This document shows, in pieces, positions 1 through 64,000 of a DNA stretch of 64,000 nt. Source of the stretch: Nitrospirota bacterium (lineage in GTDB: Bacteria; Nitrospirota; Thermodesulfovibrionia; Thermodesulfovibrionales; JdFR-86); NCBI GenBank assembly GCA_963721805.1, contig CAVRJY010000004.1, positions 288,516 to 352,515 on the forward strand. The letters run 5' to 3'. The notes under the pieces were generated by a model, which worked only from the letters and a program-made list of their open reading frames with translations, was not told where the DNA came from and searched no databases. A program made the translations under genes and the position numbers. How positions within the stretch are numbered: the first letter of the stretch is position 1; every line of letters begins with the position of its first letter.

Positions 1-360
1 GAACTCCTTGACCTTGGCCTTTGCGATGCCCTGCATCAGGACCTTGACGCGGCCGTCCGGGAGCTTCAGCATGCGCATGATGAGCCCCACGACGCCGACC
101 CTGAACAGCTCCTGGGGCCTCGGGGTCTCCACGCTCATGTCCCTCTGCGTCAGGAGCAGGACCATGCTGTTGCCCGCTACGGCCTCTTCGAGGGCGCGGA
201 TCGAGATGTCCCTGCCCACGAAGAGCGGCAGGATCATGTAGGGGAACACGACTATGTCGCGCACCGGGAGCACCGGGAGCTCGGAGGGTATCTCGACCTC
301 GCGCTCGGCGTCCTTGTCGTCTTTGAGTATGTCGTCGTCGTTTTCAGCCTGTGCCGCCAT
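1..360 (-). CDS. lon: ATP-dependent protease La, N-terminal part (runs off the window edge)
   Basis: Hand translation from the ATG at 360 gives MAAQAENDDD...ELPVLPVRDIVVFPYMILPLFVGRDISIRALEEA...KLPDGRVKVLMQG, the typical Lon N-domain. Not in the ORF track. Confidence 0.93.
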   Translation of the reverse strand, partial: MAAQAENDDDILKDDKDAEREVEIPSELPVLPVRDIVVFPYMILPLFVGRDISIRALEEAVAGNSMVLLLTQRDMSVETPRPQELFRVGVVGLIMRMLKLPDGRVKVLMQGIAKAKVKEF

Positions 361-399
361 TTTGACCTCTTTTTTTATTTTCATGTTGTGCGCCCGCGC

Positions 400-1275
400 C
401 TAGAGTGCGGCGGCCCGGCCCTTCAGGTATTCCCGGAACGCGGCGCTCAGCCTTTCGTCTACGAGTGCGAACTCAACCGTGGCCTTCAGAAACCCGAGCT
501 TGTCGCCCGCGTCATAGCGCGTGCCTTCGAATATCAGGCCGTAGACCGGCCTCTTTCCGAGCAGCCGCTTTAAGGCGTCCGTCAGCTGTATCTCGCCGCC
601 CCGGCCGGGCTTCTGTGTTTCGAGCATATCGAATATGTCCGGGGTGAGGATATACCTGCCTATGATCGCGAGGTCCGAGGGGGCCTCGCTGACCTTCGGC
701 TTCTCGACCATGTCGGTGATCCTCACCACGCCATCGCCCTCCTCGACGCCAGCTATGACGCCGTAGTGGCTGACCTCGGAGCGGGGCACGCGCTGAAGCG
801 CGACCACCGGGGCGTCGAGCCTGGCGTAGAGCTTTATCATGTCCTTAAGCAGCGTCTCGCCGGGCGGTATGATGTCGTCGCTGAGGATGACCGCGACGGC
901 CTCGTCCTTGACGAACGGCCTCGCGCAGTATATCGCGTGGCCGAGCCCCAGGGGCGCGCCCTGCCTGATATAGGCGAAGTTTATGTTCTCGAGCCACTTG
1001 ATCTCGGCCATCATGTGCATCTTATCGCTCTTTTTCAGGGATTCCTCGAGCTCCAGCGCCACGTCGAAGTGGTCCTCGATCGCGCGCTTGTTCTTCCCTG
1101 TGATGACCACGAACTCGTCGATCCCGCAGCCGATGGCCTCCTCGACGGCGTACTGTATCAGCGGCTTGTCCACGACCGCGAGCATCTCCTTGGGGGAGGC
1201 CTTCGTAGCGGGCAGAAATCTGGTGCCGAGCCCGGCCGCGGGCAGTATCGCCTTTCTTACGGATCTTTTCGTCAT
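400..1275 (-). CDS. galU: UTP--glucose-1-phosphate uridylyltransferase
   Basis: KAILPAAGLGTRFLPATKASPKEML, VEKP and GEIQLTDA motifs. Confidence 0.97.
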   Translation of the reverse strand: MTKRSVRKAILPAAGLGTRFLPATKASPKEMLAVVDKPLIQYAVEEAIGCGIDEFVVITGKNKRAIEDHFDVALELEESLKKSDKMHMMAEIKWLENINFAYIRQGAPLGLGHAIYCARPFVKDEAVAVILSDDIIPPGETLLKDMIKLYARLDAPVVALQRVPRSEVSHYGVIAGVEEGDGVVRITDMVEKPKVSEAPSDLAIIGRYILTPDIFDMLETQKPGRGGEIQLTDALKRLLGKRPVYGLIFEGTRYDAGDKLGFLKATVEFALVDERLSAAFREYLKGRAAAL

Positions 1276-1465
1276 CAGGTGCGCGCAGACCTCCGCAGCC
1301 GGATTTTTGCCTTATTGTACTTGCATCTAGTCCTAATCGCAACTATAACATATAAGGCCTATATATGCACTAGGGGCAGAGCGTAAAGCGCGGGGAACTC
1401 CTTGAAACGTACTTCGAGGACGATCTGCGGCGGCTGACGGCGCATCACGCGCAATTGGCGCGCTT

Positions 1466-2233
1466 CTATTTAACCTCGCCCAGGACGGATTTCAGCTTCA
1501 GGAGGGCCTTCCCGTGGAGCTGGCAGACGCGCGATTCCGTGAGGTCCAGCACCTTGCCGATCTCCTTCATCGTCAGCTCGTCCCAGTAGTAGAGCGAGAG
1601 CACGAGGCGCTCCTTTTCGGCGAGCTTCTTTATCTGCTCCGCGATGCGGTGCTGCATGTCGGCCTTTAAAAGTTCGCCCAGAGGGCTTACGGCCGCGGGG
1701 TCCGCGATGCTGTCGAGGATCTGCAAGCCGTCGTTGCCCTCGCCGAAGTCCTCAAACCGGATGGACATCGCGCCGCGGGCCTCCTGCATCGTTGCGTAAA
1801 AGTCGTCGAGCGTGATGCCCAGGGCCTCGGCTACCTCCTCGTCCTCGGGCGCGCGGCCGAGTTGGGCTTGCAGGCGGGTGTGGGTGCCCTTGAGGTCGTC
1901 GACGCGCTTCTTGGCGCTTCGGGGCAGCCAGTCCGCGGCCCGGATCTCATCGAGCATCGAGCCCTTGATCCGTTTTTCGGCGTAGGTCTTGAGCTTCACG
2001 CGGCCGGGCTCGAATTTTTCGAGCGCGTCCAGGAGCCCCATCAGCCCGGCGCTTATCAGGTCGTCCACGGTGAGCTGGGGCGGCAGCCTCCACTCCATCC
2101 TGTGAGCGGTGAACTTGATGTAAGGGAGGAACTCCTTGATGATGCGTTCCTTGTCTTCCTCCCCAAGGGAATGCGCGAACCCGTACATGTTCCTGTACTG
2201 ACCCTCCGCGTATGCGAACTGGCTTCTCAGCAT
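1466..2233 (-). CDS. fliA: Flagellar sigma-28 factor (FliA/WhiG family)
   Basis: DDLISAGLMGLLDA and DWLPRS motifs, region 4 LTMKEIGKVLDLTESRVCQLH; last gene of the flagellar operon. Start uncertain. Confidence 0.95.
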   Translation of the reverse strand: MLRSQFAYAEGQYRNMYGFAHSLGEEDKERIIKEFLPYIKFTAHRMEWRLPPQLTVDDLISAGLMGLLDALEKFEPGRVKLKTYAEKRIKGSMLDEIRAADWLPRSAKKRVDDLKGTHTRLQAQLGRAPEDEEVAEALGITLDDFYATMQEARGAMSIRFEDFGEGNDGLQILDSIADPAAVSPLGELLKADMQHRIAEQIKKLAEKERLVLSLYYWDELTMKEIGKVLDLTESRVCQLHGKALLKLKSVLGEVK

Positions 2234-2270
2234 ATTGTATAGCTTTCCGCGCGGTTTTTCATGGGTTTCC

Positions 2271-3095
2271 TCAGGCTTCCGTGCGTCCCTTCAAAAGCGC
2301 GTTCCAGAAAAACTGTATAGAGCCCTTCTCGGGATTGACGGCCCCGGCGTCGAGCACAGCGGCGATCTCCTTGATCTGCTTGGCCGACGGGCTCAGCGGG
2401 AACTTGTCGATCACGGCGCCCTGCATGCGCACTGCCTTCCTTATCGACTCGTCAAACGGGATGTGGCCGAGGTAATCGAGCGATATGCTCAAAAACCGCT
2501 CGGCCGCCATAGAAAGTTTCCTGAATACCTCGAGCGCCTCGTTGCGGTCTCTGACGGAGTTGATGATCACGTGGAAGCGCTTCTCCTGGTAGTTCTTGTA
2601 AAGAACCTTGATGAGCGCGTATGCGTCCGTGAGCGCGGTGGGCTCGGGCGAGGTCACGACCACGATCTCCTGCGACGCGGCGCAGAAAAACGCGACGTTT
2701 TGCGATATACCGGCCGCCGAGTCCACGAGCATCACGTCGATCTCGCCTTCATAGGAGTCAAACGCCTCGACGAGCATCATCTGCTGAAACTCGTCCAGGC
2801 TCGTGATCTCCTGGGTCCCGGACGTGGCGGGCAGTATCTTGATCCCGTGCGGGCCCTCGATGATGACCTCCGCAAGCGAGCGCTCGCCGCTGAGCACGTG
2901 GCTGATGTTGTACTTGGGCGAGAGGTTCAAGACTACGTCTATGTTGCTCAGGCCCAGGTCCGCGTCGAATACTAGGACCTCGCGCCCCATCTTTCTAAGC
3001 GCAATAGCGAGGTTCGCCACTATGTTGGTCTTGCCCACGCCGCCCTTGCCGCTGGCGACGGTTATGGTCTTAACCGACCGCTCCCTCGCCATCAT
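2271..3095 (-). CDS. flhG: MinD-like flagellar number regulator FlhG/FleN
   Basis: SGKGGVGKT, DADLGLSN and PEPTALTDAYALIK motifs; lies between flhF and fliA. Confidence 0.93.
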   Translation of the reverse strand: MMARERSVKTITVASGKGGVGKTNIVANLAIALRKMGREVLVFDADLGLSNIDVVLNLSPKYNISHVLSGERSLAEVIIEGPHGIKILPATSGTQEITSLDEFQQMMLVEAFDSYEGEIDVMLVDSAAGISQNVAFFCAASQEIVVVTSPEPTALTDAYALIKVLYKNYQEKRFHVIINSVRDRNEALEVFRKLSMAAERFLSISLDYLGHIPFDESIRKAVRMQGAVIDKFPLSPSAKQIKEIAAVLDAGAVNPEKGSIQFFWNALLKGRTEA

Positions 3096-4291
3096 GCCAC
3101 CCCTTTCGCCGCTGCAACCGAGCCAAGCACCATAGAGGCAAGCTCGGCCGCGCCCGGAAACTCGATGTCGTCCGGGACCTTCTGCCCTGTCGTGACGTAG
3201 GCCACCGGCCTGCCGGTTATCTCGGCCATGTTGTATACCGCACCGAAGCGGCAGGCCTCGTCGGCCTTCGTCAGACCGAGCACGTCTATCGGAAGCTCGC
3301 TGTAACGGCGGCAGCTCTCGACCACGAACTCCTCGTCGCTCGCCGCACTCATCAGCAGGTGCACCTCGACGCCCATCGAGGCCATGCGCCCGAGCTCGCC
3401 CAGGTACTTGGGGTCCTTCGGGTTTCGGCCCGTGGTGTCGATGAATACGAGGTCCTTGTCGGAGTGCATCAGAAGTACGTGCCCGAGGCCGTCGACGTCA
3501 TGCGCGGTCTCGAGCGGGACGCCGAGGATGCGGGCGTAGATGCGGATCTGCTCGGCAGCGCCTATGCGGTAGGTATCGAGGTTTACGAGCGCTATGCGCT
3601 TTCCGGCCCTCACCGCGCGCGCCGCCAGCTTCGCAATAGTGGTGGTCTTGCCGACCCCGGTCGGGCCGATGACCATGATCGCCTTCGTCGCGACCGAGCC
3701 GCATTTGGCGGTGCGGATCGAGGCGGAGATCAGGCCGTGGAGTTCGTTAGAGTCCGCCGCGCGCTCGCAGAGCTCGAAGGCAAGAGCCTCGGCCACGGCG
3801 TTTTTGCGCAGTATGGCGAACATCTCTTTCTTTGAGGCCGGTACGCTCATCTCGTAGCCCCTGCGGTGCATCGAGATCACCGCCTCGCGGAGCTCCGCGA
3901 GCTCGCGCGTGACGTTGTCGAGCCCGATTGACGCAGCAGGCGCCGCTGGCGCGGCCTGTGCGGCCTGCGCTATCGGTGCGGCCTGCTTCCTGAAGATGGC
4001 CTCGTGCCTGTGAGGCGGCGTGGCCTTATGGACCGGCTTAAGCGGCTGGCGGCTGCCGCCGTATGCCTGTGCCGCCGGGCCGGCTGCGATGGCAACCGCC
4101 GCGCTCGCGGCCTCTATCGCATGGCGGGCCTGGCCGGAGGACACGGACGGGCCTTCGTCTATGGCCGCGGTGACCTCGACGCGCCGGCCGTTTTCGGTCG
4201 AGGACATGATGATCGCATCGTCGCCGAGCTCGCGCCTTATCATGGCCAGCGCCTCGGTATAATTCCTCGCCTCGAATTTCCTAATCCTCAT
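3092..4291 (-). CDS. flhF: SRP-family GTPase FlhF
   Basis: GPTGVGKTTTIAKLAA, DTYRIGAAEQ, DTTG and GQKVPDDI motifs. Confidence 0.95.
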   Translation of the reverse strand: MRIRKFEARNYTEALAMIRRELGDDAIIMSSTENGRRVEVTAAIDEGPSVSSGQARHAIEAASAAVAIAAGPAAQAYGGSRQPLKPVHKATPPHRHEAIFRKQAAPIAQAAQAAPAAPAASIGLDNVTRELAELREAVISMHRRGYEMSVPASKKEMFAILRKNAVAEALAFELCERAADSNELHGLISASIRTAKCGSVATKAIMVIGPTGVGKTTTIAKLAARAVRAGKRIALVNLDTYRIGAAEQIRIYARILGVPLETAHDVDGLGHVLLMHSDKDLVFIDTTGRNPKDPKYLGELGRMASMGVEVHLLMSAASDEEFVVESCRRYSELPIDVLGLTKADEACRFGAVYNMAEITGRPVAYVTTGQKVPDDIEFPGAAELASMVLGSVAAAKGVA

Positions 4292-6314
4292 ATTTCACCA
4301 TCCCAAGGGTATAGATTTTAGCCGCGGGCGCGATCTCGGCGCTCGAGAGCACGACGACGGCCGGCATGAACTTGTCCAGTATCTTGCGCATGAGCCTGCG
4401 GACCTGCGACGAGCAGAGTATCACGGGCTGTGCGCCGCGCAGCGTCTCGCTCTTGACCGACTTCTCGATGCCCTTTAAAAAACGGCTCACGAGGTCCGGG
4501 CTCACGGACTCGCCGGTCTGCATCGACTGCGACATCGCGCGCTCGAACCGGGGGTCTACGGTGAATACCGGGAGGCTCCCGTCCTGGCTTATGTATTTCT
4601 TCGTTATCTGCCGCGCCAGCGACTGGCGCACCTGCTCCGTGAGCAGCTCGGTGTCCTTCGTCATCGGCGAGAAGTCCAGCAGGCCCTCCAGTATCGTCAC
4701 GAGGTCCTTGACCGGTATGCCTTCGCGCAGCAGGCCCTGCAGGACGCGCTGCACCTGCCCGAGGCTCAGGAGCGCCGGGATCAGCTCCTCGGAGAGCTTC
4801 GGGTAGACCTTGGCCACGTTATCGAGGAGGTTTTGGACCTCGCCGCGGGAGAGCAGCTCCCAGGCGTTGCGCTTGACCAGCTCTGTTATGTGCGTTACGA
4901 TCACGGTCGCGGAGTCCACGACCATGTACCCGGCCATCTGGGCCTCCTCCACGGCGGCCTCCTCGATCCAGAACGCCGGCAGCCCGAACGCGGGCTCCTT
5001 CGTGGGGATGCCCTCTATGTGGCCGGCCCCCTCGGACTGCACCGCGAGGAAACTGCCGAGCATCAGCTCGCCGCGGCCGATCTCGACCCCCCGAAGCAGG
5101 AAGCTGTACTCGTGCGGGCGGAGCTGGAGGTTGTCCTTGATATGGATGGGGGGCACGATGAACCCCAGCTCGGCCGCAAGGTTGCGGCGCATGCTCTTGA
5201 GCTTGCTCAAAAGGTCGCTCTGCTCCTCGACGAGCGGGATCAGGCCGTAGCCGATCTCGAGCGCGAGGGGGTCTAATTCCAGCATCGACTCTATTCGGGG
5301 CTCCTCTGTAGCGGCGGGCTTGAGCGGGACCTCGGCGGCCTTCTCCTCAGCCTTGCCGGAGTTCGTCATCTGGTAGTAGGCGAACCCGAGCGTGGCGCTG
5401 CCAAGAAGCAGGAACGGCACATGCGGGAGGCCGGGTATCAGCCCTATTATCGTGAGCATGCCGCCGGCCGTGAACAGGACCCTGTGGTTCGTAAACAGCT
5501 GGCGGCCGAGCGAGTTGCCGAATTCGCCGCCCATGCCGTTGCGGCTTACGATGATGCCCGCGCTCGTCGATATCATAAGGGCCGGGATCTGGGCTACCAG
5601 CCCGTCGCCGACCGTGAGGATCGTGAAGGTCTTGGCCGCCTCGGCTATCGCCATCCCGTGCTGCAGGGTGCCGATCAGGAGCCCGCCAAGGATATTGACG
5701 CCGACTATGATCATGGCCGCTTGGGCGTCACGCGCCACGAAGCGGCTCGCGCCGTCCATCGAGCCGTAGAAGTCCGCCTCCTGCGCGACGAGCTCGCGGC
5801 GGCGGCGGGCCTCGTTGTCGTCTATGAGCCCGGTGTTGAGGTCGGCGTCTATGGCCATCTGCTTGCCGGGCAGGGCGTCGAGGGTGAAGCGCGCCGCGAC
5901 CTCGGCGATGCGGACCGCGCCGTGCGCTATGACGTAAAAGTTCACTATCGCGATAACGAGGAATACTACGATGCCGACGACGTAATTGCCCCCGACGACG
6001 AACTCGCCGAAGGACTTGATGACCGAGCTTACCGCGTCCGGGCCCTCGCTGCCCTTAAGCAGGATCATGCGGGTGGCCGCGATGTTCAGCGCGAGGCGGT
6101 AGATCGTGGTCAAAAGCAGCAGAGACGGGAATACGCTGAAGTCCATCGGCTTGTCGACGAAGACCGCGGTGACCATCACCACGACGCCCACCGAGATCGA
6201 GATCGAAAGCAGGATGTCGAGGATGAAGGGCGGCATCGGGAGAATCATGATCCCGAGCAGCACGACCACGAATATCGCGACCCAGATGTTGGATTTGCCC
6301 CTTATCGCAGTCAT
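4281..6314 (-). CDS. flhA: Flagellar export gate protein FlhA
   Basis: RIAEVAARFTLDALPGKQMAIDADL and FYGSMDGASRFV motifs. Confidence 0.97.
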   Translation of the reverse strand: MTAIRGKSNIWVAIFVVVLLGIMILPMPPFILDILLSISISVGVVVMVTAVFVDKPMDFSVFPSLLLLTTIYRLALNIAATRMILLKGSEGPDAVSSVIKSFGEFVVGGNYVVGIVVFLVIAIVNFYVIAHGAVRIAEVAARFTLDALPGKQMAIDADLNTGLIDDNEARRRRELVAQEADFYGSMDGASRFVARDAQAAMIIVGVNILGGLLIGTLQHGMAIAEAAKTFTILTVGDGLVAQIPALMISTSAGIIVSRNGMGGEFGNSLGRQLFTNHRVLFTAGGMLTIIGLIPGLPHVPFLLLGSATLGFAYYQMTNSGKAEEKAAEVPLKPAATEEPRIESMLELDPLALEIGYGLIPLVEEQSDLLSKLKSMRRNLAAELGFIVPPIHIKDNLQLRPHEYSFLLRGVEIGRGELMLGSFLAVQSEGAGHIEGIPTKEPAFGLPAFWIEEAAVEEAQMAGYMVVDSATVIVTHITELVKRNAWELLSRGEVQNLLDNVAKVYPKLSEELIPALLSLGQVQRVLQGLLREGIPVKDLVTILEGLLDFSPMTKDTELLTEQVRQSLARQITKKYISQDGSLPVFTVDPRFERAMSQSMQTGESVSPDLVSRFLKGIEKSVKSETLRGAQPVILCSSQVRRLMRKILDKFMPAVVVLSSAEIAPAAKIYTLGMVKYED

Positions 6315-6322
6315 CGCATCGC

Positions 6323-7363
6323 CTATGCCGCCGCCATGCCCTTGAGCTTGTAGACGCGCGCTATGATCTTCGCGACGGCCTTGTACAGCTCGGCGGGGAC
6401 GAACGAGTCGAGTTCGAGTTTATAGAGCGTGCGGGCCAGGAGCTTGTCCTCTATCACCGGCACGCCGTGCTCCCTGGCGATCTCCTTGATGCGGGCCGCG
6501 AGGTGGTCCGCGCCCTTGGCGACGATCTTCGGCGCGCCCATGCCCTTTTCATAGAGCAGCGCTACGGCAAAGTGCGTGGGGTTGGTTATGACCACCGTGG
6601 CCTTAGGGACGGCCGAGAGCATGCGCTTGCGGAACATCTGGAACTGGAGCATGCGGATGCGGCGCTTGACCTGCGGGTCGCCGTTTAGCTCCTTGTTCTC
6701 TTCCTTTACGTCCTCCTTCGACATCTTCATGTCGTCGTTGTAGCGCTTGCGCTCCAAAAAGTAGCTTATGGCCGCGATTATCGCAAGCCACAGCAGGCCG
6801 GCCTTTATCAGCAGCACGGCCATTTCGTATGTCTTGGCCAACGCGGCATGCAGCCCGAGCGCGGTTAGCATCGGCAGGCTGAAGACCATCTGCTTCATTA
6901 CAAAGTAGAAGACGACCGTGCCGCTGACGAACTTCAGCACGCTTTTAAAGACCTCGTGCGCCCCCTCGGCCGAGAACTTCCGCTTGAGCCCGCTTATGGG
7001 GTCGAAGGCGTTGAACTTAAGCTCGAAGGGCTTCCAGACGAGCCCGCCCTGCGCCACGCTCGAGGCAATGCCGATCACGACCGCGGCCGCGAATATCGGC
7101 AGCAGGAGCATCATGCCGTCGAGCGAGGCCGCGCGCATCGCGTTTATCGGGTTAATGCCGTACTGCTGGCCGAGAGTTTTCGCCATTATCTTTCCGAGGC
7201 CGTTGAATATGCCCCCGCCCTGATACTTAATCACCACGAAGGCGGCCGCGAGGACCGCGGCGCCAACGACCTCCTTGCTCCGGGGGATCTGGCCCTTCTC
7301 GAGGGCCTTCTTGATCTTGTGGGAGGACGCTTGTTGTGTTTTTCTGTCTTTGTCTTCGGCCAT
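6323..7363 (-). CDS. flhB: Flagellar export switch protein FlhB
   Basis: NPTH autocleavage motif; GDPQVKRRIR. Confidence 0.96.
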   Translation of the reverse strand: MAEDKDRKTQQASSHKIKKALEKGQIPRSKEVVGAAVLAAAFVVIKYQGGGIFNGLGKIMAKTLGQQYGINPINAMRAASLDGMMLLLPIFAAAVVIGIASSVAQGGLVWKPFELKFNAFDPISGLKRKFSAEGAHEVFKSVLKFVSGTVVFYFVMKQMVFSLPMLTALGLHAALAKTYEMAVLLIKAGLLWLAIIAAISYFLERKRYNDDMKMSKEDVKEENKELNGDPQVKRRIRMLQFQMFRKRMLSAVPKATVVITNPTHFAVALLYEKGMGAPKIVAKGADHLAARIKEIAREHGVPVIEDKLLARTLYKLELDSFVPAELYKAVAKIIARVYKLKGMAAA

Positions 7364-7369
7364 CGCGCC

Positions 7370-8140
7370 CTATCTCCCGCCCGCGGCCATCAGGACGCCC
7401 ATGAACGTCTCGCGGATGCCGGCGAACTGGCCGTCGAGTAGCGTCATGAAGACCGGCACGCTCAGGTACATCACGAAAACGCCGACGAGGATGAAGATCG
7501 GGAAGCTCGTCATCATAATGTTCAGCGAAGGTGCGGCCTTGCCGATGAAGCCCATCGCTATGTTCGCAAGGAACGCGACCACCATGACAGGGGCCGCGAT
7601 CTTGAGCCCGAGGACGAGCACGCGGCCCCCCAGCGGCAGTATCTGCATCGCCACGGCCTTTATGTCGGCCCCTCCGGCCGGCACTATGTCGTAGCTTTTC
7701 ACGAACACGTACAGCAGGTCGTGGTGGCCGTTCATGGCCAGGAACTGAAGCGTCGCGAGCGCCCCCAGGAGCTGCGATATCTCCCCCGACTGCCCGAACA
7801 TGGGGTCGAAGACCTCTCCGGCGCGGAGCCCCTTTGCGGTGGCGATCAGCTGCCCGCCCACGTTTACGGCCTCGAAGACGAACCTTGTGGCCGCGCCCAT
7901 CGCCAGTCCGAGGACGATCTCCCTGACGACGAGCATCGCCATGCTAGCGCCCCCGGAGTGGAAGTTCACTACGGGCGTGAGCACGGCCGCGAGCGCCAGG
8001 GCCATGCCGACCCTGAACTGTATCGGGAAGGTGTCCTGCCCGAAGAGCGGCATGAACGCCATGAACATGCTCGTGCGCAGCAGCACGTACAGGAACGTGG
8101 GCACGTAAATGTTAAGCGCTCCTAGGTCCAGGCCGTCCAC
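7370..8140 (-). CDS. fliR: Flagellar export protein FliR
   Basis: Hydrophobic 256-aa protein between fliQ and flhB, with NGHH and KAAPSLN motifs. Confidence 0.92.
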   Translation of the reverse strand: MDGLDLGALNIYVPTFLYVLLRTSMFMAFMPLFGQDTFPIQFRVGMALALAAVLTPVVNFHSGGASMAMLVVREIVLGLAMGAATRFVFEAVNVGGQLIATAKGLRAGEVFDPMFGQSGEISQLLGALATLQFLAMNGHHDLLYVFVKSYDIVPAGGADIKAVAMQILPLGGRVLVLGLKIAAPVMVVAFLANIAMGFIGKAAPSLNIMMTSFPIFILVGVFVMYLSVPVFMTLLDGQFAGIRETFMGVLMAAGGR

Positions 8141-8152
8141 GGTTTCCTCTCC

Positions 8153-8425
8153 CTAGCTCTTTATGTACTCGGGTATGTGCTGGATCAGGTTGGTCGTGAA
8201 GCTTACGAGCACGCGCGCCATCCACGGCAGGAGCGCGAAGATGGTGAAGAAGACCGCGAGCACCTTCGGCACGAACGCCACGGCCGTGTCGTTGATCTGC
8301 GTGATCGACTGGATCAGGCTCACGAGCAGGCCTACGCCCATCGATACGAGGAGCACCGGGCCCCCGACGATGATGATCGTCTTGAACGTCTCGCCCGAGA
8401 TCTGCTTTACGAGGTCAATTGTCAT
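8153..8425 (-). CDS. fliQ: Flagellar export protein FliQ
   Basis: GLLVSLIQSITQIND..AFVPK motif. Confidence 0.95.
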   Translation of the reverse strand: MTIDLVKQISGETFKTIIIVGGPVLLVSMGVGLLVSLIQSITQINDTAVAFVPKVLAVFFTIFALLPWMARVLVSFTTNLIQHIPEYIKS

Positions 8426-9063
8426 TGGAAGCTCCTCACTATGGTGCCAGCCACCAGGCTCCAGCCGTCGACCAGCACGAATAAAAGCACCTTGAACGGC
8501 AGCGACACCATGACCGGCGGCAGCATCATCATGCCCATTGAAAGCAGTATGCTCGCTATCACCATGTCGATTATGAGAAACGGGATGAATATCAGAAATC
8601 CGATCTCGAACGAGGTGCGCAGCTCGCTTATCACGAACGAGGGCACGATGATGCGGATCGGCAGGTCCATCGGGTTTGAGGGCAGCTCGACCTTGGCCAT
8701 GCCTATAAACAGCGCCAGGTCCTTCTCCCTCGTCTGCTTCAGCATGAAGGCCTTCAGGGGCGGCTCGGCCTTCTGCACCGCCTCTCCAAGCGTGATCTTC
8801 TTGGCGAGGTAGGGGTCCAGCGCGTCATGGCTGATGACGTCTATCGTCGGGGCCATTATATAGAAAGACAGGAATATCGCGAGGCCGATGATTACGGTGT
8901 TCGGCGGCACCTGCTGCCCTATGGCATGCTTGACGAACGAGAGCATCACGACTATGCGCGTAAAAGACGTGAACATGATGAACACGGCCGGCAGGAACGA
9001 CAGCAGCGTCATGAAGACGAGCACCGATATAGCCGGGTTGGTCGCGTTCAGCAGGTTATCCAT
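8422..9063 (-). CDS. fliP: Flagellar export protein FliP
   Basis: TSFTRIVV and GMMMLPPVMVSLPFKVLLFVLVDGW motifs. Confidence 0.96.
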   Translation of the reverse strand: MDNLLNATNPAISVLVFMTLLSFLPAVFIMFTSFTRIVVMLSFVKHAIGQQVPPNTVIIGLAIFLSFYIMAPTIDVISHDALDPYLAKKITLGEAVQKAEPPLKAFMLKQTREKDLALFIGMAKVELPSNPMDLPIRIIVPSFVISELRTSFEIGFLIFIPFLIIDMVIASILLSMGMMMLPPVMVSLPFKVLLFVLVDGWSLVAGTIVRSFQ

Positions 9064-9436
9064 CGAGTGAGTCCTTCATCATGCGGAGCCGCCTTATGCG
9101 GTCCGCGATGGAAACGGGGGCGCCCGCCTGGGACTGAGACTGGGCCTGGGTGAGGCTGGCCGCGCCAGCGCCCGAGGCGGCGGCGGCAAAACCGGCCGTG
9201 CCGGCCGGGTAGCTGGTAAGCAGGCGGATTTCGGTGGCGGTGACGCCGAGGATCAGGACGTCGGGGCCGACGCGCATCGCGGTGATGCCCTTCTTGGGCC
9301 CGAGCGAGCGGTAGCCGAGCATGTCGAACATGCCCGAGGCCCCGTTTTGCTTCTTGGCCGCGAGCCGCCCAAGCCCGATTATCAGGAGCACCACGGCCGC
9401 CGTGGCCAGGGCCATCTGGATTAACGTGCCGGTCAT
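9056..9436 (-). CDS. fliO: Flagellar protein FliO
   Basis: C-terminal part of ORF 9056..9811 from MTGTLIQ: N-terminal TM helix then LGPKK..VG...LILGVT; lies between fliN and fliP. Confidence 0.8.
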
Positions 9437-9852
9437 CTTAGCTGCTTCAGCCTCTCTGTTGGGCTGATGATGTCCGTCAGGCGGATGCCGAATTTTTCGT
9501 TGACCACGACGACCTCGCCGCGCGCGACGAGCTTCTGGTTGATCAGTATCTCCATCGGCTCTCCGGCGAGCTTGTCGAGCTCGACGACCGAGCCCTGCCC
9601 GAGCTGCAGCAGGTCGTTTATTATCATCTTGGTCCTGCCGAGCTCGACCGTGACGACCAGAGGTATGTCGAGCAGGAAGTCTATGTCCTTCGCCGGGCCG
9701 CCGCGCCTCTCGTCCCTGATCTCCTGGAACTGGGTCTTCTGGGCCGCGGCCGGCTGCGGCTTCGCAGCGGGTGCGGCCGGCTCGCCGCCGGTCTCCATCT
9801 GTGAAAGCCACTCCTCGGCCAGCTTGTCCTGGTCCACTTTCTCGTCAGCCAT
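9433..9852 (-). CDS. fliN: Flagellar motor switch protein FliN
   Basis: [15 protein letters not shown]...[13 protein letters not shown]poA domain; start placed at MADEK. Confidence 0.95.
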
Positions 9853-10837
9853 TTCTCTCCGCCTTTCCCTCAATCATGTTTGTCAGTTTGAGCGCCTGCG
9901 CCCCCCGGCTGTAGCCCGGCACGCCGGCGAACTTCGGCACGCCCTCGACCCTCAGCAGCAGCGGGTCGCTCACGGCCTTCCCAAGCGGTATGACGTCGCC
10001 GACCTCGAGCTCTATGAGGTCGCCGACCGTTATCTCGACCTCGCCTATCTCGGCCGAAAGGTGGGCCACGGACTCCCCGAGCACGCCCTTGAGCCTCTCG
10101 ACCCAGCGCGCGTCGGTCTCCATGCGGTCGCCCTTGATGCCGGAGAAAAGCTTGTCCTTTATCGGCTCGACCATCGAGTAGGGGATGCAGAAGAAGACCT
10201 TCCCGGTGAACTCCTCGATGTCGACATGGACCTCGATCTTGATGACGCCCTCCGTGGGGGTCACGATCGTCACGAACTGGGGGTTCATCTCAAGGCTGAT
10301 GTACTCGGGCTCTATGGCCTCGAGGCTCTGCCACGCCTCGCCGAGATCCCTGAGCGCGAGGCCCGAGATCTTGCGTATGACGCGCTGCTCTATCGGCGTG
10401 AAGTACCGGCCCTCGCTCTTGGTATAGAGCGAAGCTCCGCCGCCGAAGAAGTACTCTATCAGGGCGAAGACCATCGGGGCCTCCATGACGTAAAGCGCGT
10501 AGCCGTTAAGGGGCTCCATCTTGAATATGTTTATGCTCGACGGCATCGGGACGGTCTTCATGAACTCGCTGAACATGACCATCTCGACCCCGTGCACGTT
10601 GACGTCGACGAACCTCATCAGGACAGAGGCCAGGGAATCGCGAAACAGGCGGGAGAACCGCTCGTTGGCCATCTCCAGTCCGGGCATCCTGCCGCGGATG
10701 ATGCGCTCCTGCGCGGTGAAGTCATAGGAGGGGTATCCGTCGGTCGGCTCGGGCCTCCCGGCCTCGGTGGCTATCTCGCCGGTATCCACGCCCCTTAGCA
10801 GGGCATCGACTTCGTCTTGGGAGAGTATCTTGTCCAT
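9845..10837 (-). CDS. fliM: Flagellar motor switch protein FliM
   Basis: N-terminal [11 protein letters not shown]heY-binding peptide; YDF and EMNPQF motifs. Confidence 0.97.
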
Positions 10838-10842
10838 AAGCC

Positions 10843-11349
10843 CTATTGCATCACGAATTCTGTGAAGTAGATGTTCTTGACCGCCTCGCCGCCCAGGGCC
10901 TGGTTGACCCTGAAGAGCAATTCGTCCTTGAGCTGGAACTTGCCCTCGGGCCCGGAGACCGCGTCGGAGGACTTGCTGCTGAGCACCGTGATTATCACGT
11001 CGCGGATCATGGCCATGTGCTGGTTAACGACCTCGACCTCGGCCGGATTTTTAAGTTCGAGGTGCATCGTGGCCTTAAGGTATCTTCCCGGGGCCGAGAG
11101 GTTCACGACAAAGGGCTCAAGCGGTATGATCGACTGGACCTTCCCGTCCTTGTCGCCGGACTTCGTCTCCTCGACCGCGGTCTTGTCACCGCCCTCGCCC
11201 CCGGCCGCTTTCTTGCCGATCCAGAGCTTGTACCCGCTGAAAGCGCCAATGCCGAACACCAGCACCGAGCCGCCGATGATTATCAGCATCTTGATATTTA
11301 GTTTTTTCTTGGGTGCCGGGGCCGGTGCCCCTTCAGTCTCTTCCGCCAT
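10843..11349 (-). CDS. fliL: Flagellar basal body-associated protein FliL
   Basis: Single TM helix, EPFVVNL and C-terminal IYFTEFVMQ; start at MAEET behind a GGAG-type RBS. Confidence 0.93.
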   Translation of the reverse strand: MAEETEGAPAPAPKKKLNIKMLIIIGGSVLVFGIGAFSGYKLWIGKKAAGGEGGDKTAVEETKSGDKDGKVQSIIPLEPFVVNLSAPGRYLKATMHLELKNPAEVEVVNQHMAMIRDVIITVLSSKSSDAVSGPEGKFQLKDELLFRVNQALGGEAVKNIYFTEFVMQ

Positions 11350-11390
11350 CGTGTGCTCCCTCCTCCTGACCCTGCGGTCATCCATTTATA

Positions 11391-11406
11391 TTCAAAGACC
11401 ATGCCT
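11391..11406 (-). promoter_or_regulatory. Putative sigma-54 (-24/-12) promoter of the fliL operon
   Basis: Minus strand reads AGGCATGGTCTTTGAA (consensus TGGCAC-N5-TTGC), with an IHF-like AATCAATGGGATA and TGAC/GTCA inverted motifs upstream. Confidence 0.5.
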
Positions 11407-11504
11407 GGATCTAGAACTTGATATCCCATTGATTTCTAACGATTTTATTTTTGACGGTCCCACGCACTCCGTCAATCGGCTGACAAAACGCTGGATTCCC
11501 AACT

Positions 11505-11556
11505 GGGGGCCGACTGGCCCCCCCTCACTATTCGCGTGGCCGACCGGCCCCGCTCA
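11505..11556 (+). repeat. REP-like double-hairpin repeat (family R2)
   Basis: GGGGGCCGACTGGCCCCC hairpin followed by TATTCGCG...CCGCTCA; recurs about 12 times in the window. Confidence 0.8.
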
Positions 11557-11647
11557 TTACGGGGCTGCGCCCCACTTGCACCCCCTACGAATGAGGAACA
11601 TAGATTGCCGGAGGGGATGCAAAAGTTACGGAAAGGAATTGAAGATT

Positions 11648-13231
11648 TTAGGAAGAGGTGCCCGTGGCACCCGTGGCACCTGTGGCCCCCTCGACGGGGA
11701 GGAGGACGCGGAAGGTGGTGCCCTTGCCTGTGGTGCTGCGCACCGTGATATCTCCGCCGTGGCGCTTGATGATGCCGTAGCTCACCGGCAGGCCGAGGCC
11801 TGTGCCCTTCCCCACGGGCTTGGTCGTGAAGAACGGCTCGAATATCCGGCCGAGGTTTTCGTCAGCTATGCCCGGGCCGTTGTCAGTGAACTCGGCCTCG
11901 ACGAAGTCCGCCCCCGATGCGTCCCTGGCCACCCGTGTGGTAATGTTCAGTTCGCCGCGGTTGTCCATCGCGTCTACGGCGTTTTGGATGATGTTCAGTA
12001 TGACCTGCTGGATCTGGTTTGAGTCCGCAAAGACCCGCGGGAGCCCCTCGGCGTACGAGGTGGCGATCATCACCTCCCTGAACTTCGACTGGTTGCGCAG
12101 TATCGTGACCGAGGCCGCGATCAGCTTGTTTAGGCTCACTGCCGCGCGCTCGGCCGGGGCCATCCGCGCAAAGCCCAGCAGGTCGCGTATGATCCGGGCG
12201 CAGCGCTCGGTCTGCGTTATGATCGCATCGAGGTCCTCGTGGTCCTCGGGCCGGTCGGCGGGGGTGCGGGCCTTCAGCAGGTGGGCGAAGGTCAGCACCC
12301 CGGTAAGGGGGTTGTTGAGCTCGTGGGCCACGCCGGCCGCCATCCGCCCGAGCGAGGCGAGCTTTTCGGCCCCCAGCATCTGGTCGTGGGCGAGGGCTAT
12401 CTCAGAGGTCTTGCGGTCGACCTCGGCCTGCAGTTGCTCGTTCCAGGTCTCGAGCTTCACGCGGTAGGCCCTGATATCAGAGGCCATCGAGTTGAAGGCC
12501 GAGGCGAGGCGGCCCATCTCGTCGCGGCTTTGGATCCCGATCGGGTGGATGAGCTCGCCCGAGGCGAGCTCCTGCATCCCGCGCCCCAGCGCGGCCATCG
12601 GCTTGGTGACGAACCTGCGAAGGACGAGGTATATCGCCCCGAATACGATCAGCGAGAGCACGACCCCGTAGGCCGCAACGCCAAGCGCGAGCCTCCGCGT
12701 CCCGGCCGTGAGGCGCTCGGCCGATACCGTGAGCCTGAGCACCCCGAGCACAGGCAGGGCCTGGGGGTGCTGGTGGCATGCGGCCGTGAAGCACTGGGGC
12801 TCGTTCGCTATCGGCATGAAGTAGCGCACGACGGGCGCCCCGTCGCTGTCGGCGGCCGGGCCGGTGGCCGAATCCATCGGCGCGGTGACGGCCTCGGTCG
12901 TGCCAACGCGTCCGGCCGAGGAGCTGAACGTCACCCTGCCTGAGGGCGCGATTACGTCTATCGCGCGCACCTCCCTTGCGTTTACCAGCTCCGAAAGCGT
13001 GGCCGAGATCTCGTTACGGAGCCCGCCGAGCATATCGCGCCTGAGGGCGTGGCCGGTGATGTCAGAGGCGAACCGAGCCTCGGCGCGGAGGTTTCCCAGC
13101 ATCACGGACTTTTCGTGGTTGTAAAGCAGCAGGCAGAACACCGCGCCGAAACATGCAGCCACGAGCCCCACGCCTAGGATGAGCCTTCCGGCCAGAGAGT
13201 TTATGGGGTTGTTCACGCCCAATTCTCCCAT
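11648..13231 (-). CDS. Membrane HAMP-domain sensor histidine kinase
   Basis: Two TM helices, HAMP, AGVAHELNNPL H-box, FEPFFTTKPVGKGTGLGL; periplasmic CFTAACH. Confidence 0.92.
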   Translation of the reverse strand: MGELGVNNPINSLAGRLILGVGLVAACFGAVFCLLLYNHEKSVMLGNLRAEARFASDITGHALRRDMLGGLRNEISATLSELVNAREVRAIDVIAPSGRVTFSSSAGRVGTTEAVTAPMDSATGPAADSDGAPVVRYFMPIANEPQCFTAACHQHPQALPVLGVLRLTVSAERLTAGTRRLALGVAAYGVVLSLIVFGAIYLVLRRFVTKPMAALGRGMQELASGELIHPIGIQSRDEMGRLASAFNSMASDIRAYRVKLETWNEQLQAEVDRKTSEIALAHDQMLGAEKLASLGRMAAGVAHELNNPLTGVLTFAHLLKARTPADRPEDHEDLDAIITQTERCARIIRDLLGFARMAPAERAAVSLNKLIAASVTILRNQSKFREVMIATSYAEGLPRVFADSNQIQQVILNIIQNAVDAMDNRGELNITTRVARDASGADFVEAEFTDNGPGIADENLGRIFEPFFTTKPVGKGTGLGLPVSYGIIKRHGGDITVRSTTGKGTTFRVLLPVEGATGATGATGTSS

Positions 13232-13313
13232 ATGGCTTGAGGCAACGTCAATATACAGGGAAAGCTGCTGCAATCGCGGGGGCGACTGCCCCATTGCTTT
13301 GTGCCGTGAAAAA

Positions 13314-13361
13314 GTGAGCGGTACTTCAGCACCGCAATAGGGAGAGGTGCCCGTGGCACCC
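13314..13361 (-). repeat. REP-like repeat (family R2 variant)
   Basis: Reverse complement: GGTGCCACGGGCACC hairpin followed by TATTGCGG...CCGCTCAC. Confidence 0.7.
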
Positions 13362-13434
13362 CCTGTCCACCCGGATAAAAACGCCGGAATGAAAGGGGCC
13401 CTGGACGCCCCGCTGAAGCATGGTATAATTCCGC

Positions 13435-14448
13435 ATGCGGATAGAGTTTTTGATATTCGACCTCGACGGCACTTTAGTGGAGACCTCAGAGGACCTCAGA
13501 GACGCCGTAAACCATGCCGTGACGCCCTTCGGCGCTGGGCCTTACGACGCGCCCGCGACGATCTCGATGGTCGGCGCGGGCATCGGGGAGCTCGTTAGAA
13601 AGGCGCTCGGCCCGGCGCAGGCCGGCCATTACGACGAGGCGTTCGCGCTATTTATGGAGTACTACACCGCGCACGTCGCCGACCACTCGAAGGCGTACCC
13701 GGGTGTGGAGGCCGCTCTGATAGCGCTGAAGGATCTGCGCAAGGCGGTGCTGTCGAACAAAAACGAGGCGCTCTCTAGGCTGCTGCTCGACAAGCTCGGG
13801 CTTTCGAAGCACTTCGACCTGATCGCGGGCGCGGATACGTATGCCGATCTAAAACCCTCGCCGCTTCCGATACTGCGGATGCTCGCCTCGCTCTCGGTGC
13901 CGATCAACCGCGCGATGATGATCGGCGACAGCTCGCAGGACATCGAGGCGGGCAGGCGCGCAGGGCTCCGCACGGTCGGCTGCGCCTACGGGTTTCGAGG
14001 CCGCGCCGCGCTCTCGGCCGCGGACTTCGTGATCGACTCGATCGAGGAGCTTCCGGGGCTGCTCGCCGCATACGAGGGCCCGGGCGAGAGGCGGAAAGAG
14101 GAGCGGCTCCGTCTGCCGGAACCGTTTCGGGAATACCTCAACGCGACCGTGCGCATCGGGGACGAGGACGTGCATGTCGAGGTCGACGAACTGAGCGAGC
14201 ACGGCCTGCGGATCTTCTGCCCGGTGCCGTTTGACGAAGGCACGAAGCGGACGCTGCGCGTCTCGATGCCGCAGTCGCACCAAAAAGAGGTCGGGATCGA
14301 GGCCCTGATCCACCACTGCTCGGACGCCTCCAACAGCACAAGCTTCCGCGCCGGCGGGCAGGTCACGCACGTCGACGACGAACTCCTCTACAGGGTATTT
14401 AAAAACACCTTGAGCTTCATCACGAACCGCGCGGGAAGGGTCTTTTAA
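13435..14448 (+). CDS. HAD-family phosphoglycolate-phosphatase-like enzyme fused to a C-terminal PilZ-like domain
   Basis: FDLDGTL, SNK, KP and IGDS..D HAD motifs; C-terminal ERRKEER and ELSEHG motifs. Confidence 0.8.
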   Translation: MRIEFLIFDLDGTLVETSEDLRDAVNHAVTPFGAGPYDAPATISMVGAGIGELVRKALGPAQAGHYDEAFALFMEYYTAHVADHSKAYPGVEAALIALKDLRKAVLSNKNEALSRLLLDKLGLSKHFDLIAGADTYADLKPSPLPILRMLASLSVPINRAMMIGDSSQDIEAGRRAGLRTVGCAYGFRGRAALSAADFVIDSIEELPGLLAAYEGPGERRKEERLRLPEPFREYLNATVRIGDEDVHVEVDELSEHGLRIFCPVPFDEGTKRTLRVSMPQSHQKEVGIEALIHHCSDASNSTSFRAGGQVTHVDDELLYRVFKNTLSFITNRAGRVF

Positions 14449-14496
14449 GGGGGCGGCTGTCCCGCTCCTGAGAAACATCGCTAGTACAAATATGCC

Positions 14497-15387
14497 CTAG
14501 ATCGCGAGTGCGGCGCGGTTGGCCGCGATGAGCATCGAGCCCTTCTCTAATCCGAGCACGCGCGCGACGACCTCGCACTTCGACTGAAACAGGAATATGA
14601 TCTCGGCCTGATCGTCCCCGAGGAGCGTCTCGAAGTTCCCCTGGCCCTTGCTTATGATCAGCGTGCCGGGGCGGCGGAAACGCTCGACGAACTCCGGAGG
14701 GCTCAGCTCAAGTATAGTCCCGACGCAGTCCGTGCCGTTGTCGATCACCTCGCACGCCTCGTCGAGCCCTATCGCGCGCGCGTCCTCCATCGTAGCGTCG
14801 TTGATGATCGGGCCGCCCTTTGCCACAGCGGTCACGCGCTTGCCCATCCCCGTAAGCGTCTCGATCAGGAGGCGGTCGAATACGGCCTCGCCGGTGTTGT
14901 CGAGCAGGTAGAGGATATCGTCGTGGCGCTTAAGCGCCGCAAGCAGCGCCGCGTATTCGTCGACCTCCAGAGGCCGCGTGAGAGCGCGCTCGACCGTGCC
15001 CTCTATATCGACCGTATCGTAAATACCAAAGTCGATCACGTTGCCGGCTACCGCGATGCGCACGGCGGTATGCAGCGGGTCCTCGCTTGCGTTGATGCGC
15101 GTCTTGAGGCTCGGGTACAGCGCCATGGCCTTGTGGTTGTATTCGTCCTTCACCGCGCGGTAAGGGTCCACGCCGAGGGCCTCGCGGATGGCGCGGTGCA
15201 TGTACGTCGTGCCGTGGGCCGGGGTGGTAGAGATGTCGGTGCGGGTGGCGTGGGCGAGAGCGGCCAGTATAGCGGCCATCGCGCGCGGGTTGCCCTCGAG
15301 CTCGCCGCCGGTGCTAGCCCCCGCGAGCCTCAGCGCTATGACCGATTGCCTGATGAAGCACGGGAAGCAGTCCTCGTGCACCTTCAT
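14497..15387 (-). CDS. Damage-control phosphatase, DUF89/ARMT1-like
   Basis: CFPC, AGNVIDFG, LLDNTGE and ISKGQGNFETL motifs; start is 15387 or 15411. Confidence 0.9.
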   Translation of the reverse strand: MKVHEDCFPCFIRQSVIALRLAGASTGGELEGNPRAMAAILAALAHATRTDISTTPAHGTTYMHRAIREALGVDPYRAVKDEYNHKAMALYPSLKTRINASEDPLHTAVRIAVAGNVIDFGIYDTVDIEGTVERALTRPLEVDEYAALLAALKRHDDILYLLDNTGEAVFDRLLIETLTGMGKRVTAVAKGGPIINDATMEDARAIGLDEACEVIDNGTDCVGTILELSPPEFVERFRRPGTLIISKGQGNFETLLGDDQAEIIFLFQSKCEVVARVLGLEKGSMLIAANRAALAI

Positions 15388-15442
15388 CCGCCTGCCGTCG
15401 AGATATCCCATCAGATATTGTAATCGTACCAGCCGGAGGTAT

Positions 15443-16213
15443 TCAAACGCCGAACATCTGCGAGCATTCGTACCGGCTCGCGACGTGCAGGGCCGGGCCG
15501 CCCGCGCCGAGCACCTCGCGGTGGCACTTAAGCGCGTGGCGCGGGGTGTTGTTCGTCTCGGACAGATGCGCGAGGCAGGCCCATCTAAGGCTGCGGCCAT
15601 GGGCGCTCAACAGTTCGGCGGCCTCGAGGTTCGATATATGCCCGCGCGGGCCCCGGATGCGGCGCTTGAGGTGCTCGGGGTACGGGCCCTCGTCGAGCAT
15701 CTTGGGGTCATAGTTGCTCTCTAAAAACACGGCGTCGAGCCCGGCGATCAGCTCGCCCAAGCCCTCAAACACATGGCCCAGGTCGGTCAGCACCCCAAGC
15801 CTCCGGCCTCCGTATGAGATCACGAAGACCGAGCCCTCGGCAGCGTCGTGCGGGGTGGGGATGCTCTCGACAGTGACCTCGCCTATGCGGATGGCATGGC
15901 CGCGCCTGAATGTGCGGACGTCAGAGAGCTTGCCGAGCGAGCCGGCGGCAGCGTCCATCGTCTTTGCGGTGGCGTAGATCGGCATGCCGAACTTGCGCTG
16001 GAATATCCCGGCCGAGCTTATGTGGTCGCTGTGGTCGTGGGAGATGATGAGCGCGTCGACGCGCGTGATGTCCTCTCCGAGCGAGGCGAGCCGCTCCTTT
16101 GCGCGGATGCCGGAGAGCCCTGCGTCGATCAGGATTCGCACCCCGCCGGCGCGGACGAAGATCGAGTTTCCGTTGCTGCCGGACTGTACCGATGCGGCGT
16201 GGATGCGATGCAT
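15443..16213 (-). CDS. MBL-fold metallo-hydrolase (YycJ/WalJ-like)
   Basis: SGSNGN, SHDHSDH, PHDA, TDLG, LESNYD, GHISN and AHLSETNN motifs. Confidence 0.92.
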   Translation of the reverse strand: MHRIHAASVQSGSNGNSIFVRAGGVRILIDAGLSGIRAKERLASLGEDITRVDALIISHDHSDHISSAGIFQRKFGMPIYATAKTMDAAAGSLGKLSDVRTFRRGHAIRIGEVTVESIPTPHDAAEGSVFVISYGGRRLGVLTDLGHVFEGLGELIAGLDAVFLESNYDPKMLDEGPYPEHLKRRIRGPRGHISNLEAAELLSAHGRSLRWACLAHLSETNNTPRHALKCHREVLGAGGPALHVASRYECSQMFGV

Positions 16214-16224
16214 AGGGTAGATTA

Positions 16225-16968
16225 TCAGCTTTGCGGCGGCTGCATCAACTGATCCCCGGTGGTGCGCGCAAGCGCGATGGCCGTCACCGATGCGGCCCCG
16301 GCGCGCCGGAGCGCGCGGCTGCACTCGCGCATGGTAGTGGTGGTCGTGATCACGTCGTCGAGCAGGATCAGGCGTCTGCCCTTGACCGCGGGCGTCGCCT
16401 TAAACGCGCCGCGCACGTTTTCTATCCTCTGGTGGCGCGAGAGGCCGAGCTGCGGCAGCGTATCGCGCGTCTTTATAAGCGCGTCCATCCAAAGCGGCGC
16501 GCCGGTGATGCGCCCGAGCTCGCGGCCCAGCAGCGCGGTCTGGCTGAACCCGCGCGAAAGCAGCGCGGACTTCGTCATCGGCACCGGCACGACCGCATCG
16601 AACGCCCCGATTAGCGGCATCGTGGCCAGCAGCGCGGCCAGCGGGCGCGCGAGGCGGCGCACAGAGCGGAACTTAAGCTCCGCTATCGCCGCGGCCATCG
16701 GCCCGTCATACGCACCATAGCACAGGGCCTGGTCGAATGCGGGAGGGTCGGCCATGCACTCAAGGCAGGTGTGCGCCCCGGCGGAGTGCAGGGGCTTTGC
16801 GCATATGCTGCATGAAGCGCCCTCAATCCTGCGGATGCCAGCCCAGCAGGCCGGGCATACAGGGGCGGTCGCATGTCCGGTGGCAGGGCCTCCGCAGACC
16901 GGGCAGCGGGCCGGGTATATGAGATCCAGAAGGAAGGAGGCTACGCGAGCTGGAGTTCTGCCTTGCAT
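16225..16968 (-). CDS. comF: ComF family double-zinc-ribbon/PRTase protein
   Basis: Paired CxxC motifs, VPVP, RGFSQ and LLDDVITT. Confidence 0.88.
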   Translation of the reverse strand: MQGRTPARVASFLLDLIYPARCPVCGGPATGHATAPVCPACWAGIRRIEGASCSICAKPLHSAGAHTCLECMADPPAFDQALCYGAYDGPMAAAIAELKFRSVRRLARPLAALLATMPLIGAFDAVVPVPMTKSALLSRGFSQTALLGRELGRITGAPLWMDALIKTRDTLPQLGLSRHQRIENVRGAFKATPAVKGRRLILLDDVITTTTTMRECSRALRRAGAASVTAIALARTTGDQLMQPPQS

Positions 16969-17489
16969 CGTCCGCAGCGCGGCAGCAGGATGCCGACCCT
17001 GTCGAGGCGCACGCGGTTCTTCGTGCCGCAGGCCTGGCAGTCGACTATGATGTATTCGGGCTCGGCGGGGGGAGGCTCGGGCGTGTGCGGGTCGGGAGCG
17101 TGCGGGGCATCGAGGGTCGCCATGGCGGGCTCCGGCGCGGCCTCTGGGGGCGCATCGGTTTCGGCCTCGCCATATACGCCGAGTTCCGCGAGAAGCTCGA
17201 TGAATCTGGCGTCGCGGCTGGTGAGCTCGACCCCCATCCCGTTTTTGACCATCGCAAAGCTCGTCCTCGTCGAGCGGCGCACGGTGCCGCTTATCGAGGA
17301 GCGGGTGCCGTCAGGGAAGATGAGTTCGATATTGGCCGTGCTGCCGACAGTCATTGGCGTGTGCGTGCGGATGAATATCCCGTGGGCGGAGATGTTGCTC
17401 GATATGCCCCTGATCGTGCGGCCATTCACCGTGAACTCAGCCTCGATCCGGCGCATGTAGCGCTTGCTGTCCTGCCTTTTCTGCGCCAT
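16941..17489 (-). CDS. PilZ-domain protein with C-terminal TrxC-type zinc ribbon
   Basis: KRQDSKR and NISAHG motifs; C-terminal CQACGTKNRV...PRCGRCK. Confidence 0.75.
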   Translation of the reverse strand: MAQKRQDSKRYMRRIEAEFTVNGRTIRGISSNISAHGIFIRTHTPMTVGSTANIELIFPDGTRSSISGTVRRSTRTSFAMVKNGMGVELTSRDARFIELLAELGVYGEAETDAPPEAAPEPAMATLDAPHAPDPHTPEPPPAEPEYIIVDCQACGTKNRVRLDRVGILLPRCGRCKAELQLA

Positions 17490-17599
17490 ACCCCCCCCCC
17501 GCTACAAAATTGTAACATTTATTTCTAGAGATAGAAATAGGGGTAGTGTGTATGCCATTTCATTCATGGCTTTATTGCTTCATTACTCGCCTAAGGTAT

Positions 17600-18607
17600 T
17601 TACAGCCTTTCTGTGTTAATATCAGTGCTGGTTACTTTATAGGTAGTTGTCTCTTTGCATCTCACATACCCTTTTTCATTGAAAATCACATAATTATCTC
17701 CGGTTGTCAATGAACTTTTAAATGTCACCCCATTAAACCCAAGATGCTTAAAGTACTCACAAAGATATTGACTTGGAAGATACTCAAGTGACGCCTCGCG
17801 TGGTAAAACTGGCTTGGAAAGCTCTTCACCAAAACTAATTAACATAGGCCTTAACTCATAAAGCTTTTTTAGATCTTCCTCTCCGACTATAAAAGGTGAT
17901 ATTGCATATCTCGGGTTTCTCAGGTCTGCTAGATTTAAATCCTTAACTGATTTAAACTCCGCGACTGTAACGGTATCGCCTTTATGAGGGCGCACTTCAG
18001 CAATAGCAGTTTTATAGTCAGACGAAGCGTATAGATATGGGATTCCAAAGGGGTTTGCCCTTCCACCTGATGTTTCATCAGAAGGGGGTTTACTCATTTC
18101 AGGGCAAGTATAACTTCGGTCTTCTAGGTTTATCCTTGCGCGAAATAGTTTTTTTGGCGATTCCTCATGTAAGTTGAAAAATAATTCATCAAATTGACCG
18201 ACATCAAATTTCTTTGGAAAATAGCGGTTTGAGTGTTTAAGTTCTTCTCGGAATTCATTCCATTGTATAATTTTACTTTGATCCTGAGATCTTGCAGGAA
18301 TATATTTATTCCTTGTGAGCGTTTTGTCTTTAAAAATCTCCGATATAAGGCTGTTTATTGTAGACCTCTTTGGCAGCTTGAAAATAGCCCAATCATCCTG
18401 AATTTGTTCGCTCAAATATTTTCCTTCAACTCCGTCAGACGTAACATATAAATCAATAATAGGCTGAAACAAATCGGATAGTGAACTTGGATAAATTATT
18501 GGAGTTTTCTTAGTTCCACAGAATGAGCAGTCACCCTTTCCAATTTTCTTTCTTTTGATGAATTGTGACAGGAAATCATCACTGAAACATTCAGGGCAAC
18601 AAAACAT
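17600..18607 (-). CDS. RES-domain protein with N-terminal Cys-rich domain (putative NAD+-targeting toxin)
   Basis: GRANPFGIPYLY, AIAEVR, YLPSQYLCE and FKSSL carry the R-E-S residues; CCPEC...CSFC N-terminus; AT-rich. Confidence 0.88.
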   Translation of the reverse strand: MFCCPECFSDDFLSQFIKRKKIGKGDCSFCGTKKTPIIYPSSLSDLFQPIIDLYVTSDGVEGKYLSEQIQDDWAIFKLPKRSTINSLISEIFKDKTLTRNKYIPARSQDQSKIIQWNEFREELKHSNRYFPKKFDVGQFDELFFNLHEESPKKLFRARINLEDRSYTCPEMSKPPSDETSGGRANPFGIPYLYASSDYKTAIAEVRPHKGDTVTVAEFKSVKDLNLADLRNPRYAISPFIVGEEDLKKLYELRPMLISFGEELSKPVLPREASLEYLPSQYLCEYFKHLGFNGVTFKSSLTTGDNYVIFNEKGYVRCKETTTYKVTSTDINTERL

Positions 18608-18610
18608 AAA

Positions 18611-19552
18611 TTACCCCTTTCTCGTGATGAAATCTGCCATTAATTCGATATGGTGTTGCATGGAAAGCTTCTTAATGTATCCAAGGCCGGGGAAATGCTG
18701 TCTTTTATAGAGTTCTAAATATTCCTTAGCTGCGTCTGACTTAAACATGTGTGTGTTATGCCGCGAATATTCTTTGTGCAGTTTTTCCAATGCTTCGAAA
18801 AATTTCCCAGCAGTGTTTGTTGGGCTTTCGCCATGCTCAGAAACGAAATGTCTTATAAACATATCATTGTCATCGTCAATATATGTCATATGGATAGCCA
18901 CTGCATATGCAGGGCCGCCCGATGTGCGATATTCATCGCCAACAATCAAAAAATCTCCAAACCCACTCATATTCTCGTCGGGAAACGTTACATGTAAGTC
19001 GGAGAAATGTTCAACCTCTGGATAATCAATGTTCCTTTTTACATTACTTACATTAAACCCATCTCTAACCAGTACACAATTATGATGGCTTTCAAAATGC
19101 TTACGATAAAGTTTTCCAGCGCTTTTCTCTCTAAATACATGTCGCTCAATGTGCGACAAGCCGCTTGTTATTTCAGATAAGTGTCTTCCTTCTTTATATC
19201 CATCGTGAATTAAGGTTATCCTCTGCCTTCGTTCAACAAAACTTTTGACATGATTAGGTATGCTTTTTTCGTTAACAATATAGCCCTTTGACATATTACT
19301 CTTGCCAGAGTGCTTATCAGCGAGCTCATCCAACTCAGATGACTTATTTGTTAGGTTGCCAACCTGCGGATTAACTATCAATACAAATTGAACTTTGCGC
19401 TTATTTAGCTCGTCAAGAGTACGTTCAAATGGCGGTGAAATTTCATTAACTGGTTCAATAATAGGGCAAATATTACTCGCGGCTAGAAGCTCAGCGTTTT
19501 CTTTTAAAAGAATTAGTTCGTACTGCTTTCCTCTTAAGTATGGATAGTACAT
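18611..19552 (-). CDS. Sce7725 family protein (beta-protein-like)
   Basis: MYYPYLRGKQYEL, PIIEPV, NPQVG, GFGDF, GGPAYAVAIH and GLGYIKKLSMQHH motifs. Confidence 0.85.
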   Translation of the reverse strand: MYYPYLRGKQYELILLKENAELLAASNICPIIEPVNEISPPFERTLDELNKRKVQFVLIVNPQVGNLTNKSSELDELADKHSGKSNMSKGYIVNEKSIPNHVKSFVERRQRITLIHDGYKEGRHLSEITSGLSHIERHVFREKSAGKLYRKHFESHHNCVLVRDGFNVSNVKRNIDYPEVEHFSDLHVTFPDENMSGFGDFLIVGDEYRTSGGPAYAVAIHMTYIDDDNDMFIRHFVSEHGESPTNTAGKFFEALEKLHKEYSRHNTHMFKSDAAKEYLELYKRQHFPGLGYIKKLSMQHHIELMADFITRKG

Positions 19553-19561
19553 TTCGGTTAA

Positions 19562-20446
19562 TTATGCATGGATCTTATTCATTTTGCAACTGAGAATCTC
19601 ACAGAACCTATTGGCATACCCTTCATCATTTGGTGATCCAAGCGCTAACGTCTTAAGCGATTTGGGTACACTATCAAGGAACCCCATGAATCTTTTTTGA
19701 TCTCTTCGCTTTAAAGTCTTAACCATGAGATCATGAACTATTTCAGGGGGAATAGCGCTAAACAATTTTTTGCATTCACTATAAATTTGCGTATTTGGAA
19801 CATTTGGTTCGAAGTCAAAGTATTCTCTAACGATCGAAAGATATTCATTCTTTCTAAGTGAATCAAAAATTACGCTAGGCTTCACTTGCGTCTTCCCTGA
19901 AATGGGGTTCCTTATAGTCTTTAAAGTGTATCTCTCAGTTAGCACTATCAAGCCAATATTCTTTGCTATGACTCTGTCGATCCTCTCAGCTTGCGATTCA
20001 GAAGTTACGACATTTACTAAATCAAAAACACTTGAATACGCAGCGATTTGATTATCCAGCCTATCTAAAGAATCATAATCTGTCTTAATTTCATAAACTG
20101 TTGACGTTCCATTTAAAATAACAACATCTGCCTTGCAGTTGGCTGCTCTAAATTCAGTAAGCATGTATGATGTATTCAAGGAATGCCTGCCAAGCAATAT
20201 TTTATTAGTGATAGCATTTTTATATACGTATTCATTCCGATAGGACTTAATAAGGTTATCGTGTAACCATTCAAAGAAATGACTAATAGTTTCGCTATAA
20301 ATATTCTTGGATATGTTGCTATTGGCAATTATTTCGGAAAAATATCTTGATTTGCGAGATTCGACTAAATCATTAATCACTACCGGTGAAAAAAGGGATG
20401 CAAGCGCTGGAAGGGCACTTTCTTCAAGAGAATACTCACGCGTCAT
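19562..20446 (-). CDS. Sce7726 family protein (PD-(D/E)XK nuclease-like)
   Basis: RNEYVYKN, EFR...KAD...NG...YEIKT..D.L.RL..Q...Y...F motifs. Confidence 0.85.
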   Translation of the reverse strand: MTREYSLEESALPALASLFSPVVINDLVESRKSRYFSEIIANSNISKNIYSETISHFFEWLHDNLIKSYRNEYVYKNAITNKILLGRHSLNTSYMLTEFRAANCKADVVILNGTSTVYEIKTDYDSLDRLDNQIAAYSSVFDLVNVVTSESQAERIDRVIAKNIGLIVLTERYTLKTIRNPISGKTQVKPSVIFDSLRKNEYLSIVREYFDFEPNVPNTQIYSECKKLFSAIPPEIVHDLMVKTLKRRDQKRFMGFLDSVPKSLKTLALGSPNDEGYANRFCEILSCKMNKIHA

Positions 20447-20559
20447 TCAAAATATTAGTATATAAATACTAATGAAATCAATTAGCGCAAATAAATTATT
20501 GGCAATACCGTGCTTCTGCCATTTGTATGCTTCTTGTGGTTCCCTTTTACACCCCGGTC

Positions 20560-21759
20560 TGTAAAGGTTACGCTCTTACCGGACAGTATCAGGCTGGAAA
20601 AAGCAGGCGGCAGCCAGCCCTTCCATCGGTTAGAATGTTTCACCACAAAACACAGACCGAAGGAGGAAGGGCATGACTGCCAAAGAAAAGATATCACAAG
20701 GGAGGCTTTCAATGCTTCAGCTGGCCGAGAGGCTCAGGAACGTGTCGGAGGCCTGTCGCCGCCGGGGGGTGAGCCGCAGCCAGTTTTACGAGTACAAGCG
20801 GGCGTTTCAGGAGCAGGGGTTTGCGGGGCTCGCGGACCTTCCGCCGATAGCGCGTAGCTGTCCCCACAAGACGCCTGAGGAGGCCCGCAAGCGAGTGATC
20901 GAGATGAGCCTTGCTCACCCCCGGTGGGGGAAGCAGCGCATCTTCGAGCACCTGCTTCTGGAGGGCATATTGGTGCGTCCCTCAACTGTGTATCGCATCC
21001 AGGTTCGCGAGGGGCTGGAGTCGAAGGCCAAGCGCATCCTCCGGCTTGAGCAGGAGGCTAACGGCAAGGAGATCGAGCTAACGGAGGAGCAGGTCAAGCT
21101 CATCGAGCGGGCCAATCCGTGCTTCAGGGAAAGGCATGTGGAGAGCGCATATCCGGGCTATCTGCTCAGCCAGGACACCTTCACGGTGGGCAAGCTCAAG
21201 GGCATCGGGACCGTGTATCTGCAGGCCGTGGTGGACACGTACGGCTCTTATGCCTTCGGCAAGCTGTACACGTCGAAGAGGCCCGAGACGGCGGCCGACG
21301 TGCTCTACGACCGCGTGCTGCCGTTTTACGAGAACCATGGCATCAGGGTCCAGCATGTCCTGACGGACAACGGCTCGGAGTACTGCGGCAAGCTGCTGCG
21401 GCATCCGTACGAGCTGTTTCTGGCGCTTCACGACATCGCGCATCGAAGGACGAAGGTGGCGACACCGAGGACAAACGGATTCGTGGAGCGGTTTAATCGC
21501 ACCATCCTGGACGAGTTCTTCTCGGAGACGTTCAGGTACCGGTTCTACGCATCGCTCGATGAGCTGCAGTATGACCTCGACCGGTGGCTGCACCACTACA
21601 ACAACGAGCGCCCTCACAAGGGCTATCGCAACATGGGCAGACGGCCAATAGAAACTATCGAGCTGGGCAAAAAGCTAAGACAGAAAGCTGAGGAGGAGGC
21701 CGCCTGATCAGTGCGACCGATGAGATGGAAAACTGTCCGGAGAGCACTGGACTTTTACA
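20560..21759 (+). mobile_element. IS481-family insertion sequence (1200 bp)
   Basis: 28-bp imperfect TIRs with TGT...ACA ends: TGTAAAGGTTACGCTCTTACCGGACAGT (20560-20587) and ACTGTCCGGAGAGCACTGGACTTTTACA (21732-21759). No clear target duplication. Confidence 0.9.
20673..21707 (+). CDS. IS481-family transposase
   Basis: N-terminal HTH; DDE core QDT...TDNGSEY...NGFVERFNRT; YNNERPH. Confidence 0.95.
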   Translation: MTAKEKISQGRLSMLQLAERLRNVSEACRRRGVSRSQFYEYKRAFQEQGFAGLADLPPIARSCPHKTPEEARKRVIEMSLAHPRWGKQRIFEHLLLEGILVRPSTVYRIQVREGLESKAKRILRLEQEANGKEIELTEEQVKLIERANPCFRERHVESAYPGYLLSQDTFTVGKLKGIGTVYLQAVVDTYGSYAFGKLYTSKRPETAADVLYDRVLPFYENHGIRVQHVLTDNGSEYCGKLLRHPYELFLALHDIAHRRTKVATPRTNGFVERFNRTILDEFFSETFRYRFYASLDELQYDLDRWLHHYNNERPHKGYRNMGRRPIETIELGKKLRQKAEEEAA

Positions 21760-21762
21760 CTA

Positions 21763-21802
21763 GGAACTGGTTCCTAGGAACTGGTTCCCAGGAACCAGTT
21801 CC
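21763..21802. repeat. Three tandem GGAAC-NN-GTTCC palindromes (14-bp period)
   Basis: GGAACTGGTTCC-TA-GGAACTGGTTCC-CA-GGAACCAGTTCC. Confidence 0.7.
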
Positions 21803-22112
21803 CATGGCGCAGTTCCGACCTGTTGGTTTATCATCGCGCATGATAATGGCAGACTCTAAAAATAGCATCCTGCTGCGAGGGGCTCTGATCGCGGCATCCT
21901 GTGTCATCGGGACGAAAAACGTACTCAACGTAGCGCTGCTACGCCTCCGTTCCTTTTTCGCCCGCTTCCTTGTCTGCCACAATCTCGCTCCCTCTCGCTT
22001 ACGAATACTATTTTCAGAGGCTGCCTGTATACAGACTAATTTAGCGAGGTCGGAGATCGGGAGCGCCAAGCGCTCGATGGCTCGTAGAAATGGTTTGAGT
22101 GCTCGGCTGGCG

Positions 22113-22295
22113 CATCCGAACAAAACCCCAAAAACAGGCCAAAACATCCGAACATCCGAACACGGGCAAAATCAAAAAACTCGGTTTTCCGCTGGGTTAC
22201 GCCCTATTTTGCGCCCAACATCCGAACAAAATCGGCAAAAACGCGCACGCACGCGCGCGGAATGCATATGTATACCTAAGCGCGAGCATCCGAAC
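22113..22295 (+). repeat. Five CATCCGAAC direct repeats (iteron-like)
   Basis: Copies start at 22113, 22145, 22153, 22219 and 22287. Confidence 0.7.
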
Positions 22296-22307
22296 GGGCT
22301 TTTTCAG

Positions 22308-22503
22308 ATCATGCCGTTGACCATTCCAATCATGCCGTTGACCACGAGGCGCGGAGGCAGCGGCTGGGCCGCGTACTTCGCCAAGCGCGAGAAATCGTGT
22401 CAGACTAGGAACGGCGAGGAAAACGTCCGAGGTGTACTGAGACGTACATTGAGGACGGATTTCCGAAGCCGTGACAACGTATCACGCGAGTTTCGCGCGC
22501 TTT
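22308..22503 (+). repeat. Long GTAC-centred hairpin element (family R1), copy A, with duplicated 5' motif
   Basis: ATCATGCCGTTGACCA occurs twice (22308, 22329), then AAGCGCG...GTGTAC-TGAGAC-GTACA...CGCGCTTT. Confidence 0.88.
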
Positions 22504-22553
22504 CCAAAAGGCTCCAATTGCATTCAACGAGTTCCGCCCGATATAATCGCACG

Positions 22554-23282
22554 ATGGCCGATAAACCAGATACCCATACAGAGCGGATCAGCAGAATGTT
22601 CGCCTCTATCGCTGGTAGATACGACTTCCTGAACCGCCTCCTGAGCCTCCGCCGCGACGTGGCATGGCGGCGCGCCTCGGCGCGTGCGCTGAGCTTCGGC
22701 ACTACCAACCGCTTCCTCGATGTCGCGACCGGCACGGCGGACCTCGCGCTGGACGTGCTGCGCAGCCATCCGGGCGTGACCGCGCTCGGGGTGGACCTCG
22801 TGGAGGAACTCATGGAGATAGGCCGCGTAAAGGCCGCCCGCGCGAGGATGGCAGCGCGCATCAGCTTCGTCCGCGGCGACGCGCTTGCGCTGCCTGTCGA
22901 GGACGCCTCGTTTGATGCGGCCGGGATCGCCTTCGGCATCCGCAACATCCCGGATCGCGCCGCAGCGCTCCGCGAGATGAGGCGTGCGGTCGTGCCCGGC
23001 GGGACGGTGCTGGTGCTGGAGCTATCGGCATACGCGGTCGGGCCGTTTCAGGGGATGCACAGGTGGTATCTGAAGGCCGTGCTCCCGCGTCTGGCGCGGC
23101 TGTTCACGCACGACCCGGGCGCATACGAGTACCTGACTCGCTCGATCCTCGGGTTCCCCTCGCCGGAGGGCTTCTCGGCGATCATGCGAGAGGCCGGGCT
23201 CGAGGCGGTGAGCGCCAGGCCGCTTACGCTCGGCGCGGCGTACCTCTATACCGGCAGGAGGCCCGCGCAAAAAACCACTTGA
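22554..23282 (+). CDS. ubiE: Ubiquinone/menaquinone C-methyltransferase UbiE/MenG
   Basis: MFASIAGRYDFLNRLLS, LDVATGTAD, FGIRN and AYEYL motifs; true start is the ATG at 22554. Confidence 0.93.
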   Translation: MADKPDTHTERISRMFASIAGRYDFLNRLLSLRRDVAWRRASARALSFGTTNRFLDVATGTADLALDVLRSHPGVTALGVDLVEELMEIGRVKAARARMAARISFVRGDALALPVEDASFDAAGIAFGIRNIPDRAAALREMRRAVVPGGTVLVLELSAYAVGPFQGMHRWYLKAVLPRLARLFTHDPGAYEYLTRSILGFPSPEGFSAIMREAGLEAVSARPLTLGAAYLYTGRRPAQKTT

Positions 23283-23322
23283 CGTTTCGGGCCGCGAAAG
23301 CAGATAATGGATACCGGTTAAA

Positions 23323-23670
23323 ATGAAGCCAACAAAACCACACGATAAGGCGGTATACGAATTGCAGGCCGAGGTCTGCAAGACGATCGCCAACCCTAAG
23401 CGCATCGAGATCATCCACTCGCTGAAGGCGGGGGAGCGCACGGTCTCGGAGCTCGTCGCGATATTGGGCGTGCCGAAGGCCAACGTCTCGCAGCACCTGG
23501 CGATGATGCGCAGCAAGGGCGTGCTCAAGGCCCGGCGCGAGGGAGTGAACATCTACTACAGCCTCACGAACCCGAAGGTCACGCAGGCCTGCCTGCTCAT
23601 GCGCGAGGTCCTGACGGAGCAGATCAAGGAACGCAAGAAGACCCTCGTCAGAAGAAAGTCCGCGGACTGA
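23323..23670 (+). CDS. ArsR/SmtB family transcriptional regulator
   Basis: KTIANPKRIEII, VSELV, NVSQHL and REG..IYY motifs. Confidence 0.92.
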   Translation: MKPTKPHDKAVYELQAEVCKTIANPKRIEIIHSLKAGERTVSELVAILGVPKANVSQHLAMMRSKGVLKARREGVNIYYSLTNPKVTQACLLMREVLTEQIKERKKTLVRRKSAD

Positions 23671-23722
23671 GAACCCCTCACGCGGCAGCCTCAACCTCCC
23701 CGAGCAAAAAAGTGAATCCCCG

Positions 23723-24004
23723 ATGATAGTAGTGATCGAATCGCCGCCGCAATCCGTGCGCGCACAGGCCGGTGTGAGGGCCGCGGCCGACCTCACGGCG
23801 GACATCGCGCTCGTGGGCGATGCGGTGGGGCTCGCGAGGCGCGGGGCGCTGGAGGGGTTTTGCGGCACGGCGCACGCGCTTGAGGACGACGTGCGCGAGC
23901 GCGGCATACCGGAGGGCGAGCTTGAGCGCGGGGTGCGGCTTATCGACCGGGCGGAGCTTAGGCGCCTGATCGAGGCCGAGGGCCGCGTGGAGGGCGAGTT
24001 CTAG
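23723..24004 (+). CDS. DsrE/DsrH(TusB)-like small protein
   Basis: LVGDAV and ALEDDVRERGI resemble DsrH/TusB; follows the ArsR gene. Confidence 0.6.
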   Translation: MIVVIESPPQSVRAQAGVRAAADLTADIALVGDAVGLARRGALEGFCGTAHALEDDVRERGIPEGELERGVRLIDRAELRRLIEAEGRVEGEF

Positions 24005-24013
24005 CCGGGCGGC

Positions 24014-24187
24014 CTATTTGGGACCCGGGTTGCGCACGCCGCCGACGGGAGCTGCGGATCCCGGCGCGCTATATTCGGGCGCGTCATACCCGGGCCTGAC
24101 CTCGATCGGCTTGGCGCAGCCAGCCACCGACACGATAAGGCCTATCACCGCCACCAGCACGATCAGCCGATTAGTCATTTCCCGCAT
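24014..24187 (-). CDS. Small putative lipoprotein
   Basis: AAGGAG RBS, signal peptide with VAGC lipobox. Confidence 0.55.
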   Translation of the reverse strand: MREMTNRLIVLVAVIGLIVSVAGCAKPIEVRPGYDAPEYSAPGSAAPVGGVRNPGPK

Positions 24188-24237
24188 CTCCTTTGCCACT
24201 CGGTTTCGACTTATCGTACCACGTTGCGGGGCTGCTG

Positions 24238-24606
24238 TCATCCCTTGAGCGCATCGGCTATCGCCTCGCGCACGGCAGGGTGCCGCTCGCTCTGAAGCGC
24301 AGCGCGCAGATGGGCCATCGCAGCATCGCTGCCGATCAGCTCGAGCAGGTACGCGGCGTCGCCCCTGATGGACGGGTTTTCGTGCGAGAGCCCGGCCGAG
24401 GCTATGGCGTCCACCGTGCGCTCGATCTCGTCCCGGAACTCGGGCAGGAGCTCGTCGACGAGCGCAGCCACGCCGATGCGCACGCGGCCGCGTTCGTCCG
24501 TGATGAGGGCGGGCAGGTGCTTGAAGAGAGCGGGATCGGCCCGGAACATATCGACGATGTTCTCAAGGAACCCGCCTTCCATGTAGCTGGATATCATATC
24601 AATCAT
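24238..24606 (-). CDS. HEAT-repeat protein
   Basis: DERGRVRIG, ENPSIRGDAAYLL and VREAIADAL repeats. Confidence 0.75.
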   Translation of the reverse strand: MIDMISSYMEGGFLENIVDMFRADPALFKHLPALITDERGRVRIGVAALVDELLPEFRDEIERTVDAIASAGLSHENPSIRGDAAYLLELIGSDAAMAHLRAALQSERHPAVREAIADALKG

Positions 24607-24703
24607 GGGTTAATGATAAGCTTTTTCCCCGCTCTTAGGAAAGCGAGTGACGCATTAGGAATGCAACCACACCTCGAATAGGGGAGGGGCCAAGTCGGCC
24701 CCC

Positions 24704-26551
24704 CTACATCTCGACGCGCGCGGTGACGCCATGCAGCTTGTCCGGCGGCATGTTATGGAAGTGCACGAACGAGGGCGTGACGCGCTTGATCATCGCGAAC
24801 AAGCCCCAGATCGGGTTCGTGGTCATGATCTCCTCGACGCCGTAAAAGATCGACTGGGTCCTGATCCCGTTTTCCTCAAGCAGGGCCGCGATGTCCGCGA
24901 CCTCCATGTAGCCCATCTGTATCTCGAAGGAACGCAGGCCCTTGGCGAAGTCCTCCTTGAAGAACGCGGCCACGCCGTATGGGTCATCGCGCTTGAGGAT
25001 GTTTACGAGTATGTTGTCGTCGTATATGATCCCGTTGGTGAACATCGTGCGTATTATGTACGGGGGGATGAGCTTCGGGTCGCGGACGAAGAAGAGCGCC
25101 GTCCCCTCGATCCTGCGGCGCACCCAGTACTCGCGCTTGTACGTCAGGAGGAACTGCTCGATCGAGATCGGCTTGATCGCCTCAAACAGCCTCCGCTGGC
25201 CCTTGTGGTATACCGTCACTATCGTAAGCGGCACCGAGGCCAGAAGCAGCGACCAGTAGCCGCCGTACGGGATCTTGTGCATCGAGGAGCCGAGGTAGCA
25301 CAGCCCCACCGCGGTGACGAGCACCGAGACCGCGAACTTCACGCGCGAGCCCTTTAAGTGGAATATCCACGACATGAATATCCCGGTGATGACCATCACG
25401 GCGTTGACCGCCAGGCCGTATGCGGCCGCCAGCCGCGCTGACTCGCCGAAGTATATCATCACAACCACGACAGCCACGAGAAGCAGCCAGTTGACCGAGC
25501 CTATATAGATCTGCGCCCGAAGTTCGGAGGAGGTGTTTTCCACCTTCATCAGCGGCATGATGCCGGTGTTGATCGCCTGGTATACGACCGAGTACATACC
25601 GCTTATCATGGCCTGCGAGGCGATCGTAGTCGCGGCCACGCTCAGGAGCACAAACGGCACGTAGAGCAGCGGGGACTGGTGGCGGAACATCTCGAACATG
25701 ATCGACTTCGTCTCGGGGTGGTCGAGCAGGTATGCGCCCTGGCCCATGTAATTTAGCACCAGCGCCACGACGACGAAGTACCAAGCCGTGACTATCGGCT
25801 TGCGGCCCATGTGGCCCATGTCCGCGTAAAGCGCCTCGCCCCCGGTCGCACACAGCAGGGCCTCGCTCAGCACGATGAACCCGGCGAGACCGTTTTCGGC
25901 GAGGAACCGCAAGGCGTACATCGGGTTTGCGGCCGCAAGCAGCTCCGGCCTGTCCATGAGCGCCCCGATGCCCGAGAACGCTATCACCACGAACCATATG
26001 AGCATGATCGGCCCGAAGACCCCGGCCACGCGCTCTGTCCCCCGGTGCTGAAACACGAAGAGCAGCACCGCTATCACGATCGCGATGAATACGATCGAGG
26101 GGCCTCCGAGGCCCTCCCAGCCGGGTATCAGGGCCGCGCCCTCCACCGCGCTTAAGATCGAGATCGCGGGCGTTATCACGCCGTCGCCGATCAGGAGCGA
26201 TATCGCAAGGTAGCTAAGCGCGGTGACCACACCGGCGGCCTTCCCGGTCTTAAGCAGGCTGTGCAGGATCTCGCTCAGCACGATGCTGCCGCCCTCGCCC
26301 TTCCGGCTCAGGCTCATCGCAAGCCAGGCGTACTGCGTGCTTACCAATATCATGATCGTCCAGAACACGAGCGATACGACGCCCATCACGTTGGCCTGCG
26401 TCGGCGGCAGTATAAGGAATATGACCGTGAGGGTATAGATCGGGCTCGTGCCTATGTCCCCGAACACGAGGCCGAGGGACTTCAAGGTCGCGGAGGCGAG
26501 ATTGGGGCCGGGCTTAATGGCGGGGTCCTCCGCCGGGGCGATTATAAGCAA
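24704..26551 (-). CDS. kup: KUP/HAK/KT potassium uptake protein
   Basis: GLVFGDIGTSPIY, GEGG, GDGVITPAISILSAVEG and TGGEALYADMGH motifs; start codon uncertain. Confidence 0.96.
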   Translation of the reverse strand: MLIIAPAEDPAIKPGPNLASATLKSLGLVFGDIGTSPIYTLTVIFLILPPTQANVMGVVSLVFWTIMILVSTQYAWLAMSLSRKGEGGSIVLSEILHSLLKTGKAAGVVTALSYLAISLLIGDGVITPAISILSAVEGAALIPGWEGLGGPSIVFIAIVIAVLLFVFQHRGTERVAGVFGPIMLIWFVVIAFSGIGALMDRPELLAAANPMYALRFLAENGLAGFIVLSEALLCATGGEALYADMGHMGRKPIVTAWYFVVVALVLNYMGQGAYLLDHPETKSIMFEMFRHQSPLLYVPFVLLSVAATTIASQAMISGMYSVVYQAINTGIMPLMKVENTSSELRAQIYIGSVNWLLLVAVVVVMIYFGESARLAAAYGLAVNAVMVITGIFMSWIFHLKGSRVKFAVSVLVTAVGLCYLGSSMHKIPYGGYWSLLLASVPLTIVTVYHKGQRRLFEAIKPISIEQFLLTYKREYWVRRRIEGTALFFVRDPKLIPPYIIRTMFTNGIIYDDNILVNILKRDDPYGVAAFFKEDFAKGLRSFEIQMGYMEVADIAALLEENGIRTQSIFYGVEEIMTTNPIWGLFAMIKRVTPSFVHFHNMPPDKLHGVTARVEM

Positions 26552-26569
26552 TATGCATGGAGCGTGTCC

Positions 26570-26690
26570 CTTCCCGGGCCTGCGAGGTTAGCTGACGGGC
26601 TCGGGCTGGAAGTGCCCTATCCATTTCCGGAATGCGCCCCATTACTGCTGGTTCCCCCGCCCCACCTCTGCGGTGGGCTCGGCCATCACC
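26570..26690 (-). ncRNA. c-di-AMP (ydaO/yuaA) riboswitch
   Basis: Minus strand reads GGGAACC...TGGGGCGCATTCC...TAGGG...CCCGAGCCCGTCAGCTAACCTCGCAGGC, matching the ydaO core, directly 5' of kup. Confidence 0.88.
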
Positions 26691-26869
26691 CTAAGGCTAA
26701 CGCAAGAGCCGTGTTCATGTCAATATGTTAAAGCGCGCCAAATCGTTTGGGGCCGCGTTTAAGGCCGCGGGCACAGTACTGCTGGCCTTCGCCGTGCTGT
26801 TCGGCATCACCTCCGCGCGTCGCGCATAGCGGCTATTGCTTCTTGTGCCTCATGCGTGCATAATGCCAT

Positions 26870-28792
26870 ATGCCCCGCGAGCACACTGAGCTTAAGAGAC
26901 GCTCCGCAGCCATCACGGCTGTTTTTTCCGTGCTCGTCTTCGCATCCCTGTTCAGGCTCTTTGGCGCGGGGGACCCGCGCGCATGCAGCTGGGTGCTCGA
27001 CGCCTCGTGGCAGGCGGTGTTAGAATTCCAGGCCACGCACGGGCTCAGGTCAGGCACCGGCATAATCTTCACGTCCGGCCCGCTGGGCTATCTTTATACC
27101 GATGTCAGCTTCGGACACCTGATATGGCAGAAAGTGCTGTTTTCGCTGGCGTGGGCCGGGCTTCTGGCATGGGCCGCCTCGTGCGTCTTCAGGCGGCTCC
27201 CGCTGCTCGCCGCATGCCTGTTCGCGGCCTGGTGCCTGGCGCTCCCCTGGCTGAGCGACAGCATGCAGGACGCCTGCACGCTTTTCGTCATGGCATGCGC
27301 ATGCTCGGTACTGGCGGCCGGCCCGCGCAAGCGCCGGTGGGGCGCGCTGGCCTCGGTCGCGGCGCTGGCGGTGTTTTCGCTGATCAAGTTCACTTTTTTC
27401 GTGGCGGCCGCGGCGGGCATCGCGCTGGCGGTCTTCGCAAGGCTCGTGCGCAGGGACGCGGGGGCAGCCGCAGCCATCGCCGCCGGGTATTGTGTGGCGT
27501 TTCTCTCGCTGTGGTTTTTATGCGGACAGGACGCCGGGGGGCTGCTTGCATGGATACGGGGCGGGCTTGAACTCTCGGCCGGGTATTCTGCTATGGCGCA
27601 TGAGCCCAAGGGCGGCGTGCTGGCGCTCTGCCTCGGGGCCGGCGCGGTATTTCTGTATTCGGCCCTGAGGGCGGCATGGCGCGGGGAGGCCGCGTATCCG
27701 CTGATCCTGGCCGCATACGCGTTTTTGTCATGGAAGCATGCCTTCACGCGCGCCGACAGCGCCCATGTCTTTGATTTCATCGTATTCCTGCCGCTTGCCT
27801 CAGGGCTGCTCATGGCCTGGAGACGGCAGGCCGAGCCCGGCCGCACAAATGGCTCAGGAGGCTCAGGCGGCGGCCCGGCCTTTGTGCTGATAGTCGCGCT
27901 ATGCGCCTCGGCCGCGGCGGCCCAGGGCGCCGGATTGGCCAGCCCCTCCGGGATCAAGGGCAACGCGGGGCTCATCGCCTCGCTCCTGAGCGGCCATGCC
28001 GCGGAGCACTTCGACGCCCTCAAGCCCAACGCCGCGCTCGATGCCTCCATGACCCTCCCCCTGGCGCGCTCCCTCATCGGCAACTCCACGGTGGACGTCA
28101 TCAACTACAGGCAGCTCTATGCGCTTGCCGGAGGGTTTAATTACCGCCCCCGCCCGGTGTTTCAGGGGTATACGGCTTATACGAGCTGGCTTCAGCTGCT
28201 GAACCTCAAGTTTTACGAGGGCCCGGACGCGCCCGGCTATATCCTGCTTCGGATCGAGCCGGGGGACCGCCGCTTCGCCACGTTTGACGATGCGGCGCTG
28301 ATGCCCTATGTGTTTCAGAACTACAGGCCGGTGGCCGAGGACCGGGGGTTCCTCGTGATGCGCCGGGCCGGGGGCCGCAGCCCGTACCGTCTGAGCCTCA
28401 TCCGCGAACAGGAGGTCTCGTTCGGCGAGCCGGTCAGCCTCCCGGCCCCTGAGGGCCGCATGCTGATCATGCAGGTCTCGATGCACCCGACCGTCTTGGG
28501 CAGGCTCCTGCGCGCGCTCTACCAGCCCCCCCAGCTCACGATGACCGTGCGCGCGGGCGGGCCGGGCCGCATCTATCGCTTCGTCCCCGAGATGGCCGGG
28601 GCCGGTTTCATCATAAGCCCGCTCATCGAGGGCAACGCCGACGTGATCGGGCTGTATCAGGGCCAGGCAAGGCCTGTCACGGACGTCATATTCAACCGGC
28701 CAGAGGGCGCCGCCCCGCTGACCGGAGACCTGATAGGGGTGCGGCTCTATGAGACCGCGGCGCCCGGGGGCATGCCGGACCCTCATAATTAG
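26870..28792 (+). CDS. Polytopic membrane protein with C-terminal extracytoplasmic domain (possibly GT-C-like)
   Basis: Many TM segments; LDASW, TSGPLGY and RPVFQGY motifs. Confidence 0.7.
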   Translation: MPREHTELKRRSAAITAVFSVLVFASLFRLFGAGDPRACSWVLDASWQAVLEFQATHGLRSGTGIIFTSGPLGYLYTDVSFGHLIWQKVLFSLAWAGLLAWAASCVFRRLPLLAACLFAAWCLALPWLSDSMQDACTLFVMACACSVLAAGPRKRRWGALASVAALAVFSLIKFTFFVAAAAGIALAVFARLVRRDAGAAAAIAAGYCVAFLSLWFLCGQDAGGLLAWIRGGLELSAGYSAMAHEPKGGVLALCLGAGAVFLYSALRAAWRGEAAYPLILAAYAFLSWKHAFTRADSAHVFDFIVFLPLASGLLMAWRRQAEPGRTNGSGGSGGGPAFVLIVALCASAAAAQGAGLASPSGIKGNAGLIASLLSGHAAEHFDALKPNAALDASMTLPLARSLIGNSTVDVINYRQLYALAGGFNYRPRPVFQGYTAYTSWLQLLNLKFYEGPDAPGYILLRIEPGDRRFATFDDAALMPYVFQNYRPVAEDRGFLVMRRAGGRSPYRLSLIREQEVSFGEPVSLPAPEGRMLIMQVSMHPTVLGRLLRALYQPPQLTMTVRAGGPGRIYRFVPEMAGAGFIISPLIEGNADVIGLYQGQARPVTDVIFNRPEGAAPLTGDLIGVRLYETAAPGGMPDPHN

Positions 28793-28931
28793 TATGCCGC
28801 CCGCCACGCCGGGGAAAGGGGCCTGGCCCCCTCATATGTTAAAGTATTAGACGCGCGCGCATCCCGCCGGGCAAAACTCATGCTGAAAATCGACCGGCGA
28901 TGCTCAATTACGCGCCCATGGAGGACCGCAT

Positions 28932-29723
28932 ATGTTCAACACCAAGGTGGTCGAGACCGCGAGGCTCGACCTTGATACAAAGTTCAAGTTCCGCTGCCAC
29001 AAGGACATAAAGTGCTTTACGCGCTGCTGCAGCAACATCGACATCATGCTGACGCCCTATGACGTCCTGAGGCTCAAAAACCGCCTGAAGATGGACTCCG
29101 AGGAGTTCATAATCAAGCATACGATCAAGCGCGAGGATGAGGCCACGTCGCACCCCTACGCCTACCTCCGCATGGCCGAGGGCGAGGACAGGCTCTGCCC
29201 GTTTCTAAACGGCACCGAGGGCTGCTCGGTCTACGAGGACCGCCCCGTGAGCTGCCGCTACTACCCGATCGGGCAGGCCACGCTTAAAAAGCGCGAGGGC
29301 GAGGAGATGGTGCACGAGGAGTTTTATTTCTTCGTCCGCGAGCCCCACTGCCTCGGGTATCAGGAAGACACCCAGTGGACCATCCAGAGCTGGCGCGACG
29401 ACCAGGGCTCGGCCCTTTACGACGATATGAACCGCGGGTGGAAGGAGCTCCTCATGCGCCGGAACCTGCCGGGCAAGAAGGGCCTCGACCCCAAGAAGCA
29501 GGACCAGTTCTTCATGGCGAGCTACGACCTCGACCGCTTTCACAGGTTCGTCTTCGAGAGCAGGTTTTTGGAGATCTTCGATATCCCGGCCGCCGAGGTC
29601 GAGGCGATGCGCACCGATGAGGTCGCATTGATGAAATTCGGCTTCAAGTACATAAAGTTCGTTCTTATGATGGAAGAGAGCCTGAAGGTGCGCAAGGAAG
29701 CCCTGCCGCAGAAGAAAGCGTAG
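28932..29723 (+). CDS. YkgJ family Cys-cluster protein
   Basis: CH...CFTRCC, CPFL and CSVYEDRPVSCRYYP motifs. Confidence 0.9.
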   Translation: MFNTKVVETARLDLDTKFKFRCHKDIKCFTRCCSNIDIMLTPYDVLRLKNRLKMDSEEFIIKHTIKREDEATSHPYAYLRMAEGEDRLCPFLNGTEGCSVYEDRPVSCRYYPIGQATLKKREGEEMVHEEFYFFVREPHCLGYQEDTQWTIQSWRDDQGSALYDDMNRGWKELLMRRNLPGKKGLDPKKQDQFFMASYDLDRFHRFVFESRFLEIFDIPAAEVEAMRTDEVALMKFGFKYIKFVLMMEESLKVRKEALPQKKA

Positions 29724-29729
29724 ATCCAA

Positions 29730-30516
29730 ATGGGCGCGAGGCTCGGGCAGCACTTCCTCTTCGACCCGCAAATACTCGGGCGCATAGCCGAGGCCTCCGG
29801 GGCCGGGCCCGAAGACACGGTCGTCGAGATCGGTCCGGGGCCGGGCTCGCTTACGAGGGTGCTCGCCCGGCGCGCAGCGCGCATCGTGGCGATAGAGCTG
29901 GACCAGACGCTCCATGCCCGGCTCGCCGCACAGCTTAAATCCGAAGGGATCGAGAACGTCGAGCTGCACCGCGGCGACGCGCTCAGGTTCAACTACTCCT
30001 CGCTCGGCCCTTTTAAGGTCTGCGCCAACATCCCCTACCAGATCACGACGCCTCTGATATTCCTGCTATTAGAACAGCGCGAGAGGCTTCTAAGCATGAC
30101 GCTCACAATGCAGCGCGAGGTCGCCCGCCGCATCGCAGCGCCCCCCGGGCGGCCATAACTACGGCGTGCTCTCGCTCGCGGTGCAATACCAGGGCGTCCC
30201 TGAGCTGCTTTTCAGCGTCCCCGCCTCCGCGTTCTCGCCCCCTCCCAAGGTCGAGTCCGAGTGCCTGCGCATAACCATGCGGGCGGAGCCCCCGGTCAAT
30301 GTAAGGGACGAGGCGCTGATGTTCCGCGTCATACGCGCGGGGTTCGGGATGCGGCGTAAGACGCTCCATAACTCCCTCGGGCGGCTCGCGCCTGATATCG
30401 ACGCGGTGCTTAGCCGCGCAGGGGTCGACCCCAAGCTGCGGGCTGAGCGGCTCGGCATGGCCGAATTCGCAGCGATAGCTGATGCGCTTGGGGACAGTTC
30501 TGATTTATCCAGATAG
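29730..30516 (+). pseudogene. rsmA: 16S rRNA dimethyltransferase RsmA/KsgA, with a +1 frameshift near 30141-30149
   Basis: LGQHFL, EIGPG, NIPYQIT and MQREVA lie in one frame; YGVLS, FSPPPKVES and RRKTL lie in another. Removing one base from CCCCCCGGG restores PPGGHNYG. Confidence 0.88.
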
Positions 30517-30524
30517 CTTTCTTC

Positions 30525-30709
30525 AAAGCGCTCCAAATCGCTTGATACTGCGTTGGGCTGCGAAGACTCGCCCTCTATGTACGTCCAAGTACACCATCGG
30601 GCGGTCTTCTTGCCCTGCCTTGTCTGAAGACGATTTGGGCGCGCTTTCGGGGTTAAACGCGGCCCAGCCGCTGGACCCCGCACCCCAAGGTCAAAGGCAT
30701 AGATTGGAG
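30525..30709 (-). repeat. Family R1 hairpin element, copy B (followed by an R2 variant to ~30774)
   Basis: Reverse complement: CTCCAATCTATGCCTTTGACC...AAAGCGCGCCCAAATCG...GTGTACTTGGACGTACAT...GATTTGGAGCGCTTT. Confidence 0.9.
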
Positions 30710-30773
30710 TGAACGGGGAAGGGGCCCCGTGAATAAGTGAGCGAAGCGAATAGGGACAGGGGTCCGCGACCCC

Positions 30774-30995
30774 TTATTTGCTGCAAGAGGTGCACTGTGC
30801 CTTAGTGCACGAGGCGCACGATGCCGACGAGGTCCCGGCAAACGGCTTTTCGACCCCGCTCATCCCGAATACCGAGAGCTTCTTCTGCACCTGCTCGCTC
30901 TTGCACGCCGGGCACTCGATCTTTGTAGAGGAACTCATCACGAGCTTCTCGAAATCCGCGCCGCAGCCGCAGCACTTATACTCGTAGATCGGCAT
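30774..30995 (-). CDS. FmdB family zinc-ribbon protein
   Basis: MPIYEYKC..C...FE...CPAC motif. Confidence 0.9.
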   Translation of the reverse strand: MPIYEYKCCGCGADFEKLVMSSSTKIECPACKSEQVQKKLSVFGMSGVEKPFAGTSSASCASCTKAQCTSCSK

Positions 30996-31008
30996 GGTTA
31001 ATTGTACC

Positions 31009-31059
31009 AAAAAAAAGGCGCCTGCCGCAGGAGGAATGATCCCGGCGGCAGACGCTTTT
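31009..31059 (-). terminator. Rho-independent terminator after the large surface protein gene
   Basis: GCGTCTGCCG / CGGCAGGCGC stem followed by T8 on the minus strand. Confidence 0.7.
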
Positions 31060-31080
31060 CTGCTATTTAAGCGTTATTGC

Positions 31081-34000
31081 CTATTGAAGCTCGACCCCGC
31101 TGTTGGTGCAGCTGCTCTGGTCCTGGAAGCAGGCGTCCATCCCGACCCAGCCGCCCTCTATATCGCCGCCCTGGCCCTGGAACGTTATGTTGTAGCAGGC
31201 GTTCCCGCCGCAGTCGACCGGGCCGTTGACGGTAGCCGCCGGAATCGTGATCGTGAAGGCGTTCACCTGCCCCGGTATGGCGGAGCCCGAGACCCAGCTT
31301 CCGTCGATCAGGACGGTCGTGGCGTTATTGTTAGAGCCGCCGGGGCCCTCGTAATTGAAGTGCGGGGCGTCAGCGTTTCCCTTGACCCAGATCGGGACGT
31401 ATACCGATCCGTGCACCGTAGTGCCGCTCATGATCTGGCTCAGCCCCGGGGGGCTCGAGACGATGGCCCCTGACATCGAGGGGAAGTCCGCGAGCACGGG
31501 GGTCCCTTCCGCGTCAAACCCGTAGGCCGCGATGATCGTCGAGCCGTACTGCACCGGTCCGCCGGCCGTCGTGAGCGTATATGTGTATTGCGAGCCTATC
31601 GCGGGCCAGAAGGAATCATCGAGCTGAAAGGCCCTCTGAGAGTTGTCTCCGAACGCGTTTCCGCATGAGGGGAGTCCGTCGGTGCCGCCGTTGTCGCAGA
31701 CCATCGGGACCGTAACGTCCCCCGACAGCCCAGGCCCCGTGGCCGTGACTGACTGCACGATGGCCTGCGGGTCATCGACCTCGAACCTGACGTTGTTGCT
31801 GAAGCCGTATGAGGCTTGGTCCCATGCCCAGGTGGTCACGATCGCCCCCGCCGCGCGGTGGTTGCCTGATATGAGCCACGAGCCGCCTATGAGCTTGAAG
31901 CCGGTCTTTATGCTCTGCGTGCCGCTCTCTCCGCCTTTGGACATATAAAGCTGAAAGGAGACGTCCGCCGTATCGCTGCCGAGGGAATCGAGCTGAAGCC
32001 CGGTGAAGGCCAGTGTCGCGCCCTTGAGGTCGCTTACGACGCCGCTCTCCCATTGCGTAGCGTTTTCGCCGTTATCCATGTACGCGGGGTCCACATAAGG
32101 GGCTATGTTAGCGATCGTGAGGTCGGAGCCCTTCTGGTTTATCACATTTACGAAATTGGATATCGCTGTGTTTATGAGGCCGAGCGCGCTGCCCTGGCCG
32201 GCCGTCGTCGGCAGGGTCGTATTACCGGACATCGGGCTTGTCGTGCCGTTGTCCGTCGTCTGCGTGGTCGAGGTATTCACGATGCCTGAGTCAAACGTGG
32301 TTATCGTGCTGTTGACGATGCCGCCGGGCGTGTTCACGATCAGATAGGTGGTCGAGGTGTTCACGATCCCGGCCGCAAACGGGGTTGTCGTGCTATTGTT
32401 CAAGCTCTCAGCGCCGGCCCCGCCCGGATCTGTCGTTACGGTAGTGTCGTCCAGCACGCCGTCGATACCCGTCCCGTCGGCCGCAAACGGGGTCGTGATC
32501 GGGCTGAACCCGCCGGTGTTGTCGAGGCCCGCGGCCTGAAGGGCGGAGGACATCAGGTTTTCGACGACGGTGCCTATGACCTTGACCTCGGTAGGCGAAG
32601 GCGCGGGGTTAGAGGCCGGGTCGCTGAACGCGGCCGCCGGGCTCGTGCCCTGCACCCCGTACCAGGTGCTGACGATAAGGTCCGTAAGCGGCGTGAGGTT
32701 AACCGTCGTCGATGAGTTCATATCCGCGCTCACGCTGTATAGCGTTGTATCGCCTGAGGTTACGCTCAGCAGGAACGGCGGCGTGAGCCCGGTGGCGTCT
32801 ATGCTGAACGAGCCGTCCTGGGCGGTCGTCCCTGTGACCGAAGCGCCGGTGCTGTCGACGAGGGTTACGGTCTCGCCCGGGATCGGCGCGCCGAGAGCGG
32901 CCGTGCCTGTTACGCTATGCGGGCCTCCTCCTATCGAGGCTGCCGGCGTCGCGCTCTTAGTCGCGCCCTTGGAGACGTTCCCCGCGCCATCGACCGCGCA
33001 TACCCTGAAGGAGTAAAGCGTATTGTTCGTAAGCGTGCCCTGCGTGTACTCGGTCCCGGTGGTCGAGCCCTGCGCGGCCGAGCAGGTCTTGGGGGCCTTC
33101 TTTCCGGCCGCGTACGCTACCTTGTAGCCTGCTATATTGCTTAATGCATCGCTAAACCCGCTCCAGTCGAGCCGCACACTGCCGTCTCCGGCGGTCGCGG
33201 TCACGGTCCCGTTTGAAGGGGCCGTCTTGTCATAAATGATCGTATCGGAGGCCATTTCAGAGATATTGTTCGAGCTGTCCTTGAACCAGACGTAAACATA
33301 ATCCGTCCCGGACTTCCCTGCCAGCTTCTGGCTGACGGTGGCGTTCAATATCGTCGTTGCAGGCACGGCGGTCCATTTGGTCTTCTTGCCCGGAGGGGTC
33401 GCCTTGGTCGAGCGGTAGTAGCCCTTAACAGCGACGTCGTCGGTCGCGTAGAGGTTCAGCGTGACCGAGGTAGACTTGGTATACGCCGCACCGTTGTTGA
33501 TCGAGACGGTTCCGACCGGCAGTACGTGCTCGATCGGCGTTGCGGTTGCGGTCGAGCCCAGCGATACGTTGCCGGCCCTGTCCACGCCGCAGACCCTGTA
33601 TGAGTACTGGGTAAGGTTCGCAAGCGGCGTGTGCGTATATGATGCGTCGGTCGCGTTCGCGAAGGCGGCCGAACAGTTGGCCGGGGCCTTCGGGCCGACG
33701 GCATAGGCTATCTTGTAAAGGGCCACTCCGCTTGTCGCGTCAACGGTATTCGTCCAGCTCAGCGAGACCTGCCGGTCTCCGGCAGTAGCGTTTAAGATCC
33801 CGCCTGCAGGGGCCACGTTGTCATAGACTATCGAGGCGCTAAACGGCGCGGACCAGCCGCCGGCCGCATCCGAGACCATGGCGTATACGGTCTGCGGGCC
33901 GTTGGCCGGGCTCAGCGTCCAGGGCTTTGCTGCGGCATAGGCCACAGGCGTCTGGTATGTGATGCCGTCGGTCGAGAACTGCATCTGCGAGCAGGCGTCC

Positions 34001-35661
34001 GATGCGGTGCATGAGAGCGTCAGGGTGGCAGAGAGGGAATTCGTGAACCCTGCTCCGGAGTTTATCGCTATCGAGCCCTCAGGCGCGGTCGTCTGGTTCA
34101 CGGCCGAGGAGCGCACGGACTCGGCGTTCCCCGCGATGTCCATCGAGAGGTATCTGAGATGCTGCGTGCATGCGGTGCCAGCCGGGCAGGTCACATTTAA
34201 GGCCCCCTCGTATGTAATGCCCGGCGTGCATGTGTCCGCCGAATCCACGCAGTACTTCGGATACCCGGCCGCAAGCCCCGAGCCCGTGCCGTCATCCCCG
34301 GAGAGAGTCACGAGTATCGAGAGTGAGTTTGAGATATCCCCAAATGCATATTCAACGGGCGTGGCTGTCGTGACCGGGGGCTGCAGATCCTGGTACACGA
34401 CGGAACTCTTTGCGCCCTCGATGTTGCCCGCGGAGTCCCTTGCGTAGTAGCGTATGTACTGTGTACAGACGCTGTCTGAGGGGCAGGTGACCTCGACCGG
34501 CACCGTATAGGCCGTACCCGGGTCGCAGGTGTTCGTGATATCCACACAGTAGGCAGGGTAGCCCGGCACATTGATCGGCCCGTTGACCCCGTCAATGGAC
34601 GTAAGCGTGACGCTGATCGTCCCCTCCGAGCTCCAGTCACCCATTACATATCCGGCAGCATTGGCTATCGTTGTAGGAGGCGTATGGTCCACAAGATAAA
34701 ACTTTTGGACGCGGTTGTTAAGCAGGTCCGATACATAGACTTTACTCGAGTCCCCATAGCCCTGCACGGAAACGTCATAGGGGCCGTTGAAGTCCGTGCC
34801 CGCGCCATTACTCCCGATCGTGTTTTGGTATATGCCATTTGAGTCGAAGACCTGGATGCGCTCGTTGCCGGAGTCCGCCACATAGAGCCAGTCAGCGCCG
34901 TCCACCGCCAAGCCAAAGGGCTGGTTGAAATGAGCGTTGTCCGCGCCGGATACGGTTGCTATGCCGAGCGTGCTTTGGTAGACGCCGCTTGAGTTGAATA
35001 TCTGTACGCGCTGGTTATTGCAATCCGAGACATAAATATTGCCGGAGTGGTCCACCGCCACGCCTGAGGGTTGATTGAAATGGCTGTTGTCCGCGCCGGA
35101 TACGTTTGTTATCCCAAGCGTGCCCTGGTATGCGCCGGTTGAGTTGAATATCTGGACGCGGGAGTTAAGGTAATCCGCCACGTAGACGTTGCCGGGGCCG
35201 TCCACGGCCACGCTATATGGCCAGTTAAAATGATTGTTGTCGATGTCGGAGACTCCGGTTATCCCTAGCGTGGACTCGTATACGCCGCTTGAGTTGAATA
35301 TCTGGATGCGCTGGTTGCCGGTGTCAGCCACGTATACATTGCCGGGGCCGTCGACCGCTACGCCAAAGGGCTGCTTGAAATGGCCGTTGTCAGTGCCGGG
35401 CACGCCGGACTCGCCGAGCGTGCTCTGGTAGACGCCGCTTGAGTCGAACTTCTGGACGCGGCTGTTGGCATTGTCGACGACATAAAAGTTGCCTGAGCCA
35501 TCCACCGCGGCGCCGTAGGGATAATTGAGGTGGCTGTTGTCCGCGCCGGGCTCATTGGCTACGCCGAGTGTGGATATGTACGAATACCAGTCCGCCCATG
35601 CCGGCGGAGCGAGAAACAAGGCGATTACTATAAACAGGGACAAAACGCGCAACGACTTCAT
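31081..35661 (-). CDS. Large secreted/surface protein with NHL repeats, Cys-rich repeats and FN3/Ig-like domains
   Basis: Signal peptide; about 6 repeats of P.GVAVD..GN.YVAD..N.R.Q.F; two YCVD...TC repeats; two YS(Y/F)RVC.VD FN3-like modules. Confidence 0.85.
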   Translation of the reverse strand: MKSLRVLSLFIVIALFLAPPAWADWYSYISTLGVANEPGADNSHLNYPYGAAVDGSGNFYVVDNANSRVQKFDSSGVYQSTLGESGVPGTDNGHFKQPFGVAVDGPGNVYVADTGNQRIQIFNSSGVYESTLGITGVSDIDNNHFNWPYSVAVDGPGNVYVADYLNSRVQIFNSTGAYQGTLGITNVSGADNSHFNQPSGVAVDHSGNIYVSDCNNQRVQIFNSSGVYQSTLGIATVSGADNAHFNQPFGLAVDGADWLYVADSGNERIQVFDSNGIYQNTIGSNGAGTDFNGPYDVSVQGYGDSSKVYVSDLLNNRVQKFYLVDHTPPTTIANAAGYVMGDWSSEGTISVTLTSIDGVNGPINVPGYPAYCVDITNTCDPGTAYTVPVEVTCPSDSVCTQYIRYYARDSAGNIEGAKSSVVYQDLQPPVTTATPVEYAFGDISNSLSILVTLSGDDGTGSGLAAGYPKYCVDSADTCTPGITYEGALNVTCPAGTACTQHLRYLSMDIAGNAESVRSSAVNQTTAPEGSIAINSGAGFTNSLSATLTLSCTASDACSQMQFSTDGITYQTPVAYAAAKPWTLSPANGPQTVYAMVSDAAGGWSAPFSASIVYDNVAPAGGILNATAGDRQVSLSWTNTVDATSGVALYKIAYAVGPKAPANCSAAFANATDASYTHTPLANLTQYSYRVCGVDRAGNVSLGSTATATPIEHVLPVGTVSINNGAAYTKSTSVTLNLYATDDVAVKGYYRSTKATPPGKKTKWTAVPATTILNATVSQKLAGKSGTDYVYVWFKDSSNNISEMASDTIIYDKTAPSNGTVTATAGDGSVRLDWSGFSDALSNIAGYKVAYAAGKKAPKTCSAAQGSTTGTEYTQGTLTNNTLYSFRVCAVDGAGNVSKGATKSATPAASIGGGPHSVTGTAALGAPIPGETVTLVDSTGASVTGTTAQDGSFSIDATGLTPPFLLSVTSGDTTLYSVSADMNSSTTVNLTPLTDLIVSTWYGVQGTSPAAAFSDPASNPAPSPTEVKVIGTVVENLMSSALQAAGLDNTGGFSPITTPFAADGTGIDGVLDDTTVTTDPGGAGAESLNNSTTTPFAAGIVNTSTTYLIVNTPGGIVNSTITTFDSGIVNTSTTQTTDNGTTSPMSGNTTLPTTAGQGSALGLINTAISNFVNVINQKGSDLTIANIAPYVDPAYMDNGENATQWESGVVSDLKGATLAFTGLQLDSLGSDTADVSFQLYMSKGGESGTQSIKTGFKLIGGSWLISGNHRAAGAIVTTWAWDQASYGFSNNVRFEVDDPQAIVQSVTATGPGLSGDVTVPMVCDNGGTDGLPSCGNAFGDNSQRAFQLDDSFWPAIGSQYTYTLTTAGGPVQYGSTIIAAYGFDAEGTPVLADFPSMSGAIVSSPPGLSQIMSGTTVHGSVYVPIWVKGNADAPHFNYEGPGGSNNNATTVLIDGSWVSGSAIPGQVNAFTITIPAATVNGPVDCGGNACYNITFQGQGGDIEGGWVGMDACFQDQSSCTNSGVELQ

Positions 35662-35731
35662 GCAAGCAACCTCCGGATCATTTAAAAAGACTGTCGGTGG
35701 AAAAAGCCTCTACCACGCCAATTGAGGCCTC

Positions 35732-35761
35732 AGTCTACTCGCATCTCCGATGCCTTGTCAA
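35732..35761 (-). promoter_or_regulatory. Sigma-70 promoter of the surface protein gene
   Basis: TTGACA-N18-TAGACT on the minus strand. Confidence 0.6.
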
Positions 35762-35868
35762 TGTATGCGGATGCCCGTAAAACCTTGCTATTGCAATCTT
35801 TCGGTGCGGAGGGGCAAAAGTTTACTACATCTGAATCGGCACCGGAATGGCGGCTGGCTGGCACTCCT

Positions 35869-36169
35869 CTAATCAATGCCGTTGACCGCTCGCACGCGCA
35901 GGTACTTAAAACTGAAAGCGCGATAAATCGCGTCAGACTAGGGGGCCGAATGGCCCCCTTTCCATATTCGCGGGACTAACGGCCCCGCTCACAGCACAAC
36001 TCCAATCATGCCGTTGACCGCTCGCACGATTATGCAGCAGAAGCTTAAAGCGCGATAAATCGCGTCAGACTAGGAAGGGCGAGAAGACCGCCCGATGGTG
36101 TACTTGGACGTACATAGAGGGCGAGTCTTTGAAGGCCTGACAACGTATCACGCGACTTTAGCGCGCTTT
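35869..36169 (+). repeat. Mosaic: truncated R1 (35869-35942), R2 (35941-35991), full R1 (36000-36169)
   Basis: AATC(A)ATGCCGTTGACCGCTCGCACG and AAAGCGCGATAAATCGCGTCAGACTAGG each occur twice, separated by an R2 unit. Confidence 0.88.
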
Positions 36170-36202
36170 AAAAAAAGTGTTCAGAGAGGTGTCAGTCAGC
36201 CC

Positions 36203-37192
36203 CTAACCATCTAAATCCGAAAGCTCGTCCTCTAGCCTCTTCTGGCAGTCGGGACACATCCCATGCGTGAATTCCGCGTCCGAGTGCTGCTGGATGTACT
36301 CCTCAACCTGGCTCCAGTAGCCCTGATCGTCGCGTATCTTCTTGCACCAGGCGCAGATCGGCAGCAGCCCGCCGAGGGTCTTGATCTTCGCAAGCGCACC
36401 CCGGAGCTCCGCGATCAGGCGTTCGCGCTCGAGCTCCGCGAGCTTGCGGGCGGTGACGTCGAATATGAAGCCCCTAAGCAGGCCGCCGCCCTTGGCCACG
36501 TGGTTTACGATCTGGCGCAGCCATATCGTCTCGCCGCCGGCGGTCACGAGGCGGTACTCTATCTCTCTGGGCTCCCTGTCAGCGGCCGTCGCGCGAAGCG
36601 CGCCGATTGCGGCCTCGCGGTCTTCGGGCGCTACCGCCGACTCCCAGAACGCGAGGCCTCCCTGCACTACGGTCTCGGGCTCGTATCCGGTCACGCGCTC
36701 GGCCTGCGGGCCGAGGTACGTAAAGTCCCATCCGGGCAGCCCGATCTCCCACGGGATCGCCCCCGCTGTCTCCAAAAGCGCGCGGAACTGCTCGCGGCTC
36801 TCTCTGAGCATCCCGTCGAGCTCGTGTTTGTACAGGGCCATCTCGACCGTGATGCGCAGCTCCGTGCGGTCGAAGGGCTTTACGATATACCCAAGCGGGC
36901 CGGTGAGCTTCGCGCGCTGCACCACGCGTTCGTCGGCATAGGCGGTCAGGTATACGACCGGGACGTCGATGCGGTCGCGGATGGCCTCGGCTGTCTCGAT
37001 GCCGTCCATAACCCCCTGCAGCATGATGTCCATCAGTATGAGGTCCGGGCGAGAGAGCATCGCGAGCCTGATCGCATCCGGCCCGGAGCTCGCGACCCCG
37101 GCGACCTCATAACCGAAGCCCTCGAGGGAGTCGCAGATGTCGCGTGCGATGATGCGTTCGTCCTCTACGACGAGGATCCTTGGGGGGTTCAT
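36203..37192 (-). CDS. Response regulator with PAS domain and C-terminal Cys/His motif
   Basis: REC domain (VVEDE, MDI, KPF), PAS, LPICAWCKKIRD...FTHGMCPDC. Confidence 0.9.
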   Translation of the reverse strand: MNPPRILVVEDERIIARDICDSLEGFGYEVAGVASSGPDAIRLAMLSRPDLILMDIMLQGVMDGIETAEAIRDRIDVPVVYLTAYADERVVQRAKLTGPLGYIVKPFDRTELRITVEMALYKHELDGMLRESREQFRALLETAGAIPWEIGLPGWDFTYLGPQAERVTGYEPETVVQGGLAFWESAVAPEDREAAIGALRATAADREPREIEYRLVTAGGETIWLRQIVNHVAKGGGLLRGFIFDVTARKLAELERERLIAELRGALAKIKTLGGLLPICAWCKKIRDDQGYWSQVEEYIQQHSDAEFTHGMCPDCQKRLEDELSDLDG

Positions 37193-39099
37193 TGTCTGGC
37201 GGTCTTGGCGGCCGGGCCGAGAGTCTCCCTTATCTTGGCCGCAAGCGCGGCCGGCCTGATCGGTTTTTGCAGCAGCGCGGCCTCGCTCAGTTCGCTCTCG
37301 GGGTCGTCGACCTGTTTCCAGTACCCGGACATGTAGAGCACCTTGATGCCGGGCTTCGTGCGGCGGACCCTGGAAGCGAGCTGCACGCCGTTCATGTGCG
37401 GCATGACGATGTCGGTCAGCAGCAGGTCCAGGGGGCCCTCGCGCACCTCGGCGAGCTTGATCGCGCCGTCCGCGTCCGGGGCCTCGAGCACGGTATATCC
37501 GAGCGGCGTGAGGATATCTCTAACCAGCCCGCGTATCGAGGGCTCGTCGTCGACGACGAGGATCGTCTCGGTGCCGGTGCCGAGCGGGACGGCCTTCTCT
37601 TTCGGGTGCGGTTCGGCGGCCTCTTCGGCGGCCGGGAGGTAGATCGAGAATGTTGTGCCCTTCCCCTGGACGCTCTCTACAGTGATCGCGCCCTGGTGCT
37701 GCATCACGATGCCGTATACGGTCGAGAGCCCGAGGCCCGTGCCCCGGCCCTCCTGCTTGGTCGTGAAGAACGGCTCGAATATCCGCTCCTTGACCTCCTC
37801 GGTCATGCCCTCGCCGTTGTCCGTGACCGTGATGACCGCGTAATCGCCAGGCTTGAGCTCGGGGTGGGGCAGCCGGTCGCCGGGGCCGAAGCTCGCAAGC
37901 GAGGTCTGGATCACAAGCGTCCCGCCTTGCGGCATCGCGTCGCGGGCGTTTACGGCAAGGTTCAAAAGTATCTGCTCGACCTGGCTGCGGTCGGCGTTGG
38001 CGCTGAGCGTGCCCTTGTAGGGGCGGATGTCGAGCATCACGTCCTCGCCGATCAGGCGCACGAGCATCCGTGACATCTCGTCGACGGTCATGTTCAAATC
38101 CAGCGGCCGAAGCTCCATGACCTGCCTGCTGCTGAAGGCCAGAAGCTGGCGCGTGAGCATCGCGGCCTTCTCGCCGGCGTCGCGGATGATCTCGAGCTTC
38201 TCGTATGCCGGGTGGGTTTCGGGCAGCTCCATCAGGGCCATCTCGCTGTAGCCGAGCACCGCGGACATGATGTTGCTGAAGTCGTGGGCCACGCCCCCGG
38301 CCATGCGGCCTATGGACTCGAGCCTCTGGGACTTCAGGAGCTGCTGTTCCAGAGCGCGGCGCTCGGTGATGTCGAGCATGTACTCGATGATCTGGACGAC
38401 CTTGCCCTTTTCGCCGAATACCGGGTATGCGTGGATCTCGAAGACCCGCTGCCCCTTGTGGGTCTGGTGTACGTGTTCGACCACGGCCTCGCGGCCGGTG
38501 CGCTTGACCTCCTCTAGCGGGCAGGTATGGCCGGGGCCGGAGCAGGGCTCCTGTATGCCGTGCGTCATGACGTAGCACTTCGAGTCCGGCCCGAGGGGGT
38601 CGAAGTCCGCGGCCTTGTTCGACATCACGACGGTATAGGTCTCGGCGTCGATTATGTAAAACGGGTGGGTGAGGGACTCGATGATCGTGTTTACGAACTC
38701 GTTTTGGTGGCGCAGGCGCTCGAGCATCTCGTGCTTGTAGAGGCCCATCTGGATCGTGAAGTGAAGCTCGCGGTCCTCAAACGGCTTGATGATATACCCA
38801 AACGGGCCGGTGACGCGCGCTCGCTCGATGATCCTGTCGTCGGCGTAGGCGGTGACGTATATCACCGGGATCGAGTACTTGGAGTATATGATCTCGGCGG
38901 CCTCGATGCCGTCCATCTTGCCAGAGAGCATGATGTCCATAAGCACGAGGTCCGGCTTGAGCGCGGCGGCGTCGCGCACGGCGGCCTCGCCGCTTGAGAC
39001 CGCGCCCGCGACCTCGTAGCCGAGCCCTATCAGGCTCTGCTGGATGTCGTTGCTGATTATGGCCTCGTCTTCGACTATAAGGACCCTTGTCTTGGCCAT
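37189..39099 (-). CDS. Hybrid sensor histidine kinase (REC-PAS-HisKA-HATPase-REC)
   Basis: GGVAHDFSN and NLAVNARDAM motifs, G-boxes, two REC domains. Confidence 0.93.
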   Translation of the reverse strand: MAKTRVLIVEDEAIISNDIQQSLIGLGYEVAGAVSSGEAAVRDAAALKPDLVLMDIMLSGKMDGIEAAEIIYSKYSIPVIYVTAYADDRIIERARVTGPFGYIIKPFEDRELHFTIQMGLYKHEMLERLRHQNEFVNTIIESLTHPFYIIDAETYTVVMSNKAADFDPLGPDSKCYVMTHGIQEPCSGPGHTCPLEEVKRTGREAVVEHVHQTHKGQRVFEIHAYPVFGEKGKVVQIIEYMLDITERRALEQQLLKSQRLESIGRMAGGVAHDFSNIMSAVLGYSEMALMELPETHPAYEKLEIIRDAGEKAAMLTRQLLAFSSRQVMELRPLDLNMTVDEMSRMLVRLIGEDVMLDIRPYKGTLSANADRSQVEQILLNLAVNARDAMPQGGTLVIQTSLASFGPGDRLPHPELKPGDYAVITVTDNGEGMTEEVKERIFEPFFTTKQEGRGTGLGLSTVYGIVMQHQGAITVESVQGKGTTFSIYLPAAEEAAEPHPKEKAVPLGTGTETILVVDDEPSIRGLVRDILTPLGYTVLEAPDADGAIKLAEVREGPLDLLLTDIVMPHMNGVQLASRVRRTKPGIKVLYMSGYWKQVDDPESELSEAALLQKPIRPAALAAKIRETLGPAAKTARQ

Positions 39100-39252
39100 C
39101 CATCCCCCAATTTAGACTATATATATCACTTAGTGACATTAAACCATAGTTGGCTATGTAACGCAAATTCAAACTACGGCTTGAGGGCTCAGGGGCCGGC
39201 TGGCCCTTTTCTTTTCCGCGATCGCCGCTTCAGGGCTCAGGGGGCATGGCCC

Positions 39253-41317
39253 CTAAGGACTAGGTGGCCGTGACCACGGCTTTAAAATAAGGGCGAGGGC
39301 CTCCGCGGGCGCGGTCACGGGCCTCTGGCATGCATACCCCGTGCATATGTATGCGGCCGCACGGCCGTCCTTCGTCCCCATGCCGTCCATGTAATGCGCA
39401 TACCGCGCAATCTGGGGCCGGGGCTGCTCTGCCGGCAGGTGCAGGACTATCGCATTTGGGATGAACGCGCCCCAAAGGGCGCGGAGCATGGCGCGGGTGT
39501 CGGGCGAGCCGGTCACGCCCGCGACTATCGCCTCGTGCGCGGGGCCGAGCGCAAAGCCCAGGGCGCTCAGCATCATGGCGTGGCCCGTGGGAGACTCCTC
39601 GATTGAATTAGAAAACGCGGCCATCGTGCGGGCCGCCTTCTGCTCCCAGTCCGCGTCGCCCACGATGCGCCCGAGCCTGATGAGGTCCCATGCCGCTACG
39701 GAATTTGAGGACGGCACCGCTGCGTCATGGGCCTCTTTCTTGCGTACGATGCCCTGCTCGCCGTAATACGGGGTGAAATAAAAACCCCCGCCCTGCCCGT
39801 CCCAAAACCCCCGGATCATATCGCGCTGAAGCGAGACCGCGTGCTCGAGCCATCTGACCTCAAACGTCGCCAGATAGAGCTCTGTAAGCCCCCATATCAT
39901 GAAGGCGTAGTCATCCGCTGTAGGGCGGCCTGTAGCGCGTCCGCCGCGTCTCCAGCCGTGGATGAGCGCCCCCTTATCGTCCCGCATCCGCTCTAGCACG
40001 AACTCCGCTGCCGCAGCAGCGGCCCCGGCGTATGAGTCGTCCCCCGTCGAGCGCGAGAGGCAACAGAGCGCCGCGATCATCAGGCCGTTTAGGTCCGCGA
40101 GCACCTTGTCGTCGCGCTCCGGGGCGGGCCTCTTGTCACGCGCGGCCAACAGCTTCGCCTTAATCCCCTCAAGCCGGGGATCGTCCGCAGCATCGGAAAG
40201 ATAGAGGATGTTGGTGCCGGGGCGCTCGCCGCTTACGCTGTCGAGGAAGTTTCCGGCCTCCTCGATCCCGAAGGCGCGCTTAGCAAGCGCGAACTCCTCC
40301 GCGTCGAGGACCGCGCGCAGTTCCTGTGCGCCCCAGAGGTAATACGCCCCCTCCTCGCCCTCGCTGTCCGCGCCGATCGCGGTATAGAAAGCGCCCTCGG
40401 AATCGCGCAGATGGGCCATAACGAACGCGGCGGTCTCGCGCGCGGCCTCGATATACGCGGCGTTGCCTGTAGCGAGGTACGCGTCGCCAAGGGCGATCAT
40501 GATGAGGGCCTGATCGTAGAGCATCTTCTCGAAGTGCGGCACCCGCCACGCGGGGTCGGTCGCGTAGCGGTGAAACCCTCCGGCGAGGTGGTCGCGGATG
40601 CCGCCCCGGAGCATTGCGTCGAGCGTACCCGTCGCCATCGAGAGCGCCTCGGCCCGCCCGGTGCGGTTGTGGTACCTAAGCAGAAACCCGATGACGTGCG
40701 GCATCGGGAACTTCATCGGGCTTCCGAACCCCCCGTTTTCGGAATCATAAGTGGCCAGATAACCCTCGAACGCGGCATCGAGCGCCCGCTCGTCAGGCTC
40801 ATCGCCGGGGACGTGCTGCACCGACTCCGCGAGCGAGCGCGTGATGTCCCTCGGCCGCACGCATGACCTCGTCGCGCTGGGTCGCCCAGAGTTCGGCCAC
40901 GCGCGGGATGAGCTCCATCAGCCCTGCCCTGCCGAAACGCGTGAGCTTGGGGATGTACGTGGCCGCGTGAAACGGCCGAAGCTCGGGCGTGAGAAATACG
41001 GTCAGCGGCCAGCCCCCGGTGCCGGTGAGCATGTTGCAGGCCGCCATGTATATCCCGTCGACGTCCGGCCGCTCCTCGCGGTCGACCTTAATGCAGATGA
41101 AGGTCGCATTCAGGAGCGCCGCGACCTCCTCGTCTTCGAAGCTCTCGGCCTCCATCACGTTGCACCAGTGGCATGTGGCATAGCCTATCGAGAGGAATAC
41201 CGGCCGGTCGAGCTCGCGCGCCGCCTTGAAGGCCTCGTCGCCCCATGCCCACCAGTCCACCGGGTTGGAGGCGTGCTTCAGGAGATAGGGGCTCTGCTCA
41301 GATGCCAGACGGTTCAT
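39253..41317 (-). pseudogene. YyaL/SSP411 thioredoxin-domain protein, with a +1 frameshift near 40849
   Basis: [12 protein letters not shown]...CHWC in ORF 40799..41317; GGFG..KFP and PHFEKMLYDQ in ORF 39253..40860. The minus strand GCC GAG GGAC ATC has one extra G. Confidence 0.88.
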
Positions 41318-41553
41318 GGTCTTAGATTGGCAGAGCCACCGGTCAATGTCAATCCTCTGCGGGCGCGCCCGGTGGAAATATTTTCAGTCCGCCGCCGGGG
41401 AGATTTTTCCTTTTATCCGGGTCCGTGACCCGCTAACCTGTCAGGGGGCTCACGCCGGACTGGGCATTGGTCAAAACAAATTGCTTTTATAACAATGAGT
41501 TAGATGCTTTATGGGGGCTCCGGGCGGGGCCGGGGCCGCCGGGTTTCAAAGGC

Positions 41554-41569
41554 TGGCACGTTACTTGGA
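41554..41569 (+). promoter_or_regulatory. Putative sigma-54 promoter of fliK-flgD-flgE
   Basis: TGGCACGTTACTTGGA, with an IHF-like TAACAATGAGTTA upstream. Confidence 0.6.
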
Positions 41570-41581
41570 TATCCCTGCGGC

Positions 41582-43699
41582 ATGAACGCAACATCCGCGA
41601 TATTGAACCTTGTGGCCGGGGCGAAGTCCGCCCCGCAGGGCGCGGCCCTGAGCGCGGCCGTGCAGACCACTGGGGGCACCGGTTTTCAGGGCCTGATGGC
41701 GGCCCTGATGTCCGGCACGGGGTCTGCGGATCAGAAGCTTGCGGGCATGCTCGGGGTGAAGCCCGCGACGGACCACTCGGCCGTGGCCGCATCATTCCTT
41801 ATAGCGGCCAGTGCGATCACGCCAGCGGTAGCGGCCCCCGCATCGGCGGCAGGCTCTAATGACGCCAAGGCCGGCATAAAGATAGAACTAAAGCAGCAGG
41901 CCGGCCCCAAGACCGGACAGATGGAACTCAAGGCCACCGTTACCCCTCAGGTACAGCCAGCGATAGCCCCCATGGTGCAGCCAGCCGTTGCGGATAGGAT
42001 TAAGGCCGCGATAGCTCCTATCGTCCAGCCCTCGGTGGCGGGCCAGATAATGGCCGCGATAGCCCCTATCGTCCAGCCCTCGGTGGCGGGCCGGATGCAG
42101 ACCGCGATAGCCCCTATCGTCCAGCCCTCGGTGGCCGCAAAGATCGAGGCCGCGATAGCCCCTATCGTCCAGCCCTCGGTGGCGGGCCTGATAATGGCCG
42201 CGATAGCGCCAATCCTTCAGACGGCGGTCGCGGATAAGGTACAGCCCGCAATTGCGCCAAGCATTCAGACGGCGCTTGCGTCTCAGACACAGCCCGCGAT
42301 AGCGCCAAGCATTCAGCCTGCGCTCGCGGCTCAGACACAGCCCGCGATAGCGCCAAGCATTCAACCTGCACTCGTGACTCAGACACAGCCCGCGATAGCG
42401 CCAAGCATTCAGCCTGCACTCGCGGCTCAGACACAGCCCGCAATAGCGCCAAGCTTTCAGCCTGCACTCGCGACTCAGACACAGCCCGCGATAGCGCCAA
42501 GCATTCAGCCTGCAATTGCGTCTCAGACACAGCCCGCGATAGCGCCAAGCATTCAGCCGGCACTCGCGGCTCAGACACAGCCCGCGATAGCGGTGCTTGC
42601 GAAGGCAGGGCTGACTGCACAGATACTCGGTTCCGTCACCGGGGGGCAGACGAAGTCCCAAACCGCCTCGGCGCAGGACGCCGTGCTTGCGGACGCCAAG
42701 GCTGCCGCGGCCCCTGCGGCTGTAACCGCCCCTGCCGCCCCGATTATCCTGGAGGCGATAAGCATCGTCAAGGCCGCGCAGGGAGCCCAGCAGGCCGCGC
42801 CGACAGCCGGTGCAGCCGCCAAGGACCCTGACGCGCAGGCGGACGCGCAAAAACCGGCCGCCACGTCCGGCCCGGCGGATGCCGAAGCCACGACGATCGC
42901 TTTATCGGCCACTGAGCAGCCCCTTACATATGCCGAGGCGGTGGCCCACATGGGTGCCAAGGCCCAGCAGCAAGCGTCCGGGAAGGCCGATCCTGCCTCC
43001 GGGGCGAAGCCCTCGCAGGCCAAGGCCGCGGAGGCGGCCAAACAGTCCGCAGCCGATCCGGCCGCGGCGGTCAAGGCCGCTACAGCCTCTGAGGACGCCG
43101 AAGCCCAGGGCAACGCGGACCACGGCCATGGCGACCAGCCCCAGCAGGCCGCGGTATCGAATAAGAACGCCATAGCCGAGGCCTCGCACGCGAAGCCCGA
43201 CGCGGGGCAGGTCATCCCCGGCTTCGACGTCCAGCCGCAGGGCGCGGATACGATGGTGAAGGCGCAGCTCGCATCCTCGGCCCCGATGAACCAGTCGCGG
43301 GTTATACAGGTCGGCGAGTACTCCTTCAGCATGGTCAAAAACAGCAACACCTCCCTCGAGCTCACGCTACAGCCCGAGGGCTTGGGAAAGCTGCACCTCG
43401 AGGTCAACCTCGACCGCGGCGTGGTCAGCGCGCACATAAGCGCACCGGACCAGGCCACGCGCGCCGCTATAGAGCGCAACATGCAGGGAATAATGGCCGA
43501 GCTCCAGAAGGAAGGCATCAACGTGGGCGGGTTCTCGGTCGACGTCAGGGGCAACGGCGGAGGCGAGGCCGCATCGCACGGCAGGAAAAACGGTGGCCGC
43601 AGGGCATCGGGCGCGGAGGCGGACTCCGCCTCGTCGATCGAGGCCATGACGGCCGCAACATCAGCGGATGCTGACAGGCTCGTCAGCGTCTACGCGTAA
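41582..43699 (+). CDS. fliK: Flagellar hook-length control protein FliK (705 aa, with internal repeats)
   Basis: C-terminal L.LQPEGLGKL...L..EGINV T3S4 domain; immediately upstream of flgD. Confidence 0.88.
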   Translation: MNATSAILNLVAGAKSAPQGAALSAAVQTTGGTGFQGLMAALMSGTGSADQKLAGMLGVKPATDHSAVAASFLIAASAITPAVAAPASAAGSNDAKAGIKIELKQQAGPKTGQMELKATVTPQVQPAIAPMVQPAVADRIKAAIAPIVQPSVAGQIMAAIAPIVQPSVAGRMQTAIAPIVQPSVAAKIEAAIAPIVQPSVAGLIMAAIAPILQTAVADKVQPAIAPSIQTALASQTQPAIAPSIQPALAAQTQPAIAPSIQPALVTQTQPAIAPSIQPALAAQTQPAIAPSFQPALATQTQPAIAPSIQPAIASQTQPAIAPSIQPALAAQTQPAIAVLAKAGLTAQILGSVTGGQTKSQTASAQDAVLADAKAAAAPAAVTAPAAPIILEAISIVKAAQGAQQAAPTAGAAAKDPDAQADAQKPAATSGPADAEATTIALSATEQPLTYAEAVAHMGAKAQQQASGKADPASGAKPSQAKAAEAAKQSAADPAAAVKAATASEDAEAQGNADHGHGDQPQQAAVSNKNAIAEASHAKPDAGQVIPGFDVQPQGADTMVKAQLASSAPMNQSRVIQVGEYSFSMVKNSNTSLELTLQPEGLGKLHLEVNLDRGVVSAHISAPDQATRAAIERNMQGIMAELQKEGINVGGFSVDVRGNGGGEAASHGRKNGGRRASGAEADSASSIEAMTAATSADADRLVSVYA
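41954..42592 (+). repeat. 48-bp (16-aa) tandem repeat, 13 units plus a partial unit, inside fliK
   Basis: Units of type xAIAPIVQPSVAxxxx followed by type QPAIAPSIQPALAAQT. Confidence 0.92.
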
Positions 43700-43713
43700 A
43701 AGGAGGACTCAAG

Positions 43714-44118
43714 ATGTCAACGACGGACGCCGCATCAAACAACAGCCTCAACGACCTCATGGGCACCGACGGCTTCCTGAAGCTGTTCTGCACGCAGCTG
43801 CAGAACCAGGACCCCATGAACCCGATGGACAGCTCCAGCTTCACGACTCAGCTGGCGCAGATGACCTCGGTCGAGCAGCTTACGAACCTGAGCACCGGCA
43901 TGACCTCGCTTAACTCGACCCAGCAGACGATGCTCAACTACCAGGCCTCGCTGAGCAACGAGTACGCCACGACGCTCCTGGGGCGCACCGTGACCTACGG
44001 CGATACCGGAGCGAGCGGACAGGTGACGGGCGTGAACTTCGACAGCGGTACGACCACCCTTACGCTCAAGGACGGCACGACGGTCAACCTCGGCGACATC
44101 AAGTCGATACAGTCATAA
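43714..44118 (+). CDS. flgD: Flagellar hook capping protein FlgD
   Basis: FLKL..QLQNQDPMNPMD...QLAQ motif. Confidence 0.95.
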   Translation: MSTTDAASNNSLNDLMGTDGFLKLFCTQLQNQDPMNPMDSSSFTTQLAQMTSVEQLTNLSTGMTSLNSTQQTMLNYQASLSNEYATTLLGRTVTYGDTGASGQVTGVNFDSGTTTLTLKDGTTVNLGDIKSIQS

Positions 44119-44145
44119 CAAACAACACACAGGAGGGATACGATC

Positions 44146-46170
44146 ATGGCGCTTACATCACTTTACACGGGAATCAGCGGACTTTCGGCCTCTTCACTGG
44201 CCCTTTCGGTCATCGGCGACAACATCGCCAACATGAACACTACCGCCTTCAAATCCAGCACGATCCAGTTCGGGGACGTCCTTAGCTCCTCGATATCGAC
44301 CGGGGGCGGCTCTCAGCAGGTCGGCCGTGGAGTCCTGGCCGAGTCCGTCACGCCGGACTTCACCCAGGGCTCGTTCTCGACCACCTCAAACTCGCTCGAC
44401 ATGGCGATCGACGGCCACGGGTTTTTCGAGGTCAAGGACGCCACCGGCACGTACTACACCCGCGCGGGCGCCTTCACCACGAACAAGGACGGCAACGTCG
44501 TGGACCCCAACGGCTGCACCCTGCAGGGCTATCTGTACAACTCGACCAATAACAATTTCGCCGGCTCGACCAGCGACATAAACATATCCGCCCTCGGCAG
44601 TTCCAACAAGCCGACCGCCAACATGACCATCTCTGACAACCTCGACGCCAGGGTGGCTATCACCGACACCAGCACGCTCACGGTCACCGGCGCCCTCAGC
44701 TCCCTCGACCCGCAGAGCGGCACCGACACCAGCAAGCTCGCCGCTGCCGGCACCCTCAACAGCGCGGATACTCCGCCCCTGACCTCTCCGTTCGATGCCA
44801 CCAACAATGCGACATACAACGCCAGCACGCTTAGCGTACCGGTCACGGACTCAAACGGGGTTGCCCAGAACATCAATATCTACTACGTCAACACCGGCGC
44901 GGACACATGGACCTGGCATGCGCAGGACGCCACAAACCCGGGCACCGATATAGGCACTGGAGACCTGGTGTTCAGCGGCGGCGCGCTCCAGAGCAACTCG
45001 ACCCCGGCCATATCCTATGGCTCGCCAGCCCAGAGCATCGCCATGGACTTTACGGGGCTCACCGAGGCCGGCGCCGATGCCCCGACGCTTGCCGGCTCCA
45101 CGCTGGCCTTCGATCCGGCTGACAGCTCGACGTATAACTTCATGAGCCCCACCCAGGTGCATGACTCGGCCGGCAACATCCAGACGGTCGATATGTACTA
45201 CGTAAAGAACTCCGCCACCACCTGGACGTACCATGCGGTCGTCCCCGGCGGCTCGCCTGCAGAACAGGCCACCGGCAACCTGACGTTCGATCCGGGCACC
45301 GGCGCGCTCACATCGAGCCCGTCCGCCAGCGCGACGTTCACGTTCCCGGGCGCACCTGCGGCCCAGTCCGTATCGCTTAACTTCGCGGGCCTGACCCAGT
45401 CAGCGGGCGCGGATTCGGCCGCGGCCACACCCAACGCGTTCGGCTTCGACGTCAACAACCCGGACAACACCTCGCAGTTTTCGACCGCGGTCACTGTGTA
45501 CGACTCTCTTGGGGACTCCCACCAGGTGACGGTTTACTTCACCAAGACCACTGATGACGCCAACGGAAACACGTGGGACTGGCACGCCGTGGTCAACGCC
45601 AGCGATACAAGAACCGGCCTTCCCGAGGTACAGGACTCCGGCACGATGACGTTCGACAGCTCAGGCGTGCTCACGTCCAGCCCCTCGAGCACCAACACAT
45701 ACAACTTCAACAGCGGCGCGCCCGACCAGTCGATGACCCTGGATTTCAGCAACTTCACACAGTATGCCTCGGACTCATCGACCGTGTCGCAGTCACAGGA
45801 CGGGTTCCCCTTCGGATCCCTGACCTCTCTCGCTATATCTCAGGACGGCGTGATGTCCGGCACGTTCAGCAACGGCCAGAGCACGTCGATCGCCAAGATA
45901 GCGCTCGCGAACTTCGCGTCCCCGACGGCCCTTACGAAGGACGGACGCAACCTCTACTCACCGTCCTACGGCTCGGGCGCGGCGAGCGAAGGCCTCGCGG
46001 AGACCAGCGGCCGCGGCCGCATCATCTCCGGCTCGCTTGAGCTCTCGAACGTCGACCTCGCCGAGCAGTTCGTCAACATGATCTCGGCCCAGCGCATGTT
46101 CCAGGCCAACTCGCGCGTGATAACCACGACCGACAGCCTGCTTCAGGAGATCACGCAGCTCGTCAGGTAA
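44146..46170 (+). CDS. flgE: Flagellar hook protein FlgE (long form, 674 aa)
   Basis: SGL...NIAN.NT..FK, YTRAGAF, YDSLG and LELSNVDL..QFVNMI..QR motifs. Confidence 0.95.
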   Translation: MALTSLYTGISGLSASSLALSVIGDNIANMNTTAFKSSTIQFGDVLSSSISTGGGSQQVGRGVLAESVTPDFTQGSFSTTSNSLDMAIDGHGFFEVKDATGTYYTRAGAFTTNKDGNVVDPNGCTLQGYLYNSTNNNFAGSTSDINISALGSSNKPTANMTISDNLDARVAITDTSTLTVTGALSSLDPQSGTDTSKLAAAGTLNSADTPPLTSPFDATNNATYNASTLSVPVTDSNGVAQNINIYYVNTGADTWTWHAQDATNPGTDIGTGDLVFSGGALQSNSTPAISYGSPAQSIAMDFTGLTEAGADAPTLAGSTLAFDPADSSTYNFMSPTQVHDSAGNIQTVDMYYVKNSATTWTYHAVVPGGSPAEQATGNLTFDPGTGALTSSPSASATFTFPGAPAAQSVSLNFAGLTQSAGADSAAATPNAFGFDVNNPDNTSQFSTAVTVYDSLGDSHQVTVYFTKTTDDANGNTWDWHAVVNASDTRTGLPEVQDSGTMTFDSSGVLTSSPSSTNTYNFNSGAPDQSMTLDFSNFTQYASDSSTVSQSQDGFPFGSLTSLAISQDGVMSGTFSNGQSTSIAKIALANFASPTALTKDGRNLYSPSYGSGAASEGLAETSGRGRIISGSLELSNVDLAEQFVNMISAQRMFQANSRVITTTDSLLQEITQLVR

Positions 46171-46207
46171 AAAGACTACTTAAGAGTGTCGTATCCCACT
46201 CACCCTA

Positions 46208-46250
46208 GGCCGGAGCAGGCACCGCCATACCTGCTCCGGCCGCTTTATTT
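46208..46250 (+). terminator. Terminator after flgE (followed by an R2 repeat at 46251-46304)
   Basis: GGCCGGAGCAGG / CCTGCTCCGGCC stem followed by a T-rich tail. Confidence 0.65.
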
Positions 46251-46346
46251 GGGGGCAGCGCCCCCCGGAAGTTATTCGCGGTGACAAGACACCACTCACT
46301 TTCCGAAATCTCTTTATTGCTAGGGGAGCACGCTTCAAGGCAAAGA

Positions 46347-47330
46347 CTATTGCGGCGTGTGATAGAGGTGGCAGGAGACGAGCATGCCGGATTCGGTGGG
46401 CTGGAGCGCCGGGGTCGCGCTCGCGCAGGGCTCGAACCTCCTCGGGCAGCGGGGATGGAAGCTGCACCCCGTAGGGACGTCTATCGGGCTTGGGACCTCG
46501 CCCTGGAGCACAGCGCGGTTTCTCATCGCGGCGTCCGAGTCGATCCGGGGCGCGGACTCAAGCAGCATCACGGTATAGGGATGAAGCGGACTCTTAAAAA
46601 GCGATTCCGATGGGCCCTGCTCGACTATCCGGCCGAGGTACATCACAGCGACCTCGTCCGAGAAATACTCAACGACCCGCAGGTCATGGCTGATGAGGAG
46701 GTAAGAGAGCCCGGAGCTCGCCCTGAGCTCCCTCAGCAGGTTAAGGATCTGCGCCTGTATCGAGACGTCGAGCGCCGAGAGCGGCTCGTCCGCGACAATG
46801 AGCTCCGGCCCGACCGCGAGGGCGCGCGCTATGCACACGCGCTGCCTCTGTCCCCCGCTGAACTCGTGCGGGTAGCGGTCCCCGGCGCCCTCGAGCCCGA
46901 CCTGGTGCAGGAGTTCGTCGGCCTTGCGCCGGAGCTCCGCGCGGCCGTGCGCGAGGTGGTGTATCTGCATCGGCTCGGTCAGGGTCTGGTATACCGTGCG
47001 GCGGGGGTTCAGCGAGGCGAACGGGTCTTGAAAAATTATCTGCACCGCGCGCCTAAACGCCAGAAGCTCGGCCCCGCGCATGGGCTGGATATCCCTGCCG
47101 CGAAACAGCAGCTCGCCGCCCGTGGGCTCGGTGAGCTTCAGGGCCATGCGCGCTATCGTAGACTTGCCGCAGCCGCTCTCGCCGACTATCGCAAACACGC
47201 TGTCGCGGCGCACCGTGAAGTCCACGCCGTCGACTGCCTTGAGCCATTGCCTATGCCCGCCGAGCATGTGCCTGACCGGGTAGTGCTTCGTAAGCCCGCG
47301 GGCCTCGATCAATACCTCGCCCTTGCTCAT
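46347..47330 (-). CDS. Oligopeptide/dipeptide ABC transporter ATPase (OppF/DppF-like)
   Basis: [25 protein letters not shown] and GCSFHPRC motifs. Confidence 0.93.
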   Translation of the reverse strand: MSKGEVLIEARGLTKHYPVRHMLGGHRQWLKAVDGVDFTVRRDSVFAIVGESGCGKSTIARMALKLTEPTGGELLFRGRDIQPMRGAELLAFRRAVQIIFQDPFASLNPRRTVYQTLTEPMQIHHLAHGRAELRRKADELLHQVGLEGAGDRYPHEFSGGQRQRVCIARALAVGPELIVADEPLSALDVSIQAQILNLLRELRASSGLSYLLISHDLRVVEYFSDEVAVMYLGRIVEQGPSESLFKSPLHPYTVMLLESAPRIDSDAAMRNRAVLQGEVPSPIDVPTGCSFHPRCPRRFEPCASATPALQPTESGMLVSCHLYHTPQ

Positions 47331-48310
47331 AGCCCCGATCCCAGTTCCGGCTCCCCGGCCCTGATGCACCGCACCAGATGGCCGGTGCCCTCGAAGCCCT
47401 CAAGCGGGGGCTCGGCCTCGGAGCAGCGGGGTATCGCGTATGCGCAGCGGTCCGTAAACGTGCAGCCCCGCGGAAGATGGCCGGGCCTCGGCACCGAGCC
47501 GGGTATCGGCCTGAGCGCCCTGCCGCGCGCGGAGGGCAGCGAGCCCAGAAGCCCGATGGTATAGGGGTGCAGCGGACGCCTGAACAGTTCGGCCACGCGC
47601 GCGGCCTCGACTATGCGGCCTGCGTACATTATAGCGGCGCTCTCGGCGTTCTCGGCCACTATCGCCAAGTCGTGCGTGATCAGCAGCACGGCCATCCGCT
47701 TTTCGCGCCTGAGCGACTGTATGAGGCCCAGTATCTGCGACTGAATCGTGACGTCGAGCGCGGTGGTCGGCTCGTCCGCTATGAGCAGGGATGGGTTGCA
47801 CGCGATGGCCATCGCGATCATCACGCGCTGGCGCATCCCGCCGGACATCTGGTGGGGATACTCACGCGCCCTGTGCTCGGGCGACGGGATCTGTACCGCG
47901 CGCAGCAGGCTGACCACCATCGCGTCGGCTTGCTGGCCTTTAATCTTGAGATGTTCGGTGATGACCTCGCGTATCTGATACCCGATCCTGAGTACCGGAT
48001 TCAGCGAGGTCATAGGCTCCTGGAATACCATCCCCATATCGCGGCCCCTGAGCTCGCGGTACCGCGCCTCGGGCAGCCCGATCAGCTCGCGGCCGTTAAA
48101 CTTGATCGACCCGCGCGCGGTCATCGTCGAAGGCAGGAGGCCCATCAGCGAAAGCGCGGTCAGGCTTTTTCCGCAGCCGCTCTCGCCCACGAGGCCGAAG
48201 ATCGTCGAGTGGGGGATATCCAAATCAATGCCCGAGACGACCGGCACCGGGCCGGAGACGGCGGAAATCTCGACCGTGAGGGACCTGACGGAAAGGAGCG
48301 GTATATCCAC
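47327..48310 (-). CDS. Oligopeptide/dipeptide ABC transporter ATPase (OppD/DppD-like)
   Basis: [29 protein letters not shown] and DEPTTALDV motifs. Confidence 0.93.
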
Positions 48311-48319
48311 CCGTAGCGG

Positions 48320-49039
48320 CTAGGGCTTGTCGCGAAGCAGGCTGATTAGACTTCTGGCCTCGCGGTTTTCGGGGCTGACCTTCAGCGCCTGCTCCCACTC
48401 GGTCCGGGCCTCGGCGAAGCGGCCTGCGGTGTAGTGGGATATGCCGAGCTGTACGTAAGCCGGGGCATAGGTCGCGTTGGCGGCCTTGGCCTTCTGGAAG
48501 GACTCCATCGCCTCGGCCTGCCTGCCCTTCTGCCGTAGCGCCATGCCCATCCTGACATGCACGTCCGGGAGGCCGGGCCTCAGGTGTATGGCCTTCGTGA
48601 ACTCCTCTATCGCCTCGGAGATGAGCTGGTTTTCTATGTACAGCCGTCCGAGCTTGTAGTGCTCGTTCGCGAGCTTCCCGGCGATGAAGTGGTCCGTGAG
48701 CCCGACCCTGCCGTCCGTCTCGACGACCGCCTTGGCATTGGCCCCGGCCGTCAGCACCTCGCGGGCGCGCTCGGTCTGGCCGGTCTCGTTTAATGTGATC
48801 GCGAGGTTCATCGCGGCCTCGGCGTACGCGGGGTTGAGCCTGATGGCCTCCTCGAACCGCTGCACCGCGACCTCGAGCCTTCCGTCGAGGTTCGCTATCA
48901 CGCCGAGCTTGTTGAAGACGTCGGCGTAATCGGGCCTGAGCTTGGCGACCTCGTCGAGCAGGCCTTCGGCCTCGACGTAGTTGCCTTCCTCGAATAGCTC
49001 ACGGCCCCTATCGTATAAGTCTTTTACCGCGTCGCTCAT
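48320..49039 (-). CDS. TPR protein
   Basis: Multiple 34-aa TPR-like repeats. Confidence 0.88.
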   Translation of the reverse strand: MSDAVKDLYDRGRELFEEGNYVEAEGLLDEVAKLRPDYADVFNKLGVIANLDGRLEVAVQRFEEAIRLNPAYAEAAMNLAITLNETGQTERAREVLTAGANAKAVVETDGRVGLTDHFIAGKLANEHYKLGRLYIENQLISEAIEEFTKAIHLRPGLPDVHVRMGMALRQKGRQAEAMESFQKAKAANATYAPAYVQLGISHYTAGRFAEARTEWEQALKVSPENREARSLISLLRDKP

Positions 49040-49093
49040 AAATTGAAGTATATCGGCCTGATTGTGGCCCAGTCAAGAGGTGGAAGCTTTCTC

Positions 49094-49280
49094 AAAGCGC
49101 GCGAAACTCGCGTGATACGTCGTCAGTTCTCGAAAACTCGCCCTCGGAGTACGTCTCAGTACACCATCGGGCGGTTTTCTCGCCCCTCCTAGTCTGACAC
49201 GATTTCTCGCGCTTTCGGGGGTTAGACGCGGCACAGCCGCTGGACCCCCGCGCCCCCAAGGTCAACGGCATTGATTGGAG
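49094..49280 (-). repeat. Family R1 hairpin element, copy D
   Basis: AAAGCGCGCGAAACTCG...GTACGTCTCAGTACACC...CGCGCTTT...GGTCAACGGCATTGATTGGAG. Confidence 0.9.
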
Positions 49281-49348
49281 TTGCCAACTCATCCGTTGTG
49301 GCCTAATATGAAATCTGGCGCATAAAACGAATCATAAGGAGTATTGCG

Positions 49349-50470
49349 ATGCCGACACTGTTTGAGCGCACGGCGATAAACGGGATGAGCCTGGCCAACC
49401 GGTTTGTGAGGTCGGCGACGTGGGAAGGTCTCGCGACAGAGGATGGCACCGCGACCGCCGCCCTGACGGACAAGATGGTGGAGCTGGCAAAGGGCGGCGT
49501 TGGATTGATCATCACGAGCTATGCGTACGTCCGGCGTGACGGGCAGTCCAGCCCCCGCCAGATAGCGGTCTATGATGACCGTTTCGTCCCCGGCCTCTCG
49601 CTTATGGTCAAGGAAGTGCATGCCGCCGGGGGCAGGATCGCGCTTCAGCTGGTCCACGGCGGTGCGTATTCGAGCGCGGGATTGACCGGGATGGAGTTGA
49701 TCGGCCCATCTGAGGTCGTGACAGGCGGCAAGGTCACGTGCCGGGCCATGGATCAAAACGACATCACCGGGATCGTCGCCGCGTTTGTGGAGGCTTCCAT
49801 GCGCGCAAGGAAGGCCGGGTTTGATGGCGTGCAGATCCATGCCGCACACGGGTTCCTGCTCAGCCAGTTTCTGTCTCCGGCCTTAAATCGGCGGACGGAT
49901 GAATATGGCGGCAGCCTTGAGAATCGTGCCCGGCTCCTGCTGGAGGTCGTGCGGGGCGTGCGTCAGGAGGTGGGCCGCGATTATGCGGTCCTTGTAAAAC
50001 TGAACTCCGAGGATTTCTTAGAGGGCGGCCTGACGCGTGCCGAGGCGGTTGAGGTCGCGCTCATGCTCGAGCAGGCATCCGTAGACGCCATTGAGTATTC
50101 CGGCGGGACGGTGGCCTCAGCCGAAAAGCACCAGCCCCCCCGCCCCGGAGCGCTGAAATCCGCGGACAACGAGGTCTATTACCTTGATGCTGCAAGGGCA
50201 TACAAACAGAGATTAAAAATCCCGCTGCTGCTGGTTGGCGGCATACGGTCCTATGACGTAGCGGACGGGCTGGTATCCGGCGGCATGACGGACTATGTAT
50301 CTCTCGCCCGGCCGTTGATCAGCGAGCCGGGCCTGATCAGGCGCTGGCAAGCCGGCGACCGGCGAAAGGCGCAGTGCATCTCCTGCAACGCCTGCTTTGG
50401 CCCGCCAAGTGAGGGTAAGGGGTTCTACTGTGTGACGAAGGCAAAGAAACATTCAGTAGCTCCGTCGTAA
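49349..50470 (+). CDS. NADH:flavin oxidoreductase (old yellow enzyme family)
   Basis: NRFVRSAT, GFDGVQIHAAHGFLLSQFLSP..NRRTDEYGGS and CISCNAC motifs. Confidence 0.94.
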   Translation: MPTLFERTAINGMSLANRFVRSATWEGLATEDGTATAALTDKMVELAKGGVGLIITSYAYVRRDGQSSPRQIAVYDDRFVPGLSLMVKEVHAAGGRIALQLVHGGAYSSAGLTGMELIGPSEVVTGGKVTCRAMDQNDITGIVAAFVEASMRARKAGFDGVQIHAAHGFLLSQFLSPALNRRTDEYGGSLENRARLLLEVVRGVRQEVGRDYAVLVKLNSEDFLEGGLTRAEAVEVALMLEQASVDAIEYSGGTVASAEKHQPPRPGALKSADNEVYYLDAARAYKQRLKIPLLLVGGIRSYDVADGLVSGGMTDYVSLARPLISEPGLIRRWQAGDRRKAQCISCNACFGPPSEGKGFYCVTKAKKHSVAPS

Positions 50471-50478
50471 CCTTTAGG

Positions 50479-50706
50479 AAAGCGCGCCAAATCGCTTGAT
50501 ACTTCGTTGGGCTTCAAAGACTCGCCCTCTATGTACATCCAAGTACACCATCGGGCGGTCTTCTCGCCCTGCCTTGTCTGAAGACGATTTGGGCGCGCTT
50601 TCGGGGGGAAAGAATAACGAAGCCCCCCGCGCCCCCAAGGTCAACGGCATTGATTAGAAATGAGAGGCGCTTGGCGCCGCGAATAGGGGCCGGGGGCGCT
50701 GCCCCC
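50479..50706 (-). repeat. Family R1 copy E (50479-50657) abutting an R2 unit (50657-50706)
   Basis: Near-identical to copy B, followed by GAGAGGCGC...CGCGAATAGG and GGGGCGCTGCCCC. Confidence 0.9.
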
Positions 50707-50740
50707 TTGACATTGGTGGAGGGGGTGATATGATTGGAGA

Positions 50741-51097
50741 ATGAAGGTCCTCATCGTTGACGACGAATATTTCATCTGCCAGTTGTGCAAGGAAGAACTC
50801 GAAGACGAAGGCTACGAGGTCGTGCTCGCCCATGACGGCGACGAGGCCATCGCAATGGTCGAGAGCGAGCACCCTGACCTCGTGGCCCTGGACATCAAGA
50901 TGCGCTACGAGGGCGAGGGCGTCCACGCCCTGAGGCAGATCAAGCAGGCGCATCCCAACCTTCCGGTCATAATGGTCACCGCATACGACGACTTCAAGGA
51001 CGACCTCTCGATCTGGGCCGCGGACGCCTACGTCATCAAGTCCTCCGACCTTACCGAACTCAAAAAGACCATCGCCAAGTTCATCGGCCACCCTTAG
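50741..51097 (+). CDS. Single-domain response regulator
   Basis: IVDDE, LDIKM and VTAY motifs. Confidence 0.92.
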   Translation: MKVLIVDDEYFICQLCKEELEDEGYEVVLAHDGDEAIAMVESEHPDLVALDIKMRYEGEGVHALRQIKQAHPNLPVIMVTAYDDFKDDLSIWAADAYVIKSSDLTELKKTIAKFIGHP

Positions 51098-51103
51098 AAG
51101 GGG

Positions 51104-51455
51104 AAAGCGCGCCAAATCGCTTGATACGTCGTCATCGTTTGAAAATATCCCTCCAGAGTACATCTCGGTACACTTGCGGGCTATTTTCAAACGCTTCCTA
51201 GTCTGAAGCTGATTTCGCGCACTTTCAGTGCATCCCATGCGTAAGCGTAAACTCTAAATAACCCCTCCAATCATGCCGTTGACCTTGTGGGGCGCGGGGG
51301 ACGGGGCCGACTGGCCCCCTTTCTCTCCCCGCAAAGCGCGCCCAAATCGTCTTCAGACAATCCACTGCGAGAAGACCGCCCGATGGTGTACTGTGACGTA
51401 CATGGAGGGCGAGTCTTTGATGCCCAACGCAGTATCAAGCGATTTGGCGCGCTTT
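51104..51455. repeat. Two oppositely oriented R1 elements: F (51104-51225, minus, divergent) and G (51265-51455, plus)
   Basis: Both have the AAAGCGCG...GTAC..GTAC...CGCTTT core; G has the CTCCAATCATGCCGTTGACC end and an internal GGGGCCGACTGGCCCC. Confidence 0.88.
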
Positions 51456-51539
51456 GAAGAAAGCGACTGATGCCGCCTAAGCCCCCGGTATGTTAAAATT
51501 GATATTTATAATTTCTCTACCTAAGGATGGTGATTTGAG

Positions 51540-52559
<1,020 letters not shown>

Positions 52560-52568
52560 AGCCGCACG

Positions 52569-53132
52569 ATGAAGCCCTTGCGCCCGCTGGCCGGCCTTGC
52601 GCTATTGCTGCTGCTGGCCGCCTGCGGCGCGCCACGCTACATGGTCAACCAGGAGCCGCGGCCCGCTATCGCGCCCAAGGCCGACCGCGCCCAGCTCGTC
52701 GTGATCAGAGACAGCTCACTCTGCTTCTTCATCACGGTCGATGAGTACCTCGACGCCCGCATGGTCGGCCAGACAAGGGGGAAGTCCTTCTTCGTCGCGG
52801 ACGTCGAGCCCGGCGAGCGGTACGTCACCGCACGCGGCACGGATACAGATACCATTGCGCTGAACTTCGAGCCAGGGGCGGTCTACTTCGTAGAACTGCA
52901 CATGTACCCCGGCGGGTTCGTGAGCTTGAGCCCGATGGACACGAATAAGGCGCTCAAGGCGGTCTCGAAGAATACTTATAGGACATATAAGGGAGGCGGG
53001 GCCGAGATGTCTGCGGAGGACTTCAGGGCGACGGTCGGGAAGTTCGAGCGCAAGGTCCACGCGCGGCCGGACAAGTACAGGTATCTGATGGAGTACGAAG
53101 GGGGCCGGGGTCGACCGCCCCCTTCTCCTTAA
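52569..53132 (+). CDS. Lipoprotein (DUF2846-like)
   Basis: LAAC lipobox; VG.TRGKSFF..DVEPG and G.VYFV motifs. Confidence 0.7.
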   Translation: MKPLRPLAGLALLLLLAACGAPRYMVNQEPRPAIAPKADRAQLVVIRDSSLCFFITVDEYLDARMVGQTRGKSFFVADVEPGERYVTARGTDTDTIALNFEPGAVYFVELHMYPGGFVSLSPMDTNKALKAVSKNTYRTYKGGGAEMSAEDFRATVGKFERKVHARPDKYRYLMEYEGGRGRPPPSP

Positions 53133-53159
53133 GGGCTCCGCCCCTTAAAAAGCCTTCTG

Positions 53160-53210
53160 GAGTGAGAGGCGCTTTAGCGCCGCGAATAGGAAACGGGGCC
53201 AGTCGGCCCC
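53160..53210 (-). repeat. R2 repeat at the left breakpoint of the tandem duplication
   Basis: GTGAGAGGCGC...CGCGAATAGG...GGGGCCAGTCGGCCCC. Confidence 0.8.
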
Positions 53211-53231
53211 TGCCCCCTTGCGCGTTACTGT

Positions 53232-54152
53232 TTATGGTGTCGCTAAAAAGCCATGCCAGCCGCTGGCATTGCTGAACGATCCCACGATGTTGCTGCCGTC
53301 TGTCCCGGCGGCATATGTGCCACCTGTCGCATCCGGGGCGTCAAGGGTCTGCCATGAGCTGTCGGTGGTGTTGTATATAAAGCCATGTTCACCGCCCGCA
53401 TCGTAGAATCCACCCACGATGAGGCCGCCGTTTATCCCATAGGGAAATGTGCCGTCTGTCGCATCCGGGGCGTCAAGGGTCGTCCACGAGCTGTCGCCGG
53501 TGTTATAAATAAACCCATGATAAGTAACGTTATCGTAGAAATACCCCACGATGAGGCCGCCGGATATCCCCTCGGCAGATGTTCCACCTGTCACGTCCGG
53601 ATCGTCAATAGTGGTCCACGAGCTGTCGTTGGTGTTGTATATAAAGCCATGCGCACCGACGGCATCGTCAAACTCTCCGACAATGAGGCCGCCGTTTATC
53701 CCATTAGTAAATGTTTGACTTGTCGCATCCGGATCGTCAAGGGCCGTCCACGAGCTGTCGCCGGTGTTGTATATAAAGCCATGTCCATGGGAGCTGCCGT
53801 CGTAGTACCCTCCCACGATTAAGCCGCCATCCACAGCGTTGAACCATGTGCCATCTGGTGCATCCGGATTGTCCAAGGTAGTCCACGAGCTGTCGCCGGT
53901 GTTGTAAATAAAGCCATGATAAGTAACGTCATCGTAGAAATATCCCACGATGAGGTCGCCGCTTATCCCATTAGTATATGTGTCGCCTGTCGCATCCGGA
54001 TCGTCCAAAGTAGTCCATGTGAACTTAAGCCCGCCGCCGCCGCCGCCATCGCCGTTGCTATCGCTATCGCTACCGCTACCGCAGCCCATAAGGGCGAGGC
54101 AAAGCGTTAAAATAATGGATGCAATGGCTGCGACAGTCTTGTGTCTGTTCAT
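53232..54152 (-). CDS. Lipoprotein with six ~43-aa repeats (predicted beta-propeller), copy 1
   Basis: LMGC lipobox, Gly/Ser linker, WTTLDDPDAT...GI.G..IVG...HGFIY repeats. Confidence 0.85.
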   Translation of the reverse strand: MNRHKTVAAIASIILTLCLALMGCGSGSDSDSNGDGGGGGGLKFTWTTLDDPDATGDTYTNGISGDLIVGYFYDDVTYHGFIYNTGDSSWTTLDNPDAPDGTWFNAVDGGLIVGGYYDGSSHGHGFIYNTGDSSWTALDDPDATSQTFTNGINGGLIVGEFDDAVGAHGFIYNTNDSSWTTIDDPDVTGGTSAEGISGGLIVGYFYDNVTYHGFIYNTGDSSWTTLDAPDATDGTFPYGINGGLIVGGFYDAGGEHGFIYNTTDSSWQTLDAPDATGGTYAAGTDGSNIVGSFSNASGWHGFLATP

Positions 54153-54212
54153 GTATGAAGCCTCCTTAAAGGCTAATAGTCAGGTGTCAGATATTTGAAA
54201 AATCCTACCGTT

Positions 54213-54241
54213 AATATATATCCGTTCCCCCTTAAAGTCAA
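54213..54241 (-). promoter_or_regulatory. Sigma-70 promoter of lipoprotein copy 1
   Basis: TTGACT-N17-TATATT; the duplicate at 55429-55457 reads TTGACT-N17-TATAGT. Confidence 0.7.
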
Positions 54242-54304
54242 TAGAAGGCTCGGAAAAATAACCGGGCAGTTAAGTGCGATAACAAACCTTCCGGCAAATC
54301 CCTA

Positions 54305-54336
54305 CCCTGCCGTGTGAAGGCAGTGCTCTCCCGCTG
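54305..54336 (-). pseudogene. tRNA-Val(CAC)-like fragment (D-loop plus anticodon arm)
   Basis: Reverse complement CAGCGGGAGAGCA-CTGCC-TTCACAC-GGCAG-GG; no T-arm or acceptor stem. Confidence 0.6.
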
Positions 54337-54359
54337 TCAGATGTGCGTGAGGGGATTAG

Positions 54360-54415
54360 TGAAGCGAATAGGTGAGCGGCGGCAGCGCGAATAGGAAACG
54401 GGGCCAGTCGGCCCC
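54360..54415 (-). repeat. R2 repeat at the junction of the two duplicated units
   Basis: GAAGCGAATAGGTGAGCG...CGCGAATAGG...GGGGCCAGTCGGCCCC. Confidence 0.8.
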
Positions 54416-54438
54416 GCTGCCCCCTTGCGCGTTACTGT

Positions 54439-55368
54439 TTATGGTGTCGCTAAAAAGCCATGATACGTGTTGTCGTCAGTGTGGTAATATCCTACTATGC
54501 TGCTGCCGTCTGTCCCCAAAGGATATGTGCTGCCTGTCATATCCGGATCGTCAATGGTCTGCCATGAGCTGTCGGCGGTGTTATATATAAAGCCATGATC
54601 ATGGCCGCCACCTGTGAAATATCCCACGACAAGGCCGCCGTTTATCCCAATGGCATCCGTGTCGCCTGTCGCATCCGGGGCGTCAAGGGTCTGCCAAGAG
54701 CTGTCGCCGGTGTTGTATATAAAGCCATGACCACCGCCTGCATCGTAGAATGTGCCCGCGACGAGGCCGCCGGATATGGCATTGGCATATGTGCCGTCTG
54801 TTGCATCCGGGTCGTCTATAGTAGTCCACGAACTGTCGTTGGTGTTGTATATAAAGCCATGACTGCCGGCGGCATCGTAGAATGTGCCCGCGATGAGGCC
54901 GCCGGATATCCCCTCGACCTCTGTGCCATCTGTTGCATCCGGATCGTCCAAGGTAGTCCACGAGCTGTCGCCGGTGTTGTATATAAAGCCATGACCACCG
55001 CCTGCATCGTAAAATGCACCCACGACTAGGCCGCCGTTTATCCCATTAGGATATGTGTCGCCTGTCGCATCCGGATCGTCCAAAGTAGTCCACGAGCTGT
55101 CGCCGGTGTTGTAAATAAAGCCATGAGCACCGCCGTTCTCGTCGAAATATCCCACGATGAGACCGCCGTTTATCGCACTGGCATTTGTGCCATCTGTCGC
55201 ATCCGGATCGTCCAAAGTAGTCCATGTGAACTTAAGCCCGCCGCCGCCGCCGTTGCCGTTGCCGTTGCCATTGCTATCGCTATCGCTACCGCTGCCGCAG
55301 CCCATAAGGGCGAGGCAAAGCGTTAAAATAATGGATGCAATGGCTGCGACAGTCTTGTGTCTGTTCAT
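54439..55368 (-). CDS. Lipoprotein with six ~43-aa repeats, copy 2
   Basis: Signal peptide identical to copy 1; repeats diverge at loop positions. Confidence 0.85.
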   Translation of the reverse strand: MNRHKTVAAIASIILTLCLALMGCGSGSDSDSNGNGNGNGGGGGLKFTWTTLDDPDATDGTNASAINGGLIVGYFDENGGAHGFIYNTGDSSWTTLDDPDATGDTYPNGINGGLVVGAFYDAGGGHGFIYNTGDSSWTTLDDPDATDGTEVEGISGGLIAGTFYDAAGSHGFIYNTNDSSWTTIDDPDATDGTYANAISGGLVAGTFYDAGGGHGFIYNTGDSSWQTLDAPDATGDTDAIGINGGLVVGYFTGGGHDHGFIYNTADSSWQTIDDPDMTGSTYPLGTDGSSIVGYYHTDDNTYHGFLATP

Positions 55369-55520
55369 ATATGAAGCCCCCTTAAAGGCTAATAGTCAGG
55401 TATATGCTATTTGAAAATTCTACAAGTAACTATATATCCGTCCCCCCTTAAAGTCAATAGAAGGCTCGGAAAAATAACCGGGCAGTTAAGTGCGATAACA
55501 AACCTTCCGGCAAATCCCTA

Positions 55521-55552
55521 CCCTGCCGTGTGAAGGCAGCGCTCTCGCGCTG
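55521..55552 (-). pseudogene. tRNA-Val(CAC)-like fragment, second copy
   Basis: Reverse complement CAGCGCGAGAGCG-CTGCC-TTCACAC-GGCAG-GG. Confidence 0.55.
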
Positions 55553-55569
55553 TTCAGGTGTGCGTGAGG

Positions 55570-55620
55570 GGATGAGCGAAGCGAATAGGTGAGGGGTGCC
55601 GGCAGGCACCGCGAATATTA
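55570..55620 (-). repeat. R2 repeat at the right breakpoint of the tandem duplication
   Basis: GAGCGAAGCGAATAGGTGAG...CCGCGAATA. Confidence 0.75.
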
Positions 55621-55636
55621 CGCGGAGGGCCGAGCC

Positions 55637-56083
55637 CTAGGCGGGGGTCATGCGTTTGCGGTGGACGCTCTGGGCGAGGTACACGACGCAGTCCTCGCAG
55701 AGCTTTCCGCTTTCCTGGGCGCAGATGCGGCGGTTGAGTTCCCAGCAGGCCTTCGTGCGGTCGATGAAGGCCGAGCACTTCTGGCGCTTCTCCTCGGCGC
55801 AGCCGGTGATCTCCCAGCACGGGGCGTAGTCCAGGAGCTTCTTGATCCCCTCGATGCTGATCTTCTTTTCGTGTATGATCTCGCGGATGCAGCGTATCCA
55901 CTTGACGTCGTTTTCGGTGTAGTAGCGGTTCTTGTTGCGGCGCGCCGGGGTGATCAGGCCGTGCTTTTCGTATAGCCTGAGCGTCTGGTCGGTCGTGCCG
56001 ACGAGCTCGGCCACTATCCCGATGGGATAGAGCGGCAGGTCCTTTTTGTTCGTATCCGGGAGTTCTTTATTAAGTTTGGTCAT
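55637..56083 (-). CDS. MerR/HspR-like regulator with C-terminal Cys-rich (two CW motifs) domain
   Basis: YPIGIVAEL...QTLRLYEK.GLI.P.R HTH; CWE..C...C...CWE...C...CEDC. Confidence 0.85.
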   Translation of the reverse strand: MTKLNKELPDTNKKDLPLYPIGIVAELVGTTDQTLRLYEKHGLITPARRNKNRYYTENDVKWIRCIREIIHEKKISIEGIKKLLDYAPCWEITGCAEEKRQKCSAFIDRTKACWELNRRICAQESGKLCEDCVVYLAQSVHRKRMTPA

Positions 56084-56132
56084 ATCGCCTACTAATTACA
56101 GTTATTAAACCTTTTTAACTCAAAAAAAGCAA

Positions 56133-56182
56133 GGGGGGCCGACTGGCCCCTTCCACTATTCGCGTGGGCGAGGCCCCGCTCA
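56133..56182 (+). repeat. R2 repeat
   Basis: GGGGCCGACTGGCCCC...TATTCGCG...CCGCTCA. Confidence 0.8.
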
Positions 56183-56255
56183 ATTCGATATGGAGGCGCC
56201 TGAGGCCCGCTTCAACAGCGGGCCTCGGGGGTTACGATAGCGTGAATCCAGCAGG

Positions 56256-56336
56256 CTATTTCAGGGATTTCGGCTGTTTGTCCTTCTTATCCCTCTGGTC
56301 TTTCACGTTTTTGTTTTGCTTTTGTTTCTGGCCCAT
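56256..56336 (-). CDS. Small basic protein, 26 aa (MGQKQKQNKNVKDQRDKKDKQPKSLK)
   Basis: AGAGGTG RBS; paralog of 57466..57579. Confidence 0.5.
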   Translation of the reverse strand: MGQKQKQNKNVKDQRDKKDKQPKSLK

Positions 56337-56494
56337 CGCGCACCTCTGATCGAATTCATAGCTGCCTTCGATCATTGCATCACTCCGCGGGAGGATCCGC
56401 CGGTCAAAATGCGCCCCCGGCGCTCCGGAGGACAGCCGTGCTGTCGCCGGGTCGCACCGGGGGCGTAAAACCCGCAGTTACCTGCGGCGCTGTC

Positions 56495-57109
56495 CTATCT
56501 CCCGTAGTCGCCCTGTCTGTTCTCTTGTTGTCTGGGGTTGGAGCGTTGACGCTGCTGCTCCTTCTGGATCTCGGGCCGCTGCCTGTATTGCTGTTCCCTT
56601 TGCTGTCTCATCTGCTGCCTCTGCTGTTGCGGCTGGGGATGGTAGCCCCTGACGCCCCAAGTGCCTTGTCTTTCCCAATGCCGGCTGCCCTGCCAGCTTC
56701 GCCAGTTCTGCCTTAGCCGGCTGTTGGGGATGCGCTGGTAGTCCCAGCGGTGGCCGTCCCAATCATGGTGCCTATAGTACCCCCTCCAGCCGGGGTCGAC
56801 ATCGAAATAGAAATCCGGGATGCCGCTGTAATAACCCCAGCCCCGGTTGTAATAGGGCGAGCGGTACCAGCGGCCGTCCCAGAGCCGCCACCAGAAACCA
56901 TTCCAGAAAAACAGGTCCACGTCGATATCGGGGGCGACGTAGACGTTGTCCGTATCGGGCAGCGCTATCACGGCGGGCGGCGCGGGGAACATGATCGGCG
57001 GCGGCAGCGGCAGCCCGATGCCGATACTGATCTGTGCCCTTGCCATAGTTGGCATGGATACGGCCATCGCCAACGCTAAGAGGAATGTTATTAAAGACAG
57101 CTTTTTCAT
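56495..57109 (-). CDS. Secreted Pro/Trp/Tyr-rich protein with Gln/Arg tail, copy 1
   Basis: Signal peptide; PPP..F.APP and FFWNG.WWR.WDGRWYRS motifs; AAAGGAG RBS. Confidence 0.8.
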   Translation of the reverse strand: MKKLSLITFLLALAMAVSMPTMARAQISIGIGLPLPPPIMFPAPPAVIALPDTDNVYVAPDIDVDLFFWNGFWWRLWDGRWYRSPYYNRGWGYYSGIPDFYFDVDPGWRGYYRHHDWDGHRWDYQRIPNSRLRQNWRSWQGSRHWERQGTWGVRGYHPQPQQQRQQMRQQREQQYRQRPEIQKEQQRQRSNPRQQENRQGDYGR

Positions 57110-57465
57110 CCTATCGTCTCCTTTCTCTTTGGGGGGCCTGATGGTCCCTTGGCTCCAAGCCTGATCCGCATGAGTTGTACCTCTATAATTGAAAGTCTAT
57201 CACACAATATCGCGGGGGCCAATTGATTATCAGCTCTTCATTGGCATTGACATTCAGACCGGGGATTTAAGCGGCATACCGTTAGGCAATACTTTGATAA
57301 TCAAGAATAAATTGTGGCGGGTGAGGCGAGGCTCAGACGACGCGGCAGGGGGCCGCTTATGGCGCGGCCATTACCGCAGACCGCTCCTTTGGCGTTCCTC
57401 ATATGGTGCTCGAAGGCTGCTGGATCAGCAGAGTTCTGATTAACTCTTCGGCTGAATCCCGTTGC

Positions 57466-57579
57466 CTATTTAATCGATTTTGGCTGTTTGTCTTTCTTGT
57501 CTTTCAGGTCTTTTGTCTGTTTGCTTGACTTCTGTTTCTGGCCCTTCTCTTTGTCCTTCTTGCCGCCCTTGTCGCCCAT
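57466..57579 (-). CDS. Small Lys-rich protein, 37 aa (MGDKGGKKDKEKGQKQKSSKQTKDLKDKKDKQPKSIK)
   Basis: GGGAGG RBS, ATG...TAG, TGGTACAAT extended -10 upstream; conserved paralog at 56256. Confidence 0.65.
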   Translation of the reverse strand: MGDKGGKKDKEKGQKQKSSKQTKDLKDKKDKQPKSIK

Positions 57580-57742
57580 AGCTCGCCTCCCGTCTTAGTT
57601 CTAGCTGCTCCCAATCATTGTACCACTTCGAGAGAAAGAGGATTCGAAAGACGAAGACACCCCCGATACGCGCCTGAGACAGGATGCCTGTCTCCGGCGC
57701 GTACCGGGGGTGCCAAACGGGCCATGACCCTAGTGCGCTATC

Positions 57743-58681
57743 CTATCGTGGCTGTTCGTCCTGTTTGCCCCCATCCTGCTTGTCTTTCTGCTGCTTGTCT
57801 TTCTGCTGCTTGTCTTTCTGCTGCTTGTCTTTCTGCTGCTTGTCTTTCTGCTGCTTGTCTTGCTGCTGCTTGCCTTGAGGCTGCTTGCCCTGCTGCTGCT
57901 TGCCTTGAGGCTGCTTGCCCTGAGGCTGCTTACCCTGCTGCTGCTGCTGCTGCTGAATCTCATGCTGCTGTTTCGGCTGCTGAACCTGAGGCTGCTGCTT
58001 CGGCTGCTGTACCTCATGCTGCTGTCTTGGCTGCTGCACCTGCGGCTGTTTCGGCTGCTGAACCTGAGGCTGCTGCTCGCGCCTTGGCTGCTGCGTCTGA
58101 GGCTGTTTCGGCTGCTGAGTCTCATGCTGCTGTTTCTGGACATCAGGCCTCTGCTTATACTGCTGTTCCCTCTGCTGTCTCAGCTCCTGCCTCTGCTGTT
58201 TCGGCCTGGGCTGATAGCCCTGGACACCCCACGTCCCTTGTCTTTCCCAATGCCGGTCTCTCTGCCAGCTCTTCCAGTTCTGCTGCAGCTGTCTTTGGGG
58301 GATCGGCCGGTAATCCCACCGGTGGCCGTACCAGTCGTGGTTTCTGTAGTACCCTCTCCAGCCCGGGTCCACATCGAAATAAAAGGTCGGGATACCGCTG
58401 TAATAGCCCCATCCCCGGTTGTAATAGGGTGAGCGGTACCAGCGGCCGTCCCAGAGCCGCCACCAATAACCATTCCAGAAAAACAGGTCCACGTCGATAT
58501 CGGGGGCGACGTAGACGTTATCCGAATCAGGCAGCACTATCACGGACGGCGGTGCGCCAAAGACGATGGGCGGCGGCAGCGGCAGGCCGATGCTGATGTT
58601 GATCTGTGCCCTCGCAATCGTTGGCATGGATACCGCCATTGCCAACGCGAAAAGCATTGTTATTAAAAACAGCTTCTTCAT
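57743..58681 (-). CDS. Secreted Pro/Trp/Tyr-rich protein, copy 2, with expanded Gln-rich repeat tail
   Basis: Closely similar to 56495..57109; perfect 15-bp repeat x5 (KQQKD) at 57781-57855. Confidence 0.8.
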   Translation of the reverse strand: MKKLFLITMLFALAMAVSMPTIARAQINISIGLPLPPPIVFGAPPSVIVLPDSDNVYVAPDIDVDLFFWNGYWWRLWDGRWYRSPYYNRGWGYYSGIPTFYFDVDPGWRGYYRNHDWYGHRWDYRPIPQRQLQQNWKSWQRDRHWERQGTWGVQGYQPRPKQQRQELRQQREQQYKQRPDVQKQQHETQQPKQPQTQQPRREQQPQVQQPKQPQVQQPRQQHEVQQPKQQPQVQQPKQQHEIQQQQQQQGKQPQGKQPQGKQQQGKQPQGKQQQDKQQKDKQQKDKQQKDKQQKDKQQKDKQDGGKQDEQPR

Positions 58682-58878
58682 TTTTTGTCTCCTTTCCTTA
58701 CGGGGTGCTGAGGGTTCCGGGTCTATACGCCTAATCCATATGAGCGTTATCCTCTATAATTGGGAGTCTATCACACAATATTGAAGAGCGGAAGCGGGCA
58801 CAGGGGCGGCCGCCCCCTTGACATATATCGGGCCGCGAGCGATGATAAGCGATCATATCCGGGGAGGGCTGCGACAGC

Positions 58879-60024
58879 ATGGGGATGAACAATACGGTTT
58901 TTCTAGAGGTCATCGAGTGGTTCGACGACAGCGGCAGCGCGCTTGCGCACCGCGTGCCCGAGGAGGGCTCGGGCGAGATAAAGTTCGGCGCCCAGCTCGT
59001 GGTCCGCGAGAGCGAGGCCGCGGTGTTTTTCTATAACGGCCGCGCGTACGACGCGATAGGCCCAGGACGGCACACCCTGAAGACAGGCAACCTCCCGCTG
59101 ATCACCAAGGCGCTCTCGCTGCCCTGGGGCATGACCAGCCCGCTGCGCGCCGAGGTCTGCTTCGTCAACATGAAGGTCTTTCCCGACCTCAAGTGGGGCA
59201 CGCGCGACCCTGTGGCGTTCAAGGACAGCAAGCTCGGCCTGATCCGCCTGCGCGCGTTCGGCATCCTGAGCATACGCGTGGTGCAGCCCGTCCTGTTCAT
59301 CAACAGCCTCGTCGGGACGAAGGCCGCATACGGCGTCAAGGATTTAGAGGAGTTCCTCGGCAGCATCGTCGTCTCGCGCCTCAACGACCACCTGGGCGAG
59401 CACCTCGAAAGCATCATCGACCTGCCGGGGCGGTATGACGAGCTCTCGGGCGGCCTCCTGCAGCGGATCGCGTCGGACTTCAGCCGCTACGGCCTGGGCG
59501 TGGGCAACCTCTACATCAACTCGATCACGCCTCCGGAGGACGTGCAGGCCGCGATAGACGACAAGAGCCGCCTCGGCGTATTCGACGACCTCAACAAGCT
59601 CCTTCAGATGAAGACCGCGATGGCCATAGAGAAGGCCTCGGACGCCCCCGCTGGCACCGCCGGCGCGGGGATGGGGATGGGCGTGGGGCTGATGATGCCC
59701 GCGATGTTCAGCGAAATGCTCCGTAACGGCGGCGGAGCGGCCGCCCCTGTCAAGGCAGCCGACGCCTGCCCCAAGCAGACCGAGTGCACCGTATGCCACA
59801 AGTCGATCCCATTCGACGCGAGTTTCTGCCCCTTCTGCGGCCACAGCATGATCGTCTTCATCAAGTGCCCGGCCTGCGGCAAGGACCTGCCGCCCTCGGC
59901 GAAGTTCTGCATCAACTGCGGCCGCCAGGTCGAGGAGAAGCCCGCCCCGAAGCAATGCAAGGGCTGCGGGGCCGAGAACCTCCCGGAGAGCGTCTTTTGC
60001 AACAAGTGCGGGGAGCGCCTGTAG
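58879..60024 (+). CDS. SPFH/band-7 domain protein with double zinc ribbons (YdjI-like)
   Basis: GAQLVVRESE.AVFF, GPGRHTL.T.NLP and KWGT..P motifs; C-terminal CxxC...FCxxCG repeats. Confidence 0.88.
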   Translation: MGMNNTVFLEVIEWFDDSGSALAHRVPEEGSGEIKFGAQLVVRESEAAVFFYNGRAYDAIGPGRHTLKTGNLPLITKALSLPWGMTSPLRAEVCFVNMKVFPDLKWGTRDPVAFKDSKLGLIRLRAFGILSIRVVQPVLFINSLVGTKAAYGVKDLEEFLGSIVVSRLNDHLGEHLESIIDLPGRYDELSGGLLQRIASDFSRYGLGVGNLYINSITPPEDVQAAIDDKSRLGVFDDLNKLLQMKTAMAIEKASDAPAGTAGAGMGMGVGLMMPAMFSEMLRNGGGAAAPVKAADACPKQTECTVCHKSIPFDASFCPFCGHSMIVFIKCPACGKDLPPSAKFCINCGRQVEEKPAPKQCKGCGAENLPESVFCNKCGERL

Positions 60025-60142
60025 GGGTCACAGCCCCCTTTTACTTAGGGGCTCCGCCCCCATGGCCCCCGGGACGACTGACCCCTCTTGCCCAGGGGGA
60101 AAGGTGCCCGTAGCACCCATCTTGTGGTATGCTATTTGTGCT

Positions 60143-60592
60143 ATGAAATCGCTACGCATAACGCTCGCAATCGCGCTGCTCTTCGCGGCGCTCGCGGCCT
60201 GTTCGACCGAGCAGAAAAAGCCCAGCGAGGAGGCCGTGATCGTCGATAAGGCGATGGCGATTATTGAATCAGTCCGGCAGGGTTACGTCGCGCACGACTT
60301 CGAGGCCGTGGGGCAGGAGACGACGCCGGAACTCAAAAAGAAGATCAAGGACGAGAGCAAGGGTTTCAACTCGGTAGTGCTCGAAATCACGCCCAAGTGG
60401 GTCGACATCGACCAAAAGCCGCTCGGCCGCACGAAGAAGCTCTCGGTGCGCACGCTCTGGAAGGGCAGCTGGAAGGTCGGGGATAAGACGTACGAAGAGC
60501 AGGGCAACGCGGTGTTCGTCCTCGACGGCGACCCGCTCCTCCTCCAGGACATCACAGGCAACGATCCGTTCACCCATCCTCAGCCTAAATAG
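60143..60592 (+). CDS. Hypothetical lipoprotein
   Basis: MKSLR...LAAC lipobox. Confidence 0.7.
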   Translation: MKSLRITLAIALLFAALAACSTEQKKPSEEAVIVDKAMAIIESVRQGYVAHDFEAVGQETTPELKKKIKDESKGFNSVVLEITPKWVDIDQKPLGRTKKLSVRTLWKGSWKVGDKTYEEQGNAVFVLDGDPLLLQDITGNDPFTHPQPK

Positions 60593-60603
60593 GAGCCGTT
60601 TTC

Positions 60604-60680
60604 AAAGCGCTCCAAATCGCTTGATACTTCGTTGGGCTTCAAAGACTCGCCCTCTATGTACGTCACAGTACACCATCGGG
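60604..60680 (-). repeat. Family R1 partial copy H
   Basis: AAAGCGCTCCAAATCGCTTGATAC...GTACGTCACAGTACACCATCGGG, truncated at a GGTGCC-ATG-GGCACC hairpin. Confidence 0.85.
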
Positions 60681-60823
60681 GTGCCATGGGCACCTCTCCC
60701 TCGGGGGGCCTCGCCCCCTTGGCCCCCACTCTGACATCCACGGAGATACAGGCTAGACAGTCCTCATTTGGACCATCGGGAAATTCCTGATCTCCCATCG
60801 GCGCGATACGGCATAAAGCAACT

Positions 60824-62773
60824 ATGCTAAACTACGCGATGGCTAAGTCTTCAAAGAAAAATGTGTCAATCAATCAAACCGAGGGCAACCAAGACGGTCA
60901 CAAGAAAAGGTTAATTCCTTCTAATGGGTCGCCATCAAAAATCAGTTTACAACAGACCAATTCAATAAATGATTTTATCCCGATTTTCATCTTGGTGCTT
61001 ATCTCTTTTGCCGTATATTTAAATGCCCTTTCCGATGGGTTTGTCTATGACGATGCGTCCCAGATAGTGGGGAACCCCTGGCTCAGGGACATTAGCTATA
61101 TACCGACGATTTTCTCAAAGAGCGTATGGGGGTTTCGATCAGAGTTAACTAAAACAAACTATTACAGGCCACTGATGCACGTTATTTATCTGTTCAATTA
61201 TCAATTGTTCGGATTAAAAGCCTGGGGATTTCATCTGGTCAATGTTCTCCTCCATTGCGGAGTGTCGGTCCTTGTATTTATGATCATGCGCAGGTTGCTG
61301 CCCGAGCATAGAGATCCGGCATCACCTGCATATCTTTCGTCCCCGCTTATTGCCGCTGTGATCTTTGCCGTACATCCAATCCATACCGAGGCGGTTACGT
61401 GGCTCGCCGGATTGCCGGATGTGGCATTTACATTTTTCTACCTGCTCTCGTTTTATTTTCATATCAGGTCTAGGGCCGCATTTTCCGGCAGCCATTGGAT
61501 TTCCGTGGCGTGCTTTGCCGTTGCGTCGTTGTTCAAGGAGCCTGCCCTGACACTGCCGGCGGTTCTTGTTGCTTATGATTATGCATGTCTGGAAAAACGG
61601 GCGAGCTTGCCGGATTTTGTAAAGAAATACGCGCCATACCTAGTAGTCATGGCGGGTTATTTTGCATTGAGAATCCATGCCCTTGGAGAATTTGCTCCTC
61701 AGGCGCGGCGTAATGCCCTGAGCGCCTATCAGTATGCCATAAATGTTTTCCCCCTTTTTGCCCTGTATCTGGAGAAACTCCTCATTCCCTTGAATCAGAA
61801 AGCCTTCTATGTCTTTCACCCGGTCTCCTCGCTCCTGGGATGGCAGGGAGTCCTTTCCTTAATAGCAACAGCAGCTTTTGCCGCAAGCTTCTTTGTCGCT
61901 TTCAAGAGGAGCAGGCTCGCCTTTTTAAGCCTCGTGTTCATTGTGGTGCCGCTACTGCCCGCGCTTTACATCCCGGCGCTTGGCGTGAACGCCTTCACCG
62001 AAAGATACCTTTACCTGCCCTCCGCCGGTTATGTGTTTCTCCTGGCAATCTTATTGTCATCGGTCAGGAAGAAGCTGCCGCAGGCAGGCAGGGGCGTCAC
62101 GATAGCCCTTATAGTAATGGCCGGATTGTATTCATTCGGGACTATACGCAGGAATATCGTCTGGAAAGACAATCTCAACCTTTGATCGGATACGGTCATG
62201 AAGTCGCCGGATAGTTCGATAGCCCATAACAACCTCGGCCTTGCTTACTTTAATCAAGGGCGGCTGGAAATTGCAGAGGATGAATTCCAGGCAGCTCTGC
62301 GGGTGGACCCTGAAAACGAAGCTGCCCATTACAACCTTGGCCTTGCATACGACTCTCAAGGCTTAACGGACCTGGCCGTGGCGGAATACCAGACAGCCGT
62401 GCGGCTGAACCCTGATGACGCTGCTGCTGCCAATAACCTCGGCACTGCTTACTTGGCTCAGGGCCGATCCGATCTGGCAGCGTCTGAGTTTCAGGCGGCT
62501 TTGCGGTCGGACCCTGATAACGAACCCGCTCATTTCAACCTTGGCCTTGCATACAAATCTCAAGGCTCGCTGGATTTGGAAGTTTCTGAATTTCAGGCAG
62601 CCCTGCGGCTTGAGCCTGAGAATGAAGCCGCTCATTATAATTTAGGCCTTGCGTACGAATCGCAAGGACGACTGGATATGGCAGCGGATGAATATCAATC
62701 GATCCTGAAGCTGAGACCTGATTACTATAGAGCAAGCCAGCGTCTCAACGAGATTATGTCAAAACCTCATTGA
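60824..62773 (+). pseudogene. TMTC-like GT-C glycosyltransferase plus TPR repeats, interrupted by an in-frame TGA at 62183-62185
   Basis: FVYDD, YYRP, HPIHTEAV, KE and ERYLYLP motifs; WKDNLNL*SDTVMKSP continues in frame into the TPRs. Confidence 0.85.
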
Positions 62774-62893
62774 GTTGAAATCAGATGCTTGAGACATCCT
62801 TAGATAAACGCAGGCCCATCAAATACTCGGCAAACTAAACGAGTCAACCGTAATAAAGGTGAAGGCCGTTATCCGCGAAATGCTCGTCGACTA

Positions 62894-62946
62894 GGGGCCG
62901 ACTGGCCCCTTCCCCTATTCGCGGTGCAATACACCGCTCACTTTCC
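62894..62946 (+). repeat. R2 repeat
   Basis: GGGGCCGACTGGCCCC...TATTCGCGGTG...CACCGCTCACTTTCC. Confidence 0.8.
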
Positions 62947-62967
62947 AAAATTCTGTTACAATAAATT

Positions 62968-63219
62968 ATGCGGTTATCGCGCCATGCCCGAGGCAACATG
63001 AAATTGTACGGGATTTCCGCCGATGATGTTTCGGAGGCATTAAGGGCACCCGAACGCCTTGAGACTCAGCAAGGCAAACAGGTCGCAATCAAGCGCTTTG
63101 GGAAGCGATTTTCGGGATACCCGCTGAAGGTGGTGTTTGAGATTTTAGGCAGTGAGACTTTTGTAATAACAGCATACCCGCTCAAGCGTAAGGCTTGGGG
63201 AGGCGCAAATGAAAATTAA
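62968..63219 (+). CDS. DUF4258-like putative toxin
   Basis: SRHA...I...V..AL..P and LKVV...VITAY motifs; overlaps the next gene. Confidence 0.75.
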   Translation: MRLSRHARGNMKLYGISADDVSEALRAPERLETQQGKQVAIKRFGKRFSGYPLKVVFEILGSETFVITAYPLKRKAWGGANEN

Positions 63220-63415
63220 GTACGATAAAGAGGCCGACGCGGCATATATACAGCTCTCACCCAAGAAGCCCGACGGCGCGGTCGAGATAGCCGAGGGTGT
63301 GGCCCTGCACACCACCGCGCACAATGACCTCGTGGGTATCGAAATCCTCGAAGCGAGCAAGAAATTCCCGATCAATACGCTCTATAAACTCGACCTCACA
63401 GCAGTAGGGCAGTGA
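63209..63415 (+). CDS. DUF2283 family protein (putative antitoxin)
   Basis: MKIKYDKEADAAYI...VGIEIL.AS motif. Confidence 0.85.
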   Translation: MKIKYDKEADAAYIQLSPKKPDGAVEIAEGVALHTTAHNDLVGIEILEASKKFPINTLYKLDLTAVGQ

Positions 63416-63479
63416 GAATCACAAGAGCGCACGGGGGCAGACTGGCCTCTCTCCCGGCGCTCTTTAGAGGTAAATCCAT

Positions 63480-63938
63480 ATGAATACTATGGCAGACGTG
63501 AAGAAGCTGACTAAACAATTCTTCTCAATGCACTGGAAAGATCATGATACGCCAGAATGGAACGATAGTTGGGAACTAATAGGAGAAATGCCCAATGGTA
63601 GAATGCAAGGCTGTTACGCCCTACTTAAAGATAATGAGGTTTTGTATATTGGCGTGGGTGCGAGTGCAGTTGGCGGACGATATAATGGCTGTGGATTAGC
63701 TGCCCGCATCAATAGCAAATATCTAAGGGTCAAAAAAGAAAATGGAAGACGTCTTACAGGTAATCAAATAGCCTATGAATCGCATTGGAATAAGAATTGT
63801 GGTTGGAATGGTATCGCAACAATTGGTTTTAAAAAGAATGCATATCTGGCATATGCATTGGAGGCTTTCTTGATTGATAATATCCAACTACCCCTCAATC
63901 ATGCAAAACCAGGTGCGACAGTAAAAAGAAATGAGTAA
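63480..63938 (+). CDS. GIY-YIG-like nuclease-fold protein
   Basis: GCY...YIG...L..RI...LE..LI....P.N pattern; AT-rich. Confidence 0.6.
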   Translation: MNTMADVKKLTKQFFSMHWKDHDTPEWNDSWELIGEMPNGRMQGCYALLKDNEVLYIGVGASAVGGRYNGCGLAARINSKYLRVKKENGRRLTGNQIAYESHWNKNCGWNGIATIGFKKNAYLAYALEAFLIDNIQLPLNHAKPGATVKRNE

Positions 63939-64000
63939 GTAAATACCACCACATCTCTTAATCAACCCCCTTCCTTATCTCTAATCAACCCCCTTCCTTG

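Follow-up and report, generated by a model that had tools for sequence, protein, structure and literature searches.

Three co-directional genes on a contig of a Nitrospirota bacterium (CAVRJY010000004.1), which encode a Sce7726-family protein, a Sce7725-family TIM-barrel protein and a RES-domain protein, are best explained, with a probability of roughly 0.6, as a horizontally acquired and self-contained cassette of the P4 gop-beta-cII or ‘TIM-B’ kind, in which an aRES-type RES enzyme replaces the toxin Gop. Judged from homology and from the combined analyses, this cassette would mediate abortive infection, with the TIM-B-like protein controlling a RES NAD+ phosphorylase and the putative nuclease serving as a second arm or as a sensor. 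An earlier sequence-only reading of the window (the whole stretch of 64,000 nucleotides analysed here) had proposed abortive infection or DNA defence by a nuclease, an adaptor or sensor and an NAD+-depleting effector; defence, nuclease and effector fit the homologies found, whereas the adaptor role fits less well and the supposed lack of known functions is out of date.

All three genes lie on the minus strand and are tightly coupled, with gaps of 9 nt between gene 1 and gene 2 and of 3 nt between gene 2 and gene 3 in the list of open reading frames, and the coordinates given for them previously were exact. The whole foreign cassette (17495..20559, unstranded; delimited by composition, sequence and open reading frames) covers about 3.07 kb and is as AT-rich against its host as had been noticed, with a GC content of 0.32-0.40 in 500-nt windows starting at 17500-20000 and of 0.60-0.70 in the flanks. 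It is bounded by the start codon of PilZ (17489) on one side and by an insertion sequence (IS) on the other, and its neighbours are the housekeeping genes PilZ, a ComF-like gene and UbiE (Pfam), so that the insertion amid such genes beside an IS481 was also recovered. Its setting in the window is chromosomal, and neither plasmid nor ICE genes adjoin it (open reading frames, Pfam); no tRNA gene was detected within 10000-30000, and no direct repeat flanking the cassette was found. Synteny of PilZ and ComF is preserved in six relatives, among which no clean empty site could be demonstrated, because UbiE is absent from their 1.5-kb flanks and because they are distant, PilZ identity amounting to 29-41% (tblastn). 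That the cassette was acquired horizontally as foreign DNA is part of the preferred reading.

The left border is formed by a resident IS481-type element of 1200 bp (20560..21759, plus strand), which was recognised by rve, rve_3 and HTH_32 transposase domains and by terminal inverted repeats of 28 nt, and which lies outside the candidate defence system. A composite transposon carrying the cassette by means of IS481 was considered and rejected, as ten identical copies of the element are dispersed in the genome and a single one flanks the cassette. Each of seven other copies examined displays a target duplication of 7-8 bp, which the border copy lacks, and only an AT-rich leader of 113 nt (20447..20559, minus strand, delimited by sequence) separates the IS end from the gene 1 start codon. 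This leader is the sole remaining site for a native promoter, which may have been cut by the IS; it contains one sigma-70-like match (20522..20495, minus strand), and the count of such matches across the region is no higher than in shuffled sequences. A decaying or silent passenger, captured by IS-mediated rearrangement and no longer expressed or functional in the host, would suit the missing duplication and the closeness of the IS, as well as the decayed copies observed elsewhere (L018 frameshifted, L161 and L162 truncated). However, all three reading frames are full-length and retain every family-invariant residue, and the AT-rich leader has remained, though its one promoter-like match is at shuffle level; we regard such a passenger as very improbable.

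Gene 1 (19562..20446, minus strand; 294 aa) belongs to the Sce7726 family, matching NF033832 (sce7726_fam) at 8e-58 and 195.4 bits above a curated cut-off of 70 (NCBIfam). It also matched the PADLOC model ‘cll’ PDLC02989 (1.9e-23), which is the model of P4 cII itself (P4 cII scores 3e-113), and P4 cII directly (2e-13, BLASTP). E98, D107, E119, I120 and K121 are invariant in an alignment of 23 sequences including P4 cII and its relatives, and the AD...EIK motif pointed out earlier is therefore real; by sequence, gene 1 is a cII-family PD-(D/E)XK protein (restriction-endonuclease fold) with its predicted catalytic residues intact. The view that Sce7725 and Sce7726 are of unknown function is outdated, Sce7726 being the family of P4 cII and thus part of the tested gop-beta-cII system, which is presumably the one that DefenseFinder names ‘Rst_gop_beta_cll’. 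PADLOC v2 recognises this single member of the triad, as ‘cll’. A PDB sequence search returned no meaningful match for gene 1 or gene 3.

Gene 3 (17600..18607, minus strand; 335 aa) is a candidate aRES-type effector according to Pfam, alignment, an AF2 model and Foldseek. A four-Cys zinc ribbon and a HEPN/RES-NTD1 domain (residues 22-130) precede a RES domain of NAD+ phosphorylase/ART fold (162-313), and both PF08808 (RES; 1.5e-16, 61.2 bits, above cut-off) and PF18870 (HEPN_RES_NTD1; 1.5e-7, 32.2 bits, cut-off 27.4) were matched in Pfam. Among 16 RES proteins C4, C7, C27, C30, R156, R158, G182, R183, N185, P186, E204 and S298 are invariant; the R/E/S residues (R183, E204, S298) were rightly described as intact and the N-terminus as Cys-rich, and the predicted architecture of zinc ribbon, NTD1 and RES is complete. 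The AF2 model (pLDDT 86.2) had MbcT 6fkg (8.5e-5), NatT, Xre-RES and ParT as best Foldseek matches, and BLASTP revealed no similarity to Gop.

Proteins of the aRES type are defined by RES plus PF18870 at a length of 300-600 aa and are described as stand-alone proteins, for which both NAD+ depletion and phage defence have been demonstrated experimentally (Osterman et al., bioRxiv 10.64898/2026.01.28.702374). Gene 3 agrees with this domain definition (RES, PF18870, 335 aa) and has the RES fold of the NAD+ phosphorylase MbcT, but is situated in a conserved operon 3 nt from Sce7725. Triad RES proteins measure 333-356 aa, against 360-440 aa in the stand-alone PF18870-RES proteins of the phylum, with which they share 24-36% identity. 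Because aRES works alone in that account, defence by RES proteins as such would not require the two extra genes. Gene 3 also has its catalytic domain and fold in common with the RES toxins of Xre-RES, MbcTA, NatRT and ParST; those toxins, however, lack the N-terminal zinc ribbon and NTD1, and no Xre/MbcA/ParS-type antitoxin adjoins gene 3, whose neighbours are Sce7725 and PilZ. An Xre_MbcA_ParS_C gene was present in one related locus only (L012, about 3.3 kb from the triad).

Gene 2 (18611..19552, minus strand; 313 aa) was assigned to the Sce7725 family by NF033831 (sce7725_fam; 1.5e-95, 320.5 bits, curated cut-off 60, NCBIfam), and the family names proposed earlier for all three genes thereby stand. 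It had no Pfam match at E <=0.01 and no PADLOC match at E <=0.1; Sce7725 stayed below threshold for the PADLOC ‘beta’ and PD-Lambda-2_C models, and direct BLASTP against P4 Beta detected no similarity. Seventeen Sce7725 proteins compared with Pfam at E up to 10 gave scattered weak matches, none of them to PF14350, and including Spherulin4, CutC and PTE, which we take to be TIM-barrel families. The AF2 model of gene 2 (pLDDT 86.3, pTM 0.88) aligned with TIM-barrel structures at Z 10.3-11.9; archaeosine TGT 1iq8 gave the longest span (Z 11.6, 239 aligned residues) and Cap10 9ntn was also matched (Z 10.8, 228 aligned residues), both tied within about 1 Z with unrelated TIM barrels, and Foldseek retrieved glycoside-hydrolase barrels only (best E 8e-4). 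By hhalign, Sce7725 and P4 Beta were linked at E 3.8e-4 with small alignments and at 89.2% (E 2.2e-6, 290 columns) with 153 against 128 sequences, while all 13 controls reached at most 4% (reversed 0.6%; six column shuffles <=0.4%; six block shuffles <=4.0%). Half of the invariant positions of Beta (7/14) align to invariant positions of Sce7725, and in a protein atlas the nearest Pfam-bearing cluster to Sce7725 was PF14350 (score 0.75, a lead only). Sequence profiles and model together indicate that Sce7725 has a TIM-barrel fold and is remotely homologous to P4 Beta/TIM-B, while lying outside PF14350; as the PF14350, PADLOC ‘beta’ and PD-Lambda-2_C models are unmatched, the link to Beta rests on remote homology at 89% and not on family membership. 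Rather than the adaptor or sensor first suggested, it is probably a TGT-like barrel protein with an enzymatic role, remotely homologous to Beta/TIM-B, and within the cassette it would serve as regulator or enzyme.

When the products of genes 2 and 3 were co-folded, the score was 0.41 (best of three controls 0.00), with at least 92% of contacts agreeing between runs and a partner pLDDT of at least 83. Of 157 solved complexes, 116 pass the mark applied, as do 2 of 215 mismatches; at scores <=0.60 it is passed by only 18 of the 157 complexes and by both mismatches. The predicted contact between the two proteins is weakly supported.

TIM-B systems with RES, GNAT, REase and other effectors have been proposed in a computational study by Li, Burroughs and Aravind, where the barrel is considered a constitutive negative regulator, is related to TGT, DpdA and Cap10 by a C-terminal hairpin and helix and an equivalent active site, and is predicted to perform a nucleobase-transfer reaction (bioRxiv 10.64898/2026.10.19.760177). 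The triad resembles these systems in its barrel, remotely homologous to P4 Beta, and in the co-directional effectors of the listed types that adjoin it, RES 3 nt downstream and REase 9 nt upstream. It differs in that the preprint equates TIM-B with PF14350, outside of which Sce7725 lies, and the terms ‘sce7725’, ‘NF0338’ and ‘Sorangium’ are absent from its running text. The proposed kinship with TGT and DpdA, together with the long aligned span of 1iq8 and the match to Cap10, could also speak for a modification-restriction-like system, in which the TGT-like barrel would exchange or modify a DNA or RNA base (as DpdA), the cII-type nuclease would attack what is unmodified and RES would be a fail-safe suicide arm; the operon opens with the nuclease gene, the E...D...ExK motif of which is intact, and 3 of 85 assessable metagenomic or IMG/VR loci keep the nuclease-barrel pair without RES. 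Yet this pair is rare, the TGT likeness is inseparable from generic TIM barrels by Z-score, the cassette contains no deazapurine-synthesis or other substrate-supply genes, and P4 Beta is described as neutralising a membrane toxin, which is not restriction-like (PMC9122126; bioRxiv 10.64898/2026.10.19.760177). A system of this kind is considered improbable.

The gop-beta-cII system of the phage satellite P4 was reported to protect against lambda and P1, Gop being toxic without Beta and the two having first been described as a pair resembling toxin-antitoxin (TA) modules (PMC9122126), and its cell-death response was reported to be triggered by a phage gene (bioRxiv 10.1101/2023.04.06.535777). 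Like the triad it is a small three-gene unit on mobile elements, with a cII/Sce7726-family PD-(D/E)XK protein (invariant E, D and ExK common to both) and a Beta-like TIM barrel adjoining a toxic effector. Unlike P4, the triad has no Gop (no PADLOC gop match) and a RES enzyme in its place, its barrel is outside PF14350 and PADLOC ‘beta’, and its effector is encoded downstream of the barrel instead of upstream. Its nuclease carries an extra N-terminal region of about 70 aa, which the Beta-linked cII proteins in the alignment lack, and is encoded first and co-directionally, whereas P4 cII is convergent and overlaps the end of beta, a layout found in P4 and five of seven Beta loci. PD-lambda-2, a TA-like defence system, likewise consists of three genes, the third of which encodes a Beta-like protein needed for defence (Vassallo et al. 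2022, PMC9519451), and the PD-Lambda-2_C models of PADLOC match canonical Beta proteins but not Sce7725; besides the Beta-like protein, PD-lambda-2 comprises a HigB-like toxin and an HTH-peptidase but neither RES nor cII nuclease. The sequence comparisons thus indicate a variant related to the gop-beta-cII, aRES and TIM-B systems, the parts of which are less unknown than had been assumed. The sequence-only reading had called the system uncharacterised; gene 3 falls within the aRES definition and TIM-B with RES or REase had already been proposed, which reduces the novelty but does not remove it, because none of the texts consulted names this triad, in which gene order and direction are fixed and the barrel is outside PF14350.

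Of 18 genome loci, 17 preserve the order Sce7726-Sce7725-RES (the remaining one ends too early to tell), as do 80 of the 85 assessable among 95 metagenomic or IMG/VR loci; within the phylum, all four Sce7725-bearing genomes out of 401 possess the triad. A deep search with the Sce7725 profile matched 1,532 representatives of 50%-identity clusters (the best 150 of 1,532 being listed) and at least 467 metagenome stretches. The triad resides on a Moraxella plasmid, a Shinella plasmid and a Salmonella ICE, and also on a P. aeruginosa IME (PMC9394441); a Tn3 transposase or integrase occurs in three of four annotated plasmid or ICE records, and transposase genes lie beside the triad in 3/18 loci (L011, L018, L019). 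It is common and travels as a unit across many phyla and mobile elements. The association with defence islands, which the sequence-only reading had put forward for checking, is moderate: PADLOC genes (known or candidate defence) lie <=5 kb from the triad in 5/18 loci and are lacking there in 13/18 (raw count), and about one third of loci, that of the window among them, are inserted amid housekeeping genes. Other arrangements are an M78 peptidase gene followed by a canonical PF14350 Beta and a RES gene (L025), a locus with Sce7725 followed by GNAT, and an Enterococcus plasmid, where the 229-aa protein upstream of Sce7725 was not recognisable as Sce7726 (hhalign 4.6%). A 761-aa gene model labelled “Tuber magnatum”, which carries PF08808 and PF26915 and comes from a contig of 2.6 kb, is the sole longer form seen; it was rejected as a true fusion and is read as three bacterial reading frames merged by a eukaryotic gene caller.

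Carriage on plasmids, ICE and IME, the coupled genes with the toxin last and the many solitary insertions amid housekeeping genes would likewise fit an addiction (TA-like) module, which stabilises its mobile carriers with RES as toxin and Sce7725 as neutraliser and has no dedicated anti-phage function; the RES toxins of the Xre-RES and MbcTA pairs retrieved by Foldseek are classical TA toxins, and Gop and Beta were themselves introduced as such a pair (PMC9122126). Against this stands the protection against phages reported when TA-like systems with the same parts, namely gop-beta-cII, PD-lambda-2 and aRES, were tested (PMC9122126; PMC9519451; bioRxiv 10.64898/2026.01.28.702374). Moreover, a nuclease with intact catalytic residues is superfluous for addiction, and the cassette of the window is chromosomal and free of adjoining plasmid or ICE genes, so that mere addiction appears unlikely.

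According to the preferred reading, abortive infection, the TIM-barrel protein would hold the RES enzyme off in the uninfected cell, either by direct binding or by a TGT-like base transfer, which might modify the enzyme or generate a small product. A phage cue would break this control, RES would degrade NAD+, the likely products being nicotinamide and ADPR-1''-phosphate by analogy with aRES and MbcT, and the infected cell would stop supporting phage growth; the nuclease might either attack invading DNA as an additional effector or sense DNA. The toxin-last order and the gaps of 9 and 3 nt suit coupled translation, and the regulator would therefore be made before the toxin. ‘Negative regulator’ may nevertheless be the wrong role for Sce7725, because the Beta-like protein of PD-lambda-2 is reported not to be the antitoxin (PMC9519451). 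In a more specific version, which we consider doubtful although conceivable, Sce7725 would be an enzymatic antitoxin that masks RES continuously by TGT-like base transfer (a covalent nucleobase mark on the RES enzyme or a small inhibitory product), phage interference would fire the destruction of NAD+, and the nuclease would be an independent DNA-directed arm. If this were true, the triad would be a two-armed immune cassette, the switch of which is an enzyme of nucleic-acid-modifying type acting on a protein or metabolite, and it would explain what P4 Beta has done since 1990.

The triad joins two findings of 2026 in one operon, NAD+ phosphorylase defence by aRES and the P4 Beta-type barrel of TIM-B, and hence offers a natural setting in which to study the restraint and release of a RES enzyme as well as the chemistry performed by Beta-type barrels. 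It would also extend the models of defence finders to a family that is currently missed.

Three minus-strand ORFs make up the locus: A, a Sce7726 family protein of 294 aa (20446..19562), B, a Sce7725 family protein of 313 aa (19552..18611), and C, a RES protein of 335 aa (18607..17600), with gaps of 9 nt (A-B) and 3 nt (B-C) in the ORF listing. A sequence-only reading had described three coupled minus-strand genes at these coordinates, more AT-rich than their host, beside an IS481 and among housekeeping genes, and all of this was borne out: GC content is 0.32-0.40 in the 500-nt windows starting at 17500-20000 and 0.60-0.70 in both flanks, an IS481-type element of 1200 bp with 28-nt inverted repeats occupies 20560-21759, and the neighbours are ordinary genes for a PilZ protein, a ComF-like phosphoribosyltransferase and a UbiE methyltransferase. 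Since the low-GC stretch is bounded by the PilZ side and the IS at 20560, the triad alone constitutes a foreign cassette of ~3.07 kb (roughly 17495-20559), which is real and intact and present as a single copy in its genome. Neither a tRNA gene within 10 kb nor direct repeats flanking the cassette were found. C ends 110 nt upstream of the start codon of the adjoining PilZ gene (16941-17489), so that the native promoter region of the latter is now foreign DNA. The C-terminal end of the PilZ protein (residues 151-177) gave a weak Thioredoxin-2-type zinc-ribbon match below cut-off (E 0.0012).

The IS481-type element exists in ten identical copies in the genome. Each of the seven other copies examined has a target duplication of 7-8 bp, which is lacking only from the copy bordering the cassette; hence this junction did not arise by simple insertion, but by a process such as IS-mediated recombination or adjacent deletion. 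Merely 113 nt of AT-rich leader are left upstream of A, containing one promoter-like match, and the number of such matches in the region is not above shuffle expectation. Four of these seven other copies (copies compared: window 20560-21759 and L044-L051) lie in one repeated sequence (cataccaca...ccccggaa, the IS, ccccggaac.agtcaatagg), and GGAAC/GTTCC-type palindromes are also present in the remaining flanks, so a dispersed REP-like repeat would seem to be the target of the element. The stretch of ~0.8 kb that separates the IS from the UbiE domain (21760-22560) has a lower GC content of 0.52-0.55 and gave no protein-family match. It carries a perfect tandem CTAGGAACTGGTTC x2 within a palindrome at 21760-21816; repeats of the CATCCGAACA type occur four times at 22113-22296, and a tandem repeat of 21 nt lies at 22303-22344. 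The UbiE domain starts ~280 codons (codon 289) into a 523-codon ORF at 21711, which is probably an over-call.

A matches sce7726_fam of NCBIfam with 195 bits and, in PADLOC, 'cll' at 1.9e-23. This cll model and its companions beta and gop represent satellite phage P4's own proteins, those of the gop-beta-cII defence system, and in the P4 record the cII gene itself is annotated 'sce7726 family protein'; A and P4 cII share 28% identity over 111 residues (E 2e-13). In an alignment of 23 sequences, both triad-type and Beta-linked, E98, D107, E119, I120, K121, D125, R129 and Q133 are invariant, which upholds the AD...EIK motif noted from the sequence as a PD-(D/E)XK signature. An N-terminal extension of ~70 residues is conserved in triad-type A proteins and absent from P4 cII and four convergent Beta-linked proteins (five of the six Beta-linked proteins aligned); the alignment of the sixth (L022) is only weak and covers a shorter stretch.

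B matches sce7725_fam with 320 bits and nothing in Pfam or PADLOC, and BLASTP revealed no similarity to P4 Beta. Its AlphaFold2 model, built from 17 sequences, is confident (pLDDT 86.3, pTM 0.88) and shows a TIM barrel, and VIA-align placed it at Z 10.3-11.9 to many barrels; the longest span, to the archaeosine tRNA-guanine transglycosylase 1iq8 (239 residues, Z 11.6), and that to Cap10 9ntn (228 residues, Z 10.8) were tied with unrelated barrels, and the best Foldseek matches were glycoside hydrolases. Profile comparison of 17 Sce7725 with eight Beta sequences aligned them end-to-end over 299 columns (E 3.8e-4, probability 36%), and deeper profiles of 153 and 128 sequences reached 89.2% (E 2.2e-6) over 290 co-linear columns, against 0.6% for the reversed Beta alignment, at most 0.4% for six column shuffles and at most 4.0% (E at least 0.011) for six 20-column block shuffles. 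Seven of the 14 Beta-invariant positions in the eight-sequence alignment pair with Sce7725-invariant positions (Sce7725/Beta: Y2/Y10, P4/P12, E12/E20, P30/P37, D200/D241, A274/G303, H301/H332), and conservation in both deep alignments extends to R7/R15, K294/K325 and H300/H331. We conclude that Sce7725 forms a divergent sister group of the Beta_protein family, a PF14350 homologue outside that family's model. As a lead only, a PF14350 cluster was the nearest Pfam-bearing neighbour of B in a protein-language-model atlas (score 0.75).

C carries the Pfam domains HEPN_RES_NTD1 (22-130) and RES (162-313), both above cut-off, and its model (pLDDT 86.2) matches the structures of MbcT, NatT, Xre-RES and ParT. 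R156/R158, GRxNP (R183), E204 and S298 are common to 16 RES relatives, and R183, E204 and S298 presumably form the name-giving R-E-S triad. Intact RES residues and a Cys-rich N-terminus had been recognised in the sequence-only reading, and both proved invariant in these relatives, the latter as a zinc ribbon of C4, C7, C27 and C30. Such a ribbon was noted for some NTD1-RES fusions (Anantharaman et al. 2013, PMC3710099).

With B as query, 18 genome loci were found in Marinimicrobia, Victivallaceae, Bacteroidales, Deltaproteobacteria/Geobacteraceae, Shewanella, Xanthomonas, Gallionellaceae and Fibrobacter; B is split in one (L018) and contig ends cut genes in three. Co-occurrence of the three genes in defence islands had been proposed as a check. 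The triad keeps order and strand in 17/18 loci (the 18th contig ends ~960 nt past B), and its association with defence islands is moderate: among 94 flank ORFs, PADLOC (E <=1e-10) detected defence or candidate genes beside 5/18 loci (L003, L014, L016, L017, L019; a raw count), including type I R-M with GmrSD-like HEC-05, DRT RT_UG19, PDC-S01 twice, PDC-M41B and PDC-S20. Two 'mad2' matches were rejected as generic methyltransferases. Pfam identified transposases in L011, L018 and L019 and RadC/HNH in L004/5, and only housekeeping genes surround L002, L006-L010 and L013. Sce7725 is present in 2/41 relatives' genomes, counting the window's own, and in 4/401 genomes of the phylum, all four with the triad; in the one same-family genome with the triad, PilZ-ComF lies on a separate contig.

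HMM searches were applied to another 95 loci, of which 80 came from metagenomes, retained out of 467 confirmed stretches, and 15 from IMG/VR; both samples are biased toward closer relatives (at least 38% identity). Eighty contain A, B and C, five B and C with <300 nt upstream, five A and B with <300 nt downstream, and five A and B without C, B being intact in L103, L107 and L110 and truncated in L161 and L162. In the metagenome contigs L107 and L110 a convergent unrelated gene follows Sce7726 and Sce7725 and RES is missing, which shows that these two genes also occur on their own. L161 and L162 (IMG/VR) are decayed copies, in which full-length Sce7726 precedes Sce7725 remnants (open frames of 161 and 133 codons) and no RES gene. 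A 761-aa 'Tuber magnatum' protein (P0271, 2.6-kb contig) combines PF26915 (P4 cII) and PF08808 (RES), matches Sce7725 over 93% of its length, and in all likelihood reflects a bacterial triad whose genes were joined into a single gene model in a fungal assembly.

The cassette is widespread and also travels on mobile DNA. Sce7726, sce7725 and 'RES family NAD+ phosphorylase' are annotated in this order on Moraxella and Shinella plasmids, an ICE of Salmonella houtenae carries the equivalent, a DUF2971 gene comes after the triad on an unverified faecal phage scaffold, and RES, sce7725 and sce7726 genes are listed, as annotation, for a P. aeruginosa IME (PMC9394441). Matches to B occur in 15/72,556 plasmid and 3/50,697 'phage' records. 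A distant Sce7725 (32% identity, NF033831 3e-101) on the E. faecium plasmid NZ_CP019972.1 (L063, 80354-82561) has a GNAT acetyltransferase gene downstream and a 229-aa protein without recognisable Sce7726 likeness upstream, in place of RES and Sce7726, the one instance of an exchanged effector. 'Listeria phage LM 4-14-1' (L066, UNVERIFIED_ORG) shares this ORF layout at identical offsets and, judged by layout, may therefore be the same plasmid DNA.

The literature seen mentions sce7725/sce7726 in gene annotation only, other titles suggesting genome or omics surveys, and for aRES/RES domain, defense island and NAD+ phosphorylase it comprised only the aRES preprint. There, Osterman et al. report that stand-alone RES + PF18870 proteins, stated to lack operonic association with other genes, protect E. 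coli and convert NAD+ to nicotinamide and ADPR-1''-phosphate (bioRxiv 10.64898/2026.01.28.702374). C, in contrast, stands in an operon with A and B; seven RES + PF18870 proteins of the phylum sample (360-440 aa, 24-36% identical to C) have no Sce7725/7726 beside them. Li, Burroughs and Aravind united PF14350 with TGT/DpdA/Cap10-like TIM barrels as 'TIM-B', a proposed constitutive negative regulator, and proposed systems that pair it with effectors such as RES and REase (bioRxiv 10.64898/2026.10.19.760177). Parts and general idea of the system, put forward as uncharacterised, are contained in 2026 preprints; 'sce7725', 'NF0338' and 'Sorangium' are absent from the main text of the TIM-B preprint. 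No PF14350 match was found in the window's own assembly (94% complete). One canonical TIM-B operon of the phylum sample, L025 (G096:C160:4186-8223), encodes an M78/IrrE-like peptidase (418 aa), a PF14350 Beta (361 aa; PADLOC PD-Lambda-2_C at 2e-69) and a RES protein without PF18870 (437 aa), and like the triad has the effector downstream of the barrel. The triad combines, in fixed co-directional order, a nuclease of cII type, a divergent barrel of the TIM-B kind and an aRES-type effector.

A, B and C, tightly coupled, with identified domains and intact catalytic motifs, are inherited together. By homology to tested systems, C would act as an abortive effector, an NAD+ phosphorylase, controlled by B via binding or a TGT-like reaction, and A might serve as a sensor or as a second arm directed at DNA. 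B and C co-folded with a score of 0.41 (best of three controls 0.00; runs agreeing in at least 92% of contacts, partner pLDDT at least 83), which weakly supports their pairing; the mark is reached by 116/157 solved complexes and 2/215 mismatches, and at <=0.60 by only 18/157 solved complexes and both mismatches. The gop-beta-cII system is reported to protect against lambda and P1, Gop being toxic without Beta (Rousset 2022, PMC9122126), and phage gene orf184 to set off its cell death (bioRxiv 10.1101/2023.04.06.535777). PD-lambda-2 consists of a HigB-like toxin together with an HTH-peptidase and, as its third component, a 'P4 antitoxin'-like protein, which is described as required for defence and dispensable for toxin neutralisation (Vassallo 2022, PMC9519451); this cautions that it may be triggering, not neutralisation, for which Beta-like proteins are needed.

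Follow-up and report, generated by a model that had tools for sequence, protein, structure and literature searches.

The window, by which we mean the whole 64-kb stretch of DNA analysed, contains a family of ~130-base hairpin-forming repeats (R1), which lie between genes and of which ten copies occur within 39 kb (Table 1). All nine copies reported in the original prediction were found, no more than a few bases away from the positions given there, and the family is confirmed as real. A tenth copy (c0) and a lone fragment downstream of c1 were not part of that prediction.

Table 1. R1 copies, a related fragment and the insertion sequence of the window. Scores are in bits; the R1 model is a covariance model built from R1 copies, the MAG model one built from MAG copies only.
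Feature	Position	Strand	R1 model	MAG model	Remarks
IS481-like element	20560..21759				28-nt ends 20560-20587 and 21732-21759; DDE transposase 20673-21707
c0, diverged hairpin copy	21868..22005	-	39.4 (E 6e-9)	31.7 (E 5e-7)	apical stem differs; without 5' box; fold -68.5 kcal/mol, z -7.5
c1, full copy	22303..22512	+	124.7	82.2	hairpin 22382-22505; end 36 nt before TATAAT (22541-22546) and 49 nt before ubiE-like ATG (22554)
Lone fragment resembling the hairpin 3' foot	26730..26759	-			83% inverted match to 51426-51455; upstream of c-di-AMP riboswitch; no match by either model
c2, full copy	30517..30712	-	141.7	70.5	hairpin foot (30526) 9 nt from stop (30516) of opposite-strand rsmA/ksgA piece; 5' box with 1 mismatch
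c3, partial copy (5' box, linker, first ~28 nt of hairpin)	35868..35942	+
c4, full copy	36000..36177	+	140.3	95.1 (E 3e-26)	top match of MAG model in the window; hairpin 36047-36169, end 31-33 nt from stop of opposite-strand response-regulator/PAS gene (36203-37192)
c5, full copy	49086..49283	-	134.8	76	flanked by two divergent promoter-like sites (minus strand 49076-49047, plus strand 49281-49309)
c6, full copy	50471..50662	-	149.2	74.7	hairpin foot (50479) 8 nt after stop of plus-strand Oxidored_FMN gene (49349-50470)
c7, hairpin only, without 5' box	51096..51233	-	121.3	69.4	foot (51104) 6 nt after stop of plus-strand response-regulator gene (50741-51097); head-to-head with c8
c8, full copy	51265..51463	+	135.7	59.3	upstream of asd (51540), same sense
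c9, hairpin 3' half only	60596..60686	-	40.9	21.4 (E 7e-4)	80 nt, 95% inverted match to 51379-51458; foot 8-11 nt after stop of plus-strand ORF 60062-60592

In a full copy, a 5' box of 19-20 nt and a variable linker rich in GC precede a bulged hairpin of 123 nt, and a short tail comes last. The hairpin, an imperfect palindrome, measures 122-128 nt in the relatives described below; box, linker and tail are extra modules that accompany it in the window genome. The 12-mer ATGCCGTTGACC of the 5' box was found seven times exactly and once with one mismatch in the window, each time at the 5' side of an R1 copy, with two boxes in tandem (22303-22344) ahead of the linker and hairpin of c1. When up to two mismatches were allowed, there were 21 matches against 5.19 expected, a number reached by none of 100 shuffles. 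A repeat finder placed 30525, 49095, 50479, 51104 and 60604 in one 133-nt family and paired it with 36047 and 51327 through inverted matches of 73-137 nt (87-95%); dispersed copies share up to 94-95% identity over stretches of 80-133 nt and their flanks are unrelated, in keeping with recent spread. The covariance model built from R1 copies recovered the seven full copies with 121-149 bits and the partial copy at 60596-60729 with 40.9 bits. The reverse strand of true copies still scored 24-37 bits, because the element is nearly palindromic.

Truncated copies are c3, c9 and the fragment at 26730, and c3 and c4 represent one tandem duplication, their 5' boxes lying 132 nt apart with that of c3 upstream. 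R1 also forms a mosaic with a second repeat family (R2): c3 runs into a GGGGCC-N4-GGCCCC hairpin of this family, a member of it comes next to c6 (50658-50695), and the linker of c8 contains an R2-type GGGGCCGACTGGCCCC hairpin.

The only mobile-element protein encoded in the window is the IS481-like transposase listed in Table 1, and c0 begins 109 nt beyond the right end of its element. This proximity, the score retained by the reverse strand and the foot of the R1 hairpin, which resembles terminal inverted repeats (AAAGCGCG / CGCGCTTT), would suit an ordinary MITE whose source was a DDE insertion sequence, or else a palindromic site bound by protein as double-stranded DNA, with covariation arising by template switching from arm to arm and not by selection. 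We nevertheless hold this explanation to be very improbable. The ends of the one insertion sequence of the window (TGTAAAGG... / ...CTTTTACA) differ from those of R1 and are unrelated to it, and no target-site duplication varying from copy to copy was seen, so that R1 is not a MITE of this element. The flanking AAAG(C) is the same at all copies and is therefore part of R1 rather than a target-site duplication. Template switching would erase invariant mismatches and asymmetric loops, yet these are kept across phyla, and the strand asymmetry described below would be meaningless at a double-stranded site.

Covariation and strand asymmetry of the fold

On the strand that carries the 5' box, four R1 copies folded with z-scores of -5.3 to -7.0 relative to dinucleotide shuffles. 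In the R1 alignment, 89.6% of the 1125 pair cells were standard pairs, compared with 65.5% in shuffles (0 of 500 reached the observed value), and both sides changed in 36 of 42 pairs. Slid controls were 26-49% paired, with a covariation score of 0.05-0.11 versus 0.516 for R1. The compensatory differences listed in the original prediction (CGCCC/GGGCG versus CGTCC/GGACG, AGAC/GTCT versus AAAAC/GTTTT, and CCAAA/TTTGG versus GAAA/TTTC versus TAAA/TTTA) were all visible in the alignments and pair tables. The covariation is strong, and the central proposal of that prediction, that structure rather than sequence is selected, is supported and extended.

The stems vary freely so long as pairing is kept, while three unpaired or mismatched patches are constant. 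The first is YGUCAGAC opposite GUAUCAMGCG, which brings one C-C and one G-A opposition into the lower stem; the second consists of purine-rich loops with G-A oppositions below the apex; and the third is the apical G-UGUAC-N3GAY-GUACA-Y. The apex is invariant and the most conserved part of the element, whereas the foot differs between lineages.

R1 also occurs outside the window genome, which the original prediction had not covered. One genome scan found the same architecture at 10 loci in Clostridia MAGs from unrelated gut bacteria; these copies share with R1 identical unpaired and mismatched sequences, while their stems are unrelated. A covariance model built from 17 MAG copies recovered all 7 full copies of the window, with E values from 3e-26 to 2e-15. 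The covariation thus holds across two phyla, and the loop sequences are kept in a Nitrospirota-like genome and in Clostridia MAGs; their identity implies a conserved reader.

The fold is selected on one strand. On the selected strand, that of the 5' box, G-U occupied 82 pair cells and A-C 25 (29 rows), and this strand was the more stable in 17 of 19 copies, both with RNA parameters (mean advantage -8.6 kcal/mol) and with DNA parameters (mean -3.6 kcal/mol). A makes up 42% of its unpaired positions and U 10%, and its loops show recurrent G-A oppositions. A-rich unpaired positions and recurring G-A oppositions are typical of functional RNAs.

Orientation of R1 relative to genes

The orientation of R1 is polar, a further property beyond the original prediction. 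At 12 of the 14 sites situated between two same-strand genes, including 4 of 4 inside a ribosomal-protein operon (locus L006), the selected strand is the complement of the flanking genes, and at 11 of these 12 the foot of R1 overlaps the upstream stop codon or lies at most 33 nt from it. In the window, the 3' end of the selected strand is always directed at the nearest gene boundary. For c2, c4, c6, c7 and c9 this boundary is a convergent stop codon, and for c1, c5 and c8 it is the promoter region of a gene in the same sense. Within 40 kb, copies occur on both strands, and their direction is that of the genes instead of that of one replication strand; the lagging-strand logic of IS200/IS605 elements is therefore inapplicable. 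In the MAGs, the surroundings are housekeeping operons, not mobile islands, and the copies fill intercistronic gaps, with stop codons that overlap the foot and the next start 20-70 nt away. A copy adjoining uvrB is 95-98% identical among four Gallimonas genomes, in which it occupies an orthologous site, while third positions of identical codons at this locus show 74-75% identity in 4 of 6 Gallimonas pairs. This copy looks more like a host-constrained element than like decaying selfish DNA.

The location just behind stop codons raises the question whether R1 acts in cis within the mRNA, in the sense of the gene like REP, ERIC or BOX elements. As a 3'-UTR or intercistronic hairpin, it would stabilise the upstream message, direct RNase processing or stall terminating ribosomes. 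The mRNA must contain R1 at the 12 same-strand sites, 0-33 nt past the stop at 11 of them, its fold in the mRNA sense is still strong (-41 to -69 kcal/mol), and the conservation next to uvrB would fit as well. REPs close behind stop codons have been reported to reduce translation of the gene upstream, and a 2026 preprint reportedly presents REPs as local 3'-UTR regulators. We think this explanation unlikely all the same. Pairing is kept on the opposite strand: when read in the mRNA sense, the 82 G-U cells turn into A-C mismatches, the share of standard pairs drops from 89.5% to 84.2%, and the loops are 42% U. That the selected strand is in most cases complementary to the neighbouring mRNA likewise argues against a cis-acting mRNA element, and c5, between its divergent promoter-like sites, and c1 and c8, upstream of promoters, are on account of these positions probably absent from any mRNA.

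One-strand selection combined with polarity towards the mRNA complement fits either a folded-DNA site or an antisense or independent RNA. In the second case, the selected strand would give rise to a structured RNA. This could be a small RNA, antisense or independent, or else a one-way terminator or insulator that halts transcription heading for the 3' end of a convergent gene or for a promoter downstream. The asymmetry is indeed RNA-like, whether judged by the excess of G-U over A-C, by the preponderance of A over U among unpaired positions, by the G-A loop oppositions or by the mean stability advantage; the loop sequence is conserved across phyla, the uvrB locus shows conservation of the kind expected from purifying selection, the 3' end of the selected strand points to the nearest gene boundary, and the copies of the window begin with AAA and finish with UUU. 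Against this, no sign of a promoter belonging to R1, and no room for one, was found in the window and MAG copies examined. The 5' box contains TTGACC, yet this has no -10 partner at 16-18 nt and promoter scans called none. Since the MAG copies occupy the gaps between cistrons, each site would need a promoter of its own, newly evolved within coding or RBS sequence, and antisense transcription would oppose a ribosomal-protein operon. An intrinsic terminator, with a GC-rich stem followed by at least five U, is not what we found: the copies of the window finish with just three U, a consistent U run is lacking in the MAG copies, and terminator scans of 48900-51600, 21700-22700 and 30400-36400 never flagged the main R1 hairpins. 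We hold a structured RNA to be somewhat unlikely.

Partner enzymes and a folded single strand

The original prediction stated that no partner enzyme lies in the window, and this was borne out: Pfam scans of 173 ORF translations, in sets of 48, 21 and 104, gave no Y1/HUH transposase, tyrosine recombinase or reverse transcriptase. The RAYT/IS200-type TnpA or recombinase gene that it proposed to look for was encountered neither in the window nor, with respect to HUH/RAYT genes, within 5 kb of R1 at the 10 related loci, where none of 55 ORFs (43 + 12) was a candidate partner. R1 gave no plasmid or phage match. It also matches no catalogued RNA. Rfam 15 searched at the gathering threshold yielded only a c-di-AMP riboswitch in the whole window and nothing in the ten MAG loci; with E values up to 10, it gave only snoZ173 in 49000-51500 (20.5 bits, cutoff 70) and two matches in the MAG array L010 (9.7 and 15.3 bits), far under the cutoffs.

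The explanation that we tentatively prefer, while considering it short of probable, is that R1 is a hairpin repeat that is not autonomous and that, as a folded single strand, is read by a factor encoded elsewhere in the genome. The hairpin would be recognised by a factor specific for both sequence and shape, with folded DNA favoured by analogy with the bottom strand of integron attC sites or with REPINs, and the partner might be a hairpin-binding recombinase or an HUH-type enzyme that copies or moves R1. Copies would be retained chiefly where the active strand serves as the transcription template for the adjacent gene, a short way beyond the stop codon of that gene. We infer that the folded molecule may be DNA, that a trans-acting enzyme probably exists, that R1 is or was mobile, and that its polarity would reflect a bias in survival or insertion. 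Several observations do not favour such a mobile hairpin, namely the lack of a partner among the 173 window and 55 related-locus ORFs, the fact that neither a target-site duplication nor an empty site was seen, the A-rich unpaired positions with their recurring G-A oppositions, the near-identity of the uvrB copy (against ~74% at synonymous sites), the housekeeping-operon contexts in MAGs and the presence of copies on both strands.

A broader proposal, which we regard as improbable, is that R1 stands for a class of strand-specific folded sites, hitherto unrecognised and spanning phyla, which occur where ordinary genes and operons have their 3' ends and are selected by the host. One version would be a site for recombination or processing of single-stranded DNA, similar to attC but functioning in the absence of an integron; the other would be a dedicated structured RNA or terminator antisense to operons, including those for ribosomal proteins. 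In either version R1 would be read by a conserved protein and kept by host selection, and would not be mere selfish DNA.

Comparison with known systems

Of the three mechanisms offered in the original prediction (a single-stranded DNA mobile element, a recombinase site or a structured non-coding RNA), our results narrow the choice without settling it, since they fit folded DNA or an antisense or independent RNA, while membership of the attC sites, of the REPINs and of the insertion sequence of the window fails. An IS200/IS605-derived PATE, which would have distinct subterminal hairpins at its left and right ends, TnpA/TnpB nearby and its active strand on the lagging-strand template, does not apply either, as R1 has one hairpin only, occurs on both strands in line with gene direction and lacks any Y1_Tnp/OrfB match in the window and at the related loci scanned.

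attC sites measure 57-141 nt and sit directly behind an ORF. R1 resembles them in size, in the conservation of structure instead of sequence, in unpaired bases that confer strand choice, in the possibility of arrays and in a folded strand that is complementary to the coding strand and lies immediately 3' of an ORF, this last being a resemblance of layout only. According to PMC5371416, the folded attC strand that is recombined is the bottom strand, and in 25 of 30 chromosomal integrons it is located on the strand with the lower tendency to fold. R1 differs in that the inverted RYYYAAC/GTTRRRY (R''/R') core pair expected at the hairpin foot is present on one strand in 0 of 10 elements (the whole window has two attC-type core pairs, neither overlapping R1) and in that the window encodes no IntI or tyrosine recombinase. 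R1 is found beside housekeeping operons on both strands rather than in a one-way cassette array, and its apex is its most conserved part, whereas the terminal structure of attC is variable.

Like REPs and REPINs (PMC6006769), R1 is multi-copy, extragenic, hairpin-forming and non-autonomous. As with the REPIN-RAYT system, its partner would be expected to be a single distant gene and its persistence to be long, with vertical inheritance, and it takes part in mosaic clusters with other repeats, as in BIMEs. The layout is nevertheless different: REPs are units of 20-40 nt and a REPIN has a variable spacer flanked by two inverted REPs, whereas R1 is a single hairpin of 122-128 nt with its middle, the apex, most conserved and a foot that varies between lineages. 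No terminal GTAG/CGTC tag was apparent at the R1 foot when copies were read, no RAYT was found in the 64-kb window or within 5 kb at 10 loci, and the polarity of R1 follows transcription.

ERIC, BOX, Correia and similar repeats are imperfect palindromes of ~100-150 nt in transcribed intergenic regions, with a hairpin kept by compensatory change; they are restricted to a genus or family and occur in both orientations. R1 is distinguished from them by loop sequences that span two phyla and by a selected strand that is the non-mRNA strand. Long, covarying, multi-copy single stems form a described category, the 'mobile/repeat sequence candidates' of Narunsky et al. 2024 (PMC11109978), for which RNA versus DNA as the relevant form is left undecided there. 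By that description, the likeness lies in one long covarying stem, many copies per genome and occurrence in several phyla, while MRSC-65-2 carries a UYCCGG repeat that was absent from the R1 copies read, and the orientation of the class relative to genes is inconsistent, whereas that of R1 is polar. In being multi-copy and intergenic and in having a covariation-backed fold, R1 belongs with the structured intergenic repeats, broadly defined, of the REP/ERIC/MRSC kind.

Copies of R1 and the DNA around them

The original prediction listed nine intergenic copies of R1, the dispersed bulged-hairpin repeat, and all of them proved real: the 5'-box 12-mer ATGCCGTTGACC occurred seven times exactly and once with one mismatch in the window, and each of the eight occurrences marked the 5' side of a reported copy. 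With up to two mismatches allowed, there were 21 matches against 5.19 expected, a number reached in none of 100 shuffles. The hairpins were also recovered by a repeat finder, as a 133-nt direct family and as inverted matches of 73-137 nt (87-95%). A covariance model built from the seven full window copies (model R1) gave these copies 121-149 bits and detected a tenth, diverged copy (c0; see the table), which folded at -68.5 kcal/mol (z -7.5). Four copies, folded as the 5'-box strand, gave -50 to -62 kcal/mol, with z scores of -5.3 to -7.0 relative to dinucleotide shuffles.

On the sense strand, i.e., that of the 5' box, a full copy consists of four parts: box, linker, hairpin, and tail. The box (19-20 nt) reads YCYAATCA(A)TGCCGTTGACC and is present twice in tandem in c1. 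The linker (~27-48 nt) is GC-rich, itself hairpin-prone, and common only within subfamilies; that of c8 holds a copy of another repeat. The hairpin, 123 nt long in the window genome, rises from a foot (AAAGCGCG/CGCGCUUU) and a second helix (AAAUCG.../...CGAUUU) to a lower patch in which UCAGAC faces GUAUCA (oppositions U-A, C-C, A-U, G-A, A-U, and C-G). Above this patch come an asymmetric purine-rich loop, two variable helices, a GA/GA-type loop, and the apex, G-UGUAC-N3GAY-GUACA-Y. The tail is CTTT-N3-4-AAAG(C/G). Three copies are incomplete: c7 has neither box nor linker, c3 consists of the 5' part only, and c9 of the 3' half only. When the 5' box was compared by eye with the hairpin loops for a possible pseudoknot, only 5-nt complementarities were found.

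Among the genes of the window are asd and those for flagellar export and the hook; a c-di-AMP riboswitch lies upstream of a Kup-type potassium transporter gene (24704-26551). One listed relative of the asd protein is 95% identical to it and the others 77-81%; all 10 of the latter that bear an organism name are labeled Thermodesulfovibrionales, Nitrospirota, or Nitrospirae bacterium; judged from this one protein, the host phylum would be Nitrospirota-like. The window contains another dispersed repeat family, 'R2'. Its hairpin, GGGGCC-N4-GGCCCC (10 matches in the window against 0.65 expected), often has a CGCGAATAGG box and a hairpin of the form GGCGC-N3-4-GCGCC beside it, and the family may serve as the window genome's usual terminator module. 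Since it interrupts or abuts c3, c6, and c8, the intergenic DNA is a mosaic.

Several R1 copies are overlapped by long spurious ORFs. Two ORFs without a Pfam match and a gene for a HEPN/RES-domain protein lie in the low-GC3 island, and an IS481-like element follows them. The following ~800 nt (21760-22550) contain no convincing gene; they carry three tandem GGAACYRGTTCC palindromes (21760-21816) and four CATCCGAACA-type repeats (22113-22296), as well as c0 and c1. An open frame of 523 codons passes through c0 and c1, and its 3' part conceals a UbiE/COQ5-type methyltransferase gene. The likely start of this gene, ATG 22554, is 8 nt past a TATAAT, so that its mRNA may be leaderless. The two pieces of the RrnaAD gene match profile positions 7-147 and 154-260, and the split is either a frameshift or an assembly error. 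A small zinc-ribbon-like ORF between the NHL-repeat gene and c2 presumably resembles FmdB-family regulators.

Coordinates of features in the window and, where a locus is named, in Clostridia MAGs
Feature	Position	Strand	Details
R1 copy c0, tenth, diverged	21868-22005	-	model R1, 39.4 bits, E 6e-9
Short 3'-foot fragment of R1	26730-26759		repeat finder
R1 hairpins in L006, Christensenellaceae MAG	4395-4520, 6775-6908, 8784-8919, 9092-9230	-	
R1 arrays, Gallimonas	L001, L007, L008, L010: around 4500-5080; L003, L005: contig ends		
Repeat family 'R2'	11506-11551, 24670-24705, 35942-35972, 39192-39207, 50658-50695, 51296-51323, 53163-53211, 54382-54418, 56132-56182, 62893-62943		
c-di-AMP riboswitch RF00379	26562-26694	-	81.9 bits, E 1.6e-17
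RrnaAD, rsmA/ksgA-like gene, two pieces	29730-30158, 30166-30516	+	different frames
Low-GC3 island	17600-21759		GC3 0.32-0.36 vs about 0.85 elsewhere
IS481-like element	20560-21759		28-nt imperfect inverted ends
UbiE/COQ5-type methyltransferase gene	22554-23282	+	Pfam E 1.6e-51, residues 289-515
Zinc-ribbon-like ORF, MPIYEYKCCGCG...	30774-31010	-	GC3 0.78
48-nt tandem units			inside coding region, FliK-like gene
132-nt tandem units	ORFs 53232-54152, 54439-55368		inside coding region, paralogous ORFs
15-nt tandem units	ORF 57743-58681		inside coding region
150-nt tandem units			inside coding region, NHL-repeat gene
102-nt TPR tandem units			inside coding region
Spans of these tandem repeats	41906-42625, 53244-55281, 57731-58200, 34812-35554, 62228-62737		

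Relatives in Clostridia, covariation and strand

One genome per species was scanned with a single pattern, in which 22 specified bases plus two ambiguity codes represented the invariant apex and the lower loop. This yielded 10 loci, all in Clostridia MAGs labeled Candidatus Gallimonas, Roseburia sp., Christensenellaceae, and Clostridia or Clostridiales bacterium; the window's own genome was not among them. These loci are not chance matches. In nine of them, the fold is a single long hairpin whose loops keep their places and whose stems are unrelated in sequence, and in the tenth (L006 4385-4531) the fold is broken by an insertion in the 5' arm. Model R1 found 17 copies in the loci at E <=0.01, in every case on the strand that the pattern had matched. 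A second covariance model (model R2) was built from these 17 sequences alone; they are independent of the window, but their alignment, made on the window-derived model, is not fully so. Model R2 recovered all seven full window copies (59-95 bits, E 3e-26 to 2e-15), c0 (E 5e-7), and c9 (E 7e-4), together with a reverse-strand echo (E 3e-6) and a noise match (E 0.47). Over the window and the loci, it gave 30 matches at E <=0.01, 29 of them on the sense strand.

Extra copies were found in Gallimonas arrays, and L006 contained four copies. The arrays comprise 3-5 tandem hairpins of two alternating subtypes in the order uvrB - array - HAD-like gene - uvrA. Their length and far neighbor vary, the last two units are conserved throughout, and the two units nearest uvrB are ~95% conserved between Gallimonas species. 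The hairpin adjoining uvrB is 95.2-98.4% identical in four genomes; third positions of identical codons in the adjacent uvrB are 74-75% identical in four of the six pairs, and 88% and 93% in the other two. This indicates that the units are either under purifying selection or evolve in concert towards a master sequence that is conserved.

Every compensatory difference quoted in the original prediction was confirmed when the copies were read side by side, and the window copies by themselves already showed double changes in 6 of 30 predicted pairs. Because MAFFT misaligned the variable stems across lineages (25 pairs only), we used model-guided alignments, which lean towards the modeled structure and on which the pair counts rest. 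In the 30-row alignment, which is fitted to the structure and whose rows are related, standard pairs filled 89.6% of 1125 cells compared with 65.5% in shuffles (0 of 500 reached the observed value), and double changes occurred in 271 cells (85 expected). When the partner was shifted by 1-3 columns, pairing fell to 26-49% and the covariation score from 0.516 to 0.05-0.11. The proposal that structure rather than sequence is selected was thus upheld: 36 of 42 pairs changed on both sides, and the invariant positions are the unpaired or mismatched ones.

For the comparison of strands, the single reverse-strand row was dropped. The 29 sense rows contained 889 Watson-Crick, 82 G-U, 25 A-C, and 89 other cells, so that standard pairs amount to 89.5% on the sense strand and to 84.2% if the complement is read. 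The unpaired internal positions were A in 467 cases, G in 318, C in 224, and U in 114. We folded the 19 of these 29 copies that were full-length with clear ends, i.e., excluding c9, three extra L010 array units, three L003 matches, L001 4616, L002 406, and L006 4395. With RNA parameters, the sense strand was stabler in 17, equal in one, and less stable in one (mean difference -8.6 kcal/mol); with DNA parameters, it was stabler in 17 of 19 (mean -3.6 kcal/mol). The usual C-to-T bias of coding and leading strands would favor G-U on the opposite strand, and we therefore read the asymmetry as selection.

Position relative to genes and possible mechanisms

The sense strand of R1 is usually the complement of the neighboring genes, as found at 12 of the 14 sites flanked by genes on the same strand (c3/c4 and the Gallimonas uvrB locus each counted once). 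Five window sites are complementary (c0, c3/c4, c6, c7, and c9) and two are same-sense (c1 and c8); the latter two each precede the likely promoter of the gene that follows, and each faces a complementary copy in a head-to-head arrangement. All seven MAG sites are complementary: the Gallimonas uvrB-(array)-HAD-like-uvrA locus, an ABC-transporter operon (L004), the gap between a Nuo51-type gene and an Fe-hydrogenase gene (L009), and four ribosomal-protein operon gaps of L006, after S5, SecY, IF-1, and L36. Set aside from the 14 were c2 and L002 4942 (convergent), c5 (divergent, and exactly between two divergent promoter-like sites), and L002 406 (left neighbor unannotated). The hairpin foot is close to the upstream stop codon, at 6 nt in c7, 8 nt in c6, 8-11 nt in c9, 9 nt in c2, 31-33 nt in c4, 11-14 nt at Gallimonas uvrB, and 11 nt in L009; it overlaps the stop in L004 and at three of the four L006 sites (2 nt at the fourth), and is about 160 nt away in c0.

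Since copies occur on both strands within 40 kb and the GC skew is flat, polarity follows transcription, and a replication-strand bias is out. A simpler account may be that sense insertions inside transcription units are harmful and are lost. The only sense copies left would then be those that precede a promoter or follow the last gene of a unit (c1, c5, c8, c2, and L002). No obvious cause for such harm was found in the sequence.

Any model must cover a fold selected on the non-mRNA strand, unpaired patches that are invariant across phyla, and gene-end placement with fixed polarity. We tentatively prefer a non-autonomous hairpin repeat that some factor, encoded elsewhere, would read in the form of a folded single strand. 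As had been predicted, there is no partner enzyme in the window: no Y1/HUH transposase, tyrosine recombinase, or reverse transcriptase was found among 173 ORF translations, nor among the 55 ORFs of the ten MAG loci. The folded strand would most simply be DNA, and by analogy with attC, the sites that retain copies would be those at which the active strand is the template strand of transcription. Integron attC is the nearest worked example of such a reading: according to one paper, the bottom strand, which folds, is complementary to the coding strand of the cassette, and it lay on the less readily folding template in 25 of 30 chromosomal integrons (PMC5371416).

That R1 is instead an RNA made from the sense strand is somewhat less likely. 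The A-rich loops, the G-A oppositions, and the conservation of the site would suit it well, but MAG copies fill intercistronic gaps and no promoter fits: the 5' box contains TTGACC with no -10 partner, scans of three regions called no promoter at any R1 copy, and by eye none of the sigma-54, sigma-28, and ECF-type patterns compared with the box fitted it. A cis-acting mRNA hairpin would agree with the position of R1, but is contradicted by the strand asymmetry, and we consider it improbable. We regard a simple DDE-type MITE, or else a binding site in duplex DNA, as very unlikely.

Several specific candidates were rejected. An mRNA-sense mini-ORF of 16 codons, from AUG/GUG at the apex to a conserved GUC-UGA, has no Shine-Dalgarno sequence; among 27 copies, four had no recognizable apex, start and UGA were in frame in 13 of the other 23, three copies read M-stop, and several ran on or shifted frame. 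R1 encodes no peptide. The apex of some copies resembles a high-affinity CsrA ligand, but a GGA decoy is not a conserved feature, the loop being N3GAY with GGA in some copies only. Nor is R1 a terminator by the usual rules: it has only three U, and scans of three regions flagged none of its main hairpins. The attC core pair was present in 0 of 10 elements, and the layout of REP/REPIN differs. R1 is not a MITE of the neighboring IS481-like element, the only IS in the window, since its ends are unrelated to the 28-nt inverted ends at 20560-20587 and 21732-21759.

Comparison with known repeats

REP, REPIN, ERIC, and attC are established kinds of element. Long covarying hairpin repeats, a known kind to which R1 belongs, usually go under 'selfish, function unknown' and are taken to be lineage-specific. 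No Rfam family matched R1 in searches of Rfam 15; a full copy had no blastn match (word size 11) in 72,556 plasmid and 50,697 phage records, and we found no description of the motif in the full-text literature outside subscription journals. One paper describes long, covarying, multi-copy single stems as 'mobile/repeat sequence candidates'; one of them, MRSC-65-2, is set apart by its description, with a conserved UYCCGG repeat that is not seen in R1 (PMC11109978). R1 also fails the defining features of attC, REPIN, PATE, and DDE-MITE wherever these are testable.

Even as an ordinary mobile repeat, R1 would be useful as a marker family, and the long spurious ORFs that overlap its copies would still be a warning to gene callers. 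If its reader were identified, this would account for a type of 'dark' intergenic DNA that recurs, and the reader could prove to be a new hairpin-specific DNA or RNA enzyme. R1 departs from the selfish, lineage-specific picture in four ways that are new: loop sequences common to a Nitrospirota-like genome and gut Clostridia, apparently two phyla, selection on the non-mRNA strand, tight polarity with stop codons close by, even inside a ribosomal-protein operon, and conservation beyond synonymous sites at one orthologous site. Taken together, these departures point to a specific conserved reader protein and to a strand-dependent gene-end process that is absent from the catalogues.
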